This document shows, in pieces, positions 1-64,000 of a DNA stretch of 64,000 nt. The translations under genes were made by a program, and so were the position numbers. Source of the DNA: an uncultured Gammaproteobacteria bacterium (GTDB lineage: Bacteria; Patescibacteriota; Microgenomatia; CAZETR01; Amesbacteraceae). The notes beneath the pieces were generated by a model. It searched no databases, had not been told where the DNA came from, and worked only from the letters and a program-made list of their open reading frames with translations. The stretch is from assembly GCA_964356225.1 (NCBI GenBank), contig CAYHGA010000003.1, positions 266 through 64,265 of the forward strand, read 5' to 3'. Position 1 is the first letter of the stretch. Every line of letters starts with the position of its first letter.

Positions 1-11
1 ACCCTTCGTTT

Positions 12-1097
12 TTGGTGAGAAATACCCCGGCCCAGCCTGCTCAAATTCAGGAAACCTTCACGCCTCAACACACCTTTACCGATTTTGGCTTTCCACCCCA
101 ACTGGCGGCTAATATTACACTGCGTAACTATCCCGCCCTTACCCCTATCCAGGATCAAGTAATCCCCTTACTTTTAGAAGGCAAAGACGTAATTGGTCTA
201 GCCAACACCGGCACCGGCAAAACCGCCGCTTTTCTCCTGCCTTTTATCAAAAAAGTAAATCAAGACAGGTCCCAAAAAATGCTGATTATGGCTCCCACCC
301 GGGAACTAGCCGTGCAAATTGAAGATGAGCTCAAAATCTTCGCTAAACAAATGAGAATTTTTAGCGCCTTGTGCATCGGCGGAGTAAGCATGCAGGGGCA
401 AATCAGGAGCCTCTACTCCAATCCCAATTTTGTCATCGGCACCCCTGGCCGTCTGAAAGATCTGGCCACCCGCCGCAAGATTATCTTTTCCACTTTCAAC
501 ACCGTAGTTTTGGACGAAGTGGACCGCATGCTGGATATGGGCTTTATCCACAATATGACCGAGATTCTTTCAGCTCTGCCTGCTAATCGTCAAATGGCAT
601 TTTTTTCAGCTACGATGACTCCTTCGGTACAAAAAGTCATGGGGGCGTTTCTTAAAAATCCCGTCACCATTTCTATTAAAACACACGCAGTTCTGAAAAA
701 TATTGCCCAGGACATAATCAGAATGAACGGTAAGCCTAAAATAGACGTTTTGCATGACCTCTTGATTCAAGTCGGTTTCGATAAGGTATTGGTCTTTGGC
801 CGAACCAAATGGGGCCTGGAACGATTGGCCACCGATTTAATCCGGCGCGGGTTTGCGGTCGTGGCCATTCACGGCAACAAAAGTCAAAGCCAGCGCCAAC
901 GTTCACTATTAGATTTCAAGACCAACCGGGTGAAAGTCCTGTTGGCCACCGATGTAGCTTCCAGAGGATTAGATATCGACGACGTCACTCACGTCATCAA
1001 TTTCGATCTTCCCGAATCCTACGAGGACTATATCCACCGCATCGGTCGCACCGGCCGGGCCCACAAAACCGGCATCGCTCTCACCCTGGTGCCCTAA
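12..1097 (+). CDS. DEAD-box ATP-dependent RNA helicase
   Basis: The translated ORF shows a Q-motif (LTPIQ), motif I ANTGTGKTAAF, motif II VLDEVD, SAT (FSATMT) and motif VI HRIGRTGRA. Confidence 0.85.
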   Translation: MVRNTPAQPAQIQETFTPQHTFTDFGFPPQLAANITLRNYPALTPIQDQVIPLLLEGKDVIGLANTGTGKTAAFLLPFIKKVNQDRSQKMLIMAPTRELAVQIEDELKIFAKQMRIFSALCIGGVSMQGQIRSLYSNPNFVIGTPGRLKDLATRRKIIFSTFNTVVLDEVDRMLDMGFIHNMTEILSALPANRQMAFFSATMTPSVQKVMGAFLKNPVTISIKTHAVLKNIAQDIIRMNGKPKIDVLHDLLIQVGFDKVLVFGRTKWGLERLATDLIRRGFAVVAIHGNKSQSQRQRSLLDFKTNRVKVLLATDVASRGLDIDDVTHVINFDLPESYEDYIHRIGRTGRAHKTGIALTLVP

Positions 1098-1114
1098 TTT
1101 GCTACAATCAAGGA

Positions 1115-2851
1115 GTGGCTAAGAGCGTCACCAATTTGCAGATTGCTAAATTATTGAGAAGCGTGGCAGCAGCGCTGGAATTATCGGGGGACGATAACCG
1201 GTTTCGCATAACCGCTTATCAACGGGCCGCAGACGCTATCGAGCATGCCAGCAGCGAAGTTAAAGATTTATGGGACGACGGCAAACTCAAAGAATTAGCC
1301 GGTGTGGGAGAAGGTATAGCCGCTTCTTTAGACGAGCTGTTCAGAACTGGCCAAGTCAAACATTTTCAAAGTATTTTAAAGCCCTTTCCCTCGGCCCTCT
1401 TTGAATTGGTGGAAGTTCCCGGTATCGGTCCTAAAACCGCCCTCAAATTTTGCAAGGAACTGGGCATCACCAAAGCTCACTCTGCTATTTCCGAACTCCT
1501 CAAAGCCGCCAAAAAGGGCCGCATCGACGACCGCTTTATCAAAGCCATACAAGAATATCAGGGTCGCTCCCGGCGGCTGCTGCTGGATGTGGCCCAGACC
1601 ATCGCCAGCTCAATTGTGGAATGGATGAAAAAAAATCCTCACGTTTTACAAATAAACACCTTGGGCAGTCTGCGCCGCCAGGCGTCTAGCGTAGGCGATA
1701 TCGACATCGCCGTCGCTTCTGACCGGGCCAAAGAAGTTATTGAACACTTCACTAAATACCCCCATAAATCCCGAGTGCTAGAGGCAGGGGAGCGTACCGC
1801 CTCCCTTATTCTCCCTAACGAGTACCAAGTCGACCTTATGGTTCAGCCGGAGGCTGCCTACGGGGCCCTTCTGCAGCACTTTACAGGCTCCAAGCACCAC
1901 AACATCGCCCTCCGGGAATTTGCTCTCAAAAAAGGCTACTCACTATCCGAATACGGTATCACTCCCCGTGAGGGACGAAAGGGAAAGGTATTATTGTTTC
2001 CTACGGAAGAAAAATTTTATAACTTCCTGGGTTTAGACTGGATACCTCCAGAACTGCGGGAAGGGGAGAATGAAATTGAATTAGCCAGGGAACACAAACT
2101 GCCCAAACTAATTGAAGTGTCAGACATCAAAGGCGACCTGCAGATGCATAGCAATCTCGACGTACAGCCGTCGCACGACCTCGGTGCGTCCTCAATTGCG
2201 GACATGGCTCTAATCGCTTCCAAACTAGGATATGAATACATCGGCCTGACCGAGCACAATCCAGCTGTATCGGGTCATACACAATCTCAAATTATGGACT
2301 TAATTAAGCGTAAATCAAACGCTATCGAACAATTTAATTCCTCGCGAACAATAAAAGTGTTCAATGGATTAGAAATAGACATTCAGCCCAATGGGCGGCG
2401 TGCCTTGCCTGATTCATGCCTGGATCTGCTTGATTATGCTTGCGTTGCCATTCACTCCAGCTTTCAGGCCCCGCGGTCCCAGATGACCGACCGGGTCTTG
2501 TCCGCTCTGAATCACCCCAAAGTTAAATTCCTGGCCCACCCTACCGCCCGTCTCCTGGGTCAACGTGAAGGCGTGGAATTAGACTGGGACAGACTTTTCG
2601 ATTTTTGCCTTAATCACAACAAATGGCTGGAAATCGACGGCTGGCCAAACAGATTGGATTTGCCGGATACTGTAGCCAAAGACGCCATCAAGCATGAAGT
2701 TAAGTTAGTAATTGATACCGATTCTCATGCTGCCGGACAATTGGTCTACATGCGCTATGGCGTTTCTGTTGCCCGTCGCGCCGGCGCCGCCAAACGTGAT
2801 ATTATTAACACTCGATCTTTAAAGGAGGTGATTTCATGTCTGTCCCCATAA
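1115..2851 (+). CDS. polX: DNA polymerase X family protein with C-terminal PHP domain
   Basis: HhH motif (VPGIGPKTALKF), pol-beta-like palm (GSLRRQ..VGDIDIAV) and a C-terminal PHP-like region. An in-frame GTG at 1115 lies just after an AAGGAG sequence. The ORF-track extension back to 809 overlaps the helicase gene and is rejected. Confidence 0.75.
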   Translation: MAKSVTNLQIAKLLRSVAAALELSGDDNRFRITAYQRAADAIEHASSEVKDLWDDGKLKELAGVGEGIAASLDELFRTGQVKHFQSILKPFPSALFELVEVPGIGPKTALKFCKELGITKAHSAISELLKAAKKGRIDDRFIKAIQEYQGRSRRLLLDVAQTIASSIVEWMKKNPHVLQINTLGSLRRQASSVGDIDIAVASDRAKEVIEHFTKYPHKSRVLEAGERTASLILPNEYQVDLMVQPEAAYGALLQHFTGSKHHNIALREFALKKGYSLSEYGITPREGRKGKVLLFPTEEKFYNFLGLDWIPPELREGENEIELAREHKLPKLIEVSDIKGDLQMHSNLDVQPSHDLGASSIADMALIASKLGYEYIGLTEHNPAVSGHTQSQIMDLIKRKSNAIEQFNSSRTIKVFNGLEIDIQPNGRRALPDSCLDLLDYACVAIHSSFQAPRSQMTDRVLSALNHPKVKFLAHPTARLLGQREGVELDWDRLFDFCLNHNKWLEIDGWPNRLDLPDTVAKDAIKHEVKLVIDTDSHAAGQLVYMRYGVSVARRAGAAKRDIINTRSLKEVISCLSP

Positions 2852-3369
2852 TATTTCTTATCATTGCCGGGGGAATTGCGTTATACGTCATCGGCGTTTA
2901 CAACGGACTCGCTTCCATGCGCACCCGCATTGCCGCTTCACTCCAGGAAATCGGTAACCAGCTCAAACGCCAGGTGGAACTTATTCCCAATCTGGAAGCC
3001 TCGGTCAAAGGTTATCTGGCCCACGAAAAAAGCATTTTAAGCATGTTGGCCGACGCCAGAAAATTAATTTCTAAAGGCCAGGACGCCTCAGCCAAAGTAG
3101 CCGAGCTTTTGCCTAAATTGCAGGTGGTGGTGGAAAGTAACCCCCAGCTCAAAGGTGTAGACGTAGTCAGCCAACTCATGGAAGAATTGCGCGATACATC
3201 AGACAAAATTATGTATTCCCGCCGGACCATGATTGATCTGTCTGCCGACTACAATATTCAGCTGGTCACTTTTCCCAGCTCTGTAGTCGCCAACGTTTTT
3301 GGCTTTAAATCCGAAAAAGGATTGGAAGTTTCAGCTGCCGAAACTAAAACTCCCAAAGTGTCGTTATGA
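2836..3369 (+). CDS. lemA: LemA family membrane protein
   Basis: N-terminal TM helix followed by a typical LemA-like soluble domain; the start overlaps the polX stop. Confidence 0.7.
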   Translation: MSVPIIFLIIAGGIALYVIGVYNGLASMRTRIAASLQEIGNQLKRQVELIPNLEASVKGYLAHEKSILSMLADARKLISKGQDASAKVAELLPKLQVVVESNPQLKGVDVVSQLMEELRDTSDKIMYSRRTMIDLSADYNIQLVTFPSSVVANVFGFKSEKGLEVSAAETKTPKVSL

Positions 3370-4295
3370 TCAACGTTTACGAAGCGGTTGACGCTAATAA
3401 GCGCAAGAGTTGGCTGGTCATGGCCGGTTTTGTGGTATTTATCCTCTTGGCTTCAGTGGGCATCGCCAAGGGTATCGCCGCTTACTACGGTTATCAGGCT
3501 ACCGGGCTGGAATTTACGGGCATCGCCTTAGTCATCTCCGGCCTCATGAGTTTTGCCTCTTATTACTGGAGCGATTCAATCATTTTAAATTTGTCGGGCG
3601 CCAGATTGGCAGACAAACGCCGCGATTTCCAGTTTTACACCGTAGCTGAAAACCTGTGTCTGGCCGCCTCCTTACCCCTGCCCAAATTATACGTTATTGA
3701 CGACACGGCCATGAACGCTTTTGCCACCGGCCGTGATCCCGCCCATGCTTCCCTATGTGCCACAGCCGGACTTCTGGCCAAACTCAACCGCACCGAATTA
3801 GAAGGGGTTGTTGGTCACGAACTGTCTCATATCGGTAACTACGATACCCGCCTTATGGCCGTGGTCACAATTCTTGTGGGACTAATTACCCTTTTGGGAG
3901 ATTGGTTTCTGCGGGCTAGTTGGTTTGGCGGCCGCAGCCGCAGTAGTGATGAAGACCGGGGATTGGGAGCAATTTTCCTAATTTTAGGTTTTGTGCTGGC
4001 TCTGCTTTCACCTATCATCGCCCAAATCATTCAGCTGGCTATCAGCAGACGCCGGGAATATCTGGCCGATGCCAGCAGCGTTAAACTTACCCGTCAGCCC
4101 AGTGGTTTGATTTCCGCTCTCAAAAAACTCGGAGCCGACCGTGAACCTCTGGAAGCGGCCAACAAGGCCACCGCCCATCTATACATCGTTAATCCTCTCA
4201 AAAACCGCCACGACGCCATCGGTTGGTTTGCCGGCCTCTTCAACACCCACCCGCCCTTATCCGCCCGCATCAAAATCCTTGAACAAATGTCCTAG
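3366..4295 (+). CDS. htpX: HtpX-like M48 zinc metalloprotease
   Basis: HExxH motif (HELSHIGNYD) and multiple hydrophobic TM segments. Confidence 0.75.
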   Translation: MINVYEAVDANKRKSWLVMAGFVVFILLASVGIAKGIAAYYGYQATGLEFTGIALVISGLMSFASYYWSDSIILNLSGARLADKRRDFQFYTVAENLCLAASLPLPKLYVIDDTAMNAFATGRDPAHASLCATAGLLAKLNRTELEGVVGHELSHIGNYDTRLMAVVTILVGLITLLGDWFLRASWFGGRSRSSDEDRGLGAIFLILGFVLALLSPIIAQIIQLAISRRREYLADASSVKLTRQPSGLISALKKLGADREPLEAANKATAHLYIVNPLKNRHDAIGWFAGLFNTHPPLSARIKILEQMS

Positions 4296-4311
4296 TTTTT
4301 TGTGCTAAACT

Positions 4312-4572
4312 TTGGGCATGGACATTGCCAAAATCGCCAAGCTAGCAAATTTACCTCTAAACGAAGAGCTAACTAAAAAACTACAAAAAGATTTGGATGC
4401 TACAGTAAAATTGGTGAACGAATTGTCAGAGCTAGATTTAAAAGACGTTGAGCCTACGTCTCAAGTAACGGGTTTGACTAACGTGACACGGAAAGACAAA
4501 ATCGACAAATCCAGAATTTTACCAGTCACTGATTATTTTAAAGTAAAAGCCATATTTAATGATGCTTCTTGA
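4312..4572 (+). CDS. gatC: Asp/Glu-tRNA(Asn/Gln) amidotransferase subunit C
   Basis: An 86-aa protein with a GatC-like N-terminus (IAKLANLPLNEEL), immediately upstream of gatA. Confidence 0.7.
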   Translation: MGMDIAKIAKLANLPLNEELTKKLQKDLDATVKLVNELSELDLKDVEPTSQVTGLTNVTRKDKIDKSRILPVTDYFKVKAIFNDAS

Positions 4573-5929
4573 TTCATCTATTTCTGAAATTGCAGCTAAA
4601 TATCGCTCAGGTGAAATTTCCCCAGTGGACGTTATCAATGAATGCTTTAAAAACATCGAAAAGCACAATTCAACCTTAAACGCTTTTATTACAATTTGTG
4701 ATAAACAAAAAGTTCTTGACCAAGCCAAACTTATAAAATTTGTTACGCCACTATCCGGGATTCCTTATGTCTTAAAAGATGCTTATGTTACCCAGGGCCT
4801 CAGGACAACGGCTGCCTCAAAAATTTTGGAGAATTATGTTCCCGACTATAACGCCACCGTTGTGGAAAAACTAACCCAAGCTGGAGCAATTTTAATCGGC
4901 AAAACCAACATGGACGTCTGGGGTCACGGAGCCAGTTCGGAAAACACGGATTTCGGCCCAGTCAAAAATCCTTGGGATCAATCGCGGGTAGCCGGCGGTT
5001 CCTCCGGAGGTGCGGCCGTAGCTGTATCAGTCCGGATGGCTATGTTTGCTATTGGCGAAGACACGGGCGGATCGATCAGAAACCCTGCTGGTTGGTGCGG
5101 AATATCGGGATTGAAGGTCACATATGGCCGGGTCAGCCGGTATGGTGCAATTGCTTATGCCTCGTCTTTAGACACCGTTGGTCCCATGGCCAAAAGTTCT
5201 CGGGATTTAGCAATTATTTTGGAACAAATTGCCGGGATTGATCCATACGATGCTACCTCCTCACCCGTTGAAGTTCCTAAATATTCTGAAGATTTAAACA
5301 CAGATTTAAAAAAAATAAAAATCGGGATCCCGTTGGAATTAAATTCTCAAATCAAAGAAGCGGTAATAAAATTAAAAGAACTGGGGGCCGAGGTTGTGGA
5401 CATTTCCTTGCCTATGCTCAAATATGCCGTGTCTGTATATTATTTAATCGCCCCATCTGAAACTAGTTCAAATTTAGCCAGATATGATGGGATCAGATAT
5501 GGAACTGGTAGAGAAAACTTTACTCAAGAGAGTATGCGCAGAATTATAATCGGCACATATGCCCTATCAGCTGGTTATTATGATGCATATTACAAAAAAG
5601 CCCAGGCAGCCAGAACCAAAATAATTGGTGACTACAAAAAAGCGTTTACAAAGTGTGATGTGATTATTATGCCAATATCACCATCTATGGCTCCAAAATT
5701 AGGCGAGCTAATTTCCGACCCGGTCAAAAATATGTTGACAGATATGTATGCCGTCACCGCAAATATTTCCGGCATTCCCTCCTTGGCTGTTCCCTGTGGA
5801 TTTGACGAGGGAATGCCGGTAGGGTTTCAGATTCAGGGACCGATGTTTTCAGAAGAACTCCTTTTGCGTTTGGGTCACAGTTATCAGCAAGCAACCGACT
5901 GGCATGTTCGCAAACCGCAACTTTCTTAA
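4559..5929 (+). CDS. gatA: Glu-tRNA(Gln) amidotransferase subunit A (amidase signature family)
   Basis: Amidase signature GGSSGGAAVAV..GEDTGGSIR, about 456 aa. Confidence 0.9.
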   Translation: MMLLDSSISEIAAKYRSGEISPVDVINECFKNIEKHNSTLNAFITICDKQKVLDQAKLIKFVTPLSGIPYVLKDAYVTQGLRTTAASKILENYVPDYNATVVEKLTQAGAILIGKTNMDVWGHGASSENTDFGPVKNPWDQSRVAGGSSGGAAVAVSVRMAMFAIGEDTGGSIRNPAGWCGISGLKVTYGRVSRYGAIAYASSLDTVGPMAKSSRDLAIILEQIAGIDPYDATSSPVEVPKYSEDLNTDLKKIKIGIPLELNSQIKEAVIKLKELGAEVVDISLPMLKYAVSVYYLIAPSETSSNLARYDGIRYGTGRENFTQESMRRIIIGTYALSAGYYDAYYKKAQAARTKIIGDYKKAFTKCDVIIMPISPSMAPKLGELISDPVKNMLTDMYAVTANISGIPSLAVPCGFDEGMPVGFQIQGPMFSEELLLRLGHSYQQATDWHVRKPQLS

Positions 5930-7115
5930 ACTCTGGGTGTCCCAGATGTTATCTCAAGTGAGCATAAACATCATGAATTTTTACGTTGTAACCCGCATTT
6001 TTTCCCTAACCAGCTCTACCACTGCCGTATCGCTGATGTGGATTGCCGGAGCTTTGCCCTGTCTGCTTTTTGCCCCATTCTCCGGCCCGGTCGTGGACGG
6101 CGTCAGTAAACGCAAGTCCATGATTGTCACTAATTTGCTTCAAGCTGCCAGCATCTCCCTCCTCTTTTTTGTTTCTAAGCCCTTCTCTTTTTATTCCGTG
6201 GTCTTTTTGTACTGGTTCTTTGACCAAATCTATATGCCCAGTCAGCAAGCCGCTATTCCCCAGTTAGTGGACAAGAAATTATTACCTGCGGCCAACGGCC
6301 TATTTTTACTCACCCAACAAGCCTCATTACTGGTGGGGTTTGGCTTGGGAGGCCTGCTCATCACCACTCTCGGCAATACTATCACCATCGCTTTTGCCAC
6401 TCTCAATTTAATTATTGCTGCCATTGCGGTCTTTTTCCTGCCCCACGACGCCCCCAAAACGGGATTGCGGGACAAAAGCCCGCTCAAATTCTGGAAAGAT
6501 CTCTCTGTCGGTTACAAATTCATCAAAGACCACCGTGTTGTCATGCTTCCCTTACTTCTAATCGTCTGTACCCAAGTCTTCATTTCCATCACCACAGTTA
6601 TTTTGCCCACCTATACCCACTCCGTTTTGCACATGCAGTTTAGCCGGGCCGCTGTCATGCTAATAGTCCCTGGAGCCCTTGGCGCCCTTTTAATGACCTA
6701 TTTAATTCCCAGGTTTCTCAAACGCTACCGTAAAAAAGATCTTATTCAAGCAGGACTGGGAATCGGAGGAACTGTCCTTTTGCTCCTGTCCGTTATTAAA
6801 TGGTTTCCCTTCGGCCAATTGCTAATCGCCATTCTGGCCGCCATTGGCTTAGGAGTTTCTATCGCCGCCATCACCGTTCCCGCCCAAACTCTGGTTCAGG
6901 AAAAAACTCCCACCTGGATCCGCGGCCGGGTCTATAGCCAGCTTAATTTCCTGATGATTATGGCCACCGCCCTGCCTTTGTTTATCGTCGCCTCGCTTGC
7001 CGACGCCTTAGGAGTTGTCACCATTATGGCCACTTTCGGAATTTTGTTATTAGCCGTTTTTATTTTTATCCGCAAGAAAGGAGACTATGTCCTGGCAAAC
7101 GGTTTTGGGATTTGA
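5904..7115 (+). CDS. multi-pass membrane protein, MFS-like transporter
   Basis: About 12 hydrophobic segments. It is inserted between gatA and gatB. Confidence 0.5.
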   Translation: MFANRNFLKLWVSQMLSQVSINIMNFYVVTRIFSLTSSTTAVSLMWIAGALPCLLFAPFSGPVVDGVSKRKSMIVTNLLQAASISLLFFVSKPFSFYSVVFLYWFFDQIYMPSQQAAIPQLVDKKLLPAANGLFLLTQQASLLVGFGLGGLLITTLGNTITIAFATLNLIIAAIAVFFLPHDAPKTGLRDKSPLKFWKDLSVGYKFIKDHRVVMLPLLLIVCTQVFISITTVILPTYTHSVLHMQFSRAAVMLIVPGALGALLMTYLIPRFLKRYRKKDLIQAGLGIGGTVLLLLSVIKWFPFGQLLIAILAAIGLGVSIAAITVPAQTLVQEKTPTWIRGRVYSQLNFLMIMATALPLFIVASLADALGVVTIMATFGILLLAVFIFIRKKGDYVLANGFGI

Positions 7116-8292
7116 AGTCCACATTGAGCTCTCTACCGCCTCAAAAATGTTTTGCGGTTGTCCTGCAGATCATTTCGGCAAAGCTCCTAATACCCAAGTC
7201 TGCCCGGTTTGTTTGGGCTTGCCCGGAGCTCTTCCGGTCCCCAACGCCCGCGCCATCGAGTGGTGCGTCAAGTTAGGTCTAGCTCTAGGCTGCGACATAA
7301 ATCTTTTCTCTAAATTTGACCGCAAAAATTATTTTTACCCTGATCTGCCCAAAGGCTATCAAATCAGTCAGTATGACCTTCCCTTTTGCAAAAATGGTCA
7401 GCTTCTTGGTCATAAAGTCACCCGGGTGCACCTGGAAGAAGACACCGGCAAACTTCAGCATTCCGGTTCCGAAACTCTCATCGATTTTAATAGAAGCGGC
7501 GTACCCTTAGTCGAAATTGTCACCGGCCCGGATTTTATTTCTTCGGATGACGGAATCCTATTTTTAAAAGAAGTCCAAGCTATCGTCAGAGCTTTAGGTA
7601 TATCCAGCGCTGATATGGAGAAGGGATCGATGCGTTTGGAGGCGAATATTTCAATCAGACGATCAGGCTTATCTGACCTTCCGAATTATAAAGTCGAGAT
7701 AAAAAATGTTAATTCTTTCAGATTTATAAAAAAAGCAATTGATTTTGAAGTAGCTCGGCAAATTCAATTACTTGAAGCGGGTCAAACCCCGGTTCAGGAA
7801 ACCCGCGGCTTCAAAGAATCCACAGGAGAAACTGTCAGTCAGCGTCTCAAAGAAGAAGCCAACGATTACCGTTATTTCCCGGAACCGGACATTCCCCCGC
7901 TTCAATTCACTAAACTGCAAATCGAAGTCTGGCGTTCTGAACTTCCGGCACTCCCGGCTCAAGTTCGCCAAGAGCTTATTACAAAATATCAACTATCGCC
8001 CCAATACGCCGTGATCATAAGTAGCGACCAGAGCATGTATGTCCAGTTTCTGAAAAATCCCTCCAAAGCCACAGCCGATGCCTTGGTCAATAAACGGCCA
8101 TTACAAACCGGCTCAACCGTCAAAATTGACCCCGAAGTAGTAAGCCGAATTTTAGCCGCTAATCCCAAAGCCGTGGCCGATTTTAAATCCGGCAAACAGC
8201 AAGCTCTCTTCTTCCTCATCGGCCAGATCAAAAAAGAACTAGGCGATATTGACATAGCATTGACACAAATGATGATCAGTGACATAGTATAG
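7087..8292 (+). CDS. gatB: Asp/Glu-tRNA amidotransferase subunit B
   Basis: The N-terminus GFEVHIEL...CGCP...CPVCLGLPGALP is characteristic of GatB. Confidence 0.85.
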   Translation: MSWQTVLGFEVHIELSTASKMFCGCPADHFGKAPNTQVCPVCLGLPGALPVPNARAIEWCVKLGLALGCDINLFSKFDRKNYFYPDLPKGYQISQYDLPFCKNGQLLGHKVTRVHLEEDTGKLQHSGSETLIDFNRSGVPLVEIVTGPDFISSDDGILFLKEVQAIVRALGISSADMEKGSMRLEANISIRRSGLSDLPNYKVEIKNVNSFRFIKKAIDFEVARQIQLLEAGQTPVQETRGFKESTGETVSQRLKEEANDYRYFPEPDIPPLQFTKLQIEVWRSELPALPAQVRQELITKYQLSPQYAVIISSDQSMYVQFLKNPSKATADALVNKRPLQTGSTVKIDPEVVSRILAANPKAVADFKSGKQQALFFLIGQIKKELGDIDIALTQMMISDIV

Positions 8293-8294
8293 AC

Positions 8295-8516
8295 ATGTTA
8301 ACTAATTCCGATTTGATAAAAATTGGATCACTCCTTGATAGTAAATTAGACGCTAAACTCGAGAAAAAATTATCCCCAATAGCTAAATCAATTAGAAAGA
8401 TTCAAAAAGACATGAAAACAGTTGTAAATTACTTTGACGCAGAATATTTAAACCACGACTCTAGAATAAGAAAAATAGAAGCTCATATAGGATTCCAACC
8501 ACCAATTTCAATTTAA
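8295..8516 (+). CDS. hypothetical small protein
   Basis: 73-aa ORF between gatB and dnaE with a coiled-coil-like K/E-rich composition. Confidence 0.3.
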   Translation: MLTNSDLIKIGSLLDSKLDAKLEKKLSPIAKSIRKIQKDMKTVVNYFDAEYLNHDSRIRKIEAHIGFQPPISI

Positions 8517-8555
8517 CCGGAAACAGCGGTTAATCCGCTGAGAACAAGGTCCAGT

Positions 8556-11500
8556 ATGTCAGCAAAATTCGTACATCTCCACGTTCACACCGAATATTCT
8601 CTCCTTGACGGCCTGTCCAAAATTTCCCGTCTGGTCCGCCGGGCTAAAGAGCTGGAAATGCCGGCCGTGGCTCTTACCGATCACGGAGTCATGTACGGAG
8701 CAGTTGAATTTTACAAAGAATGTACCAAAGAAAGCGTTAAACCCCTGATTGGCATGGAGGCCTACGTAGTAAACAGGAATCATACTGAAAAGGCCGGCAA
8801 AGGCGAAAATAATCATTTACTGCTCCTGGCCGCAGACCATCAGGGATATCAAAATCTGATGCGCTTGTCTACCATTTCCCATCTCGAAGGTTTTTATTAC
8901 CGTCCTAGGTTCGACAAAGAAACCCTTGTTAAATATCACCAAGGTCTTATTTGTACGTCAGCCTGTCCCAAAGGCGAAATCGCCCAGCTTCTTAATGAAA
9001 ATTCATTCGCCTTGGCCGCAGAAGCCGTAACCTGGTACCAACATCTTTTCGGCGACCGCTACTATTTGGAGATTCAACGCCATCAGTTTGAGGATTATTT
9101 CGATTCGGTTAAGAATAACTCCCGCCTGCTGGATAAACTTCAAAATATGGCCAAAACCGAAAAAATTTGGGTCGACGGTGTTGTCAAATTAAGTAGAGAT
9201 TTAGGTATCAGGTTAGTAGCCACCAACGACGCCCATTATCTGCAAAAAACCGATGCCCCCGCCCAGGACGCCCTAGTCTGCATTTCCACAGGTAAAAATA
9301 CGTCAGATATTGACCGCCTGCGTTATATTGACACCCCCACCTTTCACCTCCGTTCACCGCAAGAGATGGAAAGTATTTTTCCAGATTTTCCCGACGCTTT
9401 AAAAAATACTCTTGCTGTAGCAGAACAATGTGACGTTAAAATCGAGCTGGGCAAATGGTATTTCCCCAACATTGATCTCCCCCCAGGTCTGACGGCCACA
9501 CAGGCATTACAGGAAATGGCTCACAGCAAAACTGATCAGCTGCATGCCAAACGCCTGGAGTATGAGTTGAAAGTTATCTGCTCCAAAGGATACGCTCCCT
9601 ATTTTTTGATGATGGCCGATCTGGTCAATTGGTGTACCGATCATGGAATTATTACCAACACCAGAGGCTCCGCAGCCGGTTCTCTGGTCTCATACGTCAC
9701 CGGAATTACGACCGTCGATCCCATTTTGTATGATCTGCCTTTCGAGCGTTTTCTCAATCCTTTCCGTCCTTCGCCTCCGGATATAGATCTGGATGTGGCC
9801 GATGACCGGCGGGAAGAAGTAATTGCCTATATTACCCACAAATATGGCAGCGAAAAAGTAGCTCAAATTTGTACTTTTGGCCGGATGCTGGCCCGGGCAG
9901 CCGTCCGCGACGTGGCCCGGGTCCAGGGACATCCGTACGCCTTCGGGGACCGCATCGCCAAAGTTATTCCCCTGGGTTCCCAGGGTTTCCCCATGTCTAT
10001 CGAGCGGGCTCTCAAAGAATCCCCGGAGCTAAAAACCATGTACGACTCTGATCCTCAAGTAACAGAAACTGTGGACCTGGCCCGCCAGATCGAAGGCAAC
10101 GCCCGCCACGTCTCTGTGCACGCCGCCGGCATGGTCGTTTCGCCCGAAGCCATGACCAACTACACCCCCCTCCAGCTCGAACCCAAAGGCACCAAAATCA
10201 TCACTCAATATGAATTCCACGCCTGTGAAGAAATTGGCCTGGTTAAATTCGACATCCTGGGTATCCGCAACTTGTCTATTTTAGGGGCCGCTCGCGACCT
10301 CATCGAGAGCTTGCATCACATTACGCTCGATCTGAAACATCTGCCAGCCAACGACAAAGCCACTTTTGCCATGCTCACCCGCGGCGAAACCATGGGAGTG
10401 TTTCAACTGGGGGGCAGCGGCATGACCAAATGGCTCAAGGAACTTAAACCCAACCGTCTGGAAGATATCATGGTCATGATCGCTCTCTTCCGTCCCGGGC
10501 CTATGGCCAATATTCCCGAATACATCGCCCGCAAAAATAAAAAATCTCCAGTCACCTACATGCATCCTAAAATGGCCGACTACTTGGAGAAATCCTATGG
10601 AATCCTCGTCTACCAGGAGGATATTATGTTTACTGGTCTGACATTGGCCGGCTACACCTGGGAAACCATCGATAAGCTGCGTAAAGCCATCGGCAAAAAA
10701 TTGCCCAAAGAAATGGCCCAACAGCACGAAGTCTTTGTAGAGGGTTGTATCAAAACGTCGGGCATGAGCCGGGAAGAAGCCGAAAAAATTTGGGAGTTAT
10801 TCGTGCCTTTCCAGGGTTATGGTTTCAACAAGGCCCACGCCGCTTCTTATGGCATAGTCGCTTACCAAACCGCCTATCTTAAGGCCCATTATCCTGTAGA
10901 ATACATGACCGCTCTCCTGACAGCCGAATCGGGAGATACCGAAAAAATCGTGGAGGCCATTGACGAATGTCGGCGCATCAAAATTCCCGTTTTGCCGCCG
11001 GATATCAACCGTTCAAACGTGGGTTTTGCGGTAGATGATAAATCAATCCGCTTCGGTCTATCCGCCATTAAAAACGTCGGCGCAACCGCCATTTCTTCCA
11101 TTCTCACCGCCCGGGCTTCCAACCCATTTACCAGCTTTACTGATTTTTGTCTCCGGGTTGACTCCCAAAAAGTCAACCGTAAAGTTTTGGAAAGCTTAAT
11201 TAAGGCCGGGGCCATGGACCAATTCGGCAAGCGGGCCGCCTTACTTGCCGCCCTGGATAAAATCCGCGAATTGGGAACCAGTATTAGTAAACTCAAATCC
11301 TCCGGGCAAACCACCTTTTTTGTCTCCTCCGAACAATCCGACCATTCCGACCGGCTTCCCAACATTGATGAATTCGAAAAATCGGTTATGCTGAATATGG
11401 AAAAAGAACTCTTGGGCTTTTATTTAACCGAACATCCTCACGCCGAGAAACTAGCCCAACTTGGACAGCTCATTACTCACCGCATTAGCGAGCTTCCTTC

Positions 11501-12047
11501 CGGCAATCTCTCAGGGCTTAGGGTCACTATCGGCGGCATTATTGAATCCTGCCGCAACGTCATCACTAAAAACGGTAACCAGCCCATGTGCTTCTGCAAA
11601 GTCTCGGACCTAGGCAAAAGCGTGGAAGCGGTAGTTTTCCCCAAAACCTATGCCGCCACCCCCGGCGTCTGGCAGCCGGACAATTTAGTTCTTCTTTCCG
11701 GCAAAGTAGAAATGCGCGACACATCTCCCGAAGAAGCCACCGCGGATTCGCCCGGGCCGGATATCACCATCATCGTGGACTCGGCCGCCATCTTTACCGG
11801 TTCCGACACCAAACTTACTATGAACCATGAACCAAAAACTAATAACTCTATTTCCATCGAGATTCCCAAAAATCTGCCTTCTTCCAAGCTGGTCGCTCTC
11901 AATTCTCTGCTTCAATCGCACCGCGGCCGCACCCCTGCCAGTCTGATATTTTACAAAGGCTCGTCCTCCCAGACTCTACCCCTGCCCTACGGCCTGGATT
12001 GGACACCAAAATTGGCCGACCAAATCAACGAGTTGTTAAAAAGCTGA
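8556..12047 (+). CDS. dnaE: DNA polymerase III alpha subunit
   Basis: 1163 aa with an N-terminal PHP domain (HLHVHTEYSLLDG), polymerase core, and OB/tau-binding C-terminus. Confidence 0.95.
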   Translation: MSAKFVHLHVHTEYSLLDGLSKISRLVRRAKELEMPAVALTDHGVMYGAVEFYKECTKESVKPLIGMEAYVVNRNHTEKAGKGENNHLLLLAADHQGYQNLMRLSTISHLEGFYYRPRFDKETLVKYHQGLICTSACPKGEIAQLLNENSFALAAEAVTWYQHLFGDRYYLEIQRHQFEDYFDSVKNNSRLLDKLQNMAKTEKIWVDGVVKLSRDLGIRLVATNDAHYLQKTDAPAQDALVCISTGKNTSDIDRLRYIDTPTFHLRSPQEMESIFPDFPDALKNTLAVAEQCDVKIELGKWYFPNIDLPPGLTATQALQEMAHSKTDQLHAKRLEYELKVICSKGYAPYFLMMADLVNWCTDHGIITNTRGSAAGSLVSYVTGITTVDPILYDLPFERFLNPFRPSPPDIDLDVADDRREEVIAYITHKYGSEKVAQICTFGRMLARAAVRDVARVQGHPYAFGDRIAKVIPLGSQGFPMSIERALKESPELKTMYDSDPQVTETVDLARQIEGNARHVSVHAAGMVVSPEAMTNYTPLQLEPKGTKIITQYEFHACEEIGLVKFDILGIRNLSILGAARDLIESLHHITLDLKHLPANDKATFAMLTRGETMGVFQLGGSGMTKWLKELKPNRLEDIMVMIALFRPGPMANIPEYIARKNKKSPVTYMHPKMADYLEKSYGILVYQEDIMFTGLTLAGYTWETIDKLRKAIGKKLPKEMAQQHEVFVEGCIKTSGMSREEAEKIWELFVPFQGYGFNKAHAASYGIVAYQTAYLKAHYPVEYMTALLTAESGDTEKIVEAIDECRRIKIPVLPPDINRSNVGFAVDDKSIRFGLSAIKNVGATAISSILTARASNPFTSFTDFCLRVDSQKVNRKVLESLIKAGAMDQFGKRAALLAALDKIRELGTSISKLKSSGQTTFFVSSEQSDHSDRLPNIDEFEKSVMLNMEKELLGFYLTEHPHAEKLAQLGQLITHRISELPSGNLSGLRVTIGGIIESCRNVITKNGNQPMCFCKVSDLGKSVEAVVFPKTYAATPGVWQPDNLVLLSGKVEMRDTSPEEATADSPGPDITIIVDSAAIFTGSDTKLTMNHEPKTNNSISIEIPKNLPSSKLVALNSLLQSHRGRTPASLIFYKGSSSQTLPLPYGLDWTPKLADQINELLKS

Positions 12048-12068
12048 ATCTCAGGTAAAATTCACGGC

Positions 12069-12404
12069 ATGGCAATTAGTGCGACTATCAAAGGCACTCC
12101 AGTCCACGTCGGCGACATCGTCCAAGTGCATCTCAAAGTCGTGGAAGGTGAAAAAGAGCGCATCCAGATTTTTGAAGGCATGATTCTAGGTATTCGCGGC
12201 AGGGGAGACAACCACACTTTTACTGTCCGCAAGGTTTCTTCCGGCAATATCGGCGTCGAACGCATCTTTCCCCTTATTTCACCCTGGATTGTCAAAATTC
12301 AGGTAAAGAAACCGGGCAAAGTCCGCCGTGCTAAACTAAACTATGTCCGTGACCAGTCTTCCCGTCAAGTTAGCCGTATTACTGCTGTTAGCCAGTCTGC
12401 TTAG
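12069..12404 (+). CDS. rplS: 50S ribosomal protein L19
   Basis: The sequence [32 protein letters not shown] is L19-like. Confidence 0.85.
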
Positions 12405-13983
12405 GCTGTGGAATTTAGGAATTCTCCCTAACGGTCTGCATTGGGATGAAATGGATACCGGCTACCAGGCCTACTCCCTCTTAAAAACTGGCAAGGATTA
12501 TTTTGGCAACGTTCTCCCGTTTTTTCCCCATTCATTCGCCGACTACCGTACTCCCGTCTTTATCTACTCCGCTGTACCTTTTGTTGCCTCTTTAGGTTTA
12601 TCCGCCGTCTCCGTTCGCTTAGTCGCCGTCGTTTGGGGTTTACTAAGCATCGTTTTAATTTATCTTTTGGTCCGCGATTGGCTGGCCCCGGCCGTTATGA
12701 CTTTCTCGCAATGGCATCTGCAGTACTCTCGCAAATCTGTAGAAACCATGTCTCTGACTGCCACCTTTCTTCTGGGCTTGGTTTGTTTCCAGCGTGGTCT
12801 GCGCCAGCCCAAGTGGCTCATTTTTTCGAGCTTTGGTTTCGGCTTGGCCATGGCCGCCTATTCCCCCGGCAAACTCTTTGTGCCTTTATTTCTCGTCGTC
12901 CTGATCCTCATAAATCATAAATCATTATTTCTGATTCAGCGCAAATATTTACTGGCGTCAGCTTTGATTCTGGCTCTTTTTGGAGCGGCAATCTTTGGTG
13001 ACATTCTTTTTGGCAAATCCGGCACCCGTTTCCACGATGTAGCCATCTTTACCGACCCCACAATTTCTACAGAAATTAATTACCAGCGCCAGCTCTCCGC
13101 CGAGTCGTCCGGACGGCCCCGGACGGTGGGCATGAGTCCCAGTCTTTTTGATAAATTACTGCACAACAAGCCTCAAGTCTGGATTAACGCTTTTCTTACT
13201 AATTACCTGCGCACCTGGGGAACTGATTTTCTCTTTGTCAAAGGCGATCCCGAGCTTCGCCACTCGCCCTCCCGAGATTCCATCGGCATGCTGCACATGG
13301 TGGAAATCATTCCCCTTCTGGTTGGTCTTTTCGTCTTACTAAAAACTAATAACCAACTAACCAAACTTCTAGGTGCCTGGTTGTTGCTGGCTCCAATTCC
13401 GTCAGCTTTAACCCGTGACGGAGGAGTTCATGCCGCCCGCCTGCTTATTCTCTTTCCCGCTCTGGCCTGGACCATCACTCTAGGCATTCGCCGCCTGCCT
13501 CTCAAACTCTATCTCCTCTTATTCTCAATTTCTAGTTTCTATATTTTCGGTTATTACTTCACTCATTACCGCTTCGAAAGCGCCAAACCCTATCAATGGG
13601 GTTATTCCGACCTGATCAGGACCGCCCTGGCCAGGCAAGACCAATACGACCGGGTGATTATTGACGTGGCCCACGATTCACCGCTCATGGCCTATTTATT
13701 CGTAACCAAATTTTCTCCCCAACACCTTCAAGCTTTCTACCCGCTCCAGGAACAAATTTTGACAGGGGACAGCCGGGCCTTAGTCTTTGGCAAAATATGG
13801 CTTCTACAACCCGGTGGCCGCAACTGGACTGATATCACTCTTCCCGGCCGCAATCTAATCCTAGCCTCCGCCGACCAATCCCTGCTTGAACGCATTCCCG
13901 GCGCTACTCGCATCAACTACCCCGACTCTCTCGCCGCTTTCTACGTCTTCGAAAAATCCTCACCACTTGCAATTAGTAAGTGA
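12343..13983 (+). CDS. GT39/ArnT-like membrane glycosyltransferase (PMT family)
   Basis: Many TM helices and a DE motif in the first loop (HWDEMDTGY), as in the PMT/ArnT family. Confidence 0.6.
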
Positions 13984-14003
13984 AACTACTATAACCAAAT
14001 AAA

Positions 14004-15092
14004 GTGATCAAAGCGCTGGCAGTATTAATCATCTTGATTCTCTCCCTTCTAATTATACGTCGAGTAGTCCTCCGTCGGGAAGCAACCAGCCAAGTAACTC
14101 CTACTCCTCAAACCTCCCAGCCATCTAAATTTACCTTTAAGAACGCAAAGCCTTCTCCTGCTCCCCAAACCAAATTTACCGCTGCCAATCCCTTCGGCGT
14201 CATGATTTCGGGAGACTCTTCGCAAATCAAAGCCCAGACGGCCAAAAAATTGGGAGCAGTGTATTACCGGCCCATTTCAGTTTTCTTGGATAAATGGTCT
14301 GGAACATGTGCAGAATGTGATGCGGCAGTCAGCGGGGGGTTAAAACTTGTTTTGACGGTTAGAAATAACAACGGAGGTCCACAAAATCCTACAACCCCGC
14401 CTACAGATTTGAATACCTATAAAACCAAGTTATCTCAAGTCGTGGACAAATACAAACCTGAAGTATTGATTATCGAAAACGAGGAGAATTCCGCCGCTCT
14501 TTTTTATAACGGAACGGTTCAACAGTATTTACAAGAACTAAAAGCCGGTTGTGAAGTCGCTCACCAAAAAGGTATTAAATGTGCCAACGGCGGTTTAGTA
14601 AGTTCTTTAGTTGTGTTTCTGGTATCAGAAAACTATAAGGCCAACGGAGATACAAATAAGGCAGATGAGTATTTGGATCGCGCTCTGATCGGCGCAAAAC
14701 AACAGTTAATTTCGCAGGTTAATTCAAAAAAAGGCCAAGAACAGATTACCAAAGGCAAAGAACTCTTGGCTGGCTACAAAACCGCAGGGGCAGATTTTAT
14801 GAACTTTCACTGGTATACAGCTGACATCGAAGCTTTAGGTGAGGCAGTAGGTTATTTACGAGCCGCTTCAGGATTGCCGATCATGACTAATGAAGTTGGC
14901 CAACAAGCCAACACCGACCCAAACCAAGTATCAAACGTTATGCAAAAGATAGTTAATTTAGGTCTACCGTACGCATTATGGTTTAGTATGGATACTAATC
15001 CTCCAAATGGAGCCAGAGCGCTAAACGAAACCAACGGCACTCTTCGTCCCAATGGCGAAGCTTACGCCGAATTTATCCACTCCAACTATTAA
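14004..15092 (+). CDS. membrane-anchored secreted protein, possible glycoside-hydrolase-like domain
   Basis: N-terminal signal anchor, Pro/Thr-rich linker and an (IENEEN)-containing globular domain. No firm family assignment. Confidence 0.4.
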   Translation: MIKALAVLIILILSLLIIRRVVLRREATSQVTPTPQTSQPSKFTFKNAKPSPAPQTKFTAANPFGVMISGDSSQIKAQTAKKLGAVYYRPISVFLDKWSGTCAECDAAVSGGLKLVLTVRNNNGGPQNPTTPPTDLNTYKTKLSQVVDKYKPEVLIIENEENSAALFYNGTVQQYLQELKAGCEVAHQKGIKCANGGLVSSLVVFLVSENYKANGDTNKADEYLDRALIGAKQQLISQVNSKKGQEQITKGKELLAGYKTAGADFMNFHWYTADIEALGEAVGYLRAASGLPIMTNEVGQQANTDPNQVSNVMQKIVNLGLPYALWFSMDTNPPNGARALNETNGTLRPNGEAYAEFIHSNY

Positions 15093-15096
15093 ATCC

Positions 15097-15260
15097 TTGT
15101 GAACGTTTTTAATAAAATTCGAACTCATTTTAAACAAAAGTTGGCTCGAACTTCTTTTTAATGAATCGGCGGCTCTCGGCGAATTTGAATTTGGTCTTTA
15201 GGGCGCTCGCAACGGGCGGGGGCGTTGCGAGCGCCCCACCTTGCGAATCTTCGATTTCTT
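15097..15260. repeat. composite repeat R1 (AT-rich module + module b/c + 14-bp perfect GC hairpin 15201-15235)
   Basis: Positions 15097-15140 resemble the start of R2 (gtgaacgttttt..attcgaac). Positions 15140-15205 are an approximately 65-bp direct repeat of 19831-19896 with 3 mismatches. The hairpin is GGGCGCTCGCAACG-GGCGGGG-CGTTGCGAGCGCCC. Confidence 0.8.
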
Positions 15261-15344
15261 TTTTGGTGATCCCGCTAGTACCTTAAACAGACTTGGAATA
15301 TGCTTATTTGTTTGGGCTAAAAAATGCATAATAAAGTACATCAA

Positions 15345-16379
15345 CTATTTTTCTTTTAATACGTAATAACTTGCTTTGCCTTTGCCTTTTCTGCTGATTA
15401 AACCCAGCTCTATTAATTTCTTAATATCCAGTGCTCTAGTCGCCTTTGCCCGATCAACTAATTTAGCATAATCACGGTGAGCGATAAATCCTTTCTCTCT
15501 TATAAATTCAAGGATTTTTAAATGATAGGGTTGCAGCTGAGTTTCTGGATTTATTCCAACCTCTGGAAGCATTTTTTGAACTCTTAAAAGTTCGTCAATA
15601 ATTCCTTCCGTAAAATATTCCATCCAATCTGTAAAATCAATTTTATCTGCCAATTCATAATAATTGCCAAATTCTCCAATAGTTTGAAAATATTTACTAA
15701 CATTTTTGTTATAGTAATTCTCAAAACTAAACAGGTTAAATGTATTGAGTCCCATTTCAGCCAGTAATACCTTTGTGGCAAGACGAGTTGCCCTGCCATT
15801 TCCATCCATAAAAGGATGGATTATTACCATTTGCTTGTGAAAAATCCCAGCTAAAATAAGCGGATCAATTTTATCTTTATTGCTATTTATAAATTTAATT
15901 AGATCTTCTAAAAGTTTTCTTACATCTTTCGTATCAGGAGGCAAATAAATAACCTTTCTGGTCCTAGGATCATTTACAACTACTGGTTTGTCTCTTAATT
16001 TTCCAGATTCAAATTTAGGTAGTAATTCCTTTGTAATCTGTTCATGGATTTTTAGAATAAGAGCAAGAGTTAATCTTATTTGCTCTTTTTCAAGCTTTTC
16101 ATTTAAGTCTTGAAGTGCATGGTTGTAGTTTAAAACTTCTTTCTCACTATCCCTAATATGTTCAGGTTTTAATTTAAGAATTTTTTTTACTTCAGTTAAA
16201 GGTAGAGGGTTACCTTCGATACTGGTTGAGGCATAAGTTGAAACCGCTCTTGCAACTTTTTCGAATTCTAATAAGACAACATGAGGAAATCTTTTATCGT
16301 TTAATTCGTTCACTAGAGTATTAATTCTCTTAATATTAGATAGGAGACGATCCGTAATGGTGTATTTTGGCTGAAACAT
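15345..16379 (-). CDS. Fic/DOC family protein (AMPylase-like), class II with N-terminal inhibitory motif
   Basis: Fic motif HPFMDGNGRATR. The N-terminal STSIEGN matches the (S/T)xxxE(G/N) inhibitory motif. Confidence 0.85.
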   Translation of the reverse strand: MFQPKYTITDRLLSNIKRINTLVNELNDKRFPHVVLLEFEKVARAVSTYASTSIEGNPLPLTEVKKILKLKPEHIRDSEKEVLNYNHALQDLNEKLEKEQIRLTLALILKIHEQITKELLPKFESGKLRDKPVVVNDPRTRKVIYLPPDTKDVRKLLEDLIKFINSNKDKIDPLILAGIFHKQMVIIHPFMDGNGRATRLATKVLLAEMGLNTFNLFSFENYYNKNVSKYFQTIGEFGNYYELADKIDFTDWMEYFTEGIIDELLRVQKMLPEVGINPETQLQPYHLKILEFIREKGFIAHRDYAKLVDRAKATRALDIKKLIELGLISRKGKGKASYYVLKEK

Positions 16380-16391
16380 ATACTCTAATTA

Positions 16392-16559
16392 TAGACGAAT
16401 ATTAGACGATTTACAAGGAGTAAAATTTCGATCCTCGTGACCAAGATGGATCAGAAATCCGTCCTCAATATTCCCCTCAAGCATTTCAAATTCATACCTT
16501 TTATCTTCCTCCTCATAAAGTTCCGGTCCCCTCAAAGGAAGCTCGGAAGGAACTCTCAT
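16392..16559 (-). CDS. small ORF (about 55 aa) immediately upstream of fic, possibly co-transcribed
   Basis: Manual translation gives MRVPSELPLRGPELYEEEDKRYEFEMLEGNIEDGFLIHLGHEDRNFTPCKSSNIRL. Its stop lies 13 nt before the fic start. It is shorter than the ORF-track cutoff. Confidence 0.3.
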
Positions 16560-16594
16560 TTAACTTCTTTTATCTATTTTTAACAATTGTTAAC

Positions 16595-16706
16595 TTGTGA
16601 ACGTTTTTGAACAAATTCGAACGTATTTCAAGTCAAACTGTTAGCTCGCCCCGCCTTGGCGAGGCTCGCAATGTGAGCGCGGCGCCCCCCACCCGCCGCG
16701 CTTCCG
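16595..16706. repeat. repeat R2, left arm of a 112-bp perfect inverted repeat flanking the MFS gene
   Basis: Positions 16595-16706 are the exact reverse complement of 18199-18310. It contains GC hairpins (GCGCGGCG-CCCCCCACC-CGCCGCGC). Confidence 0.9.
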
Positions 16707-16772
16707 TTATTTTTTGCGCGCTCGATTCTTCTCTCACTTCGTTCGAGATATGATTTTTGATATAGTGATTGT

Positions 16773-17972
16773 ATGCTAAACAACTTTAAGGGCATTACTT
16801 GGCGTTATTACGTTTTTTCTTTTCTTGCGGGATTATCTTTTTATACCGCCGCCTTAATCCCATTTTATACTAATTGGGGACACATTTCACTAACTCAAGT
16901 CCAATTCCTACAAGCATGGTTAATGTTTTGGGCTTTTGTTTTGGAAGTACCAACTGGGGTTATTGCAGATAAGTTCGGAAGAAAATATTCAGTTGCTTTA
17001 GGTTGTCTACTAACTTTCTTCTCGTTTTTGATATATGGCTCGTTTCCTAATTTTTCAGCTTTTCTCGTTGCAGAATTTTTGGCAGCTGCTGGTATGGCTC
17101 TAATGTCTGGAGCAAGTGAAGCTCTGCTATACGATTCTTTAAAAGATGAAAATAACGAAAGCAAATTTAAAAATATTTTTGGTCGGTCATTCTCTATTGG
17201 TCAAATAGCGGCAATTATTTCTGCGCCTGTTGGTGGTTTTATCGCATCTAAGTACGGTTTAAATGCTCCGATGTTGTTTACAGCGTTTCCAGTTTTAATT
17301 GCTTCCATAATTTTAGTAACTGCAAAAGAGCCATCACAAAAATATTCAAAATCAGAAAAGAAAAATTATTTAGATATTGCGAGAAACGGCGTATCTTCTT
17401 TTATTCATCATAAAGTACTAAGGTCATTGGCTTTCAACGGAATTTTGGTTTATACAGGGGTTTACTTTTTAGTATGGCTCTATCAACCCATACTACAAAA
17501 TTTGGGTGTTGCAATAATATTTTTCGGATTTATCAGAGCGTTATTCTCTTTGTCAGGAATGGTTTTTAACCATGACTTACAGCTTATTGAAAAACTATTT
17601 GGATCAAATAAACAATTTTTTAATATAACCGCAGTTTTAACTACGATATCCTTATTATTAGTTGCCGTATTCCCAAATATTATTACAGTTTTAATGGCGA
17701 TTGTTTTATTGGGTGGATTAGGTCAGGCAAGATTTACTGCATTGAATTCGTATATGAACCACCACATAGTCTCAGAACAACGCGCGACAACGTTATCAAC
17801 TATTTCAATGTTAAATAGAATTGTTCTAATTGCATTAAATCCTCTGATTGGATTCATGGCAGATCAATCAATAAGAGGAGCATTTCTATTTCTAGCATTT
17901 TTACCATTATTGGCCATTATCTTTGTTCCTATAGATTTGTATAAAAACACTACAGAGACGGTAACTTCATAA
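16773..17972 (+). CDS. MFS transporter
   Basis: 399 aa with about 12 TM helices and MFS-like motifs (GVIADKFGRK). Confidence 0.75.
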   Translation: MLNNFKGITWRYYVFSFLAGLSFYTAALIPFYTNWGHISLTQVQFLQAWLMFWAFVLEVPTGVIADKFGRKYSVALGCLLTFFSFLIYGSFPNFSAFLVAEFLAAAGMALMSGASEALLYDSLKDENNESKFKNIFGRSFSIGQIAAIISAPVGGFIASKYGLNAPMLFTAFPVLIASIILVTAKEPSQKYSKSEKKNYLDIARNGVSSFIHHKVLRSLAFNGILVYTGVYFLVWLYQPILQNLGVAIIFFGFIRALFSLSGMVFNHDLQLIEKLFGSNKQFFNITAVLTTISLLLVAVFPNIITVLMAIVLLGGLGQARFTALNSYMNHHIVSEQRATTLSTISMLNRIVLIALNPLIGFMADQSIRGAFLFLAFLPLLAIIFVPIDLYKNTTETVTS

Positions 17973-18198
17973 GTTTGACGTAAGAAAAATTATTTCTATT
18001 GTTTTTGTAAAATTATTTTTGTATATTGTAAGTGTACTCAACTTTTTCAGGTCGTCTTTTTTAATGGCCGTTCTGGACAATTTAAGGCGACTTAAGTTGA
18101 GTACAACCAGAGCGGCCATTTGAGTTTAGTAATAAGTACTTTAAAATTTTTGCGTTTTTCTTTTTCTGCTTTCAGCGGAATGTTCGAGCCGACTTTTT

Positions 18199-18310
18199 CG
18201 GAAGCGCGGCGGGTGGGGGGCGCCGCGCTCACATTGCGAGCCTCGCCAAGGCGGGGCGAGCTAACAGTTTGACTTGAAATACGTTCGAATTTGTTCAAAA
18301 ACGTTCACAA
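18199..18310. repeat. repeat R2', right arm of the 112-bp inverted repeat
   Basis: Reverse complement of 16595-16706. It is preceded at 18160-18198 by a diverged module-b copy (aaaagtcggctcgaac). Confidence 0.9.
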
Positions 18311-18407
18311 TTTTGGAAATGGAAGCAGAAGTGGGGGCAGCGCTGGCTGCGCCCCCCTCCGCAGACAGCGCTGCAAAGGCCAAATCCAAATTCGCCGAGA
18401 GCCGCCG
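18305..18407. repeat. repeat R3, left arm of a 103-bp perfect inverted repeat flanking the recombinase gene
   Basis: Positions 18305-18407 are the exact reverse complement of 19858-19960. It contains the hairpin GCAGCGCTGGCTGCG-CCCCCCTC-CGCAGACAGCGCTGC and overlaps R2' by 6 bp. Confidence 0.9.
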
Positions 18408-18462
18408 TAAAAAAAGCATGAAGAAAAACGCAAAAATTAAAGAACTTTAAGGAATATAAAAA

Positions 18463-20004
18463 ATGATTAAATATATTGCTTACTGCCGAAAATCCACAGA
18501 TGAAAAAGATAAACAGGTTTTATCTATTGAAGCGCAAATTGCCGAACTCAAGGAGTTTGCCAAAAGAGAGGGCTTAACGGTCTCTGAATTCATTACAGAA
18601 GCCAAGACTGCTAAGATTCCGGGGAGAGTACAATTTGCTGAAATCTTAAAAAGAATAGAGAAAGGACAAGCCAACGGAATATTATCGTGGCACCCCGACC
18701 GTCTCGCTAGAAATTCGATAGATGGCGGGAAAATAATTTATCTTTTGGATACTGGCAAACTCCTTGATTTAAAATTCCCCTCGTTTTGGTTTGAGTCCAC
18801 ACCACAAGGCAAATTCATGCTCTCAATCGCCTTTGGCCAATCAAAATATTATGTCGATAATCTGTCCGAAAATGTAAAGCGAGGAAACAGACAAAAACTT
18901 CGTAATGGTGTCTGGCCCAGTAAAGCACCGTATGGCTATATCAATAACCCCAAAACGAGGGGAATAGATATTGATGAAGAAAAATCAAAAATTGTTAAAA
19001 AATCATTTCAGCTTTTTGCTGATGGAAGTATTTCTTTTACGGCTATTTCTCAATTTATGTTTAAGTTTGGGATTAAGCGAGAAGGAGAAAAACCTGTAAA
19101 AGTTGGTCAAGTTAAAAATATGCTTGCCAATAAATTTTATCTGGGAATTCTCAAATACGCCGGAGAATATTATCAAGGTTCACACAAAACCTTTATCAGC
19201 AAAAAGCTGTTTGACGAAGTTCAAAAACAAGTTGAGAAAATCGAGCGACCAAGACAAAAAGGCCACAATTTCGCTTTTGCAGGTCTGGCGACCTGCGGCG
19301 AATGCGGCGCCGCAATCACGGCGGAACAACATATAAAGAAATACAAAAACGGCACCGGCCAAACTTTTATCTATTACCGCTGTACTAAAAAGTTGAAAGC
19401 CTGTACGCAAAAATATATTTCCGAATCAGATACAGAGGAGCAGTTAAGAAAAATTGTTCGTGATTGCGGCTTGCATGAAGGCTGGGAACCGTATTTTGAA
19501 AAATGGATCACCGAAGCCGAAGAAAAAGACAAACTGACCGCCGAAACGGAAAGTAAAAAACTCGATACCCAAACCCAAGAAACAGAAATCAAATTAAACC
19601 GATTGCTTGACGGCTACCTCGACCAAGTTATTGAGCCGGATATTTACAAACAAAAGAAAAATGAATTATTTGACGAAAAACTGAAGTTAGAGGAGAATAA
19701 ATCACAAATTGAGAAAAATGGAAGTTGTTGGCTCGAACCTATGAGGGAATTCGTAAATTGCGCCTTGCAGGCGCAAAAAATCGCGCGCGCAAAAAATAAT
19801 TGCCATGATTTATCAATCATGGCAAAAAAAGTCGGCTCGAACTTCTTTTTAATGAATCGGCGGCTCTCGGCGAATTTGGATTTGGCCTTTGCAGCGCTGT
19901 CTGCGGAGGGGGGCGCAGCCAGCGCTGCCCCCACTTCTGCTTCCATTTCCAAAATTGTGAGGCGGGTGGGACTCGAACCCACGACCCTTAGCTTAAAAGG
20001 CTAG
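18463..20004 (+). CDS. large serine recombinase (resolvase/invertase-type N-domain + recombinase domain + zinc ribbon)
   Basis: Catalytic-serine region YCRKSTDEKDKQ, recombinase domain and zinc ribbon CGECG...CTKK. The ORF has no stop until it has read through repeat R3' and into tRNA-Lys (C-terminal ...VGLEPTTLSLKG), so the true C-terminus is uncertain, roughly 19830-19900. Confidence 0.85.
   Translation: MIKYIAYCRKSTDEKDKQVLSIEAQIAELKEFAKREGLTVSEFITEAKTAKIPGRVQFAEILKRIEKGQANGILSWHPDRLARNSIDGGKIIYLLDTGKLLDLKFPSFWFESTPQGKFMLSIAFGQSKYYVDNLSENVKRGNRQKLRNGVWPSKAPYGYINNPKTRGIDIDEEKSKIVKKSFQLFADGSISFTAISQFMFKFGIKREGEKPVKVGQVKNMLANKFYLGILKYAGEYYQGSHKTFISKKLFDEVQKQVEKIERPRQKGHNFAFAGLATCGECGAAITAEQHIKKYKNGTGQTFIYYRCTKKLKACTQKYISESDTEEQLRKIVRDCGLHEGWEPYFEKWITEAEEKDKLTAETESKKLDTQTQETEIKLNRLLDGYLDQVIEPDIYKQKKNELFDEKLKLEENKSQIEKNGSCWLEPMREFVNCALQAQKIARAKNNCHDLSIMAKKVGSNFFLMNRRLSANLDLAFAALSAEGGAASAAPTSASISKIVRRVGLEPTTLSLKG
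19858..19960. repeat. repeat R3', right arm of the 103-bp inverted repeat
   Basis: Reverse complement of 18305-18407. It is preceded by module b at 19824-19857 and overlaps the 3' end of tRNA-Lys at 19958-19960. Confidence 0.9.
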
Positions 20005-20030
20005 TGCTCTACCAACTGAGCTACCGCCCC
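19958..20030 (-). tRNA. tRNA-Lys (anticodon UUU)
   Basis: The minus-strand sequence GGGGCGGTAGCTCAGTTGGTAGAGCACTAGCCTTTTAAGCTAAGGGTCGTGGGTTCGAGTCCCACCCGCCTCA folds as a cloverleaf with anticodon loop CTTTTAA. No CCA is encoded. Confidence 0.8.
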
Positions 20031-20058
20031 TCACTGAACTTATCAAGAGCATTTTATA

Positions 20059-20316
20059 TCAAACTTGTCTCTTTATAAACTCACGACCTCTAAACGACTT
20101 AAGTTGCTTTTCACGAGACAACGCCTCGTTTCTAGACCCAAAAACTTCTTTATAAACAAGACTCCAATTTCCACGATTGATTTTAGTATAACTTCTCTTA
20201 CTTGAAATCAATTCACCATTGTGTCTTTTAAGTCGCTTTTCCAAATTACTGGTCTGGCCTATATAGATTTTTCCACTTTTGTTCTTAATAACATAAACTA
20301 CAAATACTTTCTCCAT
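20059..20316 (-). CDS. small GIY-YIG nuclease, YhbQ/UPF0213-like
   Basis: 85 aa with VYVIKNKSGKIYIGQTSNLEKRLKRHN (GIY-YIG). The start codon abuts the shared CTTTTAAGCT anticodon-loop segment of the disrupted tRNA-Lys copy. Confidence 0.8.
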   Translation of the reverse strand: MEKVFVVYVIKNKSGKIYIGQTSNLEKRLKRHNGELISSKRSYTKINRGNWSLVYKEVFGSRNEALSREKQLKSFRGREFIKRQV

Positions 20317-20343
20317 AGCTTAAAAGTCCGCCAGCTGGCGGAT

Positions 20344-20365
20344 CTACCAACTGAGCTACCGCCCC
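20344..20365 (-). pseudogene. 5' fragment (nt 1-22) of a second, disrupted tRNA-Lys copy
   Basis: The first 22 nt are identical to the 5' acceptor and D-arm of tRNA-Lys(UUU). Then a 16-bp palindrome TCCGCCAGCTGGCGGA replaces tRNA nt 24-31, followed by the conserved CTTTTAAGCT and the GIY-YIG ATG. Confidence 0.65.
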
Positions 20366-20417
20366 TCACTGAACTTATCAAGAGCATTTTATATCAAACT
20401 TGTCTCTTTATAAACTC
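20344..20417. repeat. 74-bp perfect direct repeat (copy B) of 20009-20082 (copy A): tRNA-Lys 5' part plus 52 bp of upstream flank
   Basis: The string ctaccaactgagctaccgcccctcactgaacttatcaagagcattttatatcaaacttgtctctttataaactc occurs twice, bracketing the GIY-YIG gene. Confidence 0.9.
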
Positions 20418-20500
20418 TCTCTCGCTTGAAGCGGCCAATCAGAGTTTGAAATCGTTGTCGCGTGGATATTAAAAAACTGATAAAATTGACCTATCCATCC

Positions 20501-20572
20501 GGCTCGATCGTCTAACGGCTAGGACGCGGGGCTTTCATCCCCGCAATCGGGGTTCGATTCCCCGTCGAGTCA
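20501..20572 (+). tRNA. tRNA-Glu (anticodon UUC)
   Basis: GGCTCGATCGTCTAACGGCTAGGACGCGGGGCTTTCATCCCCGCAATCGGGGTTCGATTCCCCGTCGAGTCA; anticodon loop CTTTCAT. Confidence 0.8.
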
Positions 20573-20575
20573 CCC

Positions 20576-21211
20576 ATGAAAGTCTTTCTTGTCAGGCACG
20601 GGCGGTCCGCAGACCGTGAAGCTAAAGTTCGCCAATCATTAAACACTCCTCTTTCCCAATCCGGGATCAATCAGGCACAAGCCGTAGTCGACAGACTCAA
20701 ATCTGAGGAAATTGACATCATTTATTCCAGTCCCTATCTCAGAGCCGCGCAAACAGCTGAAATAATATCTAAAGGGCTAAATCTTCCCCTGCAAGTGCAT
20801 GATCTTACCAGAGAATTAGCCCGGCCCTCTATGGACGGTTTAGATTATCAGGATCCTTTGAATCTCGAGTTTATGAATCAGCTTAAAGAAAACCTTTTTA
20901 ACATAGATTGGAAGTTTCCTGCAGATAGTGAATCATTCAGAGATGTTGCGGCCAGGGCTAGTAAGTTCAGAGATTTTCTTATATCAAGCCCCTTAGAGCA
21001 AAATATATTAGTGATCTCCCACGGTTTTCAAATCACCTGTTTTATTGGTGTGTGTATATTAGGAGATAATTACGATCCACTTACGTTTATGAAACTTGTA
21101 CGCTCTTTATCTATCGAAAACACTTCCATTTCAGAAATGGAATATTTCCCCGAAGATAAACGTTGGAAAGTAAAGCTCATTAATGATCATTTACACATCC
21201 AGGGTATATGA
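20576..21211 (+). CDS. histidine phosphatase family protein (phosphoglycerate-mutase-like)
   Basis: N-terminal RHG motif (LVRHGRS) and the SHG region. Confidence 0.7.
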   Translation: MKVFLVRHGRSADREAKVRQSLNTPLSQSGINQAQAVVDRLKSEEIDIIYSSPYLRAAQTAEIISKGLNLPLQVHDLTRELARPSMDGLDYQDPLNLEFMNQLKENLFNIDWKFPADSESFRDVAARASKFRDFLISSPLEQNILVISHGFQITCFIGVCILGDNYDPLTFMKLVRSLSIENTSISEMEYFPEDKRWKVKLINDHLHIQGI

Positions 21212-21705
21212 AAATCCTAGGTATAGATCCTGGCACAGCCACTACAGGATTTGGAGTGATTGAAACCACTCCGAACGGCTATCTTCTCCTGGATTACGGA
21301 CTGGTGTCCACTGACAAAAAACAAGCCCATGGCCTCCGCTTGGACCTCATCTATAAAGGCATTTCCGGGGTTATCACCAAGCACTCGCCAGAAGTTGTAG
21401 CCATCGAACGCCTGTTTTTCGCCACCAACGCCTTAACTGCCATTGCCGTAGGTCAGGCCATCGGGGTCATTAAATTAGCCGTCCACCATGCCGGCCTGCC
21501 CATTTTTGATTACGCTCCCATGCAAGTCAAAATGATTATTACAGGCTCCGGTAAAGCCGACAAGAAAGAAATCAAATCCACTATCAAAAAAATATTTAAA
21601 ATCCGGGAAAAAAGGGGGCAAAAAGCCCATTTTGACAATTCCGCCGACGCCTTAGCCATCGCCATTTGCCATGCTAAAAAAACTTCTGCTGTTGCTCGCC
21701 CTTAG
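21208..21705 (+). CDS. ruvC: Holliday junction resolvase RuvC
   Basis: MKILGIDPGTATTGFGVIE and the catalytic acidic residues. Confidence 0.85.
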   Translation: MKILGIDPGTATTGFGVIETTPNGYLLLDYGLVSTDKKQAHGLRLDLIYKGISGVITKHSPEVVAIERLFFATNALTAIAVGQAIGVIKLAVHHAGLPIFDYAPMQVKMIITGSGKADKKEIKSTIKKIFKIREKRGQKAHFDNSADALAIAICHAKKTSAVARP

Positions 21706-23017
21706 TGTTGGCGTTGTTAGGGCTTACGATCCCGCTTCAGTTCCCAATAACCGGGTCGGCGTGCATATATTAGATCCCAACGAAATAAACGACGCGGCTA
21801 AACTAATCAACTCCTCTGGTGGAGACTGGGGTTATGTCACGATTCCTATCAGAAGCAACGACCGGGATCGGGACAAATGGTTAAAATTTTTCCAGAATGC
21901 CCGCCGGCTGCACGTAATTCCCATTATCCGGCTGGCCACCTATCCCAATTCCGATGTTTGGGTCGAGCCTAACTCTGCAGATTTAATCGACTTCGCTAAT
22001 TTCCTCAATGACATGCCCTGGCCTACTAACAACCGTTACCTTATCCTCTTTAATGAACCAAATCATGCTAATGAATGGGGCGGCAACCTCAACCCCTATA
22101 ACTACGCTACTCTTTTAATCGATGCTCACCGCATATTCAAGGATCGCTCATCAGATTTTTTTCTCATTTCAGCGGGACTGGACATGTCTTCCCCCAATTC
22201 GTCCACATCTATGGATGCCCGCCAGTATTATCACCTTATGGGTGTCTGGCAGCCGCTCTGGAAGTCTGCGCTGGATGGTTTTGCAGTCCATGTCTACCCT
22301 AATTCCCGGGCCGGAATCGCTAGCTATAAATACGAACCGCTCGACAAGCGGCCGATTTTTATTACAGAAACAGGTTGGGTTGGCCAGCCGGATTTATACC
22401 CTTGGGCTCTTTCCCAAGTTTGGACGGAACCAAACATTGTGGCTGTAACTCCATTCGTTCTTTTCGCCGGAGCAGGGGAGTTCACCAAATTTTCTCTTCT
22501 TAACTCCCCCGCCTATTCCGGTCTGGTTGCCCTTCCCAAAATAGCCGGCAGTCCGCTCCTGGCAAACATTACTCTTTCTCCATCCTACTTTACTCCCGCC
22601 ACACCTCCAGAAACCATGTCGCAAATCTCCAAACTCTCCAAATTACTATCCGATTGGTTCAGCCGAACACACCAGCTTACTATCGGATCTACGACCATCG
22701 ATATTGAAATTGCTGACAACGAAACCAAGCGGGCCCAAGGCCTCTCAAATCGCGTTAGTCTACCGGACCAGTCCGGAATGTTATTTATCTTCCCCGAACC
22801 TGTCCGGCACAGTTTTTGGATGAAAGATATGAACTTCCCTCTGGATTTTATCTGGATTAAGAATGGCACAGCGATTCAACTATCAAAGGACGTTCCCTCC
22901 ACCCAACCCCCGGTCGTCCTTACTCCCGATGACCCTGTAGATCAAGTTTTAGAAGTCAACGCTGGATTTATAGACAAAAATGGTATAAAAGTAGGTGATG
23001 AAGTCCGAAGGAGGTGA
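21671..23017 (+). CDS. secreted GH5-like glycoside hydrolase fused to C-terminal DUF192 domain
   Basis: Signal peptide, an NEPN motif typical of GH5 clan A, and C-terminal GLSNR..GMLFIF..FWMKDMNFPLDFIWI (DUF192-like). Confidence 0.5.
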   Translation: MLKKLLLLLALSVGVVRAYDPASVPNNRVGVHILDPNEINDAAKLINSSGGDWGYVTIPIRSNDRDRDKWLKFFQNARRLHVIPIIRLATYPNSDVWVEPNSADLIDFANFLNDMPWPTNNRYLILFNEPNHANEWGGNLNPYNYATLLIDAHRIFKDRSSDFFLISAGLDMSSPNSSTSMDARQYYHLMGVWQPLWKSALDGFAVHVYPNSRAGIASYKYEPLDKRPIFITETGWVGQPDLYPWALSQVWTEPNIVAVTPFVLFAGAGEFTKFSLLNSPAYSGLVALPKIAGSPLLANITLSPSYFTPATPPETMSQISKLSKLLSDWFSRTHQLTIGSTTIDIEIADNETKRAQGLSNRVSLPDQSGMLFIFPEPVRHSFWMKDMNFPLDFIWIKNGTAIQLSKDVPSTQPPVVLTPDDPVDQVLEVNAGFIDKNGIKVGDEVRRR

Positions 23018-23271
23018 GGCGTATATCTAATCTCAAAGTCGGCGTCGTCACTCATTATTACGATAAAATCGGCGTGGCCGTTGTCGATTTGACCTCGACA
23101 CTCCACACTGGCGATGTCATTAAATTCTCCGGTTCCACCGATTACTCACAGACAGTTTCCTCCCTTCAAGTTGAGCACGAAAAGATCACATCGGCTAAAA
23201 AAGGGGACACCGTAGGGCTGAAAGTGGAACAACCTGTTAAACCCGGAGATGCAGTCCTCAAAGCCGCGTAA
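23014..23271 (+). CDS. hypothetical small beta-rich protein
   Basis: 85-aa ORF, translationally coupled to neighbours. Confidence 0.3.
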   Translation: MRRISNLKVGVVTHYYDKIGVAVVDLTSTLHTGDVIKFSGSTDYSQTVSSLQVEHEKITSAKKGDTVGLKVEQPVKPGDAVLKAA

Positions 23272-23674
23272 ATATATGCTACTGTCTCTTGCCCCCGATA
23301 TTAGTCGGCGGATTTTCCGCCTGCTCAAAAGTCTGGACTTGCCGCACATTCGTCCCGCCCACTTGATTTGCTTCAGAAGTACCGGGTCCACCGGCCGGGC
23401 CACTGCCCGTATTTGGAGTCTGCCCAAAATTTGGCAAATGGCCCTCTCTGTAGAAGCTCATTACTGCATAGAAGTCATTTCCGAAAAATTTGACAGTCTA
23501 TCGACCGACGACCAGGATCGGACATTAATTCACGAACTTCTGCACATTCCCCAAAACTTTTCCGGGGCCCTGGTTCCCCACCGCAATCACAAGTACCGCA
23601 CCTTCCGCCACTATCATGATAAAGTCGAGTCGTTATTTCAAATGCTAAAAAATGATCATCCTTCACGGCGATAA
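23249..23674 (+). CDS. putative HExxH zinc metallopeptidase-like protein (SprT/DUF45-like)
   Basis: HELLH motif. It is short and basic. Confidence 0.4.
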   Translation: MQSSKPRKYMLLSLAPDISRRIFRLLKSLDLPHIRPAHLICFRSTGSTGRATARIWSLPKIWQMALSVEAHYCIEVISEKFDSLSTDDQDRTLIHELLHIPQNFSGALVPHRNHKYRTFRHYHDKVESLFQMLKNDHPSRR

Positions 23675-24179
23675 CCAAGTTACCTCCCGCCAAGCATTGC
23701 TGGCAGCCAAAGAGGGGAGAACCGTTTTAGAATTTACAGGTTCGAATTTGCTTTTAGACCAGTTGGTTAACGCAGTTGAAACAAATTCTCTTTTCGGCCA
23801 GGCAAATACTATCGTTATCGAAAGGGCGTTTGCAAAAAAAGAGATAGTTGAATATTTAATAAATAATCAGGACAAAGATATTATTGTTTGGGAGCCGAAA
23901 GATCTTTCAGCCAAAGTTAAAAATTTTAAAAACGTTCAAAAGTTTGATCTACCCAAATACATCTTTAGTTTTCTAGATAATCCCACAGTACCAGGATTGC
24001 ATTTAGTGCTCCAAACAATGCCGGCAGAACAAATTATGGCTAGTCTGGCCACACGAGCTCATAAACGCGCCAACACTAAATGGCTCCAGGAACTACTCAC
24101 CATCGACTACAAGCTAAAGACCGGCACCCTGCCCTACGATTTGACCGTCGCTCTCGAGCTGTGGTGTGCTAAACTTTAG
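23652..24179 (+). CDS. holA: DNA polymerase III delta subunit (short form)
   Basis: MIILHGDN... N-terminus and an overall delta-like clamp-loader fold. 175 aa. Confidence 0.55.
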   Translation: MIILHGDNQVTSRQALLAAKEGRTVLEFTGSNLLLDQLVNAVETNSLFGQANTIVIERAFAKKEIVEYLINNQDKDIIVWEPKDLSAKVKNFKNVQKFDLPKYIFSFLDNPTVPGLHLVLQTMPAEQIMASLATRAHKRANTKWLQELLTIDYKLKTGTLPYDLTVALELWCAKL

Positions 24180-24182
24180 TCA

Positions 24183-24590
24183 ATGCCAATTCTCTTCGGG
24201 ACCAACGGCATCCGTGGTCCGGCTGACACACTATTTACTAAGCAATTTTGCCTAAAACTGGGATTAGTTTTCGGCACCTGGCTCAAATCCAAAGGTAAAG
24301 AAGGCTATGTCGCCATTGCCTGCGATCCGCGGGAATCCAGCCCCTTCATCAAGCATCATGTAATCCAAGGTCTGGCTTCACAAGGTTGGGAAATTTTGGA
24401 TGAGGGCGTAGTTCCCACACCCGCCCTCACCTACTTCGTCAAGAAATCTCCGGCGGTCGCCGGAGGAGTCATGGTCACCGGATCTCACATTGCCGAAGGC
24501 CTCAACGGTGTCAAGTTATTTATCGATGGTGAGGAGGTCACCAAAGCTCATGAACTGGAAATCGAGCAACTATTCAACTCCCATAATTAA
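24183..24590 (+). CDS. phosphoglucomutase/phosphomannomutase, N-terminal domain I (frameshifted from downstream ORF)
   Basis: FGTNGIRG and the active-site region VTGSHIAEG. The reading frame continues in the +1 frame at about 24585. Confidence 0.6.
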   Translation: MPILFGTNGIRGPADTLFTKQFCLKLGLVFGTWLKSKGKEGYVAIACDPRESSPFIKHHVIQGLASQGWEILDEGVVPTPALTYFVKKSPAVAGGVMVTGSHIAEGLNGVKLFIDGEEVTKAHELEIEQLFNSHN

Positions 24591-26505
24591 ATACGAAAAC
24601 ACTGCTAAAGAATTGTACATAGAAATGCTAAAAAAACTGGCGAACGCACCGTACCCGAAGTGGAAAATCATCACCGACACCGCCAATGGTACCCAAACCC
24701 AAATCATTAAAGATTTACTCTTAGACCTAAACTTGGACTATATTTGTACCGGCGATTGCGATATCCAGTCTCCCGAATTCATCCCTCGGGATACCGAAGC
24801 CCCCGGAGCTTTCGCCGAACTAGCCCGCCAGGTGCTTCTCCAAAAAGCCGATCTGGGTTTTGGTTTTGACATTGACGGAGACAGAATTATTTTCATTGAT
24901 AACCTGGGCCGGTATCTTCCCGGCGACTATTCCTGTACTTTAATTGCCCAAAGCGAGAAATACAAAAACATTGTCACCCCCATTAGTACCAGTTCAGTCA
25001 TTGATTCAATTGGTAAAAAAATTTACCGCACTCCCGTCGGAGCAACTCATGTCATAGCCAAAATGAAAGAGGTTGGAGCTGCCTACGGTTTTGAGCCAAA
25101 CGGAGGCGGCATTAGCAGTGAGATTTTTTATGGCCGTGACGGCGGATCAACCCTCATTAAGATGCTCAATTTATTAAAAAGGAGCAAGAAATCATTAGCC
25201 CAGCTATACGATTCATTACCTAAATACTTCTTATTCAGAGACAAAATTGATTGTCCTTTTGCTAAATATGACCACATTTATAAAGCCGTCCGTGAGAAAT
25301 ATTCACAAATAAACGATCTGGATGGCCTGAAAGTGGATTTAGGTCACGAAGAATGGATTTTATTTAGAGGATCCGGAAACGCACCCGAGTTTCGTGTCTT
25401 CGTCCAAAGCTTGAACGAAAAACGTTCTCAAAAACTCGGCCACGACGCCCTGAACTGGGTTAAATCTCTCTTAACGCACAAGGTCTCTCCTTGTGCGCCC
25501 GGTATCGACAGCCTAAATATTTTAAAATCAATCCAATCTCTGCCGGACCAATGTGCCCAGGTCATCTCCGAAATTTCCCAAGCCACGGTTCCTCCCAGCT
25601 GCAATTTAGTAAACAACATTGTTATCTCCGGAATGGGTGGGTCAGCCCTGGGTGGCCGGGTCATAGCCAGCCTGGAACGCCAAACTCTGGGGATTCCCAT
25701 CACAGTTTCAACTGAATATCACTTGCCAAATTTTGCTAACGAAAAAACTCTGGTAATTATCTCCAGTTATTCAGGGGAAACGGAGGAAACCTTATCCGCC
25801 CTGGCCGAAGCCCGTTCCCGTGGTTGTCAGATTTTCGTGCTTACTACAGGAGGAAAATTAGGCGTATTGGCCGAACAATTTAACCTTCCTCACTATCTTT
25901 TGAACCCCCAACACAACCCCTCCCGCCAACCGCGTATGAGTTTAGGATACGAAGTTACGGCCATATTGGCCCTCCTGTCACGTTGCCAGCTCATTCACCC
26001 CATAAAAGATTTTTCCCGTCTACCCGACTTTTTACGTAGCCGGCAATCTACTATGAACTGTGAACTCTTAGCTAAGAACTTAGTGGATCGCATCCCCGTC
26101 TTTCTAGTGAGTGAACATCTCAAAGGAGCTGCCCACGCCATGAAAAACCAACTCAATGAAAACGCCAAAACTTTTGCAGTGGTTTTCGATTTGCCCGAAG
26201 CCAATCACCACCTTATGGAAGGCTTGGCTCATCCTTCCAGCAATCCCGAAAATTTAGCAGTGGTTATGATCGACTCGCCCCACTATCACCCCGAAGTCCG
26301 CAAGCGCTATCCTTTAACCCGGCAAATTATCACTAAACAGCACATTCCGGTTTTTGATTTCCCTTTGGCCGGTCCTAATTCGGTATTCGAAGCTTTAGAC
26401 GTTATTCAGTCAGGCGCGTACTTAGCATATTACTTATCCCAAGAGTACGGCATTGACCCCGGCCCCATTCCTTGGGTAGACTGGTTTAAAGATGAATTAC
26501 ATTAA
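24490..26505 (+). CDS. PGM/PMM domains II-IV fused to bifunctional phosphoglucose/phosphomannose isomerase (SIS domain)
   Basis: FRGSGNAPEFRV (the PGM domain IV loop) continues without a stop into VISGMGGSALGG...SYSGETEET (PGI/PMI SIS). Confidence 0.65.
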   Translation: MPKASTVSSYLSMVRRSPKLMNWKSSNYSTPIIKYENTAKELYIEMLKKLANAPYPKWKIITDTANGTQTQIIKDLLLDLNLDYICTGDCDIQSPEFIPRDTEAPGAFAELARQVLLQKADLGFGFDIDGDRIIFIDNLGRYLPGDYSCTLIAQSEKYKNIVTPISTSSVIDSIGKKIYRTPVGATHVIAKMKEVGAAYGFEPNGGGISSEIFYGRDGGSTLIKMLNLLKRSKKSLAQLYDSLPKYFLFRDKIDCPFAKYDHIYKAVREKYSQINDLDGLKVDLGHEEWILFRGSGNAPEFRVFVQSLNEKRSQKLGHDALNWVKSLLTHKVSPCAPGIDSLNILKSIQSLPDQCAQVISEISQATVPPSCNLVNNIVISGMGGSALGGRVIASLERQTLGIPITVSTEYHLPNFANEKTLVIISSYSGETEETLSALAEARSRGCQIFVLTTGGKLGVLAEQFNLPHYLLNPQHNPSRQPRMSLGYEVTAILALLSRCQLIHPIKDFSRLPDFLRSRQSTMNCELLAKNLVDRIPVFLVSEHLKGAAHAMKNQLNENAKTFAVVFDLPEANHHLMEGLAHPSSNPENLAVVMIDSPHYHPEVRKRYPLTRQIITKQHIPVFDFPLAGPNSVFEALDVIQSGAYLAYYLSQEYGIDPGPIPWVDWFKDELH

Positions 26506-28753
26506 GTGGTTTAAGGATTTATCCAAAGAGGATATTGCTGTTGCCGGCGGCAAGGGGGCCAATTTAGGCGAACTCACCCGGGCCGGTATTCCCGTCCCTC
26601 CCGGATTCGTAGTTCTCTCATCCGCTTATTACAAATTTTTGGAAGATAATAAACTCCGTCCGCAAATTCACCACATTTTAGCTACCTGTGACGTTTTGGA
26701 TCCGGCTCAACTGGAGACAGCCGCCAAAAAAATTCAAAAGCTCATGTCCGCCGCCTCTATCCCTGCGGAAGTAGCCCAGGAAATATTTACCTCTTACGCC
26801 AAAATCGGTTCTAAAACCGCCGTGGCTGTGCGTTCTTCTGCCACCGCCGAAGATTTGCCGGAAGCCTCGTTTGCCGGTCAACAAGAGTCATATTTGAACG
26901 TCATCGGTGACGCCAATGTGGTAGCCAAAGTTAAACAATGCTGGATCTCTCTCTTTGGCGCCCGCAGTATTTTTTACCGAGTTCAGCAGAAATTCGATCA
27001 CTTCAAAGTCGGTATCGCCGTTCCGGTTCAAACCATGATCCAGTCCGAAATTTCCGGCGTCATTTTTACCGTTGATCCCATGTCCGGTGATCGGGACAAA
27101 ATCATTATTGAAGCCATTTGGGGATTAGGGGACTACATTGTCCAGGGAGTAGTCACTCCCGATCATTTTTCCGTATCCCGCGCCACCAGCAAAATCGTTG
27201 ACAAAAATATTTCTACCCAAGAAATTATGGAAATCAGAAACCGCCAAGGAGTCAAACAAGTCAAGGTTCCATCCCATCTGCGCTCCGTTCAAAAAATTTC
27301 CGACTCTTCGGTTCTTAAGCTGGCAGAATACGGTCAAAAAATTCACCAGCATTATTTCTTCCCCCAGGACATCGAATGGGCCATTGCCAAAGGAAAAGTC
27401 TATTTCACCCAATCCCGACCCATCACCACACTCAATAATGAAAATTCAAAATCCGAAACTCTAAATTCGAAAATTCCGCCGATTCTTAAAGGGGCACCTG
27501 CATCACCAGGTATTATTTCCGGCCCTGTCAAAATAATTTTAGATATCAAAAATATCGGCCAGGTTAAAAAGGGCGACATTATGGTCACAGACATGACCAC
27601 CCCAGATTTCGTCCCAGCCATGAAACGGGCTGCTGGTATCATTACCAACCGCGGCGGGCAGACATCCCATGCCGCCATCGTATCCCGTGAGCTAGGCGTT
27701 CCCTGTGTGGTAGGCACGTCAGTAGCAACCCACACTCTTAAAGATAGTCAAATAGTTACTCTTAATGGATCCACCGGCGAAGTTTTCAAAGGCGCTCTCC
27801 ACCTTCCGTCAATCCAACTTCAAAATCCAACTTCTAACCTCCAACCTCTACCTTCTGATATCAAAACCGCCACCAAGCTTTACGTCAATCTCGCCGAAAC
27901 AGAATTAGCCGATAAAGTCGCTTCCGAAAACGTAGACGGCGTAGGCCTTTTACGGGCCGAATTTATGATCGCCGGAATTGGCACTCATCCCAAGAAACTT
28001 ATTGCCGACAAAAAAGAAGAAGAATTTGTTTCCAAATTGACCGAAGGCTTGGTTACTTTTTGCCGTGCCTTCCATCCCCGCCCCGTAGTCTACCGGGCTA
28101 CAGACTTTAAAACCAACGAATACCGTTCCCTCAAAGGTGGTCAACTTTACGAACCCGAAGAGTCCAACCCCATGCTTGGATTTCGCGGTGCTTACCGTTA
28201 TATCACCCATCCCGAAGTTTTTCAGCTGGAGCTGGAAGCTATTAAGCGGGTGAGAAACCGTCACAAACTCACCAATCTGCATCTCATGATACCCTTCGTG
28301 CATACTCCGGCTGAAATGCAGGAGGTAAAAAAACTGGTGTCTGTCAGCGGCCTATCCCGGAGCAACTCATTCAAACTTTGGATGATGGTAGAAATTCCCA
28401 GTAACGTTATTCTATTGGATGAATTCATTGATGTGGGGATTGACGGCGTATCTATTGGCAGTAACGATCTCACCATGCTCATTATGGGCGTGGACAGGGA
28501 CAATTCGGAAGTGGCCCCGGTTTTCGACGAGCGCAACCCTGCGGTTATGTGGGCTCTGGAAAAAATTATCAAAACCTGCCTCAAGCGCGGCATCACCTGC
28601 GGTATCTGCGGCCAGGCCCCATCTCAATATCCGGAATTGGTCGAAAAATTGGTTTCCTGGGGCATCACCAGCATCTCCGTCAACCCCGACGCTATTGATC
28701 GTACCCGGGAACTTATTTACAATAGTGAATTAAAGCATGTCAACCAAACTTAA
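26492..28753 (+). CDS. ppsA: phosphoenolpyruvate synthase / PEP-utilizing dikinase
   Basis: Pyruvate-binding N-domain, phosphohistidine domain GGQTSHAAIVSRELGVPCVVG and a C-terminal PEP-utilizing TIM barrel. Confidence 0.8.
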   Translation: MNYIKWFKDLSKEDIAVAGGKGANLGELTRAGIPVPPGFVVLSSAYYKFLEDNKLRPQIHHILATCDVLDPAQLETAAKKIQKLMSAASIPAEVAQEIFTSYAKIGSKTAVAVRSSATAEDLPEASFAGQQESYLNVIGDANVVAKVKQCWISLFGARSIFYRVQQKFDHFKVGIAVPVQTMIQSEISGVIFTVDPMSGDRDKIIIEAIWGLGDYIVQGVVTPDHFSVSRATSKIVDKNISTQEIMEIRNRQGVKQVKVPSHLRSVQKISDSSVLKLAEYGQKIHQHYFFPQDIEWAIAKGKVYFTQSRPITTLNNENSKSETLNSKIPPILKGAPASPGIISGPVKIILDIKNIGQVKKGDIMVTDMTTPDFVPAMKRAAGIITNRGGQTSHAAIVSRELGVPCVVGTSVATHTLKDSQIVTLNGSTGEVFKGALHLPSIQLQNPTSNLQPLPSDIKTATKLYVNLAETELADKVASENVDGVGLLRAEFMIAGIGTHPKKLIADKKEEEFVSKLTEGLVTFCRAFHPRPVVYRATDFKTNEYRSLKGGQLYEPEESNPMLGFRGAYRYITHPEVFQLELEAIKRVRNRHKLTNLHLMIPFVHTPAEMQEVKKLVSVSGLSRSNSFKLWMMVEIPSNVILLDEFIDVGIDGVSIGSNDLTMLIMGVDRDNSEVAPVFDERNPAVMWALEKIIKTCLKRGITCGICGQAPSQYPELVEKLVSWGITSISVNPDAIDRTRELIYNSELKHVNQT

Positions 28754-29996
28754 AACTTTATACGCCCGGGAAATTATTAATTCCCGGGCCATTCCTACTA
28801 TCGAGGCCGTAGCTATTTTAGACGACGGCTCCCTAGGTGTCTCATCCGTTCCCTCCGGAGCCTCTGTGGGTACTTACGAAGCCCTGGAACTGGTAGACAA
28901 CGACCCCAACCGCTACCTGGGTAAGGGGGTCTTGACCGCTGTGGGAAACATCAATAACGAAATCGCTCAAAAACTAATTGGCGTTCCTTTTGGCAGCCTG
29001 GCTGAAATTGATGAAACTCTTATCCGCCTGGATGGTGCTCCCAATAAATCCCGCCTGGGAGCCAATGCCATCATTGCCGTCTCCATGAGCATGGCCAAAG
29101 CCATTGCTGTCAGTTCCAAAATGCCGCTTTACCGCTATATTGCTGCTATTGCCCAAAACAATCAGCCCCTATTTATCCCTGCTCCGCTTTTTAACATGAT
29201 TAACGGGGGCAAACATGGCGCCGGCAACCTGGATTTTCAGGAGTTCCACGTTATTCCCAATATGCGCCACTCATATGCTGCGGCATTAGAAACTGGAGCT
29301 ACTATTTACCAGACAATCAAAAAAATTCTTATCCGCCGCGGAGCCATTCATAGCGTCGGCGACGAAGGGGGATTTGCCCCCAACCTTTTCACCAATTTAG
29401 ACGCCTTGGAAGTCCTGACCGAAGCCATCACCGAGCAGAACCACAAAGCCGGCTCCGACGTCGAACTGGGTCTGGATATCGCCGCCAACTCCATTTACAA
29501 AGACGGCCGCTATGTCATCAAAGACAGGAGCTCACCTCTGGAAACCATGGAATTCATTGATTATCTTAAAGATCTTAACGCCCAATATCACCTGCGCATT
29601 CTGGAAGACCCACTGGCCGAAGACGATTGGAAAGGCTGGACCACCATTACCTCCACCTTAGGCACTTCCCTGACTGTAGTCGGAGATGATTTGCTGGTCA
29701 CCAACCCCGAGCGGCTCAAAAAGGGAATTGCCGAAAAAGCCTGTAATTCCATCCTCATTAAACCCAACCAAATAGGGACGGTCACCGAAACCATCGCCGT
29801 CACCAACCAGGCCCGGGCCGCCGGCTGGAAAATTATCGTCTCTCACCGTTCAGGAGACACCAACGACCACTTCATAGCCGACTTTGCCGTGGGCGTCGGA
29901 TCAGAATACGCCAAGTTCGGTGCCCCCGACCGCGGCGAACGGGTGGCCAAATACAACCGCCTCCTCTCCATCGAAACCGAGCTCAAAACAACATGA
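28737..29996 (+). CDS. eno: enolase
   Basis: Full-length enolase with the conserved SHRSGDTND and IKPNQIGT motifs. Confidence 0.95.
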   Translation: MSTKLKTLYAREIINSRAIPTIEAVAILDDGSLGVSSVPSGASVGTYEALELVDNDPNRYLGKGVLTAVGNINNEIAQKLIGVPFGSLAEIDETLIRLDGAPNKSRLGANAIIAVSMSMAKAIAVSSKMPLYRYIAAIAQNNQPLFIPAPLFNMINGGKHGAGNLDFQEFHVIPNMRHSYAAALETGATIYQTIKKILIRRGAIHSVGDEGGFAPNLFTNLDALEVLTEAITEQNHKAGSDVELGLDIAANSIYKDGRYVIKDRSSPLETMEFIDYLKDLNAQYHLRILEDPLAEDDWKGWTTITSTLGTSLTVVGDDLLVTNPERLKKGIAEKACNSILIKPNQIGTVTETIAVTNQARAAGWKIIVSHRSGDTNDHFIADFAVGVGSEYAKFGAPDRGERVAKYNRLLSIETELKTT

Positions 29997-31609
29997 CGTC
30001 TGTCCCCAAACCTGTTGTCTTAGCCATCTTGGACGGCTGGGGACTGGCCCCCGCCGGTCCCGGCAACGCCATTACCGCCGCCCAAACCCCCAACATCACT
30101 TCCTTCTGGAATTCCTATATTCACACCCAGCTTATTGCCCACGGAGAATCGGTCGGCCTGCCCAAATCCGAGCCGGGCAATACTGAAACCGGCCATTTAA
30201 ATTTAGGTGCCGGCCGCATCGTGTACCAAGATCTGCCCCGCATTAATATGAGTATCGCCGACGGCACCTTTTTCCAGAATCCCCAATTTCTGGGAGCCGT
30301 TAAACACGTGGCCGCTCATTCTTCCAGCTTGCATTTGCTGGGTTTGGTCGGCGGCGGCGGCGTCCATTCCGATCTCACTCATCTCTTTGCCCTCCTGCGT
30401 TTCTGCCACGAGCAGCACGTATCTCAAGTTTATCTGCATCTTTTTACCGACGGTCGGGATTCGCCTCCTTCTGCCGCCATGACCTACATCAATCAAGTAC
30501 GGGAAGTCATGGATCGCGAAGGTGTAGGGAAAATTGCCTCTATCATGGGCCGCTACTTCGCCATGGACCGGGATTTCCGTTGGGACCGAACGGCCAAAGC
30601 TTATTTTTGCCTAACTAAAGGAGAAGGTAAACAGGCCGATTCTGTGGACACGGCCATCAGTCAATCTTATTCAGCAAACAAGACCGACGAATTTATCGAA
30701 CCCACGCTCATTGACCCACAAGGAATTATAAAATCCGGGGACGCCGTTATTTTTTACAATTTCCGTATTGACCGGCCCCGCCAGTTAACCAAAGCTTTCG
30801 TCCTGCCCAATTTTGAAGAAACCGCCAATCATACCGGCTTCGACCCCTACGCTGTTAAATATATGGCCAAGCACGTTGAAGATATTTCCGGTAAGCCTCC
30901 CCCATTTACCCGTGGCCCCCAAATTCCCAACCTGTATTTTGTTACCATGACCGAATACGAGCAGCATCTCCCCGTTCAAATAGCTTTCCCTCCCCAAATG
31001 GTAGAATCTCCTTTGGGAAGAATAATTTCAAACGCCGGCCTCCGTCAACTTCGTCTATCCGAATCAGAAAAAGAGCGTTTTGTCACTTATTATTTCAATT
31101 GTCAATACGATCAGTCCTTCCCCGGCGAAGACCGTCTCATCATTCCTTCGCCCAAAGTTTCCACCTATGACAAAAGACCCGAAATGTCCGCTTTGGAGGT
31201 CACACAAACCGCAATTTCTAAAATTCAATCCGACTCCTACGATCTCATTGTTATGAACTATGCCAACCCGGACATGGTCGGCCACACCGGTAACCTCAAA
31301 GCCACTATTACAGCCTGCGGAGTAGTGGACACTTGTCTTGGAGATCTTTCCCGGAATATTTTAAGTAAAGGCGGGGTTTTAATTATTACCGCCGATCACG
31401 GCAACGCCGAAGAAATGATTAATCCCGCCACCGGCGGTATAGATACCGAACACAACGCCAACCCCGTACCCTTTATTCTCATCGGAAACGACTTCCGCAC
31501 CGCCACCCAAATTTCCCAGGGGATTCTCGCTGATGTGGCTCCCACAATACTTTCCCTTCTCAAAATCCCGGCTCCCTCTTCGATGACTGGCCGTAATTTA
31601 TTACGATAG
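29993..31609 (+). CDS. gpmI: 2,3-bisphosphoglycerate-independent phosphoglycerate mutase
   Basis: 538 aa with a metalloenzyme domain (ILDGWG...ADHGNAE). Confidence 0.9.
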   Translation: MTSVPKPVVLAILDGWGLAPAGPGNAITAAQTPNITSFWNSYIHTQLIAHGESVGLPKSEPGNTETGHLNLGAGRIVYQDLPRINMSIADGTFFQNPQFLGAVKHVAAHSSSLHLLGLVGGGGVHSDLTHLFALLRFCHEQHVSQVYLHLFTDGRDSPPSAAMTYINQVREVMDREGVGKIASIMGRYFAMDRDFRWDRTAKAYFCLTKGEGKQADSVDTAISQSYSANKTDEFIEPTLIDPQGIIKSGDAVIFYNFRIDRPRQLTKAFVLPNFEETANHTGFDPYAVKYMAKHVEDISGKPPPFTRGPQIPNLYFVTMTEYEQHLPVQIAFPPQMVESPLGRIISNAGLRQLRLSESEKERFVTYYFNCQYDQSFPGEDRLIIPSPKVSTYDKRPEMSALEVTQTAISKIQSDSYDLIVMNYANPDMVGHTGNLKATITACGVVDTCLGDLSRNILSKGGVLIITADHGNAEEMINPATGGIDTEHNANPVPFILIGNDFRTATQISQGILADVAPTILSLLKIPAPSSMTGRNLLR

Positions 31610-32237
31610 TTATCTCCCCCTTATACACTCCGTCATCCGGCCCAATATACTCATAGATTTTAGTCAATTCTCTGGCCACCACAATATCGGCAGTCGGATA
31701 TTTTTCTTTAAGTAACTTAAGCGTTTTAGACGCCCTCACCGGCGATTCATAAATTACAGTCGTCGTATTGGGCAGGATTTCATATTTGTCGTTCCAAAAC
31801 CCTAAAAACATAAACCTATCGGTCGGTAATCCGCAAGCAGACAGGGCCGCCGTCAGCGCGCTCGGTCCGGGAATCGGTACCACTTTAAACCCGGCCGCCC
31901 GCACCACGCTTACCACTTTATATCCCGGATCAGATATCAACGGCGTCCCCGCGTCCGAAACTAACGCCACATCACCATGAACTAAATAACCAAGTAACGA
32001 ACTAACCATTTTTGCCTCATTCCAATCCCGGACAGAAATAAATCTTGGGGACACTCCTTTAAGGATTATCCTTTTCACCAATTGTCCAGTATGGCGGGTA
32101 TCTTCACAAGCAATGACTGGTACCGTTAGCAATATTCTTTTGGCCCTGACCGTAATATCTTCCAGATTGCCAATCGGAGTCGCTACCACATATAATGTAC
32201 CCACATGCTCGATTTTATCATTCATATCGACATTCAT
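31560..32237 (-). CDS. rsmI: 16S rRNA 2'-O-methyltransferase RsmI (tetrapyrrole-methylase fold)
   Basis: LYVVATPIGNLEDITVRA and GPSA motifs. Confidence 0.75.
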   Translation of the reverse strand: MNVDMNDKIEHVGTLYVVATPIGNLEDITVRAKRILLTVPVIACEDTRHTGQLVKRIILKGVSPRFISVRDWNEAKMVSSLLGYLVHGDVALVSDAGTPLISDPGYKVVSVVRAAGFKVVPIPGPSALTAALSACGLPTDRFMFLGFWNDKYEILPNTTTVIYESPVRASKTLKLLKEKYPTADIVVARELTKIYEYIGPDDGVYKGEITIVINYGQSSKREPGF

Positions 32238-32825
32238 CTGGGTCAGCTTATTTCCTCTTATGGCGTTTTGACCTACGCTATTCTATTTTTGATTATCTTC
32301 GTCGAAACCGGAGTAGTATTCGCCCCATTTTTACCCGGAGACAGTTTGCTGTTCGCAGCCGGGGCATTTTCAGCATTAGGATCTCTTAATCCCTGGTTTG
32401 TATTTATTTTGTTGTCTGTTGCCGCAGTTTTAGGAGACACCTGCAATTATTGGATTGGTCATTTTTTTGGCCAAAAAATTATTGATAATCCCGGAATTCC
32501 TTTAAACCAGGCGCACATAGAAAAAACTAATCATTTTTTTGCCAAGCACGGCGGTAAAACTATCTTTTTAGCCAGATTTATTCCTATAGTACGGACTTTT
32601 GCTCCGTTTGTAGCCGGAATCGGTAAAATGGATTACAAAAAGTTTATTTCATATAATTTGTTCGGAGGCGTGATCTGGGTCGGGTTATTTACTTTCGCCG
32701 GTTACTTTTTTGGCAACGTTTCTTTTATCAAACACAATTTTTCCCTGGTCATCATTGCCATTATTCTGGTTTCGGTTCTCCCTATGCTCCTCCACTTCCT
32801 CAAATCCCTCAAGAAAAAATCCTAA
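32205..32825 (+). CDS. DedA family membrane protein
   Basis: Multiple TM segments and the SNARE-associated/DedA signature (FIPIVRTFAPFVAG). Confidence 0.7.
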   Translation: MLDFIIHIDIHLGQLISSYGVLTYAILFLIIFVETGVVFAPFLPGDSLLFAAGAFSALGSLNPWFVFILLSVAAVLGDTCNYWIGHFFGQKIIDNPGIPLNQAHIEKTNHFFAKHGGKTIFLARFIPIVRTFAPFVAGIGKMDYKKFISYNLFGGVIWVGLFTFAGYFFGNVSFIKHNFSLVIIAIILVSVLPMLLHFLKSLKKKS

Positions 32826-33460
32826 TTCACCACCCCATTATATCTGCGGATTACACCCACACACCGGCCCTGGATGCGAGCGCGAGTTGTAAAAATAGGG
32901 GACATCGTAGAATTAGCCGGTTCCAGGCGGATGCGGGTGGCTTCCTTAAAATAGCGTTTTAACGTGGCAAACCCGTTCTCCAAAAGGGCCACCACTACTT
33001 CCCCGTTTTTAGCTTCTTCTGTCTGCTCGATAACCACAAAATCCCGGTCCAAAATGCCCGCATCAATCATCGAATCTCCCTTAACCTGCAGTACAAAGGC
33101 TCTTCTCTTTGGCGATACCATGGTCGGAGGGATTCCCAGGACCGCGTTGGGATCGGTATACGGCTCAATCGGCGCCCCCGCCGCGATAAATCCCAAGACC
33201 GGCAGTTCCACCGAAGCCGGCGTCTGCGACCGCAGGGCCATGTCTTTTTCCGTAATCTCAATCGACCGCACCGCGCCTTCCCGACGCTTAATCACCCCTT
33301 TTTTCTCCATGGTTTCCAGATGTTCATGGACCGTAGCCAGGCTGGACACTCCCAAAGCTTGCGCAATCTCTGCTAAAGTCGGAGAATAGCCGTTTCTTTG
33401 GATATATTGAGATATGAAATCCAAAATTTGTCTTTGCCTCTTGTATAGCGTCACTGGCAT
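32822..33460 (-). CDS. lexA: LexA repressor
   Basis: Winged-helix N-domain and S24 peptidase C-domain (Ala-Gly cleavage region AAGAP, GDSM catalytic Ser, Lys). Confidence 0.85.
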   Translation of the reverse strand: MPVTLYKRQRQILDFISQYIQRNGYSPTLAEIAQALGVSSLATVHEHLETMEKKGVIKRREGAVRSIEITEKDMALRSQTPASVELPVLGFIAAGAPIEPYTDPNAVLGIPPTMVSPKRRAFVLQVKGDSMIDAGILDRDFVVIEQTEEAKNGEVVVALLENGFATLKRYFKEATRIRLEPANSTMSPIFTTRARIQGRCVGVIRRYNGVVN

Positions 33461-33489
33461 AGTTATAATTTAACCCGAATAAAAACCAA

Positions 33490-35514
33490 ATGTCAAGCAC
33501 CAACTTTAAAATCAAGGCCCCATACAAACCAACGGGCGATCAACCGCAAGCTATCAAAAAGCTAGTGACTAGCGACCAACAGCACCAAGTATTACTAGGT
33601 GTCACCGGTTCCGGCAAGACTTTTACTATTGCTAATGTCATACAAAAAGTTCAGAAACCGACATTAGTTATCTCACACAACAAAACTCTGGCCGCCCAGC
33701 TTTACCAGGAATTCCGCGATTATTTTCCCGACAACGCCGTTTCTTATTTCGTCTCCTACTACGATTATTATCAACCCGAAGCTTATATCCCTCAATCAGA
33801 TACGTATATAGAGAAAGAGACCGATATTAATGACCAGATAGACAAACTTCGTCTGGCGGCCACAACTAATCTCCTCACCCGCAAAGATGTCATCGTTGTG
33901 GCTTCAGTGTCCTGTATTTATAACTTAGGTTCCCCGGCCGAATACGGCAAAACCGTACTGGAACTAGCCCCGGGCCTCAAAGTTTCCCGAAATCAGATAT
34001 TTATGCGCCTCAATGATCTCCAATATTCCCGTTCCAACTTCGGATTTCATAGAGGCACTTACCGCGTCCGCGGCGAAACAATCGATATTTATCTGGCCTA
34101 CGCAGATTCCGCCATCCGCATTACCCACGACGGAAGCAAAATTACAAAATTAGAGCAATTTGACCCCCTCACCGGCAAAAAGGTTAGTCCTTTTTGCTTC
34201 AAAAGGACTAACCTTATTATTTACCCGGCAAAACACTACATCGCCCCCCGTGATAATCAAACAGAAGTTTTTAAGCAAATCCGTCACGATCTTCAATCAC
34301 AAGTGGCTAAATTTAAATCTGAAGGCAAAATGCTAGAAGCTCACCGCATCAATCAGCGGGTTAATTATGATCTGGAAATGATCCAGGAGCTGGGGTATGT
34401 TAATGGAATCGAGAACTATTCCCGGTATTTTGACGGCCGGAAAGTTGGCGACCCGCCTTATTCACTCATGGATTATTTCCCCAAAGATTACCTGTTAATT
34501 GTTGATGAGTCGCACATGACTATCCCCCAAATCCGCGGCATGTATAACGGCGACCGTTCTAGGAAACAAACTCTTATCGATTATGGTTTTAGGCTCCCGG
34601 CAGCCTTGGATAACCGTCCTCTCAAGTTTGACGAATTTATGCGCCGCACCGGCCGGACCATATACTTATCCGCCACTCCTGACGAATGGGAAATTTCCCA
34701 ATCAGAAAATCATGTCGTGGAACAGCTCGTCCGCCCCACCGGCCTCGTCGATCCCCAAATTTCAATTCGTCCCACTTCCGGTCAAATCCAAGATCTAATT
34801 GCCAATTGCCAATTGCTAATTGCCAAACATCAACGAATATTAGTCACTACTCTCACTAAGCGCATGGCCGAAGACTTGGCCTCCTATCTGCAGGAACAAG
34901 GTTACAAGGTTCATTATCTGCATTCCGATGTGGATACTCTGGACCGCCTGGACATCTTAGACGATCTGCGTAAAGGCATCTATGACATCATCGTGGGCAT
35001 TAATTTACTGCGTGAAGGTCTGGATCTGCCCGAAGTTTCTCTGGTCGCAATTTTAGACGCGGATAAAGAAGGTTTTCTCCGTTCCCGCACCTCTCTTATT
35101 CAAACCATGGGCCGGGCGGCCCGGCACGAAGAAGGCCAAGTCATTATGTATGCCGATAAAGTCACCGATTCCATGCGGGCAGCCATAGACGAAGTCGGCC
35201 GCCGCCGCCAAGTCCAGCTAGACTACAATATTAAACACGGCATCTCTCCTAAATCCATCACTAAAGCCATCCGCGAGCGGATTGTGGAAAAAGAAGTCGA
35301 ATCTCCCGTAACTCTTGATCCTCAAGAAATTCTCAAGGGCCGCTCCCTGGACGCTGCCGATATCGACATGTCCAAAGTCAATCAGCTTACCCCCGAAGAT
35401 CACACCAAACTTATCAAACTCATGACAAAACAGATGAACTCCGCCGCTCGCGCCCTGGAATTCGAAGAAGCCGCCCGCCTCCGCGACCGCATCCGCCAGA
35501 TCCATTCACTTTAG
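33490..35514 (+). CDS. uvrB: excinuclease ABC subunit B
   Basis: Helicase motifs (GVTGSGKT), beta-hairpin region and C-terminal UVR domain. Confidence 0.95.
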   Translation: MSSTNFKIKAPYKPTGDQPQAIKKLVTSDQQHQVLLGVTGSGKTFTIANVIQKVQKPTLVISHNKTLAAQLYQEFRDYFPDNAVSYFVSYYDYYQPEAYIPQSDTYIEKETDINDQIDKLRLAATTNLLTRKDVIVVASVSCIYNLGSPAEYGKTVLELAPGLKVSRNQIFMRLNDLQYSRSNFGFHRGTYRVRGETIDIYLAYADSAIRITHDGSKITKLEQFDPLTGKKVSPFCFKRTNLIIYPAKHYIAPRDNQTEVFKQIRHDLQSQVAKFKSEGKMLEAHRINQRVNYDLEMIQELGYVNGIENYSRYFDGRKVGDPPYSLMDYFPKDYLLIVDESHMTIPQIRGMYNGDRSRKQTLIDYGFRLPAALDNRPLKFDEFMRRTGRTIYLSATPDEWEISQSENHVVEQLVRPTGLVDPQISIRPTSGQIQDLIANCQLLIAKHQRILVTTLTKRMAEDLASYLQEQGYKVHYLHSDVDTLDRLDILDDLRKGIYDIIVGINLLREGLDLPEVSLVAILDADKEGFLRSRTSLIQTMGRAARHEEGQVIMYADKVTDSMRAAIDEVGRRRQVQLDYNIKHGISPKSITKAIRERIVEKEVESPVTLDPQEILKGRSLDAADIDMSKVNQLTPEDHTKLIKLMTKQMNSAARALEFEEAARLRDRIRQIHSL

Positions 35515-35530
35515 AGTATAATCACACGTC

Positions 35531-38329
35531 ATGGATTTCATCAAAATTAGGGGGGCCCGGGAACATAATTTAAAAAATATTGATCTGGACATTCCCAAAA
35601 ATAAACTGGTGGTTTTTACAGGTCTGTCCGGCTCCGGCAAATCCTCACTGGCTTTCGACACCATCTACGCCGAAGGCCAGCGCCGCTATGTGGAAAGTCT
35701 TTCCAGTTATGCTCGCCAATTTCTAGGCATCATGGACAAACCCGACGTCGATCAAATCGAGGGTTTATCTCCGGCCATATCCATAGACCAAAAATCCACC
35801 TCCCACAACCCCAGGTCAACTGTGGGCACTGTCACGGAAATTTACGATTATTTAAGATTATTATTCGCCCGCATCGGCCATCCCCATTGTCCCAAATGCG
35901 GCCGGGAAATCACCCAAATGTCCACCCAAGCCATCGTCGACCACATAATTGCTATGGATAAATACTCCAAAATCCTCATCTTATCCCCCATTGTCCGGGG
36001 CCGGAAAGGGGAATACACTGAACTTTTCTCTTCTCTGCGCCAAAAAGGTTACACCAAAATCAGAATCGATGGCAAAATAATTTCTCTTAACGACGATGTT
36101 TTACTTTTAAAAAACAATAAACACGATATCGACGTGGTCATCGACAGAGTAATTGTCGACAAAAAAACCCTTGACCGCACCCGGATTTTTGATTCAGTCG
36201 AATCCGCCCTCAAACTCTCCGATGGTTTGTGCATCGCCGCTGTTATCAAAGACAAATCTTTTAATATTCCCGACCAGCCCAAGGACATGCAAGACCATTT
36301 ATATTCAGAACGTTTCGCCTGTCCCGTAGACAACATCTCCCTGCCGGAAATTGAGCCCCGCATTTTTTCCTTTAATTCGCCTCACGGCGCCTGCCCTAAC
36401 TGTACAGGATTAGGTTATCAGCAAAAAATCAACGCCGACCTGGTTCTCAATCCTCATCTCACTATTTCCGAAGGCGGAATATTACCCTATGCCAGGACCT
36501 TTTTATACGATTCCTGGTTTTCCCGCAAAGTCGCATCCTTGGGCTTTCCTATGCGCATCCCTCTCGCAGAATACACCAAATCTCAAAAACAGGAATTATT
36601 ATACGGCACAAATGAATTTGAAGGCATTCTTCCCAACCTGGAACGCCGCTACAAGGAAACCCAGTCCGACTTTATCAGAACGGAAATCGAACGTTACATG
36701 CGCCGAGAGACCTGCCCTATCTGTAACGGACTTCGCCTCAAACCCGGATCTTTAAGTGTCACCATCAACGGTCAATCCATCGCTGACGTCACTCGGCTCT
36801 CGGTATCTTTATCTCTAAGTTACGTCAGCAACTTAAGTAGCTTAAATAACAGGGAAAAAACCATCAGTACTCCCATTCTTAAAGAGATAAAAGAGCGGTT
36901 AGGTTTTTTGGTGTCCGTCGGTCTGGATTACCTCACTTTAGACAGATCTGCCACCACTCTTGCCGGTGGAGAAGCTCAACGCATCCGGTTAGCTTCGCAA
37001 ATCGGATCGGGTCTGTCAGGGGTGTTATATGTTCTCGACGAACCATCCATCGGATTGCATCAGCGCGACAACCAGCGCCTCATCGACACCCTCAAACGCC
37101 TGCGCGATCTGGGTAACTCCGTAATAGTTGTAGAACACGACGCAGATATAATGCTCCAATCCGACTGGATCGTAGATTTCGGCCCGGGAGCAGGTGAACA
37201 CGGCGGCCGGGTTATCTCCGCCGGCACTCCCGACCACATCAAATCCGATCCTCACTCCATAACCGGTCAATATTTATCAGGTAAAAAACAAATTATGACT
37301 ACGAATGACAATCGTATGACTACGAATGACAAAATATTAACTATCAAGGGAGCCTCCGAGCACAACCTCAAAAACATTAATGTTGAATTTCCCCTGGGCA
37401 AATTCATCTGCGTTACCGGCGTCTCCGGCTCCGGCAAATCCACCCTCGTCAGCGATATCTTGTATCACGCACTGGCCCGCCACTTCAATCCCGAACACAA
37501 AGAAAAAGCCGGCCAATATAAATCTCTAGAGGGCGTAGAACACCTGGACCGGGTCGTCATGGTCGATCAGGCTCCCATTGGCCGCACTCCCCGCAGCAAT
37601 CCCGCCACTTATACCGGTTTGTTTACCACTATCCGCGATATCTTTGCCCTTACCCCCGAAGCTCGCGTCAGGGGCTATTTCCCCGGCCGATTCTCTTTTA
37701 ATGTCAAAGGCGGCCGTTGTGAAGCCTGCGAAGGCGATGGCCAAATCAAAATAGAAATGCAGTTTTTACCCGCTGTCTACGTAGACTGCGAAGTTTGCCA
37801 TGGTCTCCGCTACAATTCCGAAACCTTGGAAGTCCATTACAAAGGCAAAAATATCGCCGAAGTCCTAAATATGACGGTCGAAGAAGCTTTGCAATTTTTC
37901 CAGGCCGTACCAGCCGCATTCGACAAATTGCAGACTCTCAAAGATGTTGGCCTAAATTATATTCATTTGGGTCAGCCAGCTCCGACTCTCTCGGGAGGAG
38001 AAGCCCAGCGGGTTAAATTATCTGCCGAACTGTCCAAACGGGCCACCGGCAAAACCATATACATTTTGGATGAACCCACCACCGGTTTGCACTTTGCCGA
38101 CCTGGAAAAACTTCTCCGCGTCCTACGCCAGTTGGTCGCTACCGGGAATACCGTCGTAGTTATTGAACACAATCCCGACGTCATCAAAAACTCCGACTGG
38201 ATTATTGATCTGGGCCCCGAAGGCGGCGACGCAGGCGGATACCTGGTAGCCGCCGGCACACCCAAGCACATTTCCCATATTAAATCTTCATACACCGGCC
38301 GGATTATTTCTTTCCACCCAATCTCTTAA
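35531..38329 (+). CDS. uvrA: excinuclease ABC subunit A
   Basis: Two ABC ATPase modules ([20 protein letters not shown]) with zinc-finger insertions. Confidence 0.95.
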
Positions 38330-38683
38330 GGGACCGAAATAGAAATCTTTCCAGCCCTTATTAATTTTATCTCTCTCCCGGTCCGGCACATCCTCATGCA
38401 GCAAATCAATATATGTCCGTTGGTTTTCGTATGTTAGCGATATTTGCACCCGGGATGGTTTACTTTTCCCCATCACCCATTCCTGAACTATCATTTTCCG
38501 GGGTTTGACTTCTATATTTTTTCCGTAAATATCCCCATTCCACAAAGAGAACTTAAACCCCGGCTTATCGCTCATTTTAGCCGGTCCCCCTCCCCACTCA
38601 TTAATCAGCGCAGGATTTACCAGCGCTTCCCACACCTTCCCCACCCCTGCGTGCACAATATAGCTCTGTCGGATTACGCTCAC
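38288..38683 (-). CDS. SRPBCC/AHSA1-like small protein
   Basis: 131 aa with an Aha1-like domain pattern ([15 protein letters not shown]). Confidence 0.5.
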
Positions 38684-38703
38684 TATCTATATAATAACAC
38701 AAA

Positions 38704-40359
38704 ATGCGCAAAATTTTATTGGTATTTTTATTGGTTTCTATTGGTAGAGTTTCCGCTTCCGGAGAGTTTCATATTAAGCAAACCGTTGATTATAAATTCG
38801 ATTCTTCCGGCAGCTCAACCGTCGTTATGCATGTTTCCCTGACCAACAATAATGCCAATTACTATGCCTCCCGGTATGAATTAGACTTAGTAGGGGAGAA
38901 TCCCCAAAACATTTCCAGTTGGGACTCTACAGGCCCTCTCAAAATCGTCACTACCCCCACAGCTGCCGATACTACCCATATCACCGCATATTTTAACGAC
39001 GTAGTCACCGGCCTGGGAAAAAACCTTGATTTTACAATTCAATATCAGGGCAAACCGGCTATTCATAACGGACAGGTCTGGGAAATTAATCTGCCTAAAC
39101 TTTCTAACCCCGCTTCCGTTGACGAATATTCCCTAAATTTAATTGTCCCTTCATCATTTGGCCAACCCGCCTACTTGTCTCCCCCGCCCATGTCATCCGA
39201 AAAAAACGTCTACATTTTTACAAAATCACAGCTGAGCCACATCGGAGTAGTTGCTGCTTTCGGAAATTTTCAAACTTTTTCTTTTCGCCTGAAGTATAAA
39301 ATCGACAACCCTTCCCAAATTGCCTTACCTTCCGACACAGCTTATCAAAGAATTTTTTTTGATTCAATAACTCCTCCGCCTATTTCAGTTATCGCCGATG
39401 CCGACGGCAACTGGTTGGCCAGCTTTAATCCTGGTGAAATCGTCGTCTCCGGACAGGCCCATCTGCTCATAGACCCACTGTCCTCCTTTACGGATTCACC
39501 ACCGGAAAAATATCTTTCTTCTACTACTTACTGGCCTGCCGATAATCCTCAAATAATTTCTATCGCCAAATCCCTTAAAACTCCTAAGAAAATTTACGAC
39601 TACGTCGTGACTAACGTTGAATATGATTATGGTTCAGCTGCATCTTCAACCGCCGTCCGCCAGGGCGCTTTAGCCGTTCTTTCTTCAAAGAAAGGGGTCT
39701 GCACTGAATTCACCGATCTTTTTATCGCTTTATCCAGAGCTGCCGGCATCCCTGCCCGCGAAGTAAATGGCTATGGTTACACGACCGACCTGCGTTTGCG
39801 TACACCCCTCCACTCCTGGCCCCAATACTGGGACGCCTCTCGCCGGGTTTGGGTCAGCGTGGATCCTACCTGGGGCCGCACCACCCAAGGAGTCGATTAT
39901 TTCTCCAAACTGGATTTTAACCATCTGGCCTTTATCACTCACGGCCTATCCGATTCTCTGCCGGTTCCGAATTTCCAGGACATCCAAGTTAGTTACGGGT
40001 CATACCACGATTATCTTACCCGGCCCCTTATCACCAAATGGCAGCCTCCCTTATTTATTCTGCCGTTTATTCCCGGCACTTTCCGTCTACAAATCACCAA
40101 TCCTAACTCTCAGGCCGTCTATTCCAACCCCGTAACTCTGCCTCCCTATGGATCAAAGGTCCTGACCGTCCAGTACACTCTTACCCATCCTTTTGATTTT
40201 AGTCCCAAATCCGTCACCCTCATCAATATGACGTATAATATCCCCACAACTTTATTTCTTCCCTGGCAAATTGGCTTTGCTCTCTTTATCTCACTTACCC
40301 TTATCGCCGGGAGTATATATCTTCAAAGACATATCCGGCCACACCCTCTACGTCGGTAA
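38704..40359 (+). CDS. secreted transglutaminase-like cysteine protease domain protein with C-terminal TM anchor
   Basis: Signal peptide, transglutaminase core GVCTEFTDLFIALSRAAGIPAREVNGY and a C-terminal hydrophobic helix. Confidence 0.65.
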   Translation: MRKILLVFLLVSIGRVSASGEFHIKQTVDYKFDSSGSSTVVMHVSLTNNNANYYASRYELDLVGENPQNISSWDSTGPLKIVTTPTAADTTHITAYFNDVVTGLGKNLDFTIQYQGKPAIHNGQVWEINLPKLSNPASVDEYSLNLIVPSSFGQPAYLSPPPMSSEKNVYIFTKSQLSHIGVVAAFGNFQTFSFRLKYKIDNPSQIALPSDTAYQRIFFDSITPPPISVIADADGNWLASFNPGEIVVSGQAHLLIDPLSSFTDSPPEKYLSSTTYWPADNPQIISIAKSLKTPKKIYDYVVTNVEYDYGSAASSTAVRQGALAVLSSKKGVCTEFTDLFIALSRAAGIPAREVNGYGYTTDLRLRTPLHSWPQYWDASRRVWVSVDPTWGRTTQGVDYFSKLDFNHLAFITHGLSDSLPVPNFQDIQVSYGSYHDYLTRPLITKWQPPLFILPFIPGTFRLQITNPNSQAVYSNPVTLPPYGSKVLTVQYTLTHPFDFSPKSVTLINMTYNIPTTLFLPWQIGFALFISLTLIAGSIYLQRHIRPHPLRR

Positions 40360-41428
40360 AGCCAACCGGCTGCGTCAGCGCGTCCGCTCATATTTTCAGC
40401 CCCCGGTAAAACTGGGGCCAAAAACCGCTCAACTCATATCTCGTATCGCTTCGGTCGAACACATCGAAGTCGGATCAGAAATCGAAGCCCTGCTCCTGGA
40501 ATCCAACCTCATCAAAAAATTCCGCCCTCATTGTAACATCGCCTCCAAGGACGGAACCTCTCCTTACTATATTCACCTCACGCACGATAAATTTCCTAAA
40601 CCGCTAGTCAATCACAAGTCCCCGCATGCAATAGCCGGGCCCTTTCTTTCCGGGTTGGTTGCCAGAAAAATTTTGCGCTCCCTTCGCCATATCGCCCCCT
40701 TTCATACCGAGAGTCCCTGTTTTTACCGCCATTTTGGACTTTGTCGTCCTTGCCCCGACAATCCTCTGACCACATCCACCGCTTACAAACAAAATATTAC
40801 CCGCTTAAAAAAACTTTTCCGCGGGCAATTCAAGCAGGTTATGCGTCAGGCAGTTAAAACTTTGGATTTCGAAACTGCCGCTGCTCTGCGCAATCTATTG
40901 CAACAACCTACGCCTCCGGAGGAATTCGTTACCAACCCTAACCTGCTATCAGACCGCCGTCAGGAAGCCCTGGAATCTTTGCGCTTGGCTACTGGCTATT
41001 GGCCATTAGCCCGAATAGAAATGTACGACGTGGCCCATCTAGCCGGCAGTGCAGCCACGGGGGCCATGACCGTGGCCATTAACGGTCAACTTACTCCACA
41101 AAATTATCGCCATTTCACCATCCGTTCCGGCAACGATGACGTGGCCCGACTTACAGAAATGCTCACCCGCCGTCTCAAAACCGACTGGCCAAAACCCGAC
41201 CTTATCGTTTTGGATGGGGGATTGCCCCAACTTTCCCTAGCGCACAAGGAGAGACCTTGTGCGGTCATCGCCCTGGCCAAACAAGAAGAGATAATTTATA
41301 CCTCAACTTCTAAAATTAAACTTCCACGTACACATCCCGGCCTCCAATTATTGCAGAGACTGCGCGACGAAGCCCACCGTTTTTCCCGTCGCTTGCATCA
41401 CAAGCACAGAAGTTTAATAATTAAGTAA
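40310..41428 (+). CDS. uvrC: short UvrC-like excinuclease (GIY-YIG + UVR + RNaseH-like; no HhH)
   Basis: GVYIFKDISGHTLYVGKANRLRQR (GIY-YIG), a UVR-like helix and a C-terminal endonuclease domain. The ORF-track start at 40271 overlaps the upstream gene, so the true start is probably near 40310. Confidence 0.65.
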   Translation, partial: GVYIFKDISGHTLYVGKANRLRQRVRSYFQPPVKLGPKTAQLISRIASVEHIEVGSEIEALLLESNLIKKFRPHCNIASKDGTSPYYIHLTHDKFPKPLVNHKSPHAIAGPFLSGLVARKILRSLRHIAPFHTESPCFYRHFGLCRPCPDNPLTTSTAYKQNITRLKKLFRGQFKQVMRQAVKTLDFETAAALRNLLQQPTPPEEFVTNPNLLSDRRQEALESLRLATGYWPLARIEMYDVAHLAGSAATGAMTVAINGQLTPQNYRHFTIRSGNDDVARLTEMLTRRLKTDWPKPDLIVLDGGLPQLSLAHKERPCAVIALAKQEEIIYTSTSKIKLPRTHPGLQLLQRLRDEAHRFSRRLHHKHRSLIIK

Positions 41429-41838
41429 TGCTTAGGCTTCTTCTCCGCTCCATCGCAATTAATTTAGCCAGCATATACTTGGCCGCTCAAATTCTCTCCG
41501 GGGTTATTACTTACATCGGCGGTTATCAGACTCTTCTTTTAGCCTCACTGGCCATCGCTTTAGTCAATCTCTTTGTCCGCCCCGTCATTAATTTACTTCT
41601 TTTACCGATTCATTTGGTCACTCTGGGCATTTTTCGCTGGGTCGCCAACTTAGTCACCCTATATTTAGTTACTCTTCTCGTACCTAATTTACAAATTCAC
41701 GCCTTCACTTTTCCCGGTCTGGACCTCAAATATGTTATCATTCCCTCCATGCATTTCACCGCTTTCGGCGCCTTTGTAGTGGCCACCATCACTCTTACCT
41801 TCACTTTCCACCTTATTTACTGGCTTCTTCAAGACTAA
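41428..41838 (+). CDS. hypothetical 4-TM membrane protein
   Basis: A hydrophobic 136-aa protein. Confidence 0.4.
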   Translation: MLRLLLRSIAINLASIYLAAQILSGVITYIGGYQTLLLASLAIALVNLFVRPVINLLLLPIHLVTLGIFRWVANLVTLYLVTLLVPNLQIHAFTFPGLDLKYVIIPSMHFTAFGAFVVATITLTFTFHLIYWLLQD

Positions 41839-42050
41839 TGAAAACCTGGCTGACTGTAGCTCAAATCGTCACCGGCATCGCCCTCATCTGCCTGGTGCTC
41901 TTACAAGCCAAAGGTACCGGTCTGGGCCGGGCCTTCGGTTCCATCTCCTATCATTCTAAAAGGGGAGTAGAAAACCTAATTTTTCGCGGAACCATTATCA
42001 TAGCCATCATATTTGTCCTTCTATCCGTACTCAATGTCCTCACCTTTTAA
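41838..42050 (+). CDS. secG: preprotein translocase subunit SecG
   Basis: 70 aa with two TM helices and LLQAKGTGLG. Confidence 0.65.
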   Translation: MKTWLTVAQIVTGIALICLVLLQAKGTGLGRAFGSISYHSKRGVENLIFRGTIIIAIIFVLLSVLNVLTF

Positions 42051-43359
42051 ACAGCTCCGCTTTGGCTTACGCTTGCTGGTAGCTTTTCTTAGCAAATACT
42101 ACCTGGCCACTCTTCTGGGTGCAGTTTTGGGTGCAGCCATTTTAATTCTTTCTCCCCGGCTTCTTCCCTATTTACCCAAAGCCCGACCTACCCTGACCAT
42201 CGCCGTCGTTGGCCGCTACACATCCACCGAAATTCCCTACAGCATCCAGCAAAAAATCAGTCTCGGTTTGACTACTATTTCACCCTCCGGCCAGCCAGCT
42301 CCCGGTCTGGCCACTTCCTGGACCATGGACGCCTCCGGCAAAAGCTACACCTTTAACCTCGCCCCCAACTTACACTGGCAGAATGGCACTCCCATCAAAA
42401 GCCGGGATATTAATTACCATTTCAAAGATACCGATTTTATTTATCCTTCGGACTCCCAAATTGTGGTCAATCTCAAGGAACCATTTTCACCTCTGCCTGT
42501 AGTTCTCTCCCGACCGGCTTTCAAAACCGGGTTGCTGGGAGCCGGATCATACAGGGCCTCACGTCTCAAAAAAACCGGCCAAAACATTGATTCCCTCACT
42601 CTTGTTCCCACAGATAGCTCCTCCCGCCTGCCCCGCCTCCACTATTTCTTTTATCCTTCAGAACAACAAGCCCGCCTGGCTTTTAAGCTGGGAACTGTCA
42701 ATTTTTTGGAAGATCTCCAGGATCCGGCTGATTTAGCCGAATGGCCCTCAATCCGGGTTTCCACTTTTGTACAAAAAGACCGTTACATAGGTATTTTTTT
42801 CAACACACAGACAGTTGAAAAAAGCTTACGCCAGGCTTTAGCATACGCTATCGACAAATCCCGTTGGCCCAATCGGGCGTTTGGCCCGCTGGCCCCCACC
42901 TCCTGGGCCTACAATTCCGACGTTAAACCCTACGACCTGGATTTAGGGCGGGCAAAACAGCTCTTGGCCAAAGTAGGCAAAAAGCCCGATAAAATTGTTC
43001 TCACCACTCTTTCCGTATATCTCCCGGACGCAGAAGCCGTCAAAAGCGACTGGCAAGCTTTGGGTATCCCTACCGAAATCCAGGTCGTCCCCGAAATTAC
43101 TACCGACTTCACAGCTCTCATCATTGGCCAAAAAATTCCCATAGATCCGGATCAATATTCTCTTTGGCACTCTACCCAGGAAACCAATATTTCTCATTTC
43201 AATCATCCCCGGGCCGATAAACTTCTTGAAGACGGCCGCAAAACCCTCGATCAGCAAACCCGCAAAAACATCTATCTCGAATTTCAAAAATTCATCAGCG
43301 AAGAACTGCCCGTCATCTTCCTCTACCACCCCACCACCTACTTCATCTCCCGAATATAA
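42013..43359 (+). CDS. extracellular solute-binding protein, family 5-like (truncated form)
   Basis: N-terminal anchor and an SBP_bac_5-like pattern. It is shorter than typical. Confidence 0.45.
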   Translation: MSFYPYSMSSPFKQLRFGLRLLVAFLSKYYLATLLGAVLGAAILILSPRLLPYLPKARPTLTIAVVGRYTSTEIPYSIQQKISLGLTTISPSGQPAPGLATSWTMDASGKSYTFNLAPNLHWQNGTPIKSRDINYHFKDTDFIYPSDSQIVVNLKEPFSPLPVVLSRPAFKTGLLGAGSYRASRLKKTGQNIDSLTLVPTDSSSRLPRLHYFFYPSEQQARLAFKLGTVNFLEDLQDPADLAEWPSIRVSTFVQKDRYIGIFFNTQTVEKSLRQALAYAIDKSRWPNRAFGPLAPTSWAYNSDVKPYDLDLGRAKQLLAKVGKKPDKIVLTTLSVYLPDAEAVKSDWQALGIPTEIQVVPEITTDFTALIIGQKIPIDPDQYSLWHSTQETNISHFNHPRADKLLEDGRKTLDQQTRKNIYLEFQKFISEELPVIFLYHPTTYFISRI

Positions 43360-44643
43360 CTCTGAACGGTATCTGCCAGTAAGGGATTTTGCCTGTTAAG
43401 GCATAATCCATGGTGCTCCTGACCATCTGGCTGGCTAGTGGTATCTGATTATTCGCCAACCAAATCACCGCTTCTTTCGACATCCGGTGATCCAAAACAA
43501 GATCAAAGACGCCGAGCATGACTTCAGAAAACGAGTTATCCCAAATATAGGTTCTCCTAATATAACTCTCGAATTTTCTTCGGGCCGTTGCGCCATTCCC
43601 ATATTCTTCTAATATTTCAACAAACTCAGCTCCGCTTTCCATGGCTGCACCTATACCGTTTTTTCTTGGCCTGGTGTCTCCGGCGTCCCCATACCTGACA
43701 TAGCCCATTCCTCCATGCTCGTTTTCTGTTGATATCTTGTTCGGGGATCGAACTGTGATTTGACTGACACAAGCACAGTTAGATCTCTGCCTGTTCAAGT
43801 CACCCAGAAGATCTATAACTGCTGGCAAAGCCAGAAACTCTCGAAAACCAGATTGATCTGCTCCGTCTCTGCCCATCATCACAATTGTGGCATACTCCCC
43901 CTTGGGAATGACTGCCGCATACCAAACCTTATCGGTTGGATTTCCAAACACATGCATGCTCTCTCCCAGTCTTTCTCGTACTTTTGTATCCTTTAAACGA
44001 TATTCTCTGACGCTGGCCGGTTGTGTTATCGGTTCATCAAACACCTCTTCTCCAGTATCAATTTGCAAATTTCCTCTGTTGTGACCATAAGATCCCACTA
44101 CCAAATCAGCTGAGATTATCTCACCGTTCGCATACACCACTGTTTTGTCTCGTCCTACTTGAATTTTAGTGACTGGAGATCCTACGACTTTGGCTCCCGC
44201 TTTTTTTGCCTCTTCCAACAACCACGCATCAAATCCCCATATTTGTCGGGTTGCTTCTACGGCTGGTCTCACTGGAGCAAATCCTCTGAAAACGGCAAGG
44301 GCACGAGTGGGAATTTCCACTTCCCCACCTCCGGGAAGATGTACAACGTTTCTATTTATTCTTGTTTGAATCACGACTTCCGGTATATGAAGACCAACGC
44401 TAGCTAATAACGATTCTGTGGTATCTTGCAAAATCCCGGCACAACCCACGCAGGGTTTGATTCTTTCTCCGAAAGTCGGCGTTCTCGTAGGACTTGGTTC
44501 AAAATAGTCACACTTTTTGCCAGACGTGCCAAAAGATACCCCGTCAAAGCTCCTGCCGGTCCGCCTCCTACAATCACCACGTCTTGTGACGATAAAGGAA
44601 ATTCCGGATTTTTTTCTTTAGATGGTCTGGCCTCAATCGACAT
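43343..44643 (-). pseudogene. geranylgeranyl reductase-like FAD-dependent oxidoreductase, split by a frameshift near 44404-44449
   Basis: ORF 44404-44643 encodes the N-terminal Rossmann motif VVIVGGGPAG. ORF 43343-44449 encodes the remainder in another frame. Confidence 0.55.
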
Positions 44644-45107
44644 AGTCAGAGAATTATAGGATATTGTGGCTGTTTTTGCTACTTCATCATCCGAATGTAG
44701 ATTTTGGCTTAATTTGCGCTTGGTAAACCTACGTGAGATTCAATTACATCCACCCGTTTCTCCAACTTCCACCAATCTCGATCCAAAACTCCCACCACAA
44801 ACTCCAAATCCTTCCTGTCTTCTTATAAAATCCCAGTGACAATTCCTGGTACTTGGGTTTGAATAGCTTCATTAACAATTGGTGATACCTGAACTTGGAT
44901 GGCCTTGCTTACTACTACACCAATTTGATTCAAATCACTCTTTCTGTAGTTTTTCCCGCAACAAAAGTCAATCTCGTTTACTGTATCGAAAAGGCCATGC
45001 TTTTCAAAGCAATTTCCTTTTTTAATCCCACCTGAAAGGTGGGATTATTCGCACAACCACACTTACTGGCTGAGCTGGCCGGTCTAGGACCTAGACCGAT
45101 CCCATAA

Positions 45108-45560
45108 CTAACTTTTACTTTCAATAATCGCTATTAGTTCCTTGCCGAATTTTAGAACATGATTTGCCAAAATTATCAGTTTTAAAACTTTTGGTGGCAA
45201 TCCTTCTATCAATATACCTTCATTGGCAAATTGATATCCAAAATCTATTGTAGGATCAACGTGCGATCCACCGTCTTGTTGAGATGCAATTTTAACAAAT
45301 TCCTCATTCGTCATACGAATTTTTTCAGTGTTAGAGGCAAAAAATAATTCCTTTAAGAGAGGTCTATTTGTAGAAGTTTCAATTACGAGAATCCTTAAAA
45401 TTCCGGATAAAGCTTTCGAATATTTCAGATCACCCGAGTTTATTTTCTGAATACTATCATCCAATAAGCTAAGCTGATCCTTTAACTCATTGATTAACTG
45501 GGCATGTGTTTTTGCGACCTTTTTCACAATAGTGTCCAATCTTGCTGCGGGACTTGGATT
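45108..45560 (-). CDS. hypothetical protein
   Basis: The ORF-track version (to 45647) reads through tRNA-Lys(CUU), so the real start is probably a GTG/TTG near 45545-45560. Confidence 0.35.
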   Translation of the reverse strand, partial: NPSPAARLDTIVKKVAKTHAQLINELKDQLSLLDDSIQKINSGDLKYSKALSGILRILVIETSTNRPLLKELFFASNTEKIRMTNEEFVKIASQQDGGSHVDPTIDFGYQFANEGILIEGLPPKVLKLIILANHVLKFGKELIAIIESKS

Positions 45561-45620
45561 CGGACCAAGATAAACAGATTCAAAGTCTGTTGGCCTACCA
45601 TTAGCCGATCCCGCAGTATG

Positions 45621-45692
45621 TGGGCTCGGTGGGAATCGAACCCACAACCGTCTCCTTAAGAGGGAGCTGCTCTACCGTTGAGCTACGAACCC
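45621..45692 (-). tRNA. tRNA-Lys (anticodon CUU)
   Basis: GGGTTCGTAGCTCAACGGTAGAGCAGCTCCCTCTTAAGGAGACGGTTGTGGGTTCGATTCCCACCGAGCCCA. Confidence 0.8.
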
Positions 45693-45709
45693 TGAGCTTA
45701 TCGAATAGG

Positions 45710-45781
45710 TGCCCTCGGAAGGAATCGAACCTTCATCTTATCCTTAGAAGGGATTTGCTCTGTCCATTGAGCTACGAGGGC
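45710..45781 (-). tRNA. tRNA-Arg (anticodon UCU)
   Basis: GCCCTCGTAGCTCAATGGACAGAGCAAATCCCTTCTAAGGATAAGATGAAGGTTCGATTCCTTCCGAGGGCA. Confidence 0.8.
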
Positions 45782-45806
45782 GATCCTCTACGCAATTTTA
45801 CTACAC

Positions 45807-47300
45807 TCACCCCACCACTTCCTCTTTTTTAGTTCCCAAAAACTGCACCCAGCTATCAATAAAGCCCAGAATTACCTTAAATGGGGCCTCAAGTATAAAG
45901 TCGAAAGTAAAAGCCAGGAAATTTAATTTGGACAGCCCCTGGTTTAATATACTTCCGGCCGTCAGAATCGGCAGCCACACCATATCCCATAGAGACGACC
46001 GCTGTTTGCCCTCCTGCTTCACTCTGTAAATTCCGGCCGTTTGCCGGATTCTATGGGCCAGAAAAGCAATTACCGACAGGAAAAACACAAATACCACCTG
46101 AGCCGCAAAATTAAACCGGATTTTAGAAAGTCCGTAAAAAATCAGGCCGAATGTAGCTACAAACACCACCGCATACAATCCGGAAAATATGGTGTACCAC
46201 ACGCTTCTTCTCTGCGCCGGCTTCTCAAGCAATCCATCTTCCTCCTTGGCCAAGGCTTCAAAGTTATTCACTACTAGCCAAGCTCTATTTACAATTTCTT
46301 CTTTTTCTCTGCCCTTTGGCAAGCTTATTTGTCTCGTCACCGCCCACATCAAAGCCGGAGGAAATAGCATATTAGCCACCAGCGGCCACTTGGCCACGCT
46401 ACCAAACAACCATACCTCGGCCGGCATCTCTATCGCCACTGCCACCACCATTTTAGTCAAAAACACATAGATTACGCTTCTGACCGCCGCCGTAGAGATC
46501 CTTTCTCCCATTAATCGCAACTGTTTATCCAAAACTTTGCTCGCTGTCTGGCTAAAATTATTCTTGTCTTCAATCATCTGTCTAAACCCGCCTGGATCGG
46601 CAAAATACATGTCCCGGAGTAGAAGTAGTGCCCCCATCTGACTGCTCACAAATTTTTGCAACCTGTTTAACAGGGGGCTATTCTTAGCCAGACTAACCAA
46701 TCTCCAAGTTTCGTTAATATTCCCTCCAGCTAGTTGCAATATATGATATGCCTGCTGCTCGTCATCTGACTGGGAATAAATTCTGTCCACTGCCATAAAT
46801 ACTAATAGGTCCAAGTTTGGATCGGTCACTTTTACTTTCTGTTTAATCACCTGGAAAGTAAAGTAAGTAAATTTTCCGAAATCCCGGTTTAAATTAAACA
46901 TCTCCTCTATTTCTGCCGAAGCTACCCCCATCAGCCATTCTCGAGGTACTCCGGACTCGAATACTTTGATATAACGCTCCAAAGTTTGCGCCAGTTTCGC
47001 TTCACTCACCTGTTCCAATTCCGCAATCGACACATATCTGGCCCATTTCAATTCGATAAGTAGCAGCTTGGCCAATCCACTCGGGTCTTTTTCATACACC
47101 ATCAGCCTTTTTAGAATTCTTTCAATCGCCGCCCGCCGCACCAAATGATCCGCTCTGTATTCCAGGGCATTTCTGGCTTTCTCATACACCCGGGCCAGCA
47201 CGCTCACTACGCTTTGATCATCATCCCTGGCTCCGCCATCAACCCTCACTCCATAACTTAATTGATCCAAAAAAATCTTTACCGCCGGATGCATACTCAC
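45807..47300 (-). CDS. hypothetical protein with C-terminal multi-TM region
   Basis: A 497-aa soluble N-domain with about 4 C-terminal TM helices. No recognisable family. Confidence 0.45.
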   Translation of the reverse strand: MSMHPAVKIFLDQLSYGVRVDGGARDDDQSVVSVLARVYEKARNALEYRADHLVRRAAIERILKRLMVYEKDPSGLAKLLLIELKWARYVSIAELEQVSEAKLAQTLERYIKVFESGVPREWLMGVASAEIEEMFNLNRDFGKFTYFTFQVIKQKVKVTDPNLDLLVFMAVDRIYSQSDDEQQAYHILQLAGGNINETWRLVSLAKNSPLLNRLQKFVSSQMGALLLLRDMYFADPGGFRQMIEDKNNFSQTASKVLDKQLRLMGERISTAAVRSVIYVFLTKMVVAVAIEMPAEVWLFGSVAKWPLVANMLFPPALMWAVTRQISLPKGREKEEIVNRAWLVVNNFEALAKEEDGLLEKPAQRRSVWYTIFSGLYAVVFVATFGLIFYGLSKIRFNFAAQVVFVFFLSVIAFLAHRIRQTAGIYRVKQEGKQRSSLWDMVWLPILTAGSILNQGLSKLNFLAFTFDFILEAPFKVILGFIDSWVQFLGTKKEEVVG

Positions 47301-47511
47301 GGATTATAGCCGTCAAACTTCAAATTGACAAAAGCAGTCTCACTGTAGTACAATGTATTTATAATTTGAAAAGCGTTTGAGAAAGAGTCGCGTCTTTCAA
47401 GCTGATTGCACAAATGCAATATGGGTAGGCCCATGATAGCCGTAAATGAGGAGAACTCAAAGATCATCGTCAAGGTTGAAACGGGGTCTTTTTTAGTGCT
47501 CTCGAGTTCTC

Positions 47512-47568
47512 AAAATAGGGTGGTACAGTGATTTGCCTCAAATCGCCCCTGACTAACGGGGCGATTTT
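47512..47568 (+). promoter_or_regulatory. T-box-like conserved sequence (AATAGGGTGGTACAGTG) followed by a 10-bp terminator/sequestering hairpin ending 1 nt before the ATG
   Basis: AAATCGCCCC-TGACTAAC-GGGGCGATTT at 47540-47567, then T and ATG at 47569. A possible alternative pairing is GATTTG/CAAATC. Confidence 0.35.
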
Positions 47569-48921
47569 ATGCAAAATGAACTCATTCCACTACAATCTAT
47601 GGGGGTATCAGAAGCTCAAATTGGTCTATTGGCTAGTCATCTAGCCAAAGCGGCAGAATTCATGTGGCCAACCGATCTCGGCATCCCAGAAGCCCTGAAA
47701 TGGATGCATGAATCTTTTGTCAAACACCTTTCTCCCCACGATGCCGATCTTTTGTCGAATGTCATAATCAAAAATTTACCAAGCACAGAAGTGGCATATA
47801 ACGAAGTGGGATATGACTCCTGCCAATCCCACAGAAAACTCTCAAAAGTTGCCGGGGAAGCTATTTTGGTCGGCGGAATGATTTACGAGAGTCAACTTCT
47901 AGGTTTACCCATAAACTTAGAAGAAGCAAAAGCCCTAATCAATTCGCAACTGGATCTGAATCAGGATGATGCAGAAAATTTAACACTAATCGCCAAAAAA
48001 CATGGTGGGGCTCAAGATTTTCTATTTCCCGGAGTCACCCCCTCTAATACAGATACCCCTAGTTTGGCCAGTTATGCAGTGGCCACATTAAGCGGTCAAC
48101 CCCTGACAAGCGTAAGAACTATAACTGGAGTAGGAGGTCTGCGATACGATCAAGATTGGAATTTCGTCACCGACTTTAAAGCCTTTGTAAAATTAAAAGT
48201 CACCGAAGATAAACGGTACTATCCCGGAATAGGTATTTTTTACTTATTTTTGAATAATGACTTATCAGCGTTCCCAACGTTGACCTCAATTGCGTCAGTC
48301 GCACAGTTTAAACAAAAGTTGTCAAAAGTAGAAAACATGCAATTCCAGGGGGTATCTGTATTGTGCAATACGTTTCTACCCAGCTGGTATGAAATGAAAA
48401 AATATCAAGATTTTACTTCCCCAAAGTCTTTGCCCTTAGCAGAAGCATTTCACTCTCCGGCTTACGAATTCGCCATATTGCTTGAAACCATTAAAAAAAT
48501 TGCTACCGGTCAAGTGGAAAAAGCCCTGTTAGAACAATTAGAAATTCTTACAGAAAAATTAGACTATCTGTGGAGCTTCAATTCCACAATTCATCTACCT
48601 TGGACAGCAAACATGGCAGGCCTATCCAATGATTTAATCGGAAAGATAACCAATTTGGTAGGGGATTATGGAATTAGATATGGAATGGGGTATGCTGGAA
48701 AATCTCTGGAAATACGGCAGTTAACGTTTGGTGACAATAGAAAATTCCCTATAGGGTTAGCCGGACAAACCGTTCATATTGTCCGGATATACGAAGAAAA
48801 TGATTGTTTCCAGGGGAACTACCAAGAAAGCTCGCTTAAACCAGGAGACGACTTATGGAAACAAATCCAAAAACTGGGTTTTATGAAAGCGGGGTTAATT
48901 TTATTGGGAAAACATGAATAA
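47569..48921 (+). CDS. hypothetical protein (450 aa)
   Basis: No recognisable motifs. It lies downstream of the structured leader. Confidence 0.45.
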   Translation: MQNELIPLQSMGVSEAQIGLLASHLAKAAEFMWPTDLGIPEALKWMHESFVKHLSPHDADLLSNVIIKNLPSTEVAYNEVGYDSCQSHRKLSKVAGEAILVGGMIYESQLLGLPINLEEAKALINSQLDLNQDDAENLTLIAKKHGGAQDFLFPGVTPSNTDTPSLASYAVATLSGQPLTSVRTITGVGGLRYDQDWNFVTDFKAFVKLKVTEDKRYYPGIGIFYLFLNNDLSAFPTLTSIASVAQFKQKLSKVENMQFQGVSVLCNTFLPSWYEMKKYQDFTSPKSLPLAEAFHSPAYEFAILLETIKKIATGQVEKALLEQLEILTEKLDYLWSFNSTIHLPWTANMAGLSNDLIGKITNLVGDYGIRYGMGYAGKSLEIRQLTFGDNRKFPIGLAGQTVHIVRIYEENDCFQGNYQESSLKPGDDLWKQIQKLGFMKAGLILLGKHE

Positions 48922-49414
48922 AACGCCAAATAAGTTATTTCTATTTGACTGCGATCAAACCTTGTGGTTGACCAACAAGTCCGAATATGTAAGTAGGGTC
49001 GCTTCCGATTTTTATCTCAAACAAGGTATTTTGATCCGAAAAGCCGATGGTGTGGCATTTAATCCCAAAAAGGGGATCGAAAAAATATTTAAATCTATAA
49101 ATGCCAATGGCGGAAGCGTGGGCGTTGTTAGTGACAATCTGCCAGAAGTGGTTGTATCAATATTAAAACTGTTGGGTTGGTGGAAATACATCGACAATGA
49201 AGCATTTAACGTCAGACTTTGGGTTGGTCCATGCCCAAAGGAGATCTTGGTGCAGGAAATTATATCTAAATCCAAGTTCAGAAATTTAAACAAGAAAGAC
49301 GTTTATTGGTTCGATGACAGAGATTATTCAAAAGTCGCCAAAAAAATTGGTGTAAATTTCATCAGATCTACGTTCCTCACCTTAGCCTATTTTAAGCTCC
49401 AGGAATTGTCTTAA
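48914..49414 (+). CDS. HAD-superfamily phosphatase, MDP-1-like
   Basis: N-terminal DxDxT motif (LFLFDCDQTLW), 166 aa. Confidence 0.55.
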   Translation: MNKTPNKLFLFDCDQTLWLTNKSEYVSRVASDFYLKQGILIRKADGVAFNPKKGIEKIFKSINANGGSVGVVSDNLPEVVVSILKLLGWWKYIDNEAFNVRLWVGPCPKEILVQEIISKSKFRNLNKKDVYWFDDRDYSKVAKKIGVNFIRSTFLTLAYFKLQELS

Positions 49415-50414
49415 TTACTGTCTGAATAATTCCCGCCAGTTTAGGTCGTTTTGTCTGTAAAAGTGGCATGTCAACTTGGGAGCCGTGCACAGAGTTTTTT
49501 AAAACTTCATTAGCCCAAGCATCATAAAAATCGTTTGGCAAAAGTCTAATAGCATGATCGAGCACTGCCAAAGCCGCCTGTGCTGTAACCTCGGCAACGT
49601 CCATTACACCACCTTCTCCTGCGTGTGATACTCTTACGGCTCCTGGATAATTAGAGTGGTCTGTACACATTCCTAGTGAAGCGACTGCTATACCCATCTC
49701 TCTTAGTAACGGCACTTCTGGAATCATTGTTTGCCCAATAAGTTTGATGCGTGGCACCGTACATCTTAACCACTCTTCTTGAACGACTGTATTAAACCAA
49801 GGCGGTTCAGAATTAAAATATGTACCATCATTATGATATCCAACGCTCAACCCAGCGTGTTGGAAATATAAATCAACCACAGCTAGTCTTGCTAAACCCC
49901 ACGCTTGGTCAAGAGTTTCCCTCATTCCCAAACTAAATGGCGCCGCCAATGGAGTATGTAGAATTAGCGCACCATCCTCAGCGAAAGTACATTCACGCAT
50001 TCCCGTGCTAGCAAAGGCCAGATCTCCCAAATTAACCAAGTGCCCTGGTAACACTTCCTCAGCCATTCTTCCGGCAGCACTAACCGTATAAACGGCATTA
50101 ACTCCAAGAAGCTTCAAAGCCTGAACATTAGCCCTGTAATTAACATGGCTGGGTATTTGCAGCTTTTGATGTCTGGCCACAAAAATAACATCCTTGCCGC
50201 CGAGATCAAGATGGGCAAACGTTACCGCACCATAGTCGGTTTCTAATACCTCAAAATTTTCAGCTCTGTCACTAAAACCTGTCCCAGCAATAACTGCTTT
50301 CCTTTCCACTCCTGTCAACATGATGGCAGATATTACTATACGGTCAGACCTTTGTAAATCTTTTCTTTTTAAGCAAGATCGAAACACATGATAAAATTTA
50401 ACCGTGGCTGACAC
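49392..50414 (-). CDS. S-methyl-5'-thioadenosine / purine nucleoside phosphorylase (PNP/MTAP family)
   Basis: VIFVARHQKLQIPSHVNYRANVQALKLLG and TMIPEVPLLREMGIAVASLGMCTDH align with MTAP family motifs. Confidence 0.75.
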   Translation of the reverse strand: MSATVKFYHVFRSCLKRKDLQRSDRIVISAIMLTGVERKAVIAGTGFSDRAENFEVLETDYGAVTFAHLDLGGKDVIFVARHQKLQIPSHVNYRANVQALKLLGVNAVYTVSAAGRMAEEVLPGHLVNLGDLAFASTGMRECTFAEDGALILHTPLAAPFSLGMRETLDQAWGLARLAVVDLYFQHAGLSVGYHNDGTYFNSEPPWFNTVVQEEWLRCTVPRIKLIGQTMIPEVPLLREMGIAVASLGMCTDHSNYPGAVRVSHAGEGGVMDVAEVTAQAALAVLDHAIRLLPNDFYDAWANEVLKNSVHGSQVDMPLLQTKRPKLAGIIQTVIKTIPGA

Positions 50415-50853
50415 TTCAAAACATTCATTTCAAATATTGGTCAATGGAGTTGTTTTTAAGGGCGATAGAGTGTTGATATCCCAGCGTTCTTGGGAGGAAG
50501 AACATATGCCCGGGCGCTGGACCATCCCGGGAGGCAAAGTTGACCATGCGGACGATGACATCTTCGATGTATTACAGAAAACACTGCAAAAAGAAGTTTT
50601 AGAAGAGACGGGAGTACAAACCACGAAAGAAATGGAGTTTGTGACGAACAATAGCTACACCAAAGAAAATGGCCAGCACGTCGTGGCGATTATCTTTAAA
50701 TGCCATTACAAATCCGGCCAACCAAAACCTCTGGAAGATACGATTGATTGCAAGTGGTCAACGATTGACGAAGTCAAAACCACCGATTTTCCACCCAATG
50801 TTAAAGAATACATCTTAGCCGCATCACAAACTATATCCTCGGCCACTAATTGA
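50404..50853 (+). CDS. NUDIX hydrolase
   Basis: Nudix box GGKVDHADDDIFDVLQKTLQKEVLEETG. Confidence 0.75.
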   Translation: MADTSKHSFQILVNGVVFKGDRVLISQRSWEEEHMPGRWTIPGGKVDHADDDIFDVLQKTLQKEVLEETGVQTTKEMEFVTNNSYTKENGQHVVAIIFKCHYKSGQPKPLEDTIDCKWSTIDEVKTTDFPPNVKEYILAASQTISSATN

Positions 50854-51179
50854 CCCGCTAATAAAGGAGCACCATTTTCAACAGCCAAATCGTGGGTCAA
50901 GCATCGAACGATGTCCGAACCCAACATTATCAAGCTAACTGGTCAATTATACGATTATTTTATTTCTTTAGACAACTCAAAAGAAATTTTGCAACTGAGG
51001 CCGATGTTGTTACCAAATTGGAATATTACCTAAAAGTCTCGGACCTACATAATCTGACTGACGGTGCTGACTAAATAAAACTAGAAATACTTTTTATCTC
51101 GCAACCTCAAAGAGATTAGTCAAATACTATCTAACCTGAGATTCCTCTCTCATGCCCACACATGACACATCGTAGAGTT

Positions 51180-52022
51180 TCAGATTTCAAGATATGTTAG
51201 AAACTTATATCCAAAACGTGTTATTAAGTAATCCGATGCTCCTCCAATAGATGCGCCTGTCACTTTTAACCTAAATACACCCAGATTAAGAAGCTCACTC
51301 GTGGCTTCAGACGCTTTATTCCTTTCATCGCTTTCAAGATTTCTCGCCCTGTTTAATAAATCACTAGGCCAGCCTTCATTTTTGGGGACTCCAAACTTTT
51401 CTTTCACCTTCTCTGAATTAGTATCAAAATTTGTTTTAAGCCAGAGATCCAGCGGTTGCCAAACTGATTTGCTATGACGGTAGTAATCCCTCCACCAGTC
51501 TATGCTCCTATCCGAATTAGGATTAACCTTTTCTAACTCAAGCTCAATTTCCCCGTCCATCCCAGGAATCACCTCTCTTTTTATGATTGCTAACAGTTCC
51601 AGAGCGTCTAATGAAATCTCTGCCAATGCGCTGTTAAGTCGCTCTAGTTCAAAATCTTCTTTATCTGGATGATTTGTGAATCCTAGAAAAATATCTCTTT
51701 GAATTTTTCGTTTTTTCTCTAATCTTTGCTTCAGATATTGATCCATAAATATCAAAAACCCACCCTTAAACTCCTCACTTTGTACCATTTCAGATCTAAA
51801 CTCATTTGGATGATCATGAATAAAAGTAGTTACTTCTGTCACTCTTTCTTGGTTAAGAGCCATAAATACACCGTAAAGCCCAACGGCTGAATAAAAACAT
51901 AGTTCCCAGTAGGGGTGTAACAGTAAAAATGGTGTGATAGCTGCCGTGAAGTAAGGTATGTTGCCTTGTATTGCTGCGTTTAATCCGGACTTAAATGCCT
52001 TAGTAATAGTATTTCTATCCAT
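51180..52022 (-). CDS. hypothetical membrane-anchored protein (AT-rich gene)
   Basis: An N-terminal hydrophobic segment (FTAAITPFLLLHPYWELCFYSAVGLYGVFMAL) followed by a charged soluble domain. The third gene of a minus-strand operon. Confidence 0.45.
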   Translation of the reverse strand: MDRNTITKAFKSGLNAAIQGNIPYFTAAITPFLLLHPYWELCFYSAVGLYGVFMALNQERVTEVTTFIHDHPNEFRSEMVQSEEFKGGFLIFMDQYLKQRLEKKRKIQRDIFLGFTNHPDKEDFELERLNSALAEISLDALELLAIIKREVIPGMDGEIELELEKVNPNSDRSIDWWRDYYRHSKSVWQPLDLWLKTNFDTNSEKVKEKFGVPKNEGWPSDLLNRARNLESDERNKASEATSELLNLGVFRLKVTGASIGGASDYLITRFGYKFLTYLEI

Positions 52023-52044
52023 GGTAAAGATTATATCTTAGTTG

Positions 52045-52854
52045 TTAAATAATATTGGTATTTTTTCTCCCTTTGAGTCTTTCATCCTTTCCCACTGCTT
52101 GGTCTTTTACCCTTTTATACTTTTCGGCTTGCATAATAGCTAATTTTAATCTGTTATTTTCCTTTTCAAAAGATTGTAGATCAGTTACAAAATTTGGAGA
52201 GAAAGTTATGCGATTATATTTCAAATTTACTCCGTAAAATAAGTCCAATAAACCCATTATTATATTTGCTAAGGACCACAAATCTCCTTTGAGGATAAAT
52301 TTATTTTCCAGGTCAAAGAAAGGAGTTTCTAAACGCACAAGATTTCCAACATTCGTATATTTGAAAGTCCTATGAGTATCTACAAGGTTTGAGTGACTAG
52401 AAAGTTGCATTTGGTCTTTCATGGCTTTTATTGCTTGGGAACCTTTTGAATAATATTTCTCTAACCAATCATATCTCTTCTTCTTAAGTTTTTCGGGAAC
52501 GTCCATTAAACCTTCTGATGTGGTTAAAACAAAGTCTTCTGGTTCAGGATTCGCCAATGCATACGAAGCACTTACTCCAGACTCTAAAATCTGCCGTAGA
52601 TTCATAACAGTTTGTACATGATGACGTCTGATTGTGGAGAGAAGAGCTAACATATGATGTTTTCTAATATGAGCCAGAAAAGAAATAAAAAGCCAGCCTT
52701 CATTTTTCACCCCTGAAACGAAAAACTGAAGTAATTTAACTGATTGAAGAGCGTGTGAAAAGAACTCTCCATAATCTTTTGAGGCATCAATTAGAAGTTG
52801 GTGTTCACTATTTATTATTTCCATTAAATTTGATTGCTCGATTATCTTCTTCAT
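52045..52854 (-). CDS. hypothetical cytoplasmic protein (AT-rich gene)
   Basis: 269 aa with no known motifs. Its start overlaps the stop of the upstream nuclease gene by 4 nt. Confidence 0.45.
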   Translation of the reverse strand: MKKIIEQSNLMEIINSEHQLLIDASKDYGEFFSHALQSVKLLQFFVSGVKNEGWLFISFLAHIRKHHMLALLSTIRRHHVQTVMNLRQILESGVSASYALANPEPEDFVLTTSEGLMDVPEKLKKKRYDWLEKYYSKGSQAIKAMKDQMQLSSHSNLVDTHRTFKYTNVGNLVRLETPFFDLENKFILKGDLWSLANIIMGLLDLFYGVNLKYNRITFSPNFVTDLQSFEKENNRLKLAIMQAEKYKRVKDQAVGKDERLKGRKNTNII

Positions 52855-52857
52855 ATC

Positions 52858-53631
52858 TTATTGACACTGAGAGTCACAGGCCGTTCCATCACCATCAGCA
52901 TCTCTTCTGGAACAGCCACAAGTATTTAATTGATATTGAGCTTCGTCACAAGACATATTTGCACAGGTCTTGGAGCAGTTACAGGCCCATGATCCATCTG
53001 CATTTTGGGCAGGTGGAGCAATAGTCGTTTTAGGTGTGGGGGTAGGAATACTGGCACAAGTTAAACCCCACAGGCCTCTCTGATTGTCTCTAGCATCTTG
53101 TTGGGCAACTATAAACCTTTCCTGATACTTAATATCCGGTGGATATGAAGAAGATTGTGCATAACCTTCTTTGACAAGCAATTCGTTTATTAGTACATCA
53201 CCTTTCCAAACATATCTAAGTAAACGTTTGTATTTATCAGTCTCAGAGACATCCTTTTCTAATCTAACTTTTTGACCTTCTATGAGTTCAGTTGTTTTTG
53301 CTGAGGCTTCTTTGCCGTAGCACTGTATTGGTTTACTGGGGTGAACTGTCTCTGGAGTATCCATGCCAATCATGCGAACCACTTTGCCTCCTTCGATAGT
53401 AAATGTATCCCCATCAATAACATTAGTGACTACTGTGTCGGTAAATAAAGAATCCAACGATGTGGGTGTAGGTGAAGGGACTTGAATTTCGACTGCTTGT
53501 GGCGAAGGCGTGGGTGATATTTGATTATTCTTCTTATTTGAAGAACCACCAAAAATACCAACCAGAACCATTAAGACCATAAAACCAAAAATAAACAAAA
53601 TAATCTTTTTCATTTGAATCAGATTATACAT
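52858..53631 (-). CDS. secreted thermonuclease (SNase-like) with C-terminal Excalibur Ca-binding domain
   Basis: Signal/anchor MKKIILFIFGFMVLMVLVG, SNase motifs GDTFTI..VRMIGMDTPE and a Cys-rich C-terminus with DADGDGTACD (DxDxDGxxC). Confidence 0.7.
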   Translation of the reverse strand: MYNLIQMKKIILFIFGFMVLMVLVGIFGGSSNKKNNQISPTPSPQAVEIQVPSPTPTSLDSLFTDTVVTNVIDGDTFTIEGGKVVRMIGMDTPETVHPSKPIQCYGKEASAKTTELIEGQKVRLEKDVSETDKYKRLLRYVWKGDVLINELLVKEGYAQSSSYPPDIKYQERFIVAQQDARDNQRGLWGLTCASIPTPTPKTTIAPPAQNADGSWACNCSKTCANMSCDEAQYQLNTCGCSRRDADGDGTACDSQCQ

Positions 53632-53668
53632 CTAGGCCTAAAATAAATTACGGCTATAATCAAGACTG

Positions 53669-54829
53669 ATGGCACTCAAAAATCCAATCCTTTGTGGTAT
53701 TGATATTGGTTCTTCTAAAATTGCTTTAATCGTGTCAGTCATGGAGAATGGCCGGATTAGTGTGTTGGGAGTAGCCACAATGCCTTCTAAAGGCATTAAG
53801 AAAGGTCAGATCGTAGATATTGATGGTACTGCAGATGTGGTTAAGGAGTGCTTAAAAGCAGCTGAAAGAATGTCTGGACACACAATAAATTCAGCCTTTG
53901 TATCAATCGGGGGATCACACATCGAAAGTACCAACACCCACGCCGTAGTAGCCATATCTCCTGATCACGATATAAACGATAAGGATTTGGAAAGATTAAA
54001 CGAAATTGCCAAGGCAGTAGCTTTACCCTCCTCAAGGGAAATATTGCACACTTTACCGATAAGCTACACCATAGACGGCCAAACAGGAATAAAGAATCCT
54101 CTGGAAATGTCTGGCTCGAGATTGGAAGTTGTCACCCACATCGTTAGCGGATCAAGTGTAGCCATCAGTAATTTGACTAAATGTATGGAAAAGGTAGGAG
54201 TAAATATCGAAAGAATAGTTTTTGCAGGTGTTGCTTCTGCCGAGGCCATTTTGACGGAGACCGAAAAAGAGCTAGGCGTGGTGTTGATTGATTTGGGAGC
54301 TGAAACTGTAGATATTGTAATAATTTACGAAGGAGCTGTAGTCTATTCTGCAGTAACACCTATAGGCACTAAATATATTACCAATGACATTGCCATTGGA
54401 CTAAAAATCTCTATGGAATCAGCCGAGTCAATTAAGCGGGAAGCCGTTGATCCCACTCTAAAAAGCGATGAAAACATGATAATCAAAGCCAGAGTAAAAG
54501 AAATTTTAGAACTGGTAAATAAAGAGATCAAGAGAAGTAAGTATGGGCTTCAGGTTCCTTTGGGTGTAGTTGTCTGTGGCGGTGGATCTTTGACAGTGGG
54601 CTTAATTGACCAAATAAGACGCATATTGGCTTTTCCAGCCAGAATAGGCAAGGTAGAAGGTTGGAGTGGTTTGACTGATGAAATCGGTTCTCCTGCTTTT
54701 GCCACGGCTGCAGGTTTGATCTTGTATGGATTAAATACACAAACAGATAATACTAAAGGTTTCTCTGCCAAAACTTGGTTTGATAAGGTTACCAACTTAA
54801 TAATAAAAACAATTCGCTCGTTATTTTAA
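53669..54829 (+). CDS. ftsA: cell division protein FtsA (actin-like ATPase)
   Basis: N-terminus GIDIGSSKIALIV and full FtsA domain order, with a C-terminal amphipathic helix (KTWFDKVTNLIIKTIRSLF). No ftsZ follows. Confidence 0.75.
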   Translation: MALKNPILCGIDIGSSKIALIVSVMENGRISVLGVATMPSKGIKKGQIVDIDGTADVVKECLKAAERMSGHTINSAFVSIGGSHIESTNTHAVVAISPDHDINDKDLERLNEIAKAVALPSSREILHTLPISYTIDGQTGIKNPLEMSGSRLEVVTHIVSGSSVAISNLTKCMEKVGVNIERIVFAGVASAEAILTETEKELGVVLIDLGAETVDIVIIYEGAVVYSAVTPIGTKYITNDIAIGLKISMESAESIKREAVDPTLKSDENMIIKARVKEILELVNKEIKRSKYGLQVPLGVVVCGGGSLTVGLIDQIRRILAFPARIGKVEGWSGLTDEIGSPAFATAAGLILYGLNTQTDNTKGFSAKTWFDKVTNLIIKTIRSLF

Positions 54830-55006
54830 TAACTTTATACAAGCCGCCGCTCTATTATCACTACCCAATTTCAAACATTCCATTTTTCGTTCTTCTATAG
54901 TTCTTGGTTTTAGCTCTTTGTAAATCCTGATGCCAAAATAAGCAACAACTACCAAACAGGTTATAAAGATAATTAAGTTTAACGGTTGTCTAATAAAGTT
55001 TTTCAT
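54821..55006 (-). CDS. tiny single-TM protein
   Basis: 61 aa with one TM helix. The last of four overlapping small genes. Confidence 0.35.
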   Translation of the reverse strand: MKNFIRQPLNLIIFITCLVVVAYFGIRIYKELKPRTIEERKMECLKLGSDNRAAACIKLLK

Positions 55007-55009
55007 AAT

Positions 55010-55231
55010 TTATAGTCCTTTCTCATGCAAGCATTTCTTATATGCATAATCATAACAGTCTTCACGCCTACAACTTGCTCGTTCTCCCCATTGTACAGCC
55101 CAATTACAGTAAGACCTTGTTCTTACCGGACGCCACTGGAACCAATAGAACCAACTAGCCATTAAAAACAGACCAAGTAAAATCAATAATATTTTCTGTT
55201 TATTTTCCTTAATCATATTTATTTTTGCCAT
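55010..55231 (-). CDS. tiny single-TM Cys-rich protein
   Basis: 73 aa with a TM helix and four Cys. Confidence 0.35.
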   Translation of the reverse strand: MAKINMIKENKQKILLILLGLFLMASWFYWFQWRPVRTRSYCNWAVQWGERASCRREDCYDYAYKKCLHEKGL

Positions 55232-55638
55232 CTTCCTTCAATTTTTGCTTCAGTACAATTATTAATAAAGCCTTCTCCAAAAGATTGAAGTTCTTTATTT
55301 TGCAACATGTTGTTTGTACATAATTCTGTCAAACAAGATCTTACGGCGTCAAAAAAAGATTCTTCATTCTTATTTGCTATTGCTATACACTCAGTACGAG
55401 CCCTGTTCCATGTGTCTTGTGTTATTTTTTGGCTTTCTCGAAAATTATCTTCCCGTTCTTTTATTAGTTTATCATTCTTTGCAACAGAATCCTTTTCTTT
55501 TTGATATTCAAATATTTGTTTTTCTAGTATTAATTGAGCACTCTCTTTTTTTGGAACGAGTATTACAAAATAGTAAGCAATAGACAGAGATGCAATTAAG
55601 ATAGAAATTCCTAAAAGGATAAGCAAAATCTTTTTCAT
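55219..55638 (-). CDS. small TM + coiled-coil protein
   Basis: 139 aa with an N-terminal TM helix and a charged coiled-coil-like tail. Confidence 0.4.
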   Translation of the reverse strand: MKKILLILLGISILIASLSIAYYFVILVPKKESAQLILEKQIFEYQKEKDSVAKNDKLIKEREDNFRESQKITQDTWNRARTECIAIANKNEESFFDAVRSCLTELCTNNMLQNKELQSFGEGFINNCTEAKIEGRWQK

Positions 55639-56222
55639 ATATTATCAAGGGTCTTTACTTTTTCCCATTGGTCAAATCCATTAAAAATCATCTGCCCTCC
55701 CCAAAGAAAACCGCCAATCCAGATAATCGGTAAACCAAGATATATTGTTAGCCCTCCTAACCCGATTATTGATGTCCCTATGAAAATTTTGGGCCAAGGA
55801 TTAAAGGATCTAAAATTCAATTCTTGGCCACATTTATTGCAATTATTTATTACTCCTATATTTTGACGACTAAATACAAGTTTGCAGTTTGTACAATATA
55901 GCCGAAGGTATTTATTTCCTTTTAGATTTATCTCTTGCATAATCTTGCTAAATGACGCCACATCATTGTTCTCAACTATATCAATCATCGTTTCAATATC
56001 CTCTTCGCTCATATCAGGAGTAACTTTACGTAAGTTTTTTCTGGCCTCTTCTCGTGTGATTCCTATTTTTAATTTATCGACATCCATACAATTTTTGGTT
56101 AAAGGAAAACAAAAAGCTCCCCACCAGTGGCGGCCTCTCAGCCACCCACATCTCTTTCGAGACGTGACCTCAGTGAGAAGCTCTGATGAGGAGCTTTTAC
56201 TCACTGAGGATTTCTGTACCAT
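55635..56222 (-). CDS. zinc-ribbon (CxxC...CxxC) + C-terminal TM protein
   Basis: CTNCK...CNKCGQ followed by a TM helix. The likely real start is the internal Met (MDVDKLKIG) near 56087. Confidence 0.4.
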   Translation of the reverse strand: MVQKSSVSKSSSSELLTEVTSRKRCGWLRGRHWWGAFCFPLTKNCMDVDKLKIGITREEARKNLRKVTPDMSEEDIETMIDIVENNDVASFSKIMQEINLKGNKYLRLYCTNCKLVFSRQNIGVINNCNKCGQELNFRSFNPWPKIFIGTSIIGLGGLTIYLGLPIIWIGGFLWGGQMIFNGFDQWEKVKTLDNI

Positions 56223-56318
56223 GCCTAAAAGTTTGCACCTCTAGGTTTAGGCAACTATTGAAAGTTTAGCATATTTCGAAATTTGCCTTGTGATATTTTG
56301 CGTTTGTAAAATTGGATC

Positions 56319-56645
56319 ATGGTCAAAGAAGATAAAACAGCTCTACTCAAGAAAAGATTCATTGAATACTTTTGTGAATTGCCGGTGCAGAAACTGGCCG
56401 GGGCTTGGATTGGAAAAGATGAGGACACGATTTCCCAATGGAAGAAGAAAGATGCGGATTTTGCGGACCAAATCGGCAAGGCTAAGGCAAACTGGGCAAT
56501 GAAACACTCAAAAGCGATTAAATCCGATGAATGGCTACTCGAACGAATTATGAAGGATCACTTCGCTTCCCGCAACGAACTTGTCGGAGACATGACAGTT
56601 AATATTATCAGACGATCATATCTTGAAAATATAAATGGAGAATGA
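56319..56645 (+). CDS. small DNA-binding protein, terminase small-subunit-like
   Basis: 108 aa, placed immediately upstream of and overlapping terL. No firm motif. Confidence 0.35.
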   Translation: MVKEDKTALLKKRFIEYFCELPVQKLAGAWIGKDEDTISQWKKKDADFADQIGKAKANWAMKHSKAIKSDEWLLERIMKDHFASRNELVGDMTVNIIRRSYLENINGE

Positions 56646-57993
56646 AATTCCGTATCATTTCAAAGCCAGGGATTATCAAATTCCCTTTTTAAGGGAAGTC
56701 GAAAAGGCTGTTGAGGGTAAAAGTGATAAACGATATTTTATGCAGATTTGGCATAGGCGATCTGGTAAAGACAAGGTCAATATAGCCGATATTGTCCCCG
56801 GAAGACTCATCAAAGATCCAATCCTCGTTAAATTCGTCTATCCGACTTTAGTAATGGGTCGAGATAACCTCTGGGAAGGCATAGGCAGTGACGGTTTCAA
56901 GTTCATTGACCATATTCCGGAATTTATTCGGGCCGGCCAGGCTAATCAGTCCCGCATGACCATTCCCATTATAAAAGGTTCAATCTTTCAAATTGCCGGC
57001 ACGGACAATCCCGACTCGCTTAGAGGTGGCAATGCAAAGATGTATGTTTTCTCCGAATGGAGTGAGCATGACCCCTACGCTTGGGACGTGGTAGAACCGA
57101 TTCTTCGGGAAAACGACGGCATTGCCATTTTTAACATGACTCCCAAAGGTGATAATCACGCCCGAGCTCTGTACGAATACGCCAAGAACAACCCTAAATG
57201 GTATGTTGAGGTTTTAACGGCCCAAGATACCAGACTATTTAGTCCAGCGCAATTAGATGAGATTCGGCAGGACATTATCAGCCGTTTTACCGCCAATGGC
57301 CGGAGCGAATCAGAAGCTTTGGCTTATTTCGATCAGGAGTATATGTGCAGCTTCACTTCTCCGGTTATTGGATCATATTATGGAGCGGCAATTCGCAAAG
57401 CCGAAGAAGAAAACCGAATAACCAGCGTTCCCCACAATTCAGGCGTGTCGGTTTCAACCTACTGGGATCTGGGTATTGATGACTCTACGACCATTTGGTT
57501 TCTGCAAACAGTTGGTCAAGAACTCCACTTAATTGATTATTACGAAAACTCCGGAGAAGGGTTGCCCCATTATGTCCAGATCATTCACGGTAAAGGTTAC
57601 ACCTATCAAAACCATTATGCTCCCCACGATATTGAAGTCAGAGAGTTGGGAAGCGGAAAATCGAGAATGGAAATTGCTAAGAGTCTGGGTATCAATTTTA
57701 AGTTATGCCCCAACCTTTCCGTCGATGACGGAATCGAAGCCGCCCGGACAATTTTCTCTCGTTGCTGGTTCGACCAGACGAAATGTGACCGGGGTATCCA
57801 AGCCCTCAAGAACTATAAGAAAGATTGGGACGAGAAGAACAAAATCTTCAGAAACAACCCGAAACATGACTGGTCGAGTCATGGGGCCGACAGCTTCCGC
57901 TATCTGGCAATCGGCTACAGGGAACCAAAGCGGTACATTCCCCAAATTGATTTTGGAGGCGTAAAACCGCTCTACCCAGACTGGTTCGCCTAG
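56635..57993 (+). CDS. terL: phage terminase large subunit
   Basis: Walker-A-like WHRRSGKDK (Terminase_6 style) and a C-terminal RNaseH-like nuclease region (YWDLGIDDSTTIW...DSFRYLAIG). Confidence 0.7.
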   Translation: MENEIPYHFKARDYQIPFLREVEKAVEGKSDKRYFMQIWHRRSGKDKVNIADIVPGRLIKDPILVKFVYPTLVMGRDNLWEGIGSDGFKFIDHIPEFIRAGQANQSRMTIPIIKGSIFQIAGTDNPDSLRGGNAKMYVFSEWSEHDPYAWDVVEPILRENDGIAIFNMTPKGDNHARALYEYAKNNPKWYVEVLTAQDTRLFSPAQLDEIRQDIISRFTANGRSESEALAYFDQEYMCSFTSPVIGSYYGAAIRKAEEENRITSVPHNSGVSVSTYWDLGIDDSTTIWFLQTVGQELHLIDYYENSGEGLPHYVQIIHGKGYTYQNHYAPHDIEVRELGSGKSRMEIAKSLGINFKLCPNLSVDDGIEAARTIFSRCWFDQTKCDRGIQALKNYKKDWDEKNKIFRNNPKHDWSSHGADSFRYLAIGYREPKRYIPQIDFGGVKPLYPDWFA

Positions 57994-58052
57994 AGGTAAC
58001 AATTTAACAGTCTAAACGCTTATAATAGGCTCAATTAACTATTAAGATTAAA

Positions 58053-58874
58053 ATGAAAAAAAGTAAGATCGCGAAATCTCAGACTAGCGTTACGGAAGAA
58101 GTATATTATCCCACGGTTATCCCCGATAAAAGTGATGAACTGGACAGAATAAGTCGAGAGATGCAAATCCGTGATAGGGATAAAAGAGAAGCTGAAAAAA
58201 AACACAAAGAACTTCTACGCCAACAAAGAATAGTAAATACCACTGAAAATAAATACCTTCACACTATTAATCTTCTCCTGGATAGGGCAGAACAAAAAAA
58301 GATAAAAAACACTATTGATAGCAATTCAACTGGGACCGGCTTTTCAGTTAAATGGGAGTTCTTTAATTTCGAGGATAACAATATGTTGAAAAATTTTCTC
58401 AATGAATTAAAGAGCAAAGGTTGCTTTGATTGGCAAGTTAACCCCTTTATGCCCGCTCATGTGGCAGAGTTTATATTCACTAATGTAAATTCTGAAGCAC
58501 TCTCAAAAGAAAAAGTAACCAAAGAAGTCATTCGCTTTGTACCGGGAGAAATCGTACTTTACAACAAGGGAGTTGTTTACTTTAAGCAAGGAGATGGTTT
58601 ACCAGCCTCCATTGATTTTTCTACAGCCCCATGTGAGCAAAAGACAGTGGACGCCCTTATGGAATTAAGGGCAGAAAAACTGGGACAAACTAGTTTTACG
58701 CCTAAAGATATTTTGGACAAATACAGCAAACTACATAAAAAACCTATTACCTTGCGTGACATCGCTATCTCTATTTCAAACATTCAAAAAAGGGTGAGAA
58801 TAAAAGCTCTTGAGAGCCGATTTAATATAGGCTACGATAAAAAAACAAAGACGAGAGTTTTTCAGCTTTCCTAG
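58053..58874 (+). CDS. hypothetical protein (island cargo)
   Basis: 273 aa with a charged N-terminus. No motif recognised. Confidence 0.4.
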   Translation: MKKSKIAKSQTSVTEEVYYPTVIPDKSDELDRISREMQIRDRDKREAEKKHKELLRQQRIVNTTENKYLHTINLLLDRAEQKKIKNTIDSNSTGTGFSVKWEFFNFEDNNMLKNFLNELKSKGCFDWQVNPFMPAHVAEFIFTNVNSEALSKEKVTKEVIRFVPGEIVLYNKGVVYFKQGDGLPASIDFSTAPCEQKTVDALMELRAEKLGQTSFTPKDILDKYSKLHKKPITLRDIAISISNIQKRVRIKALESRFNIGYDKKTKTRVFQLS

Positions 58875-58974
58875 GCTCCATCTCTTACATATTACGTGTA
58901 TTACGCAGATTAGACAGCTTTAGCTTCGAATTTGGTCTATTGACTCGTTCCCGTAATCTAGCGATTGTCGTCTC

Positions 58975-59235
58975 ATGACAAGATTACAAGAAGATAAAAT
59001 CTTCGCTTCGCAGGAGCTTTCATTAGTAGCCGCTTTGGTTTCTTGGGGGTTCCCAATTTTTTCTGTTGAAAGATCCGACCCCAAACGTATTATCTTTGCG
59101 TTTGATAACTCCCCTGAACTCCAAGATGCGGTGCAGGACTTTTGGGATGACTCTGGAGTAGTTTCGCCCAAAAAGTATTTCAGTGCGCTTCGAGAAATTA
59201 AATCAAGAATCTATGGAGGTGGCAATGTTGCTTAA
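58975..59235 (+). CDS. hypothetical small protein
   Basis: 86-aa ORF. Confidence 0.3.
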   Translation: MTRLQEDKIFASQELSLVAALVSWGFPIFSVERSDPKRIIFAFDNSPELQDAVQDFWDDSGVVSPKKYFSALREIKSRIYGGGNVA

Positions 59236-59461
59236 TAAGGCTTCAGTCATACACCAATGTTCTTCTTGTGGATCAAAGGAGCGAATCTATACTCTGAAAC
59301 TCATTTCCTCAGGCCGATCTTTCCCATACCCGATGTATATTCCCCAGATCAAAGAGCTTTGTCAGAAGTGTAATAGGTATATCCGCTTTGTCCCCCAATC
59401 GCCCGAGTTAGTTAACCGTTTTAACAACAGATTGGAGGAAGAGTGGCTCGTAAACGCATGA
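59183..59461 (+). CDS. small zinc-ribbon protein
   Basis: CSSCGS...CQKCNRY four-Cys arrangement. Confidence 0.35.
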   Translation: MRFEKLNQESMEVAMLLNKASVIHQCSSCGSKERIYTLKLISSGRSFPYPMYIPQIKELCQKCNRYIRFVPQSPELVNRFNNRLEEEWLVNA

Positions 59462-59976
59462 TCGATCCAAGTATTTGGGCTGATGAGGACTTCGGCAGGC
59501 TCTCTTCTGATGCAAAAGTGATGTTTATTGGCATGATTTCTAACGCCGATGACGAAGGAAGACTTCCCGGTGATTCCATTTATTTGAGCGCAACAATCTT
59601 TCCCTTCAATGGATTGTCCCCTCAAAAAGCATCAAGAATCTGTAAAGAAATTGAGGAAAAAATGAAATCTGCAACGTTTTTTGTTGAAAAATCGAAAAAA
59701 TACATTCAGCTCGAAAAATTCCTTATCTATCAATCAATAAACAGACCCACCCCTAGCAAGTATCCCCAGCCTCGAAAAGACGAAAAGACTCATGTAGTAC
59801 TCACTGAACAATCATTGAGGACTCATGGAGGACTCACTCCTAATAGAATAGAAGAGAATAGAAAGGAATCTCTTTCAAAAGAAAATCCACCGTATGGTGA
59901 TAATGAGTTTGAGAAAAATGCGTGGGAAGCGGCAAATGAGGTAACAGCTATCCTCAACAGAAGGAGACAAAAATGA
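59443..59976 (+). CDS. phage replisome organizer-like protein (N-terminal domain)
   Basis: MIDPSIWADEDFGRLSSDAKVMFIGMISNADDEGRL matches the phage replisome organiser N-domain pattern. Confidence 0.5.
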   Translation: MARKRMIDPSIWADEDFGRLSSDAKVMFIGMISNADDEGRLPGDSIYLSATIFPFNGLSPQKASRICKEIEEKMKSATFFVEKSKKYIQLEKFLIYQSINRPTPSKYPQPRKDEKTHVVLTEQSLRTHGGLTPNRIEENRKESLSKENPPYGDNEFEKNAWEAANEVTAILNRRRQK

Positions 59977-61577
59977 ATCCCCTAGACCATGCAAAAGTCT
60001 ATTTGGGCCTTGGTTGGTCGTTGATACCAATTGTTCCGGAGACCAAGAAACCGCCAATATTGTGGGGTGAGTTCCAAACTAGAAGGGCAACTTTATCAGA
60101 AATTGAAGAGTGGATAACCAAAGGCTGGTATTTAGCGGTTGTCACAGGAGATATATCCGGAGTGTTGGTGGTTGACGATGACCGGGTTAAGCACGGCCTC
60201 AATGAATGGGGTTTTACTTCACCAATGATCGCTAAGTCTCAAAATAGCGGAAAGCATTATTACTACAAGTACGATCGAGAAATCCATAGCCACTCAAATG
60301 GTGATTTACACATTGATTTGAAAGCATGGCACTCTTATTGCTTATTACCTCCCTTCAACGGTCGAGAATGGCTATCTAGTCTTTCGGAAAACCTAAACAA
60401 ACTAACCTTTATTCCCGACGAAATCGTGAGACTGGTAAATTCTGACAAGGTAGAGAGGGAACAACGCCGGGAACCATTGAGAATGGCCGACTTTATAAAC
60501 ATCCCAGAAGGGGCGAGAACTGACAGTTTACATCGTCTAGGTTGTTCAATTTTTAACCACATGAGCAAGGATGACGGAATGAGAATATTAGCCGGAGTTA
60601 ACCTAACTTACGAACCACCCCTTACTCAGAGTGAATTCGATTACCAAATTTCCAGAGCGTGGGAATTTGTGCAGGCTAATCCGAAGAAGAAACCTCCTGA
60701 ACCTGAAGTTGCTGTACCTCATCAAGACAGGCTTGTGCTAAAAAGCGGAATACCTTCATTAGACGCCATCCTAGGTGGATTCCATTCAGGGGGAGGATAT
60801 ATTATCGGTGGCGAAGAAAAATGCGGCAAAACGAGTCTGATATTGAACTTTGTTCAGTATTTCGTCGAATCAGATCAACGAGTTTTTTACGCCTCAACCG
60901 AACTTAAAGATTATGACGTCCAAAGCTACATGGACTCAATCTCCGGTAAAAAAGGTTGGACAAACCCAAATTTTCACTTTTATGACTTGGGAGAGACAGG
61001 TTCCTTAAAAGAACATCTTGAGATTATCGAGTCGGAATTGGCTTCCGGAACTAGAATCGTAGTGATAGACAACTTAACATCCTATCGTGACCACATTAAT
61101 CTAGCAAAAGACGAGTGGATGCGAATAGCACAGGCCGGAGATAGTTACCGAAAACTGGGCAGAAAATGGGAGGCGGTTGTGCTTATGGTTCTTCACTTAA
61201 ACCAAGGCACGAAACTCAACGAAATCCCCAAGTCGGTAAGGGTACTTCTAGAAAAGGGTGAGGCTGAGAAAATTTTTACCGAAAGTGTTTCGGTTTACGG
61301 ACGGCCCTCAAAAGACAACTTAAAGGGTGGATCAGGTTTCAGAAGCCAAACTTTTGGTCAGATATTAGTTTGGCGTCCATTCCAGGGCTTTTATTTACCT
61401 CACCTAAATAAATTGTGTGGTTTGATTGTGGAAAACAACCGATACGGTCCCACTGGTGAAGTCCGGCTTAATTTTGATGGGGCTACTAAGAAGTTTGAAG
61501 AGGTCGAGCTAACACCTACCGAAAAAGATGATGACAAACCTTATCAATCTGAATTTTCAAATATGGAGCAGATATGA
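59973..61577 (+). CDS. bifunctional primase-polymerase (PrimPol N-domain) fused to DnaB-like/RecA-fold helicase
   Basis: LGLGWSLIPIVPETKKPPILWGEF...VVTGDISGVLVVDDD (Prim-Pol) and a C-terminal SLDAILGGFHSGGGYIIGGEEKCGKTSL Walker A. Confidence 0.7.
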   Translation: MNPLDHAKVYLGLGWSLIPIVPETKKPPILWGEFQTRRATLSEIEEWITKGWYLAVVTGDISGVLVVDDDRVKHGLNEWGFTSPMIAKSQNSGKHYYYKYDREIHSHSNGDLHIDLKAWHSYCLLPPFNGREWLSSLSENLNKLTFIPDEIVRLVNSDKVEREQRREPLRMADFINIPEGARTDSLHRLGCSIFNHMSKDDGMRILAGVNLTYEPPLTQSEFDYQISRAWEFVQANPKKKPPEPEVAVPHQDRLVLKSGIPSLDAILGGFHSGGGYIIGGEEKCGKTSLILNFVQYFVESDQRVFYASTELKDYDVQSYMDSISGKKGWTNPNFHFYDLGETGSLKEHLEIIESELASGTRIVVIDNLTSYRDHINLAKDEWMRIAQAGDSYRKLGRKWEAVVLMVLHLNQGTKLNEIPKSVRVLLEKGEAEKIFTESVSVYGRPSKDNLKGGSGFRSQTFGQILVWRPFQGFYLPHLNKLCGLIVENNRYGPTGEVRLNFDGATKKFEEVELTPTEKDDDKPYQSEFSNMEQI

Positions 61578-61867
61578 AGACTTTGTTTCTCAAAACTAGT
61601 AGCACCTATCTTCTTAAACAGTTTCGGTGTTTCGGCATCCCGGTGATGCGAGAAGGTGACCAAACAATTGGCTTCTTACCCCCCAGCTTTTTTGTGGGAG
61701 TAAATAACCAACTGCTGGTGAGCAAAAGATTAAAACAATGGGCAAAAAACATGGATCCAAATGTGATTCTTACTTTAGGAGAATGGCAACCGTTAAATAT
61801 CTTTTGGGAAAAGGCTATTCCTTCACTCTTGCTGGGTAACTTAATCAAAATATATGACAAACCATGA
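61574..61867 (+). CDS. hypothetical small protein
   Basis: 97 aa, overlapping the upstream stop. Confidence 0.3.
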   Translation: MKTLFLKTSSTYLLKQFRCFGIPVMREGDQTIGFLPPSFFVGVNNQLLVSKRLKQWAKNMDPNVILTLGEWQPLNIFWEKAIPSLLLGNLIKIYDKP

Positions 61868-62035
61868 TTAGCCAAATTGCGCTATCGGAGTTAAAGACAA
61901 TCTTGTTAAAAGATTATGGCTGGTCGGGTGACGATAAAACTACCACCCAGCTTGCAAATTATTTTTTGGTATCTCTTGAAGCGGTACTTTTGAGTCCAAA
62001 AGTTGACAAAACACCCAGAAAGGAGGCAAAGTGAT
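61865..62035 (+). CDS. small ORF (56 aa) immediately upstream of and overlapping the integrase start; RDF/excisionase candidate
   Basis: Manual translation gives MISQIALSELKTILLKDYGWSGDDKTTTQLANYFLVSLEAVLLSPKVDKTPRKEAK. It is not in the ORF track. Confidence 0.25.
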
Positions 62036-63659
62036 AGTCAACGATCTGTCAAAAATGAAAATTATATCCACTGTCCAAAAACGATACTATTTAGTCTACT
62101 TGCGAAAAAGTAGCGAGTCAGAAGACCGCCAAGTTCAAAGTATCGAAGACCAAAGAAAAGAAATTAAGCCCCTAATTGAGGATAGAAGTCTCGAAATTTT
62201 AGAAGTGTTTCAAGAATCCAGATCGGCAAAAGCTCCAGGTAGAGTTGAATTTGACCGCATGGCCAAACTCATAAGCGAGCGAGAGGATATTAAGGGTATT
62301 GTTTGCTGGAAATTAAACCGTCTTAGCCGTAATCCTGTGGACACTGGGGCGCTACAATGGCTGATACAGTCTAAAAAGATCGAAGAGATTGTTACTCCAA
62401 GCAAGACTTATACCGATGTTGATAGTGACTTTATTATGGCTGTGGAAGGCGCTCAAGCCAATAGATTCATACGGGATCTAAAAGAAGACACTTGGCGAGG
62501 CATGAAATCCAAAATTGAAAAAGGGATGGCTCCGGTATTAGCCGTTCCGGGGTATCTAAACGACAAAACAAAAGATCAAGGTAAGAAAGATATTATTGTG
62601 AATCCAGTGCAGTTCCCACTAATGCGTAAACTTTTTGATATGGCTTTGACAGGTAACTATTCGATTACTGATCTTTATGAGCAGGCAGATAAAATGGGCA
62701 TCAGAACTAATCGAGGGAAAAGAATTAGTCATTCTCGAATGGCAGAATTATTGAAAGATATATTTTATATAGGTAAGTTTGTTTATGGTGGTCAGACATA
62801 TGATGGCATCCATAAACCAATGTTATCTATGCAGGAATTTGAACTGTTGCAAGAGATATTCTCCAAAGGAGATAGACCAAGATCATCCGTTCACCACAAT
62901 CCCTATTCTGGGGATCTAATTAAATGTGTCTGCGGAAGATCGCTATCACTTGACCCCAAAGTAAAGACATATAAAAATGGTAAGTCACAAGAGTTTGTTT
63001 ACTTACGATGCAATCGTCCACACTATCAACCCAATAGTGCTTGTCCAAAATCTTCAATCAACATTAAAGATCTGGAAAAACAGATCCTTGAGCAACTGGG
63101 ATCAATCCTCATTTCACCTGATCTTATTAAATGGGGAATCGAAAGATTGAATGAAAAGAATATGGACAAACAAAAGTCTCGTGAAGCTGAAAATCTAGCA
63201 ATCAAACAGGCTTATGATCGAGTGGTAATCCAATTAGATAGTCTTCTTCAATTAAAGCTGTCACCCAATAATATCAATGGAAGTTTATTGTCGGATATGG
63301 AATATGCAGAGCAAAGAGTGATCCTTTTGAAGGAAAGAGATAAATACAATGTCCAACACAGTTCGTTGGACAAGAATAGAGAAGATTGGGCACAGATGGC
63401 TGTGGCAGTGTTTAACTTCGCCGCAAAAGCTCAAGAGAAGTTTGCTACCGGTAATTTGGAAACCAAACGAGACATTTGTAAGATCTTTGGAACCAGCATG
63501 ATTTTGAATGGAAAAAAGCTCGAAGTTTTATCCAGAACGCCGTTTATTTTTATAAAAGATGCTTTAAGAGTCACCGAACCTAACAAAATGCCTATTTATA
63601 GCTCCGAAGCGACACTTCATGCCTTTGAAGATAACTTTGGGGTGGTGTACGGGAGTTGA
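62031..63659 (+). CDS. large serine recombinase (integrase), paralog of 18463-20004
   Basis: YLRKSSESEDRQ catalytic region, recombinase domain and a Zn-ribbon (CVCGRS...CNRPHY...C). GTG start. The 3' end overlaps tRNA-His by 19 nt. Confidence 0.85.
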   Translation: MIVNDLSKMKIISTVQKRYYLVYLRKSSESEDRQVQSIEDQRKEIKPLIEDRSLEILEVFQESRSAKAPGRVEFDRMAKLISEREDIKGIVCWKLNRLSRNPVDTGALQWLIQSKKIEEIVTPSKTYTDVDSDFIMAVEGAQANRFIRDLKEDTWRGMKSKIEKGMAPVLAVPGYLNDKTKDQGKKDIIVNPVQFPLMRKLFDMALTGNYSITDLYEQADKMGIRTNRGKRISHSRMAELLKDIFYIGKFVYGGQTYDGIHKPMLSMQEFELLQEIFSKGDRPRSSVHHNPYSGDLIKCVCGRSLSLDPKVKTYKNGKSQEFVYLRCNRPHYQPNSACPKSSINIKDLEKQILEQLGSILISPDLIKWGIERLNEKNMDKQKSREAENLAIKQAYDRVVIQLDSLLQLKLSPNNINGSLLSDMEYAEQRVILLKERDKYNVQHSSLDKNREDWAQMAVAVFNFAAKAQEKFATGNLETKRDICKIFGTSMILNGKKLEVLSRTPFIFIKDALRVTEPNKMPIYSSEATLHAFEDNFGVVYGS

Positions 63660-63714
63660 ACCCGCTAAAACTGCCTCCACAGGGCAGCGCCTAAACCGTT
63701 CGGCACACACCACC
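63641..63714 (-). tRNA. tRNA-His (anticodon GUG) with encoded G-1
   Basis: G(-1)+GTGGTGTGTGCCGAACGGTTTAGGCGCTGCCCTGTGGAGGCAGTTTTAGCGGGTTCAACTCCCGTACACCACC. Perfect 7-bp acceptor stem, anticodon loop CTGTGGA and discriminator C. Confidence 0.75.
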
Positions 63715-63769
63715 AAAACTTCTCTATTTTACCATTGACAAGTGTAAAACTTTAGACCATACTCAACAC

Positions 63770-63973
63770 ATGGCCAAGAAAGAAACGCCGAAAACCCAAG
63801 TCGTCAAAAAAGATAGCCACTCCAGGTTAATCGGCGGGGCCGTTATTGTGACTTTTGGCTTGATCATTATTCTGAACAATTTCGGGCTTCTTCCCTGGGG
63901 GATTTTAGACGCCGTCTCCAAACTCTGGCCCCTCATTCTTGTCTTCTGGGGCCTGAAAATGCTTCTGAAATAA
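63770..63973 (+). CDS. small 2-TM membrane protein
   Basis: 67 aa, hydrophobic. Confidence 0.3.
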   Translation: MAKKETPKTQVVKKDSHSRLIGGAVIVTFGLIIILNNFGLLPWGILDAVSKLWPLILVFWGLKMLLK

Positions 63974-64000
63974 AGGAGAAGTGTATACTTCACCCACATG

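Follow-up and report, generated by a model that had tools for sequence, protein, structure and literature searches.

Putative Ssn-like GIY-YIG nuclease and hairpin cassettes nested in partly duplicated tRNA genes, mostly of Patescibacteria-labelled genomes

The window, which denotes the whole 64-kb stretch of DNA that was analysed, carries an intact and presumably functional tRNA-Lys(UUU) gene on its minus strand (19957..20030; ARAGORN; Rfam tRNA, 73.1 bits). This gene is a regenerated copy and lies downstream of an 85-aa single-domain GIY-YIG ORF (20059..20316, minus strand). The ORF stop codon and the tRNA 5' end are separated by a spacer of 28 nt (20031..20058, minus strand), and the corresponding spacers of relatives measure 2-40 nt. 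Based on sequence comparison within the window, an exact direct repeat of 75 nt was found at 20008-20082 and 20343-20417 (spacing 335), and each copy contains tRNA-Lys nt 1-23 together with 52 nt of upstream flank. Read along the minus strand, the 5' part of the locus runs from the 52-nt flank through tRNA nt 1-23, a palindrome standing for nt 24-31 and the string CTTTTAAGCT (nt 32-41) to the ATG; the 3' part consists of the GIY-YIG ORF, the 52-nt flank again, which overlaps the ORF end, and the complete tRNA-Lys. The flank thus includes the final 8 sense codons of the ORF and its stop codon, plus the spacer.

The copy of tRNA-Lys nt 1-23 upstream of the ORF (20343..20365, minus strand), a false tRNA front, was taken as the displaced original 5' part of the gene, based on the exact repeat and on the promoter found in relatives. 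It is followed by the palindrome TCCGCCAGCTGGCGGA (20327..20342; TCCGCC-AGCT-GGCGGA), a potential hairpin recognised in the sequence and in the leaders of relatives, and by the tRNA-derived CTTTTAAGCT (20317..20326, minus strand), which forms part of a 14-nt repeat, is the same in two relatives (L005 and L008) and corresponds to the anticodon loop and the first part of the 3' strand of the anticodon stem. This string abuts the ATG directly, so that the hairpin sits 10 nt upstream of the start codon. A promoter scan detected the promoter-like element TTTATA-17-TAAAAT in both flank copies on the minus strand, once within the second copy (20414-20386) and once inside the ORF 3' end upstream of the intact tRNA (20051..20079). 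The divergent tRNA-Glu(UUC) gene at 20501..20574 (plus strand; ARAGORN) is a conserved neighbour which marks the orthologous locus in relatives.

The first-pass annotation had described a 74-bp repeat at 20009-20082 and 20344-20417; the duplication was recovered, and its length was corrected to 75 nt, with a start one base earlier. The tRNA-Lys(UUU), the 85-aa ORF and the 16-nt palindrome that it listed were all found, with coordinates differing by one base at most, and the replacement of nt 24-31 by the palindrome, with the anticodon-loop string running into the ATG, was likewise seen in the sequence. The arrangement is genuine and not an assembly artefact, as it recurs in four independent metagenome contigs (L001-L004) that belong to the same population. 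The second flank copy (20366..20417, minus strand) is absent from L005 and L007, and intact tandem units are present in L071 and L077; the 52-nt duplication is lineage-specific and looks like the relic of a tandem unit such as that of L071, and is not the target-site duplication that had been suggested. In an Rfam scan of 19700-20700 at E up to 10, the two tRNAs were the sole hits apart from sub-threshold noise, and the leader matched no family; the fold of the whole leader RNA was of unremarkable stability (z = -0.75), and no intrinsic terminator was called by a pattern scan. A second cassette was not found in the window, where the sole other GIY-YIG match is a UvrC-like ORF.

The Pfam GIY-YIG domain (PF01541, E=1.5e-16) covers residues 6-74 of the 85 aa, with no further domain above threshold, and family members are 78-131 aa long. 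Residues Y8, Y18, G20, R28, H32 and E69 were invariant across 30 aligned family sequences, and selection on the protein is purifying in relatives (dN/dS 0.12, with dS saturated). The Ssn family consists of single-domain GIY-YIG nucleases; its characterised members are reported to bind a hairpin (NTS/SRM) in single-stranded DNA and to cleave immediately upstream of this hairpin (Chenal et al. 2025, PMC11893778). Their limit of about 150 aa for a single domain lacking a DNA-binding domain accommodates the 85-aa protein, and their catalytic Tyr/Tyr/Glu (Y6, Y17 and E64 of SsnA) is present throughout the family, in which Y8, Y18 and E69 align with the corresponding residues of NTS-flanked homologues. 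A flanking hairpin repeat covarying with the protein occurs in the window and in the leaders of about 80 relatives. Repeats on both sides of the gene or in many genomic copies were not seen, since the 64-kb window holds a single hairpin and a tRNA occupies the downstream side; several hairpins are present in some relatives (L044 and L059). In the plasmid database only two matches to the protein were obtained, and both genes are flanked by textbook NTS repeats.

When the family profile was compared with these two NTS-flanked proteins by hhalign, E values of 7.6e-14 and 4.4e-13 over 82-85 columns were obtained, as against 2.2e-8 over 67 columns for E. coli YhbQ, 4.6e-8 for the UPF0213 structure 1ywl and 1.3e-11 for a tRNA-free CPR GIY-YIG protein. 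The NTS-flanked homologues stand here as proxies for SsnA and CDD cd10448, and the split from UPF0213-type proteins is not sharp (1e-13 versus 1e-11 to 2e-8). The protein is best described as Ssn-like, with blurred boundaries; the term "YhbQ-like", which had been applied to it, holds at the superfamily level and not beyond, and the UPF0213/YhbQ proteins (YhbQ, EF2693 and BH0048) gave weaker and shorter matches than the Ssn type. The linker and DNA-binding domain of homing endonucleases are absent from the 85 aa, which hold the catalytic domain alone; the NCBIfam group I intron endonuclease model reached 28 bits against a cut-off of 56, and the defence-system and NCBIfam models produced only sub-threshold nuclease or homing-endonuclease matches.

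The same architecture recurs beside tRNA genes elsewhere. Relatives of the protein (51-64% identical) are encoded at 80 genome loci, mostly labelled Patescibacteria; at 69 of these, a tRNA on the same strand was found at the ORF end, starting -45 to +60 nt from the end of the ORF match. These tRNAs were Lys-UUU (29), Lys-CUU (21), Asn-GUU (17) and His-GUG (2). At three more of the 80 loci, an intact tRNA-Lys directly precedes the ORF. A tRNA front that usually matches the local tRNA, and is broken by a hairpin, is present in about 80 ORF leaders. The architecture was also observed at Glu and Cys tRNA genes, one ORF abuts tRNA-Gln, and at one locus (L086) a cassette and a group I intron share a single tRNA-Asn. 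The ORFs of cassettes are sometimes extended by gene callers into the adjoining tRNA sequence. On the best reading of these comparisons, the window locus would be one copy of a widespread cassette family nested in tRNA genes of mostly Patescibacteria-labelled genomes. Within open-access papers and preprints, GIY-YIG cassettes nested in Patescibacteria tRNA genes were not found described; such an absence is no proof, and the tRNA nesting of an Ssn-like module appears to be new.

The first-pass annotation had proposed a search for the palindrome elsewhere. In the window it is unique even when 2 mismatches are allowed (a match in 0 of 100 shuffles), and in the roughly 80 leaders of relatives it recurs as a conserved, covarying hairpin. 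The collected hairpins number 81 in 31 distinct forms, with the consensus TCCGCC-N(2-4)-GGCGGA and a loop of 2 to 4 nt. The stem was 98.9% paired, with double compensatory changes in 5 of its 6 pairs, a result equalled by none of 500 shuffles; this conservation and covariation ruled out the palindrome as mere filler. G.U pairs were absent among the 186 stem cells of these forms, and the loop variants come as reverse-complement pairs (AGCC/GGCT and AACT/AGTT). The covariation, the lack of G.U pairs, the strand-symmetric loops and the variable loop length are better explained by a hairpin formed in DNA than by an RNA element or a rigid binding site for a dimer. Because the hairpin lies downstream of the ORF in three reversed layouts (L015, L056 and L057), it does not act as a 5'-UTR regulator.

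Hairpin variants track protein clades, and the 16-mer is identical in the window and L005 although dS is saturated. We propose that the hairpin is the cognate single-stranded DNA site of the nuclease. It was found at no fewer than five different positions in tRNA copies, and in L084 one hairpin is nested within another, so the hairpin may itself be a separately mobile module. In L044, L059 and L064, arrays are built from hairpin-bearing units that lack an ORF. The hairpin of a tRNA-Cys-linked copy (L072) resembles an NTS (TCCCGC-AGA-GCGGGA, then C), and a U-tract after the hairpin is confined to the Lys-UUU types. Other short GC hairpins of the window are situated outside tRNA sequence, away from any GIY-YIG gene, and appear fortuitous. 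The 16-mer also occurs 55 times in IMG/VR viral contigs; none of the 55 sites has a GIY-YIG relative within 200 nt or a predicted tRNA within 500 nt, and they were treated as chance or unrelated palindromes.

Comparison of orthologous loci, also suggested in the first-pass annotation, identified an empty site (L089/L090) with an uninterrupted tRNA-Lys in conserved synteny. The tRNA pair of this relative is inverted, and gain versus loss is thus not formally established; several further relatives (L091-L097) are rearranged and uninformative as orthologous loci. The uninterrupted tRNA-Lys of the empty site (L090) is preceded by the promoter TATAATTAG-N9-GA, which is also found ahead of the false tRNA front at the filled sites L005, L007 and L098. 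Since the false front keeps the promoter of the empty-site tRNA, it was identified as the displaced original 5' part; the promoter comparison and the empty site therefore agree with the earlier proposal that the nuclease gene lies between this displaced part and a regenerated intact copy. That proposal had been set against a conserved ancestral arrangement with no empty sites and a housekeeping gene adjoining tRNA-Lys universally. One half of this alternative holds, since relatives share the arrangement; the other half does not, as empty sites occur and the gene is no universal housekeeping neighbour of tRNA-Lys.

A different cassette lineage occupies the same tRNA in L098/L099 (protein 62.8% identical, hairpin TCCGGCTAGCCGGA), a genome about equally related by its neighbouring gene (74%, versus 72% for L007). 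Protein clades sharing one hairpin variant span Lys-UUU and Lys-CUU genes. Synteny is conserved among the window, L005 and L007. The cassette dates back at least to their common ancestor; this age and the strong conservation of the protein would also suit a domesticated gene passed on vertically.

Next to the tRNA-Lys, and overlapping its 3' half, lies the ORF of a large serine recombinase (18463-20004), and a low-GC island is located at about 15-20 kb in the window. These features would suit an att duplication made by the recombinase or its island; the first-pass annotation had spoken of an insertion footprint such as a target duplication or att reconstitution. Chance slippage or an assembly artefact belongs with the same explanation. 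The syntenic L007 carries the cassette without the recombinase island, about 80 other loci share the architecture and palindrome with no recombinase nearby, and island and duplication are on opposite sides of the tRNA, 3' for the island and 5' for the duplication. An isolated footprint, an att reconstitution and a recombinase-made duplication were rejected on these grounds, and with the agreement of the four contigs we regard this whole explanation as hardly credible and already refuted by the comparative loci.

We consider it probable, with appreciable room for doubt, that the locus represents an Ssn-like nuclease and hairpin module lodged in a partly duplicated tRNA gene and gained, lost and moved by recombination, a mechanism inferred from sequence comparison. 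The cassette consists of the GIY-YIG gene, one hairpin in a truncated tRNA copy and the complete adjoining tRNA, which would keep the host gene functional. The original tRNA-Lys 5' part (nt 1-23, the hairpin and nt 32-41) now serves as the ORF leader, and an earlier tandem unit may have left the 52-nt duplication, whose relic would supply a promoter-like element upstream of the leader. The ORF is probably expressed from strong tRNA promoters. The nuclease is predicted to act on the hairpin as its cognate single-stranded site; gain, loss, amplification and movement among tRNA genes may proceed by homologous recombination or gene conversion via the tRNA-derived repeats flanking the hairpin, and are probably stimulated by nuclease breaks in tRNA DNA that is highly transcribed and transiently single-stranded. 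The module could be either purely selfish or domesticated, e.g., to restrict incoming single-stranded DNA as in Neisseria.

Several points count against this reading. The hairpin repeats of Ssn genes are typically longer, flank the gene on both sides and recur many times in the genome, and the window holds one hairpin of 16 nt. Enzymes of the GIY-YIG type hydrolyse DNA and have no means of rejoining it, so a cut within their own element would normally favour loss over spread. The intact tRNA copy in the same genome also sits badly with simple target immunity. More tentatively, and in our estimate less likely than not, the cassettes may form an unrecognised class of mobile element parasitising tRNA genes, in which a hairpin-specific single-stranded DNA nuclease breaks its own hairpin in highly transcribed tRNA DNA and the conserved flanking tRNA sequence provides universal homology arms. 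Copying would then extend to other tRNA genes and other species, possibly via natural transformation, and the essential gene would survive because the cassette always duplicates part of the tRNA.

The main competitor, which we think unlikely but worth serious weight, is a domesticated host operon: a vertically inherited housekeeping or genome-maintenance gene co-transcribed with the tRNA, with the tRNA-like leader and its hairpin as a cis-regulatory or processing element of the RNA and no mobility of its own. Purifying selection as strong as dN/dS 0.12, the spread of the architecture across many Patescibacteria groups, the synteny kept among the window, L005 and L007 and the tight packing of the ORF against the tRNA, behind tRNA promoters, all agree with it. 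It is difficult to reconcile with the empty orthologous site, with the second cassette lineage that holds this tRNA in a genome of similar relatedness, with the involvement of at least seven tRNA species, and with tandem units and ORF-less hairpin arrays; an RNA-level element is further opposed by the reversed layouts, the 0 G.U pairs in 186 stem cells, the strand-symmetric loop variants and a leader without an Rfam match. The lack of G.U pairs, together with the fact that the characterised Ssn protein binds no RNA, also makes very improbable an RNA-decoy module of the kind seen in type III toxin-antitoxin systems, in which transcripts of the hairpin-bearing false tRNA would neutralise the adjacent toxic nuclease. 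Tandem units of this kind do adjoin the nuclease gene in L044 and L059, and CUUUU follows the hairpin in Lys-UUU types, but most loci have a single unit, the Lys-CUU and Asn types have no U-tract, and the terminator scan was negative.

Presence/absence differences and movement between tRNA genes would equally be expected of a free-standing homing endonuclease that cuts the double-stranded intact tRNA gene of cassette-free genomes, with break repair copying the cassette in. The hairpin, which always lies within the truncated tRNA copy, would then only destroy the recognition site there, giving immunity, or block deletion by single-strand annealing, and SegB offers an example of cutting inside tRNA genes (PMC2330249; PMC13096335). 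We judge this improbable, more so than the domesticated operon: the 85-aa protein has no DNA-binding domain, the supposed target persists beside the gene in every cassette, a disrupting insert needs no conserved covarying sequence, and the nearest characterised relatives cut single-stranded DNA only.

The Ssn family was characterised only in 2025 (PMC11893778), and these loci would provide a second, very different setting for it, i.e., an essential, highly transcribed tRNA gene in some of the most genome-reduced bacteria. Dozens of natural nuclease/hairpin pairs with compensatory stem variants, in roughly ten stem types, represent candidate specificity pairs for single-stranded DNA tools. The cassettes would also explain why truncated tRNA-like sequences and small ORFs annotated as "GIY-YIG nuclease family" occur beside Patescibacteria tRNA genes. 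If they are mobile, they illustrate how partial gene duplication allows a selfish element to settle in an essential gene with neither an intron nor an integrase.

Among known systems, the Ssn nucleases come closest. Characterised members act on single-stranded DNA only, with an orientation-specific cut a few nt upstream of the hairpin and no RNA binding, and 42% of Ssn homologues have repeats on both sides of the gene; tRNA genes and Patescibacteria are unmentioned in that paper (PMC11893778). The CPR proteins, which are putative nucleases, share with them a small single GIY-YIG domain (94 aa in Ssn, 85 aa in the window) with catalytic Tyr/Tyr/Glu and a gene adjoining a conserved GC-rich hairpin that covaries with the protein clade and is free in loop sequence and length, and the best plasmid-database matches of the CPR family are NTS-flanked genes. 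They differ in that the hairpin of the window has 16 nt, is usually single in cassettes and lies inside a truncated tRNA copy, with the gene set against an intact tRNA and no repeat expansion within the window, and in the stem, which is TCCGCC here versus TTCCCGC in Ssn. The UPF0213/YhbQ proteins (PDB 1ywl and 1zg2), the closest solved structures, share fold and size, and no tRNA gene was found inside the 8-kb region examined around E. coli K-12 yhbQ.

In REP/BIME elements with RAYT and in IS200/IS605, HUH transesterases recognise hairpins in single-stranded DNA. The cassettes resemble them in tying a small nuclease gene to short palindromic DNA hairpins, whose recognition here is predicted, and the nested hairpin of L084 and the multiple insertion positions suggest that the hairpin itself moves. 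The enzyme, however, has the fold of a GIY-YIG hydrolase and not of an HUH transesterase, so cut-and-rejoin transposition is not expected, and the hairpins of the cassettes are restricted to sequence derived from tRNA. Genomic islands and prophages with tRNA genes as integration sites span kilobases, use integrases and duplicate the tRNA 3' part. As in the cassettes, duplication of a gene part keeps the host tRNA intact and leaves a truncated copy at the other boundary; the cassette, in contrast, is about 335 bp long, duplicates the 5' part, encodes no recombinase and has a conserved hairpin in the truncated copy.

Group I introns, some with HNH endonuclease genes, occupy tRNA genes of Patescibacteria (PMC13011429). 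As selfish elements, they exploit tRNA-Asn and further tRNA genes of the phylum in which the cassettes mostly occur. Splicing rescues the host gene there, and duplication does so in the cassette; the downstream tRNA of the window is complete, and no group I intron core was matched in 19700-20700 at E up to 10. SegB, a free-standing GIY-YIG homing endonuclease encoded in the tRNA cluster of T-even phages, cuts within tRNA genes (PMC2330249; PMC13096335) and drives recombination-dependent tandem amplification of tRNA-plus-nuclease units (PMC13096335). It differs as a multi-domain phage enzyme acting on double-stranded DNA, and it lacks a hairpin, a truncated tRNA copy that bears one and any isotype preference. 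The placement of a nuclease gene among tRNA genes and the tandem units, here those of L071 and L077 and the relic in the window, are common to both, and the amplification driven by SegB is a precedent for GIY-YIG-driven amplification of tRNA units that supports the recombination reading.

The intact tRNA-Lys(UUU) gene was located at 19957-20030 on the minus strand by ARAGORN and Rfam. Its nt 1-23, together with 52 nt of upstream flank, formed an exact 75-nt direct repeat (20008-20082 and 20343-20417; spacing 335), and a GIY-YIG ORF of 85 amino acid residues (20059-20316, minus strand; Pfam GIY-YIG, E=1.5e-16) was found between the repeat copies. The upstream copy carried the palindrome TCCGCCAGCTGGCGGA (20327-20342) in place of tRNA nt 24-31, directly followed in the minus-strand reading by CTTTTAAGCT (tRNA nt 32-41) and the ATG of the ORF. 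On the minus strand the order was the 52-nt flank, tRNA nt 1-23, the palindrome, CTTTTAAGCT, the ATG and ORF, the 52-nt flank again and the complete tRNA; the ORF ended within the downstream flank, which held its final eight sense codons and its stop codon. The first-pass annotation had described the duplication as 74 nt long, which is corrected here to 75 nt, and was otherwise borne out on the ORF between the copies, the palindrome, the anticodon-loop segment running into the ATG and the intact downstream tRNA. It had also proposed a search for the palindrome elsewhere, and TCCGCCAGCTGGCGGA proved unique within the window, with no second copy at up to two mismatches and none in any of the shuffles. 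The identical arrangement was found in four independent Hainich groundwater metagenome contigs, and therefore it is not an assembly artefact. The additional 52-nt duplication was missing in two contigs from other genomes, L005 and L007, and it looks like the relic of a tandem cassette unit. It carries TTTATA-17-TAAAAT, so that a promoter-like element precedes the leader and the intact tRNA alike.

The nearest protein relatives were 69-74% identical, and their contigs shared the design. In L005/L006 and L008, tRNA-Lys nt 1-23 lie behind a promoter and lead into the identical 16-nt palindrome and then the anticodon-loop segment; the ORF comes next, and after a short spacer it is followed by an intact tRNA-Lys. 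The tRNA sequence of L008 is divergent (GGGTCGG...), and its false tRNA front (the truncated 5' copy in the ORF leader) follows that local sequence. L007, whose leader is decayed, shared the gene order of the window (tRNA-Glu, cassette, tRNA-Lys, glycosyl hydrolase, PMT_2, L19). A survey of one genome per species yielded 80 loci with relatives 51-64% identical, mostly labelled Patescibacteria. In 69 of the 80, a same-strand tRNA began -45 to +60 nt from the end of the ORF match (29 Lys-UUU, 21 Lys-CUU, 17 Asn-GUU and 2 His-GUG); the design is conserved and is not an isolated insertion footprint of the kind suggested in the first-pass annotation. Three other loci had an intact tRNA-Lys immediately upstream of the ORF instead, and the remaining eight, with no tRNA within 60 nt of the ORF, included loci with contig ends or masked sequence, loci whose tRNA-Asn gene is interrupted after the anticodon, and arrays in which the ORF is set apart from the tRNA. 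Among distant paralogues, the cassette design was seen at tRNA-Glu and tRNA-Cys, and one ORF abutted tRNA-Gln directly. Typical cassettes with CPR-like tRNA clusters were also present on contigs binned as Gammaproteobacteria, Pseudomonadales, Bdellovibrionales, Nevskiaceae or Thermodesulfovibrionales (L009, L018, L028, L036 and others), reflecting either mislabelled or contaminated bins or genuine occurrence outside Patescibacteria.

The layout was variable. The order was reversed in L015, L056 and L057, where an intact tRNA-Lys was followed by the ORF and by a hairpin-bearing copy with the entire tRNA 3' part; the hairpin is thus a part of the truncated tRNA copy rather than of a 5' UTR. Tandem cassette units were found in L071 and L077, and ORF-less arrays of hairpin-bearing false tRNA units in L044, L059 and L064. 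The tRNA-Asn downstream of the cassette was interrupted after the anticodon in L086 (1750-2340) and L077 (from ~2287 onward), a position that fits the 35/36 introns of a survey of Patescibacteria tRNAs (PMC13011429). In L086 the interruption was an Rfam group I intron (51.5 bits) preceded by an ORF read as HNH-like, and two different selfish elements are thus stacked on one tRNA gene. Gene callers ran some ORFs into the adjoining tRNA sequence (relative proteins P0004, P0008, P0012 and P0032), for example with a C-terminal '...VGVAQ' from tRNA nt 3-14 or an N-terminal 'GSSPS' from the T-arm; because of such extensions, database lengths for the protein family are partly artefacts.

The cassette proteins are 78-131 amino acid residues long, with Y8, Y18, G20, R28, H32 and E69 invariant, and the protein is under selection (dN/dS 0.12, L005 vs L007). 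The nearest solved structures were UPF0213 EF2693 and BH0048, then the I-TevI catalytic domain and SLX1, and no curated NCBIfam or PADLOC family was reached by the cassette protein. Small single-domain GIY-YIG proteins of CDD cd10448, named Ssn, are site-specific ssDNA endonucleases that are inactive on dsDNA and RNA (Chenal et al. 2025, PMC11893778). Their binding site is a hairpin repeat (NTS in Neisseria, SRM in general), and they cut a few nucleotides upstream of it; the hairpin loop is dispensable, and the repeats typically flank the ssn gene (PMC11893778). When the window protein was searched by tblastn against 72,556 plasmid records, two hits were obtained, in Azospirillum lipoferum and Photobacterium, both flanked by textbook NTS repeats. 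The family profile matched these two proteins at E 7.6e-14 and 4.4e-13 over 82-85 columns. The label 'YhbQ-like' in the first-pass annotation holds at superfamily level only: E. coli YhbQ matched at E 2.2e-8 over 67 columns, and the NTS-flanked proteins match better. A tRNA-free CPR GIY-YIG protein scored 1.3e-11, so the family boundary is not sharp. We conclude that the ORF encodes a putative Ssn-like nuclease, placed by its NTS-flanked homologues, with no sharp boundary to other GIY-YIG proteins; very probably, the palindrome serves as the cognate hairpin of this nuclease. A tRNA-Cys-linked paralogue in L072 has an NTS-like hairpin, TCCCGC-AGA-GCGGGA, followed by C. On the Azospirillum lipoferum plasmid AZO_p3 (L155, 1069-1690), a GIY-YIG gene of 97 codons with four NTS-type repeats in two inverted pairs lies between sufB and sufC, within the Fe-S cluster operon, a clear example of an NTS-ssn-NTS unit that behaves like an intergenic insertion.

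Hairpins of the type TCCGCC-N(2-4)-GGCGGA within tRNA-derived sequence were identified in 81 ORF leaders among the loci examined, and the surrounding sequence was that of the local tRNA in most loci. Lys-type leaders consist of nt 1-23, the hairpin for nt 24-31, nt 32 to ~42-59 and the ATG, and Asn-type leaders (also some at Lys genes) of nt 1-13 or 1-14, a hairpin in the D-loop and then GGTAGAGC... The 81 hairpins represented 31 distinct forms, in which 98.9% of stem positions were paired. Compensatory double changes were found in five of the six stem pairs (TCCGGC/GCCGGA, TCCGTC/GACGGA, TCAGGC/GCCTGA, TTCGCC/GGCGAA, CCCGNC/GNCGGG and TCCCGC/GCGGGA), and the observed values were reached by none of 500 shuffles. 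No G.U pairs occurred in the stems of the 31 forms, the loop varied from 2 to 4 nt, and loop variants formed reverse-complement pairs (AGCC/GGCT, AACT/AGTT). We take the constrained structure to be a hairpin in DNA: G.U pairs would be expected of an RNA element, and a rigid dsDNA dimer-binding site is at odds with the varying spacing. The 16-mer is identical in the window and L005 despite saturated synonymous sites in the ORF (pS 0.76) and is therefore under selection. Second hairpins (TTCGCC-N4-GGCGAA or CCTGCC-N4-GGCAGG) were seen at another position of the same false tRNA in the leaders of L007, L026, L053, L021 and L048, and one hairpin lies within the loop of another in L084 (TCCGCC[TCCGCCGGTTGGCGGA]TGGCGGA), which suggests a short palindrome insertable independently of the ORF. 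Native nt 27-32 of tRNA-Lys(CUU) in L031, L032 and L039 read TCCGCC (the anticodon-stem 5' strand plus C32); the Lys-UUU gene of the window has CTAGCC there, so TCCGCC is foreign to it. The hairpin may have arisen by inverted duplication of the Lys(CUU) stem and then reached tRNAs in which it is not native.

Orthologous loci were located via the neighbouring glycosyl-hydrolase gene. The first-pass annotation had set an ancestral arrangement with no empty sites against the insertion reading; the arrangement is indeed conserved in relatives, but an empty site exists. L089/L090, on a 775-kb contig (neighbour gene 75% identical), showed DnaE, L19, hydrolase, tRNA-Glu, a 138-nt spacer, an uninterrupted tRNA-Lys(UUU), RuvC and DUF192, and neither a GIY-YIG gene nor the hairpin was found at this locus. 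The divergent tRNA-Glu/tRNA-Lys pair is inverted as a block in this genome (L090 4586-4869 vs window 19957-20574), and it keeps the glycosyl hydrolase and RuvC as neighbours. L098/L099 (neighbour gene 74% identical) were filled, with a protein 62.8% identical to that of the window and the hairpin TCCGGCTAGCCGGA; L007, by comparison, comes from a similarly distant host but has a cassette protein with 74% identity. By these identities L098/L099 represent a different cassette lineage at the same tRNA. The promoter TATAATTAG-N9-GA lies 5' of the empty-site tRNA-Lys and is conserved 5' of the false tRNA front in L005, L007 and L098; since the promoter is retained, the false front is the 5' part of the original gene and the downstream intact tRNA the regenerated copy. 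In the neighbour-joining protein tree, Asn-linked cassettes formed one clade, and those with TCCGGC/TCAGGC hairpins and 3-nt loops formed another that spans Lys-UUU and Lys-CUU genes; hairpin and ORF are thus co-inherited, as a unit that has moved from one tRNA gene to another. The tRNA-Lys(CUU) of the window, in a tight Arg-Lys-Gln cluster at 45.5-45.8 kb, has no cassette, and in other genomes a cassette lies between tRNA-Arg and tRNA-Lys(CUU).

On the 3' side of tRNA-Lys, a low-GC (0.33-0.42) island of 4.9 kb (~15100-19960) extends to the glycosyl-hydrolase gene. It contains a Fic-domain gene (15345-16379, minus strand; PADLOC SoFic defence model, E 1.7e-46), an MFS transporter gene and a large CcrB/XisF-like serine recombinase ORF (18463-20004, plus strand) with Resolvase, Recombinase and Zn-ribbon domains. 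As L007 has the cassette and lacks this stretch, the island is a separate insertion. A perfect 103-nt inverted repeat (18305-18407 and 19858-19960) brackets the recombinase gene; its right arm overlaps the tRNA-Lys 3' end by 4 nt, and the recombinase ORF reads through into the tRNA antisense strand. In the strain-variant contig L004, the recombinase gene gives way to a different, uncharacterised ORF of 161 residues beyond the common right-hand repeat, and the far side matches the window at only ~80%; the recombinase segment could be an invertible or exchangeable cassette. Further copies of the repeat family (15132-15199, 16592-16706, 18199-18313 and 19824-19890; L007 1-55) occur in the window as inverted pairs that flank the MFS transporter gene and lie next to the Fic gene. 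In L007, a copy of the GC-rich core GGGGGGCGCAGCCAGCGCTGCCCCC is also present after the tRNA-Glu 3' end, and the family looks like a dispersed terminator-like or miniature-element repeat of this lineage.

Several origins were weighed. Duplication of an att site by an integrase, which the first-pass annotation had offered as att reconstitution, was rejected because L007 carries the cassette and the recombinase island is missing there. A modular homing endonuclease was likewise rejected, as the cassette protein has no DNA-binding domain, and an intron was rejected by the Rfam scan of 19700-20700. A domesticated role is possible, and the restriction of incoming single-stranded DNA, as in Neisseria, is one candidate. 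Under the mechanism proposed here, the nuclease would recognise the hairpin in single-stranded DNA; tRNA genes undergo heavy transcription and contain many stems. Its breaks would promote exchange between the tRNA-derived repeats that flank the hairpin, by homologous recombination or gene conversion, and the position of the exchange would decide among gain, precise loss, tandem amplification, a reversed layout and conversion of a tRNA copy to the hairpin form. There is a substantial chance that the cassettes are parasites of tRNA genes that form a mobile-element class of their own.

Neither tRNA nor Patescibacteria is mentioned in the Ssn paper (PMC11893778), the Patescibacteria tRNA-intron survey (PMC13011429) does not mention the cassettes, and no other description of such tRNA-nested GIY-YIG cassettes was found in the open-access full-text literature. 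An Ssn-like gene with its hairpin nested in a partly duplicated tRNA gene, recurring across Patescibacteria, thus appears to be new. For the phage GIY-YIG endonuclease SegB, co-location with tRNA genes is statistically supported, and the enzyme cuts within these genes (PMC13096335; PMC2330249). The tandem amplification of tRNA-plus-segB units that it drives depends on recombination (PMC13096335), and SegB is thus a precedent for nuclease-driven recombination of tRNA units. The cassette module would work like an Ssn/SRM pair, and in its association with tRNA genes the cassette resembles SegB.

What the first reader, a model, noticed from the sequence alone, without database searches (positions are those of the whole stretch)
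18463..63714. Two paralogous large serine recombinases, each with its 3' end overlapping a tRNA gene on the opposite strand (tRNA-Lys, tRNA-His)
Both recombinases (513 and 542 aa) share architecture and recognisable sequence similarity, for example KIPGRVQFAEILKRI versus KAPGRVEFDRMAKLI. Both are the last gene of an accessory block and both run into a convergent tRNA. This suggests one integrase family that uses tRNA genes as att sites and has generated at least two islands in this genome. tRNA targeting is classic for tyrosine integrases but much less documented for serine integrases.
Basis: partly seen in the sequence, partly recalled or inferred. Interest (0 to 1): 0.6.

Follow-up and report, generated by a model that had tools for sequence, protein, structure and literature searches.

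The report
Serine integrase elements at tRNA ends
Two small mobile DNA islands in this groundwater candidate-phyla-radiation bacterium each sit at the very 3' end of a tRNA gene next to a large serine recombinase, and one belongs to a very large, apparently undescribed family found at more than 20 different tRNAs.

Summary
ORF 18463-20004 (513 aa) and ORF 62031-63659 (542 aa) are both complete large serine recombinases (LSRs). They are 27% identical (E 2e-54). Their 3' ends overlap the convergent tRNA-Lys(UUU) and tRNA-His genes by 48 and 22 nt.

The adjacency is a family property, not chance. In 60 of 66 evaluable relatives of the Lys-side LSR, a convergent tRNA of 22 isoacceptor types starts at the same position. 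Relatives of the His-side LSR abut tRNA-His. Two further LSR lineages, only 22-28% identical, abut tRNA-Glu and tRNA-Leu.

Repeats in the window and in relatives place the crossover in the last bases of the acceptor stem. The ORF/tRNA overlap follows from this, because the attachment site lies inside the LSR 3' end.

The two islands are different elements:
- The Lys island is a 3.4-kb minimal element of LSR plus one cargo gene.
- The His island is an 8.8-kb satellite-like element with replication genes and a TerL-like gene.

The Lys-type family has unreported features:
- an intact inverted attP in the LSR 5' leader;
- a covarying structured leader motif absent from Rfam;
- an antisense terminator for the tRNA embedded in the LSR ORF;
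- hypervariable cargo.

No empty site or excised circle was seen.

The parts
15097..15265 (+). Remnant of an older element. It comprises the core TTGTGA (15097-15102), an A-type arm, a fragment of an LSR 3' end (15134-15166) and a divergent B arm with its GC hairpin. It ends in TTTTTGGTGA|TCCCGC.
   Evidence: Direct repeats D1 and D4 and the sequence itself. The B' arm is 94% identical to the B arm of L066, which abuts tRNA-Glu.
15345..16379 (-). Fic/DOC-domain gene. It lies in the low-GC block between the remnant and the intact element. Its status is uncertain: it may be cargo of a decayed element.
   Evidence: Pfam Fic, E 7.7e-19. GC is 0.36.
16595..16750 (+). Left end (attL) of the Lys element. 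It comprises the core TTGTGA (16595-16600), the P'-type arm 'A' (to 16631), GC hairpin 'C' (16632-16705) and conserved segment D.
   Evidence: Sequence. The same arm follows variable host sequence at the left end of about 25 related loci. The A-C-D segment is conserved in relatives.
16773..17972 (+). Cargo gene, an MFS transporter.
   Evidence: Pfam MFS_1, E 1.4e-29. The equivalent position in relatives holds unrelated genes.
18030..18128 (+). Conserved structured leader motif with two interleaved helices. A conserved TGTATATT lies just upstream of it.
   Evidence: 95% of cells are paired, 19 of 31 pairs show compensatory changes, and 0 of 500 shuffles reach the observed score. Covariance model R1 finds it in 36 loci, always in the LSR sense. 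No Rfam family matches.
18199..18407 (-). Internal intact attP-like site in inverted orientation. Read on the - strand it is the B arm (18407-18311), the core TTGTGA (18310-18305), the A arm (18304-18274) and the C hairpin (18273-18199). It lies 56 nt upstream of the LSR ATG.
   Evidence: It is 103/103 identical to 19858-19960 and 99% identical to 16592-16706. An equivalent inverted copy is present in 53 of 57 loci.
18463..20004 (+). LSR of the Lys element, 513 aa. Its last ~35 codons are the B arm, and its last 15 codons are antisense tRNA-Lys.
   Evidence: More than 7,900 homologous clusters exist.
19790..19825 (-). Intrinsic-terminator-like hairpin plus T-run on the tRNA strand, embedded in the LSR coding sequence about 135 nt downstream of the tRNA-Lys 3' end.
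   Evidence: Terminator scan. It is present at the same place in 62 of 66 loci, with compensatory stem changes.
19858..19960 (+). attR, comprising the B arm (with GC hairpin 19891-19928) and the core TTGTGA (19955-19960), joined to the tRNA-Lys 3' end.
   Evidence: Hairpin covariation is shown.
19957..20030 (-). tRNA-Lys(UUU), intact. It is the target of the Lys element.
54829..54836 (+). Candidate attL core (ATAACTTT) of the His island, immediately after the FtsA stop codon. This is inferred.
   Evidence: The same 8-mer precedes tRNA-His at 63631-63638. Synteny with L103 ends at 54801 and resumes at 61859.
56129..56253 (-). LOOT RNA (RF03000) inside the His island.
   Evidence: 83 bits against a gathering score of 46. 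The region is conserved in the related elements L104 and L105.
56635..61577 (+). Core genes of the His island: TerL-like (56635-57993), replication initiator (59443-59976) and Prim-Pol/DnaB-like primase-helicase (59973-61577).
   Evidence: PHROGs and Pfam hits.
62031..63659 (+). LSR of the His island, 542 aa.
   Evidence: It matches PHROG integrase at E 2.9e-55.
63631..63713 (-). attR core (63631-63638) and tRNA-His(GUG) (63638-63713), intact with an encoded CCA.

Best explanation
Both recombinases are integrases of mobile elements that inserted by site-specific recombination at the extreme 3' end of a tRNA gene.

Lys element (16595-19960, 3.4 kb)
- The attP site is the B arm, a short core and the A arm. 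The B arm is the last ~100 nt of the LSR gene.
- Recombination with the tRNA 3' end produced attL (host sequence joined to the A arm at 16595) and attR (the B arm joined to tRNA-Lys at 19955-19960).
- The crossover lies in the last bases of the acceptor stem (about tRNA positions 71-72). The tRNA body therefore stays intact.
- The element supplies the discriminator base, the 3' trailer, a GC hairpin and a terminator for the tRNA.
- Recognition probably relies on the acceptor end plus the universal T-arm sequence. The A arm carries the same TCGAAC motif 4 bp further from the core. This would explain how closely related LSRs use many different tRNAs.
- A second, intact, inverted attP lies in the LSR's own 5' leader. 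It most likely acts as an operator for autoregulation.

His element (about 54837-63638)
- This is a separate, satellite-like element with replication genes and a TerL-like gene.
- Its distant LSR recombines just 3' of the tRNA-His CCA end.

Shown versus inferred
- Shown: the anatomy, the repeats, the family-wide tRNA junction, and the covariation.
- Inferred: the recombination chemistry, the exact crossover base, T-arm recognition, the operator role, and the His attL.
For: 1. Both proteins are complete LSRs with the catalytic Ser motif conserved.

2. In 60 of 66 evaluable genome loci of the Lys clade, a convergent tRNA starts at the predicted junction, 50 of them within 3 nt. Together they cover 22 isoacceptor types, while the LSRs are 54-91% identical.

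3. The six exceptions are consistent with the model:
- L039 is a tRNA 3' fragment.
- L088 is an N-masked tRNA-Gln.
- L020, L050, L061 and L089 are junctions with a P'-type arm, which I read as tandem insertions. In L089 this is shown to be the left side of a second LSR element that abuts tRNA-Glu.

4. Within each locus the internal site and attR are identical through the B arm and 1-4 nt into the acceptor end, and then diverge. The left-end site shares only the A arm. The shared core changes with the target tRNA: GTGA, GTGC, GGTCG, GTTG, GTGG, GAGC, GCAG.

5. The family occurs in multiple copies per genome and in many Microgenomates lineages. It carries hypervariable cargo.

6. An antisense terminator sits inside the LSR ORF in 62 of 66 loci.

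7. His clade: relatives at 44-90% identity abut tRNA-His in L100, L103 and L105, and abut a degenerate tRNA-His in L104. A 28%-identical LSR abuts tRNA-Leu. L103 shows the same FtsA...tRNA-His flanks with different island content.

8. The internal attP lies between a conserved structured leader and the LSR start codon.
Against: - No unoccupied attB and no excised circle was found for either island. Integration is therefore reconstructed, not observed.
- No recombination directionality factor candidate is conserved in the Lys-type element. How it would excise is unknown.
- The host-side half of attB (the tRNA trailer) is not conserved between loci, which is unusual for LSR attB sites.
- The intact inverted attP copy, and its near-100% identity to the terminal copies over about 215 nt, is more than an operator would need.
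- The crossover dinucleotide rests on three loci whose attL reads GCG where the internal attP reads GTG (L024, L030 and L032).
- The His attL is an 8-nt match. L103 supports it only loosely.
Confidence: 0.8

Rival explanations
1. The Lys-type unit is not a self-mobile element. It is a resident recombinase platform that captures or exchanges cargo cassettes. The cargo is flanked by inverted A arms and lies next to an intact attP beside the recombinase gene, somewhat like attI and cassettes in an integron, or like recombinase-mediated cassette exchange.
For: - Cargo is hypervariable between conserved flanks.
- An intact attP is kept next to the LSR in 53 of 57 loci.
- Arrays of P'-type arms, each followed by a small gene, are seen in L020.
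- The terminal and internal copies show concerted evolution.
Against: - The unit as a whole is found at 22 tRNA types and in many lineages at 80-90% LSR identity, so it moves as a unit.
- The two A-arm sites have the same polarity in inverted orientation, which is not the arrangement of an integrated cassette.
- No free cassette and no A-A junction was seen.
- No flipped cargo or flipped LSR orientation was observed.
Confidence: 0.1
2. The tRNA genes belong to the elements and are carried as cargo. The LSR-tRNA pair would then be a conserved module, not an insertion junction.
For: - The tRNA is always present, at a fixed distance and in a fixed orientation.
- Many mobile elements carry tRNA genes (general knowledge).
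Against: - tRNA identity changes among LSRs that are 82-91% identical.
- Sequence identity between attR and the internal attP stops 1-4 nt into the tRNA.
- Beyond the tRNA lie host tRNA clusters and housekeeping genes. In the window these are tRNA-Glu, His_Phos and RuvC.
- The Lys/Glu tRNA pair is seen occupied at either member, and unoccupied in L089.
Confidence: 0.04
3. tRNA loci are general hot spots for island insertion. On this view the islands entered by another route and the LSR genes are passengers or decayed genes.
For: - The Lys locus shows accretion: a remnant element, the Fic gene and a GIY-YIG insertion.
- No activity was shown for either LSR.
Against: - No tyrosine integrase or transposase is present in either island.
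- Both LSR ORFs are intact.
- The junction is nucleotide-precise across 60 loci, and the core co-varies with the target.
Confidence: 0.03

Closest known systems
Phage and prophage large serine integrases (phiC31, Bxb1, A118/LI Int, SPbeta SprA)
   Same: - Same domain architecture: Resolvase, Recombinase and zinc ribbon, followed by a C-terminal region of the length seen in such integrases.
- The best solved relatives are SPbeta SprA/YokA (E 9e-18) and A118 Int (E 2e-7).
- There is a short common core, with attP next to the integrase gene.
- The outer motif lies about 4 bp further from the centre in the P' arm than in the target arm. This resembles the roughly 5-bp attP/attB offset described for A118 Int (my own knowledge; not tested here).
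   Different: - The target is the 3' terminus of tRNA genes of many kinds, not a protein-coding gene.
- attP lies inside the integrase coding sequence.
- A second, inverted attP lies in the 5' leader.
- No RDF candidate was found.
- The element is only 3.4 kb and has no phage genes.
SCC elements (SCCmec) with CcrAB/CcrC serine recombinases
   Same: - LSR-driven insertion at the 3' end of a conserved housekeeping gene without inactivating it.
- Cargo is variable.
- Tandem or composite arrays form because the target end survives each insertion (my own knowledge). L089 and the remnant in the window are comparable.
   Different: - The target is a tRNA 3' end, not rlmH (orfX).
- The hosts are Patescibacteria.
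- There is a single LSR and a much smaller element.
- The internal inverted attP, the structured leader and the antisense terminator have no SCC counterpart that I know of.
tRNA-targeting genomic islands with tyrosine integrases, and tycheposons
   Same: - The integrase gene sits at the island end next to a tRNA whose function is preserved.
- Several islands can stack at one tRNA.
- Tycheposons are small cargo-carrying or PICI-like elements at tRNAs, and 27 of 937 encode an LSR (bioRxiv 10.1101/2020.12.28.424599).
   Different: - The recombinase is a serine enzyme.
- The shared core is only 4-8 bp, so there is no displaced tRNA fragment of tens of bases.
- The crossover is at the very end of the acceptor stem or in the trailer, not in the anticodon or T loop.
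Tn3/gamma-delta res-resolvase autoregulation
   Same: A serine recombinase's own recombination site lies in the promoter or leader region of its gene, where binding can repress expression (my own knowledge). Here an intact attP sits between a conserved leader and the LSR start codon.
   Different: - This is a large integrase, not a small resolvase.
- The site is a full inverted duplicate of the terminal att arms.
- Repression is not demonstrated.
Phage-inducible chromosomal islands and other phage satellites (for the His island)
   Same: An island of about 9 kb with an integrase at one end, a replication initiator, a primase-helicase and a single packaging-type gene (TerL-like). It has no capsid or tail genes.
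   Different: - It has a serine rather than a tyrosine integrase.
- It contains a LOOT RNA and a truncated FtsK-like gene.
- The helper phage and induction are unknown.

Membership tests
Large serine recombinase (serine integrase) | N-terminal resolvase catalytic domain with the catalytic serine | tested here: met
   Pfam Resolvase at E 2.9e-20 and 2.1e-16. The R-K-S motif is invariant in the His-clade alignment (R25, K26, S27). The Lys LSR reads CRKST at residues 8-12.
Large serine recombinase (serine integrase) | Recombinase domain plus zinc-ribbon domain C-terminal to the catalytic domain | tested here: met
   PF07508 and PF13408 score above the curated cut-offs in both proteins.
Large serine recombinase (serine integrase) | Short att sites sharing only a few bases around a central dinucleotide, with attL and attR as hybrids of attP and attB | tested here: met
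   In the Lys clade the B-core-A, host-core-A and B-core-tRNA sites share a 4-7 nt core. The central dinucleotide itself is only inferred.
Large serine recombinase (serine integrase) | Catalysis of attP x attB recombination, and excision that depends on an RDF | not testable with these tools
   This needs an in vitro or in vivo assay. No conserved RDF-like ORF was found.
Classical tRNA-integrating genomic island (tyrosine-integrase type) | Tyrosine recombinase at the island end | tested here: not met
   The only recombinases in either island are serine enzymes.
Classical tRNA-integrating genomic island (tyrosine-integrase type) | Direct repeat of a tRNA 3' segment (tens of bases) at the distal island end | tested here: not met
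   The repeat searches find no tRNA fragment at either left end. Only the 6-nt core (Lys) or an 8-nt core (His) is shared.
Integron | IntI tyrosine recombinase, attI, and cassettes bounded by folded attC sites | tested here: not met
   The recombinase is an LSR. The cargo is flanked by inverted copies of an att arm plus a GC hairpin, not by attC sites.
Phage satellite / PICI-like element (His island) | Integrase, replication module and packaging-related gene without virion structural genes, about 10 kb | tested here: inconclusive
   The TerL-like gene, replication initiator, primase-helicase and integrase are present, and no capsid or tail hits were found. Several ORFs have no annotation. No helper or induction data exist.
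LOOT RNA (Rfam RF03000) | Score above the Rfam gathering threshold over the full model | tested here: met
   83.2 bits against a threshold of 46.4, covering model positions 1-121 of 121, at 56129-56253 (-).

The most novel reading that the evidence does not exclude
The Lys-type LSR units would be a distinct, very abundant and so far undescribed class of minimal integrative element in Patescibacteria (Microgenomates), with four properties:
- They recognise the generic acceptor and T-arm end of tRNAs, and can therefore colonise many tRNA genes.
- They rebuild the tRNA's 3' flank, supplying the discriminator, trailer, hairpin and terminator.
- They keep a second, intact, inverted attP inside a structured LSR leader.
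- That second attP serves as more than an operator. It could be a site for cargo exchange, or one half of a long inverted repeat that pairs in a single-stranded transfer intermediate.
Probability: 0.3. Interest if true: 0.8.

Novelty: new variant of a known kind. Interest (0 to 1): 0.62.

Why it matters
- **Textbook expectation.** Integration into tRNA genes is regarded as a property of tyrosine integrases. Large surveys of serine integrases have looked only at protein-coding targets. A clade of serine integrases with thousands of members that systematically uses tRNA 3' ends would change that picture.
- **Gene flow in reduced genomes.** It would help explain gene flow in the very small genomes of candidate-phyla-radiation bacteria. 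The cargo includes transporters, enzymes and defence-like genes.
- **Possible tools.** It would offer a set of natural integrases whose target, the tRNA acceptor and T-arm end, exists in every organism.
- **Testable regulatory parts.** The family also contributes three new, testable pieces: a covarying leader motif, an attP inside the leader, and a terminator for the neighbouring tRNA encoded antisense within the integrase gene.

Tried and rejected
- **Empty sites.** Exact-protein look-ups of both LSRs and of the flanking host genes (FtsA, His_Phos, the 362-aa left-flank gene) returned only the same arrangement, or contigs that break at the repeats. No empty site and no circle junction was found.
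- **Collection scans for the His LSR.** The metagenome scan gave only 4 loci and the viral scan only 3. The His-clade test therefore rests on a small sample of loci.
- **Repeats in the His island.** The repeat search found no internal att copy like that of the Lys element.
- **Non-tRNA sequences after some LSRs (L020, L023, L050, L061, L089).** I tested whether they are unrecognised RNAs such as tmRNA. Rfam found nothing. I read them as P'-type arms of downstream elements; this was shown only for L089.
- **The 50-aa ORF 17967-18119 (-) as a possible RDF.** It is not conserved as a protein.
- **Inversion of the LSR segment or the cargo between the inverted sites.** No flipped arrangement was found in about 60 loci.
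- **Simultaneous pseudoknot in the leader.** Rejected on geometry: the connecting loops are 6 nt and 2 nt. The two helices are more likely alternatives. This is inference.
- **Literature.** Searches found no description of this family. The key TIGER paper (PMC7192596) is not held.

Full report
**Source and observation**

The window is part of a 69.6-kb contig from a Hainich groundwater metagenome (ENA ERZ1292616). Relatives of its genes come from Patescibacteria of the Microgenomates group.

ARAGORN and Rfam find six tRNA genes, including tRNA-Lys(UUU) at 19957-20030 (-) and tRNA-His at 63638-63713 (-). ORF 18463-20004 (513 aa) and ORF 62031-63659 (542 aa) run into these tRNAs from the opposite strand and overlap them by 48 and 22 nt. 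Both proteins have the full Resolvase + Recombinase + zinc-ribbon architecture of large serine recombinases (LSRs). They align over 487 residues at 27% identity, E 2e-54.

**Is the adjacency more than chance?**

The Lys-side LSR has more than 7,900 homologous protein clusters, many of them 80-90% identical. A scan of one genome per species found 227 loci, of which 80 were kept. They come from Woese-, Gottesman-, Shapiro-, Roizman-, Levy-, Davies-, Collier- and Beckwithbacteria, and some genomes hold several copies.

Of the 66 loci with enough sequence after the gene, 60 have a convergent tRNA at the predicted position, 50 of them within 3 nt. The tRNAs belong to 22 isoacceptor types.

The six exceptions fit the model:
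- L039 is a tRNA 3' fragment.
- L088 is an N-masked tRNA-Gln.
- L020, L050, L061 and L089 are junctions with another, non-tRNA arm.

In L089 that arm is the left side of a second element, whose own very distant LSR abuts tRNA-Glu. This is a tandem insertion at one tRNA.

For the His-side LSR, relatives at 44-90% identity abut tRNA-His (L100, L103, L105) or a degenerate tRNA-His followed by tRNA-Phe (L104). A 28%-identical LSR abuts tRNA-Leu. Four LSR lineages that are only 22-30% identical to one another thus share the habit.

**Attachment sites of the Lys element**

Three related sites occur in the window.
- At 19858-19960 a ~100-nt 'B arm', which is the last 35 codons of the LSR, ends in TTGTGA and continues into the tRNA.
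- On the minus strand at 18407-18199 the same B arm (103/103 identical) ends in TTGTGA and continues into an 'A arm' (ACGTTTTTGAACAAATTCGAACG...) and a GC hairpin 'C'.
- At 16595 unrelated sequence is followed by TTGTGA, the A arm and C.

These are what attR, an intact attP and attL of a serine integrase would look like. The element then spans 16595-19960 (3.4 kb) and carries one cargo gene, an MFS transporter.

The same three-site layout is found throughout the clade. In each subfamily the internal site and attR are identical through B and 1-4 nt into the acceptor end of the tRNA, and then diverge. The shared core changes with the target:
- GTGA for Lys, Glu and Val;
- GTGC for Arg, Leu and Tyr;
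- GGTCG for Pro;
- GTTG or GGCTG for Gln;
- GTGG for Ile;
- GAGC for Gly;
- GCAG for Trp.

Three loci (L024, L030, L032) whose attL reads GCG where the internal attP reads GTG suggest that the crossover lies at tRNA positions 71-72. This is weak evidence.

It follows that the tRNA body is untouched, while its discriminator, any encoded CCA and its trailer come from the element. In the attP form the ORF would end in the A arm (...ISKIVNVFEQIRTYFKSNC). After integration it ends in antisense tRNA.

**How many tRNAs can be recognised**

In the consensus, the tRNA arm has the T-loop sequence TCGAAC starting 16 nt from the core. The A arm has TTCGAAC 4 nt further out. The B arm read outward has GGAAATCGA at tRNA-like spacing.

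I infer that the enzyme reads the acceptor end plus the universal T-arm sequence. The 4-bp offset recalls the attP/attB difference described for A118 integrase. That comparison rests on my own knowledge and was not tested.

**Adaptations to living next to a tRNA**

On the tRNA strand, about 135 nt downstream of the tRNA 3' end and inside the LSR coding sequence, there is a hairpin followed by a T-run (19790-19825). A hairpin plus T-run is found at the same place in 62 of 66 loci, with compensatory stem changes. The element therefore appears to supply a terminator for the tRNA whose native 3' flank it displaced.

The B arm also contains a GC-rich hairpin. Its sequence differs between subfamilies but its pairing is kept.

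**The internal inverted attP and the leader**

In 53 of 57 loci an inverted copy of the LSR 3' end lies 37-400 nt upstream of the LSR start codon, and it is mostly 97-100% identical to the terminal copy. The copies differ strongly between loci. They therefore evolve in concert within each element.

Upstream of this site is a conserved ~100-nt motif (window 18030-18128) with two interleaved helices:
- 95% of cells are paired.
- 19 of 31 pairs show compensatory changes.
- None of 500 shuffles reaches the observed score.
- Slid controls are low.

G-U pairs favour the LSR-sense strand. A covariance model finds the motif in 36 loci, always in that orientation. It also finds it directly upstream of the distant second LSR of L089. 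No Rfam family matches it. A conserved TGTATATT precedes it.

The internal attP therefore lies inside the LSR's leader. The simplest reading is that it works as an operator, as res does for Tn3 resolvase (my own knowledge). This does not explain why about 215 nt are kept identical, so I rate it as the best guess only.

I found no flipped LSR or cargo orientation. I also found no conserved small ORF that could be a directionality factor.

**Cargo and accretion**

The segment between the inverted A arms is 0.75-5 kb and holds unrelated genes in different loci:
- MFS and EamA transporters;
- a nitrilase-type hydrolase and an aldo-keto reductase;
- methyltransferases;
- an Exo_endo_phos nuclease and a HopA1-like protein;
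- an S8 peptidase with an AAA ATPase;
- a Schlafen/AlbA_2 protein;
- an rve transposase;
- glycosyltransferases.

There are no replication or transfer genes.

Left of the intact element the window holds a decayed older copy. At 15097-15265 there is a core, an A arm, an LSR 3' fragment and a divergent B arm that ends at what looks like the first bases of a tRNA-Glu-type end. A Fic gene follows.

**The His island**

Synteny with L103, which carries an 86%-identical LSR, holds through FtsA up to 54801 and resumes at 61859. In both genomes the island lies between FtsA and tRNA-His, but with different content.

The 8-mer ATAACTTT follows the FtsA stop (54829-54836) and also precedes the tRNA-His CCA end (63631-63638). 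I take it as the common core, which gives an 8.8-kb island. This is inferred, and L103 supports it only loosely.

The island encodes:
- a TerL-like protein (phrog_2, E 4.5e-25);
- a replication initiator;
- a Prim-Pol/DnaB-like protein;
- DUF5659 (PF18903, from the precomputed gene calls);
- a truncated FtsK-like gene;
- a LOOT RNA.

It has no virion genes. It resembles a phage satellite or an integrated plasmid-like element. It has no internal att copy.

**Comparison with what is known**

The proteins are members of the LSR family on every sequence criterion tested. They are distant from solved examples: SPbeta SprA at E 9e-18 and A118 Int at E 2e-7.

The elements work like serine-integrase islands. 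In logic they are closest to SCC elements, which insert at the 3' end of a conserved gene and form arrays. They also resemble the LSR-bearing minority of tycheposons at tRNA genes.

They are not classical tRNA islands, because they lack both a tyrosine integrase and a displaced tRNA fragment. They are not integrons.

The large LSR survey (PMC10083194) analysed only protein-coding targets and never mentions tRNA. My searches found no description of this family.

**Verdict**

The finding is real, and its main idea holds. I rate it a new variant of a known kind: serine-integrase elements with a new, generic target class and several unreported regulatory parts.

The main gaps are:
- no observed empty site or circle;
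- no known excision factor;
- the unexplained intact inverted attP.

Noticed in passing
window 20084-20418 (GIY-YIG ORF 20059-20316, - strand): A 335-nt unit lies upstream of tRNA-Lys. It contains an 85-aa GIY-YIG nuclease gene. Its 5' leader is a copy of the tRNA-Lys promoter region and tRNA nt 1-24, followed by the palindrome CCGCCAGCTGGCGG and the anticodon loop. It is flanked by perfect 75-nt direct repeats (20008-20082 and 20343-20417). A contig from a sister sample (L002) has the same locus with the unit precisely absent, so the unit is polymorphic in the population.
   Followed up: partly
window 18030-18128 (+): A conserved ~100-nt structured motif with two interleaved, strongly covarying helices lies upstream of LSR genes. 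It is found in 36 loci and has no Rfam family. It may be a regulatory leader or a small RNA.
   Followed up: partly
window 19790-19825 (- strand): An intrinsic-terminator-like hairpin plus T-run is encoded antisense within the LSR ORF, downstream of tRNA-Lys. It is conserved with compensatory changes in 62 of 66 loci.
   Followed up: yes
window 56129-56253 (-): A LOOT RNA (RF03000, 83 bits) lies inside the His island. The region is conserved in two other LSR-His-type elements (L104, L105), which suggests the RNA belongs to this element family.
   Followed up: partly
window 55635-56222 (-): This 195-aa ORF matches, at the DNA level, the 3' part of a 461-aa FtsK_SpoIIIE gene in the related element L104. 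It is probably a truncated DNA-translocase gene.
   Followed up: no
window 19891-19928, 18337-18374 and 16650-16700: The B and C arms contain GC-rich hairpins with G-rich or C-rich loops. Their sequence differs between subfamilies, but their pairing is maintained.
   Followed up: partly
L089 6001-12549; L020 2610 and 7495: These loci show tandem arrays at one tRNA. In L089 an LSR element is followed by the left arm of a second element, whose 25%-identical LSR abuts tRNA-Glu. L020 has two P'-type arms, each followed by a small gene (one is PLD-like).
   Followed up: partly
proteins P0069, P0076, P0077, P0082 (865-894 aa) and P0035 (604 aa): Some homologues of the Lys-side LSR are much longer: about 880 aa at 46% identity. 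One carries a GMP_synt_C Pfam hit, possibly from read-through into a non-tRNA target.
   Followed up: no
window 45108-45647 (-) and 45620-45832 (+): Long ORFs overlap the tRNA-Gln/Lys/Arg cluster at 45544-45781. They are almost certainly spurious.
   Followed up: no
window 37294-37332: A perfect 18-nt repeat (TATGACTACGAATGACAA), present twice with 21-nt start-to-start spacing, lies inside the 932-aa ORF 35531-38329.
   Followed up: no

Follow-up and report, generated by a model that had tools for sequence, protein, structure and literature searches.

A thermonuclease gene and two probably independently mobile island genes in a groundwater Patescibacteria lineage, one from a candidate defence-associated family

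Hotspots of P4-like and PICI elements carry variable defence genes. Genes that are nested in multi-gene defence systems are regarded as defence candidates, a principle referred to as “guilt-by-embedding” (bioRxiv 10.1101/2024.01.29.577857), and for defences embedded in restriction-modification (R-M) systems a pattern of embedded plus free-standing occurrence has been described (PMC11411939; bioRxiv 10.1101/2024.01.29.577857). The domain family DUF5677 is reported to be enriched beside serine recombinases in defence contexts, and the single DUF5677 protein that was tested was not among the active defences in the corresponding screen (PMC12632615). Secreted nucleases of the SNc type are common in Patescibacteria, for which a role in salvage has been proposed (PMC11495043).

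The locus described here occupies positions 51180-53631 of the window (this being the whole stretch of 64,000 nucleotides that was analysed), where ORF calling yields three co-directional ORFs on the minus strand, specifying products of 257, 269 and 280 aa. These are genuine genes, each with conserved homologues, and are designated nuc, orfB and orfC; their features are as follows:

52858..53631, minus strand: nuc, predicted exported staphylococcal-type thermonuclease, 257 aa (ORF; Pfam, NCBIfam and PDB matches)
53548..53610, minus strand: predicted signal peptide or signal anchor of nuc, approximately residues 8-28, KKIILFIFGFMVLMVLVGIFGG (hydropathy)
53065..53439, minus strand: SNase catalytic domain, nuc residues 65-189 (Pfam, NCBIfam, PDB)
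52861..52986, minus strand: Cys-rich C-terminal tail with the Excalibur-like Ca-binding motif RDADGDGTACD, nuc residues 216-257 (motif)
52045..52854, minus strand: orfB, 269 aa, predicted soluble all-helical protein, GC 33% (homologues and AF2 model)
51180..52022, minus strand: orfC, 280 aa, member of a small CPR-restricted family (homologues and AF2 model)
51183..51668, minus strand: better-modelled C-terminal half of orfC, residues 119-280 (AF2 pLDDT 80-92)

Some gene callers place the start of nuc 6 codons later, which results in a product of 251 aa. The nuc/orfB junction reads ...CAA TAA GAT ATG AAG..., meaning that the two genes lie in the same frame with a 3-nt spacer (TAA-GAT-ATG) instead of the 4-nt overlap of nuclease stop and orfB start that the original prediction had described, and the 22-nt gap which it had given between orfB and orfC was confirmed from the sequence. 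orfB and orfC are probably read from the nuc transcript, a point on which scanning the locus for promoters and terminators gave no information. Spacings as tight as these (3 nt and 22 nt in the window, with a 4-nt orfB/orfC overlap in locus L047, see below) are compatible with functional coupling, an observation that goes against reading the stretch as a composite.

The nuc gene is surrounded by genes for a purine/uridine-phosphorylase-family protein (PNP_UDP_1), a NUDIX protein and a HAD-type hydrolase, as assigned by Pfam, and a Prim-Pol/terminase integrative element (54.8-63.7 kb) lies beyond ftsA, a bona fide ftsA gene standing between this element and the trio. No R-M gene or known defence gene adjoins orfB or orfC in the window, and a repeat scan of the locus revealed no att-like flanking repeats, its sole find being a 16-nt repeat inside the two genes. 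The GC content amounts to 33.3% for orfB, 38.1% for orfC, 39.9% for the nuclease gene, 40.4% for ftsA and 43.6% for the NUDIX gene, as compared to a window mean of 44.6% (sd 4.9, 800-bp windows). Ranking at the 2.5th percentile of the window, orfB is clearly low in GC, in agreement with the earlier claim of a low GC content for both genes; the claim is weaker for orfC, which is at the 10th percentile and just 2 points under ftsA.

We read this stretch as a composite, which we consider probable though well short of certain, consisting of a salvage nuclease and two independently mobile, horizontally acquired island genes, with orfB representing a candidate defence-associated family. orfB and orfC would thus be accessory genes that moved independently and landed downstream of nuc. 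Their horizontal acquisition, already proposed in the original prediction, is plausible considering the low GC content of orfB, the fact that orfB homologues of 72-74% identity sit in wholly different neighbourhoods, and the integrative element alongside.

The nuc product matches the Pfam SNase family PF00565 with 81.3 bits versus a cut-off of 21 (E 8.4e-23, residues 85-188) and staphylococcal nuclease in the PDB with an E value of 1e-17. It also matches the NCBIfam model of the thermonuclease NucI (2.6e-36), though with 124.7 versus 250 bits this is under the equivalog cut-off, and nuc is therefore not an orthologue of NucI. When aligned to chains of the 4odg/1ey0 type, nuc keeps the equivalents of the S. 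aureus Ca2+-binding and catalytic residues D21, R35, D40, T41, E43 and R87, its segments IDGDT, VRMIGMDTPE and YKRLLRY aligning to IDGDT, FRLLLVDTPE and YGRGLAY, respectively. At the N-terminus, KK precedes a hydrophobic core of 19 residues (Kyte-Doolittle 19-residue mean of 2.94), which by the same scale is the sole clear TM-grade stretch among the three proteins; together with the PF00565 match it bears out the earlier assignment of a secreted SNase. Judged by its sequence, nuc is an exported, Ca2+-dependent staphylococcal-type nuclease, either membrane-anchored or secreted.

An Excalibur tail had also been assigned to nuc, of which the Cys-rich tail and its motif stand: RDADGDGTACD fits the pattern DxDxDGxxC[ED], D replacing the final E of DxDxDGxxCE, and the motif is kept as RDADGDGIACD in the orthologue present at locus L038. 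This resemblance to Excalibur is at the level of the motif alone, the Pfam Excalibur family (PF05901) giving no match to nuc even at E<=10. Residues 211-256 are matched by phrog_5854, a family of unknown function, at 1.8e-5. In a Patescibacteria (CPR) cell, the nuc protein would most likely be exported by the Sec system and digest extracellular nucleic acid for nucleotide salvage, a role which fits the neighbouring phosphorylase-family, NUDIX and hydrolase genes.

The export of nuc argues against a function as an intracellular defence or abortive-infection effector, and thereby bears on an alternative explanation in which the trio constitutes a single system for defence or abortive infection built on the nuclease, the SNase being the effector while orfB and orfC sense infection or regulate. 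This explanation can draw on the tight co-directional packing of the genes, on a match of nuc to the PADLOC model ‘SNc+LTD’ at 1.8e-37, on the occurrence of both the orfB and the orfC family in defence islands, and on SNase genes positioned 10 nt upstream of orfC in locus L046 and 1.7 kb from orfB in locus L030. However, the PADLOC match spans only model positions 6-180 of 279, corresponding to the SNase domain, and nuc, with its strong export signal and a Ca-binding tail that is Cys-rich and of extracellular type, would therefore act outside the cell and not on phage DNA inside. Furthermore, the nuc-orfB-orfC trio was found only in contigs of the same strain, from a groundwater Patescibacteria lineage, being absent from 26 other orfB loci (23 independent loci searched by phmmer, plus L044, L059 and L060) and from 11 other orfC contexts. 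We therefore regard a single three-gene system as very unlikely, and the nuclease-based defence or abortive-infection role put forward in the original prediction was not borne out, the nuclease being exported and the trio not co-occurring.

The linkage between individual pairs of these genes is likewise sparse. orfC adjoins orfB in none of the 26 other orfB loci, an SNase gene is near orfB in one of them (L030), and orfB adjoins orfC in none of the 11 other orfC contexts. The SNase-orfC pair of the L046 defence island is the only independent case of its kind, the co-location of SNase and orfC in L038 representing synteny shared with the window, accompanied by gene shuffling. There is no conserved three-gene nuclease module, contrary to the nuclease-centred functional module that had been proposed; the co-occurrence check proposed with it found both families in defence or mobile islands elsewhere, but hardly ever beside nucleases.

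orfB and orfC could alternatively form a two-gene unit, for instance a sensor with an effector or a toxin with an antitoxin, which was inserted as a block behind nuc. Their adjacency is kept in one relative (locus L047), in which an orfB fragment is followed by an orfC gene specifying a protein 83% identical to that of the window, the two ORFs overlapping by 4 nt; in the window itself the gap is 22 nt and both genes have a low GC content. A family member in which a 4-TM N-terminal module is joined to an orfB domain (P0078) moreover points to a possible cooperation of such domains with hydrophobic partners. The pairing is, however, not retained elsewhere, as set out above, even where orfB is 72-74% identical, and the two families differ approximately 20-fold in size (659 clusters at 50% identity for orfB, E<=1e-3, versus 31 clusters at 90% for orfC). 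Profile-profile comparison of orfB with orfC indicates that they are unrelated (probability 5%), and the extensions of P0078 and P0087, being the two that were compared, are also unrelated to orfC. A two-gene unit is thus considered unlikely.

Nearly all members of the orfB family are stand-alone proteins of 240-260 aa, and close relatives of the window protein are conserved at 70-74% identity; the extensions of the fusion proteins P0078, P0087, P0093, P0198 and P0180 carry no Pfam domains. Neither orfB nor orfC is matched by any model of Pfam, NCBIfam, PHROG or PADLOC, nor does either match a defence-protein model of PADLOC-DB v2.0.0 at E<=1, in keeping with the earlier statement that they belong to no described family. 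Neither family has a match in phage genomes or IMG/VR viral contigs, and a plasmid search with both returned the Caulobacter plasmid pCB4 as its sole match. The structure prediction and fold search that had been suggested for both proteins (AF2 and Foldseek) retrieved no solved fold at E<=0.001. The AF2 model of orfB is confident and all-helical (pLDDT 93.5), and its Foldseek searches against PDB and BFVD returned nothing at E<=0.001, the best matches being generic helical bundles (GPCRs, ClyA). The near-invariant polar residues E17, S73, R76, H78, Q81, R87, E91, K146, H154 and D181 suggest a single catalytic or ligand-binding site, which would be situated at one pole of the bundle.

orfB shows no signature of an ATPase, a nuclease or a HEPN protein. 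HEPN-type RNases are common among R-M-embedded and Abi genes, and orfB was considered as one of them; it has a conserved R76-x-H78 and R87-x3-E91 and lacks a conserved Rx4-6H, no HEPN Pfam family is among the matches shown, and Foldseek against the PDB retrieved no HEPN structure. A local profile match of 58 residues to aldehyde deformylating oxygenase (ADO; aldehyde decarbonylase) was reproducible at E 2-3e-4, yet of the di-iron ligands just one Glu aligns with an invariant residue (E91), the DEYTH (EXXH) segment is placed against residues that are not conserved, and Foldseek retrieves no ADO or ferritin-like fold; a ferritin-like fold was rejected on account of the local nature of the match and the missing conservation of the iron ligands. 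Matches of orfB to armadillo repeats are artefacts, produced by summing over repeats of a short WxxxNIA motif. Finally, an apparent orfB pseudogene in L037 is an assembly artefact (99.2% identical DNA of a related strain, in an assembly of 1.9x coverage with 22 gap positions).

The genomic contexts of orfB homologues are more informative. The order hsdM-orfB-hsdS-hsdR is found in the type I R-M operons of three genomes (L016, L024 and L033), with junctions that range from a 26-nt overlap to a 4-nt gap, the exception being 275 nt between hsdM and orfB in L024. When the L016 and L033 operons are compared, HsdM and HsdR are 97-99% identical, as opposed to 58% for orfB and 36% for HsdS, and the operons outside this segment are 91-93% identical; from these values, orfB-hsdS is a cassette that has been swapped between the two. 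The commonest neighbour families of orfB homologues are Resolvase/Recombinase, HsdR, HsdM and Fic, and a large serine recombinase is present within 8 kb in 10 of 23 loci. Individual homologues are located in a PLD/Shedu/PDDEXK/Schlafen/DUF2726/Pif1 island, near an SLFN-helicase and RNase H, near SIR2 and a DUF4011 helicase, near a Dam-like methyltransferase, and on the Caulobacter plasmid near AbiEii/Prim-Pol/TIR genes; L003 holds a stand-alone allele in an island, and RHS genes also adjoin some copies.

Such contexts could mean that orfB proteins serve type I R-M systems as accessories or regulators, perhaps by aiding assembly, a switch of specificity or the alleviation of restriction, instead of being defence effectors in their own right; the copy in the window would then be an orphan remnant. 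The translational packing between hsdM and hsdS in three operons and the exchange of orfB along with hsdS would agree with this, as would the comparison of L024 with L016, for which the divergence of orfB (57% identity) is similar to that of HsdM and HsdR (61-63%), suggesting long co-residence. Against it, embedding in an R-M operon applies to only 3 of approximately 27 sampled loci (L019 being merely near hsdR and hsdM), and most copies stand alone in islands of various kinds that lack a type I system. The window orfB is moreover intact and its close relatives are conserved, which argues against a decaying remnant, and this explanation is accordingly improbable in our assessment.

Under the preferred composite reading, orfB would be a stand-alone defence-associated protein, for example an abortive-infection-type or R-M back-up factor, because elsewhere it is packed between hsdM and hsdS or resides in recombinase-borne defence islands; this is a candidate role, for which the support is genomic context, no catalytic fold being recognisable. 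The lack of R-M and known defence genes beside orfB and orfC in the window counts against it, as does the absence of the one tested DUF5677 protein from the active defences of its screen, DUF5677 being the sole Pfam family of even faint resemblance to orfB. A bolder version, which we put forward tentatively as possible but not likely, is that the family constitutes a new defence made up of a single protein, directed against phage or backing up R-M, with an unseen catalytic fold, widespread in Patescibacteria and exchanged together with hsdS, and perhaps additionally forming a two-gene unit with orfC in this lineage.

The orfC family is restricted to CPR bacteria. The AF2 model of orfC has an overall pLDDT of 73, dropping to 42-64 over residues 1-100, and its better-modelled half contains the invariant motifs ELERLN and SDRSxxWW (alignment columns). 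The C-terminus appears winged-helix-like, with a helix, a beta-hairpin and a helix at residues 220-276 of the model, and could bind nucleic acid; Foldseek against the PDB gave nothing at E<=0.001, the weak matches to MarR, PadR, CodY, TubR and ScpB being non-significant (all E>0.5). A TM region had been predicted at the N-terminus, for which the case is weak: the maximum 19-residue hydropathy is 1.24, just 2 of 24 homologues reach 1.6, and the model is of low confidence in this part, so that membrane anchoring is doubtful.

In three lineages, a distance of 1-3 kb separates orfC from the terminase end of homologous Prim-Pol/TerL/serine-recombinase elements. Among the other homologues, one immediately follows a serine recombinase within an HsdR/ParB-MTase island, one neighbours a Dam MTase accompanied by BglII and a C-protein, and one is in the M78/DUF4411/EcoRI-MTase/GmrSD island of L046, the independent recurrence of an SNase-orfC pair in the latter being an observation that goes against the composite reading. 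About half of the orfC contexts resemble housekeeping or cell-envelope genes, a further point against this reading. In the composite view, orfC would be a CPR-only protein with a winged-helix-like C-terminus, present repeatedly next to R-M genes and at the cargo end of Prim-Pol/terminase/serine-recombinase elements.

The original prediction had also offered extracellular DNA scavenging with an uptake or processing accessory, according to which orfB and orfC would process or take up DNA fragments freed by nuc. The co-location with an exported nuclease and a nucleoside-salvage cluster is in line with this proposal, and the winged-helix-like C-terminus of orfC, a weak point, could serve in binding nucleic acid. 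Conversely, orfB is predicted to be soluble and helical, without transporter, competence or nuclease features, the orfC N-terminus is under TM hydropathy thresholds in 22 of 24 homologues, and elsewhere the two families show no link to nucleases, transporters or salvage genes. The scavenging part of the proposal is thus retained through the exported nuclease and its salvage neighbours, whereas the uptake part lacks a link to orfB or orfC and is hampered by the doubtful anchoring of the latter; we consider accessories of this kind extremely improbable.

Viewed as a “nuclease operon”, the locus is ordinary, considering that CPR bacteria commonly have exported nucleases of the SNase type and that the two extra genes would be hitch-hikers. 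The lead is provided by orfB, which represents a sizeable family without database description, resembling no solved fold by Foldseek, and which in ultra-small bacteria, a group with a poorly known immune repertoire, is repeatedly present inside type I R-M operons and islands borne by recombinases. By the logic of guilt-by-embedding this is enough to nominate orfB for phage-defence testing, and the apparent swap of the orfB-hsdS cassette between near-identical R-M operons offers a testable tie to R-M specificity modules.

With regard to known systems, nuc shares with the SNase/NucI/Nuc-type nucleases and the SNc nucleases of Patescibacteria a full SNase domain, the catalytic and Ca2+-binding residues and a predicted N-terminal export signal, and differs from them by an S/P/T-rich linker and the Cys-rich tail with DxDxDGxxC[DE]. 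The two genes downstream resemble cargo of integrative elements or phage satellites, in that orfC is present at the terminase end in three lineages and the orfB family near recombinases in 10 of 23 loci, whereas, unlike such cargo, they are separated from the element by ftsA in the window and neither family turned up on IMG/VR viral contigs or phage genomes. DUF5677 (PF18928) weakly resembles relatives of orfB, 9 of 122 of which match it at E<=10 (best 0.0088, other families being matched by at most 3 members), although no relative is significant or at the gathering threshold and the window orfB is unmatched; like DUF5677, the orfB family is found near serine recombinases. orfB is unlike PrrC, GmrSD-like proteins and the PADLOC v2.0.0 models in having no sequence or fold similarity to them, and the window copy, unlike its homologues in L016, L024 and L033, is not inside any defence system. 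Even so, these homologues occupy, with minimal spacing, the kind of position within R-M operons that is known for independent or back-up defences such as the PrrC anticodon nuclease and TgvAB of V. cholerae VPI-2 and for the ‘phage defence candidates’ of PADLOC, and the family is additionally free-standing in defence islands, as has been described for embedded defences.

The stretch 51180-53631 carries three minus-strand genes, named nuc, orfB and orfC in order of transcription, which are interpreted, with moderate confidence, as a composite in which an exported salvage nuclease precedes two accessory genes of horizontal origin on the same strand.

53631-52858, minus strand: nuc, ORF of 257 aa, GC 39.9%
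52854-52045, minus strand: orfB, ORF of 269 aa, GC 33.3% (2.5th percentile of 800-bp windows)
52022-51180, minus strand: orfC, ORF of 280 aa, GC 38.1% (10th percentile of 800-bp windows)

Compared with a window mean GC of 44.6% (sd 4.9), and with 40.4% for ftsA and 43.6% for the NUDIX gene, the low GC content which the original prediction attributed to both downstream genes is clear for orfB and mild for orfC. Direct reading of the strand at the nuc/orfB junction (...CAA TAA GAT ATG AAG...) reveals a 3-nt spacer and a shared frame rather than the 4-nt overlap of stop and start previously described, while the spacing of 22 nt between orfB and orfC is as originally given. Read-through of the nuc stop, across TAA GAT (52855-52860), would yield a fused protein; the shared frame is probably a coincidence, with a 1 in 3 chance. 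In addition, an exact 16-nt direct repeat, GCCAGCCTTCATTTTT, is present in orfC (51368-51383) and orfB (52692-52707) and is translated to KNEGW in both, its chance expectation being roughly estimated at about 1e-3 for the region; the two families are otherwise unrelated (hhalign probability of 5%).

Residues 85-188 of nuc match the Pfam SNase model (8e-23), and the top-scoring NCBIfam model is that of thermonuclease NucI (125 bits against a cut-off of 250 bits). The Ca2+-binding and catalytic residues (IDGDT, VRMIGMDTPE and YKRLLRY) are retained when nuc is aligned with staphylococcal nucleases of solved structure (E 1e-17). Because its N-terminus, KKIILFIFGFMVLMVLVGIFGG (Kyte-Doolittle mean of 2.94), is TM-grade, being the sole such segment among the three proteins, nuc is predicted to be exported, or else anchored so that the catalytic domain faces the exterior of the cell. 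The last 40 residues are Cys-rich and include RDADGDGTACD, which fits the Excalibur motif DxDxDGxxCE, and the Pfam Excalibur model did not match nuc at E<=10. The earlier description of a secreted SNase+Excalibur nuclease is sustained for the SNase domain and the hydrophobic N-terminus, Excalibur being a motif-level call. A PADLOC ‘SNc+LTD’ match of nuc is confined to the SNase part of that model; it is regarded as a domain match and was rejected as evidence for a defence system.

Contigs bearing the three-gene locus originate from Hainich groundwater metagenomes, and homologues of the neighbouring genes belong to Candidate Phyla Radiation (CPR) lineages. Nucleases of the secreted SNc type occur frequently among Patescibacteria, and a role of these enzymes in nucleobase salvage has been proposed (PMC11495043). 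The genes adjoining nuc (PNP_UDP_1, NUDIX and HAD according to Pfam) are consistent with such a role, in which the exported nuclease would serve salvage; a DNA-uptake accessory role of orfB and orfC is considered exceedingly unlikely.

The gene context of orfB was analyzed in 22 species-representative GTDB loci, contigs of selected homologues and one plasmid, all ORFs of which were screened by phmmer. In these loci no orfC adjoins orfB outside the window’s own strain, and a SNase gene is located within about 2 kb of orfB at a single locus (L030). orfB homologues of 72-74% identity adjoin SIR2 and a DUF4011 helicase in one case (L059) and lie upstream of a Dam-like methyltransferase in another (L060). 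Among 12 further orfC contexts, orfB is absent save for L047, where an orfB fragment and an orfC that is 83% identical overlap by 4 nt; a functional unit of these two genes is given a low probability. L046 has a SNase gene 10 nt upstream of orfC; in L038 an orthologous SNase-Excalibur gene lies 1.1 kb from orfC. Since L038 has the neighbouring element and small genes in common with the window, its arrangement represents inherited synteny with shuffling, leaving L046 as the only independent recurrence. The SNase gene of L046 encodes a TM-anchored 188-aa protein, and its start is overlapped by 4 nt by the gene for a 568-aa protein which is extremely S/P/T/Q-rich with a winged-helix-like C-terminal end, the three genes together occupying 798-3922.

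For SNase-type nucleases, the co-occurrence that was to be checked elsewhere was encountered once for orfB and once, independently, for orfC, and the complete trio was retrieved from near-identical contigs only. The three genes are not a conserved module. A true three-gene nuclease defence system, as envisaged by the original prediction, is distinctly unlikely because nuc is exported and the components do not co-occur. Under the favoured composite reading, orfB and orfC would have been acquired horizontally, riding on the strand of nuc; as a “nuclease operon” the locus is ordinary.

The surroundings of the locus comprise the following features:

53669-54829: ftsA (Pfam FtsA and SHS2_FTSA)
54821-63713: integrated mobile element of about 9 kb, to the right of ftsA
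54821-56222, minus strand: four small low-GC ORFs, three with hydrophobic N-termini
56319-56645: 108-aa gene, paired with the TerL-like gene
56635-57993: TerL-like 452-aa gene
59973-61577: Prim-Pol/PriCT_1 protein homologue, 534 aa
62055-63659: large serine recombinase, the 3’ end of which overlaps tRNA-His
63638-63713: tRNA-His

A true ftsA gene thus stands between the trio and the element, and a repeat scan identified no att sites. No ftsZ follows ftsA, the FtsZ signature GGGTG[ST]G being absent across the 64-kb window, and insertion of the element may have split ftsA from its usual partner. A probable second island (15200-20030) contains a large serine recombinase (18463-20004) overlapping tRNA-Lys (19957-20030, minus), a Fic-family gene (15345-16379, minus) and the GC minimum of the window (31-35%, at 15.2-17.6 kb). 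Elsewhere, a minus-strand cluster of tRNAs for Gln, Lys and Arg (45544-45781) is overlapped by 179-aa and 70-aa mechanical ORFs, both almost certainly spurious.

Neither orfB nor orfC matched Pfam, NCBIfam, PHROGs or PADLOC, in agreement with the earlier view that they lie outside described families; both are real genes of no described family, and neither family was found in phage genomes or IMG/VR contigs. The orfC family consists of 31 clusters, each unnamed or from a CPR bin. Its model is moderate (pLDDT 73), with 110 poorly modelled N-terminal residues and a well-modelled region (119-280) that ends in a helix and a beta-hairpin. Membrane anchoring of orfC, as initially suggested, is not established, since in 22 of the 24 homologues its N-terminal hydrophobic stretch does not reach TM thresholds. 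The winged-helix resemblance derives from non-significant fold matches alone, and nucleic-acid binding is possibly a candidate role.

In the three lineages represented by the window, L038/L050 and L006/L049, homologous Prim-Pol/terminase elements lie near orfC, with the terminase end no more than a few kb away. In other contexts orfC comes immediately after a large serine recombinase in an island with HsdR and a ParB-methyltransferase (L045), has a Dam-type methyltransferase, a BglII endonuclease and a controller protein as its neighbours (L040), resides in an island of M78 peptidase, DUF4411, EcoRI methylase, GmrSD and DUF2130 (L046) or adjoins a Hypoth_Ymh protein (L054), the remaining contexts being housekeeping- or cell-envelope-like genes. 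On the favoured reading orfC is an island gene restricted to CPR bacteria.

Homologues of orfB form 46 clusters at 90% identity in a word-indexed search, and 659 clusters at 50% identity (266 with E<=1e-30) in an exhaustive profile search; almost all members are stand-alone proteins of 240-260 aa. One member of 498 aa (P0078), a putative fusion that may also be a gene-calling merge, has a ~240-aa N-terminal module with four strongly hydrophobic helices ahead of a complete orfB domain. An alignment of 39 sequences yielded a very confident AlphaFold model (pLDDT 93.5, pTM 0.88), which is all-helical with two small hairpins. In a set of 122 diverse members, E91 and H154 never vary, while E17, S73, R76, H78, Q81, R87, W130, K146 and D181 are near-invariant. 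These residues look like a single catalytic or ligand site, which helix topology would place at one pole of the helical bundle, and the conserved E/H/R/D composition suggests an enzyme. Similarity to cyanobacterial aldehyde decarbonylase was found reproducibly over a local stretch (E 2-3e-4) that places one iron-ligand Glu on E91, but kinship was rejected, since the EXXH ligands lack conservation and no ferritin-like proteins came up in the fold search. No conserved HEPN motif (Rx4-6H) was detected in the family. DUF5677 is the sole recurrent Pfam signal (9 of 122 members at E<=10, best 0.0088, any other Pfam family being limited to <=3 of 122), and this weak signal makes kinship suggestive but unproven.

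At three loci (L016, L024 and L033) the genes run hsdM-orfB-hsdS-hsdR; neighbouring genes overlap by as much as 26 nt or stand at most 4 nt apart, the exception being L024, where 275 nt separate hsdM from orfB. The type I R-M operons of L016 and L033, from different CPR bins, share 91-93% DNA identity over hsdM and hsdR (proteins: HsdM 97%, HsdR 99%). The two sequences part at codon ~55 of orfB and remain divergent almost to the hsdS terminus (orfB 58%, HsdS 36%; orfB-hsdS region at 8154-9804 and 4639-6340, respectively). Divergence confined to this part of a near-identical operon implies that orfB and hsdS were exchanged as one unit, the region behaving as an exchangeable cassette. That orfB is an R-M accessory, not an effector, is judged improbable.

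A large serine recombinase is present <=8 kb from orfB in 10 of 23 loci, and the commonest Pfam families among its neighbours (n=150 within 4 kb) are Resolvase/Recombinase (6), HsdR domains (4-5), HsdM (3) and Fic (3), with PADLOC flagging type I R-M, SoFic and mads components. One island has PLD/NgoFVII, Shedu SduA_C, PDDEXK, Schlafen-AlbA, DUF2726 and Pif1 as immediate neighbours; other homologues adjoin a Schlafen-helicase/GIY-YIG/S24 protein and RNase H, an RHS-repeat protein, or, on the Caulobacter plasmid pCB4, AbiEii, Prim-Pol and TIR genes. In L029 (87-5912) a 1590-aa RHS-repeat/Laminin_G protein is encoded two genes upstream of the homologue, positions downstream of RHS genes being the usual place of immunity or orphan cassettes. 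Such contexts are characteristic of a mobile gene carried as cargo in defence islands. The proposed check for defence-island homologues thus had a positive outcome, orfB occurring in R-M operons and islands and orfC in several islands.

The orfB family is large, undescribed and tied to R-M operons and defence islands, and its function is probably defence-related. It provides a moderate lead to an uncharacterised R-M-embedded Patescibacteria family, possibly with a new fold. According to published work, genes placed inside type I R-M operons often prove to be independent defences, examples being PrrC, TgvAB (PMC11411939) and the guilt-by-embedding candidates (bioRxiv 10.1101/2024.01.29.577857). 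orfB, which none of the PADLOC v2.0.0 models matched, is filed with this known class of defence-island or R-M-embedded candidate genes.
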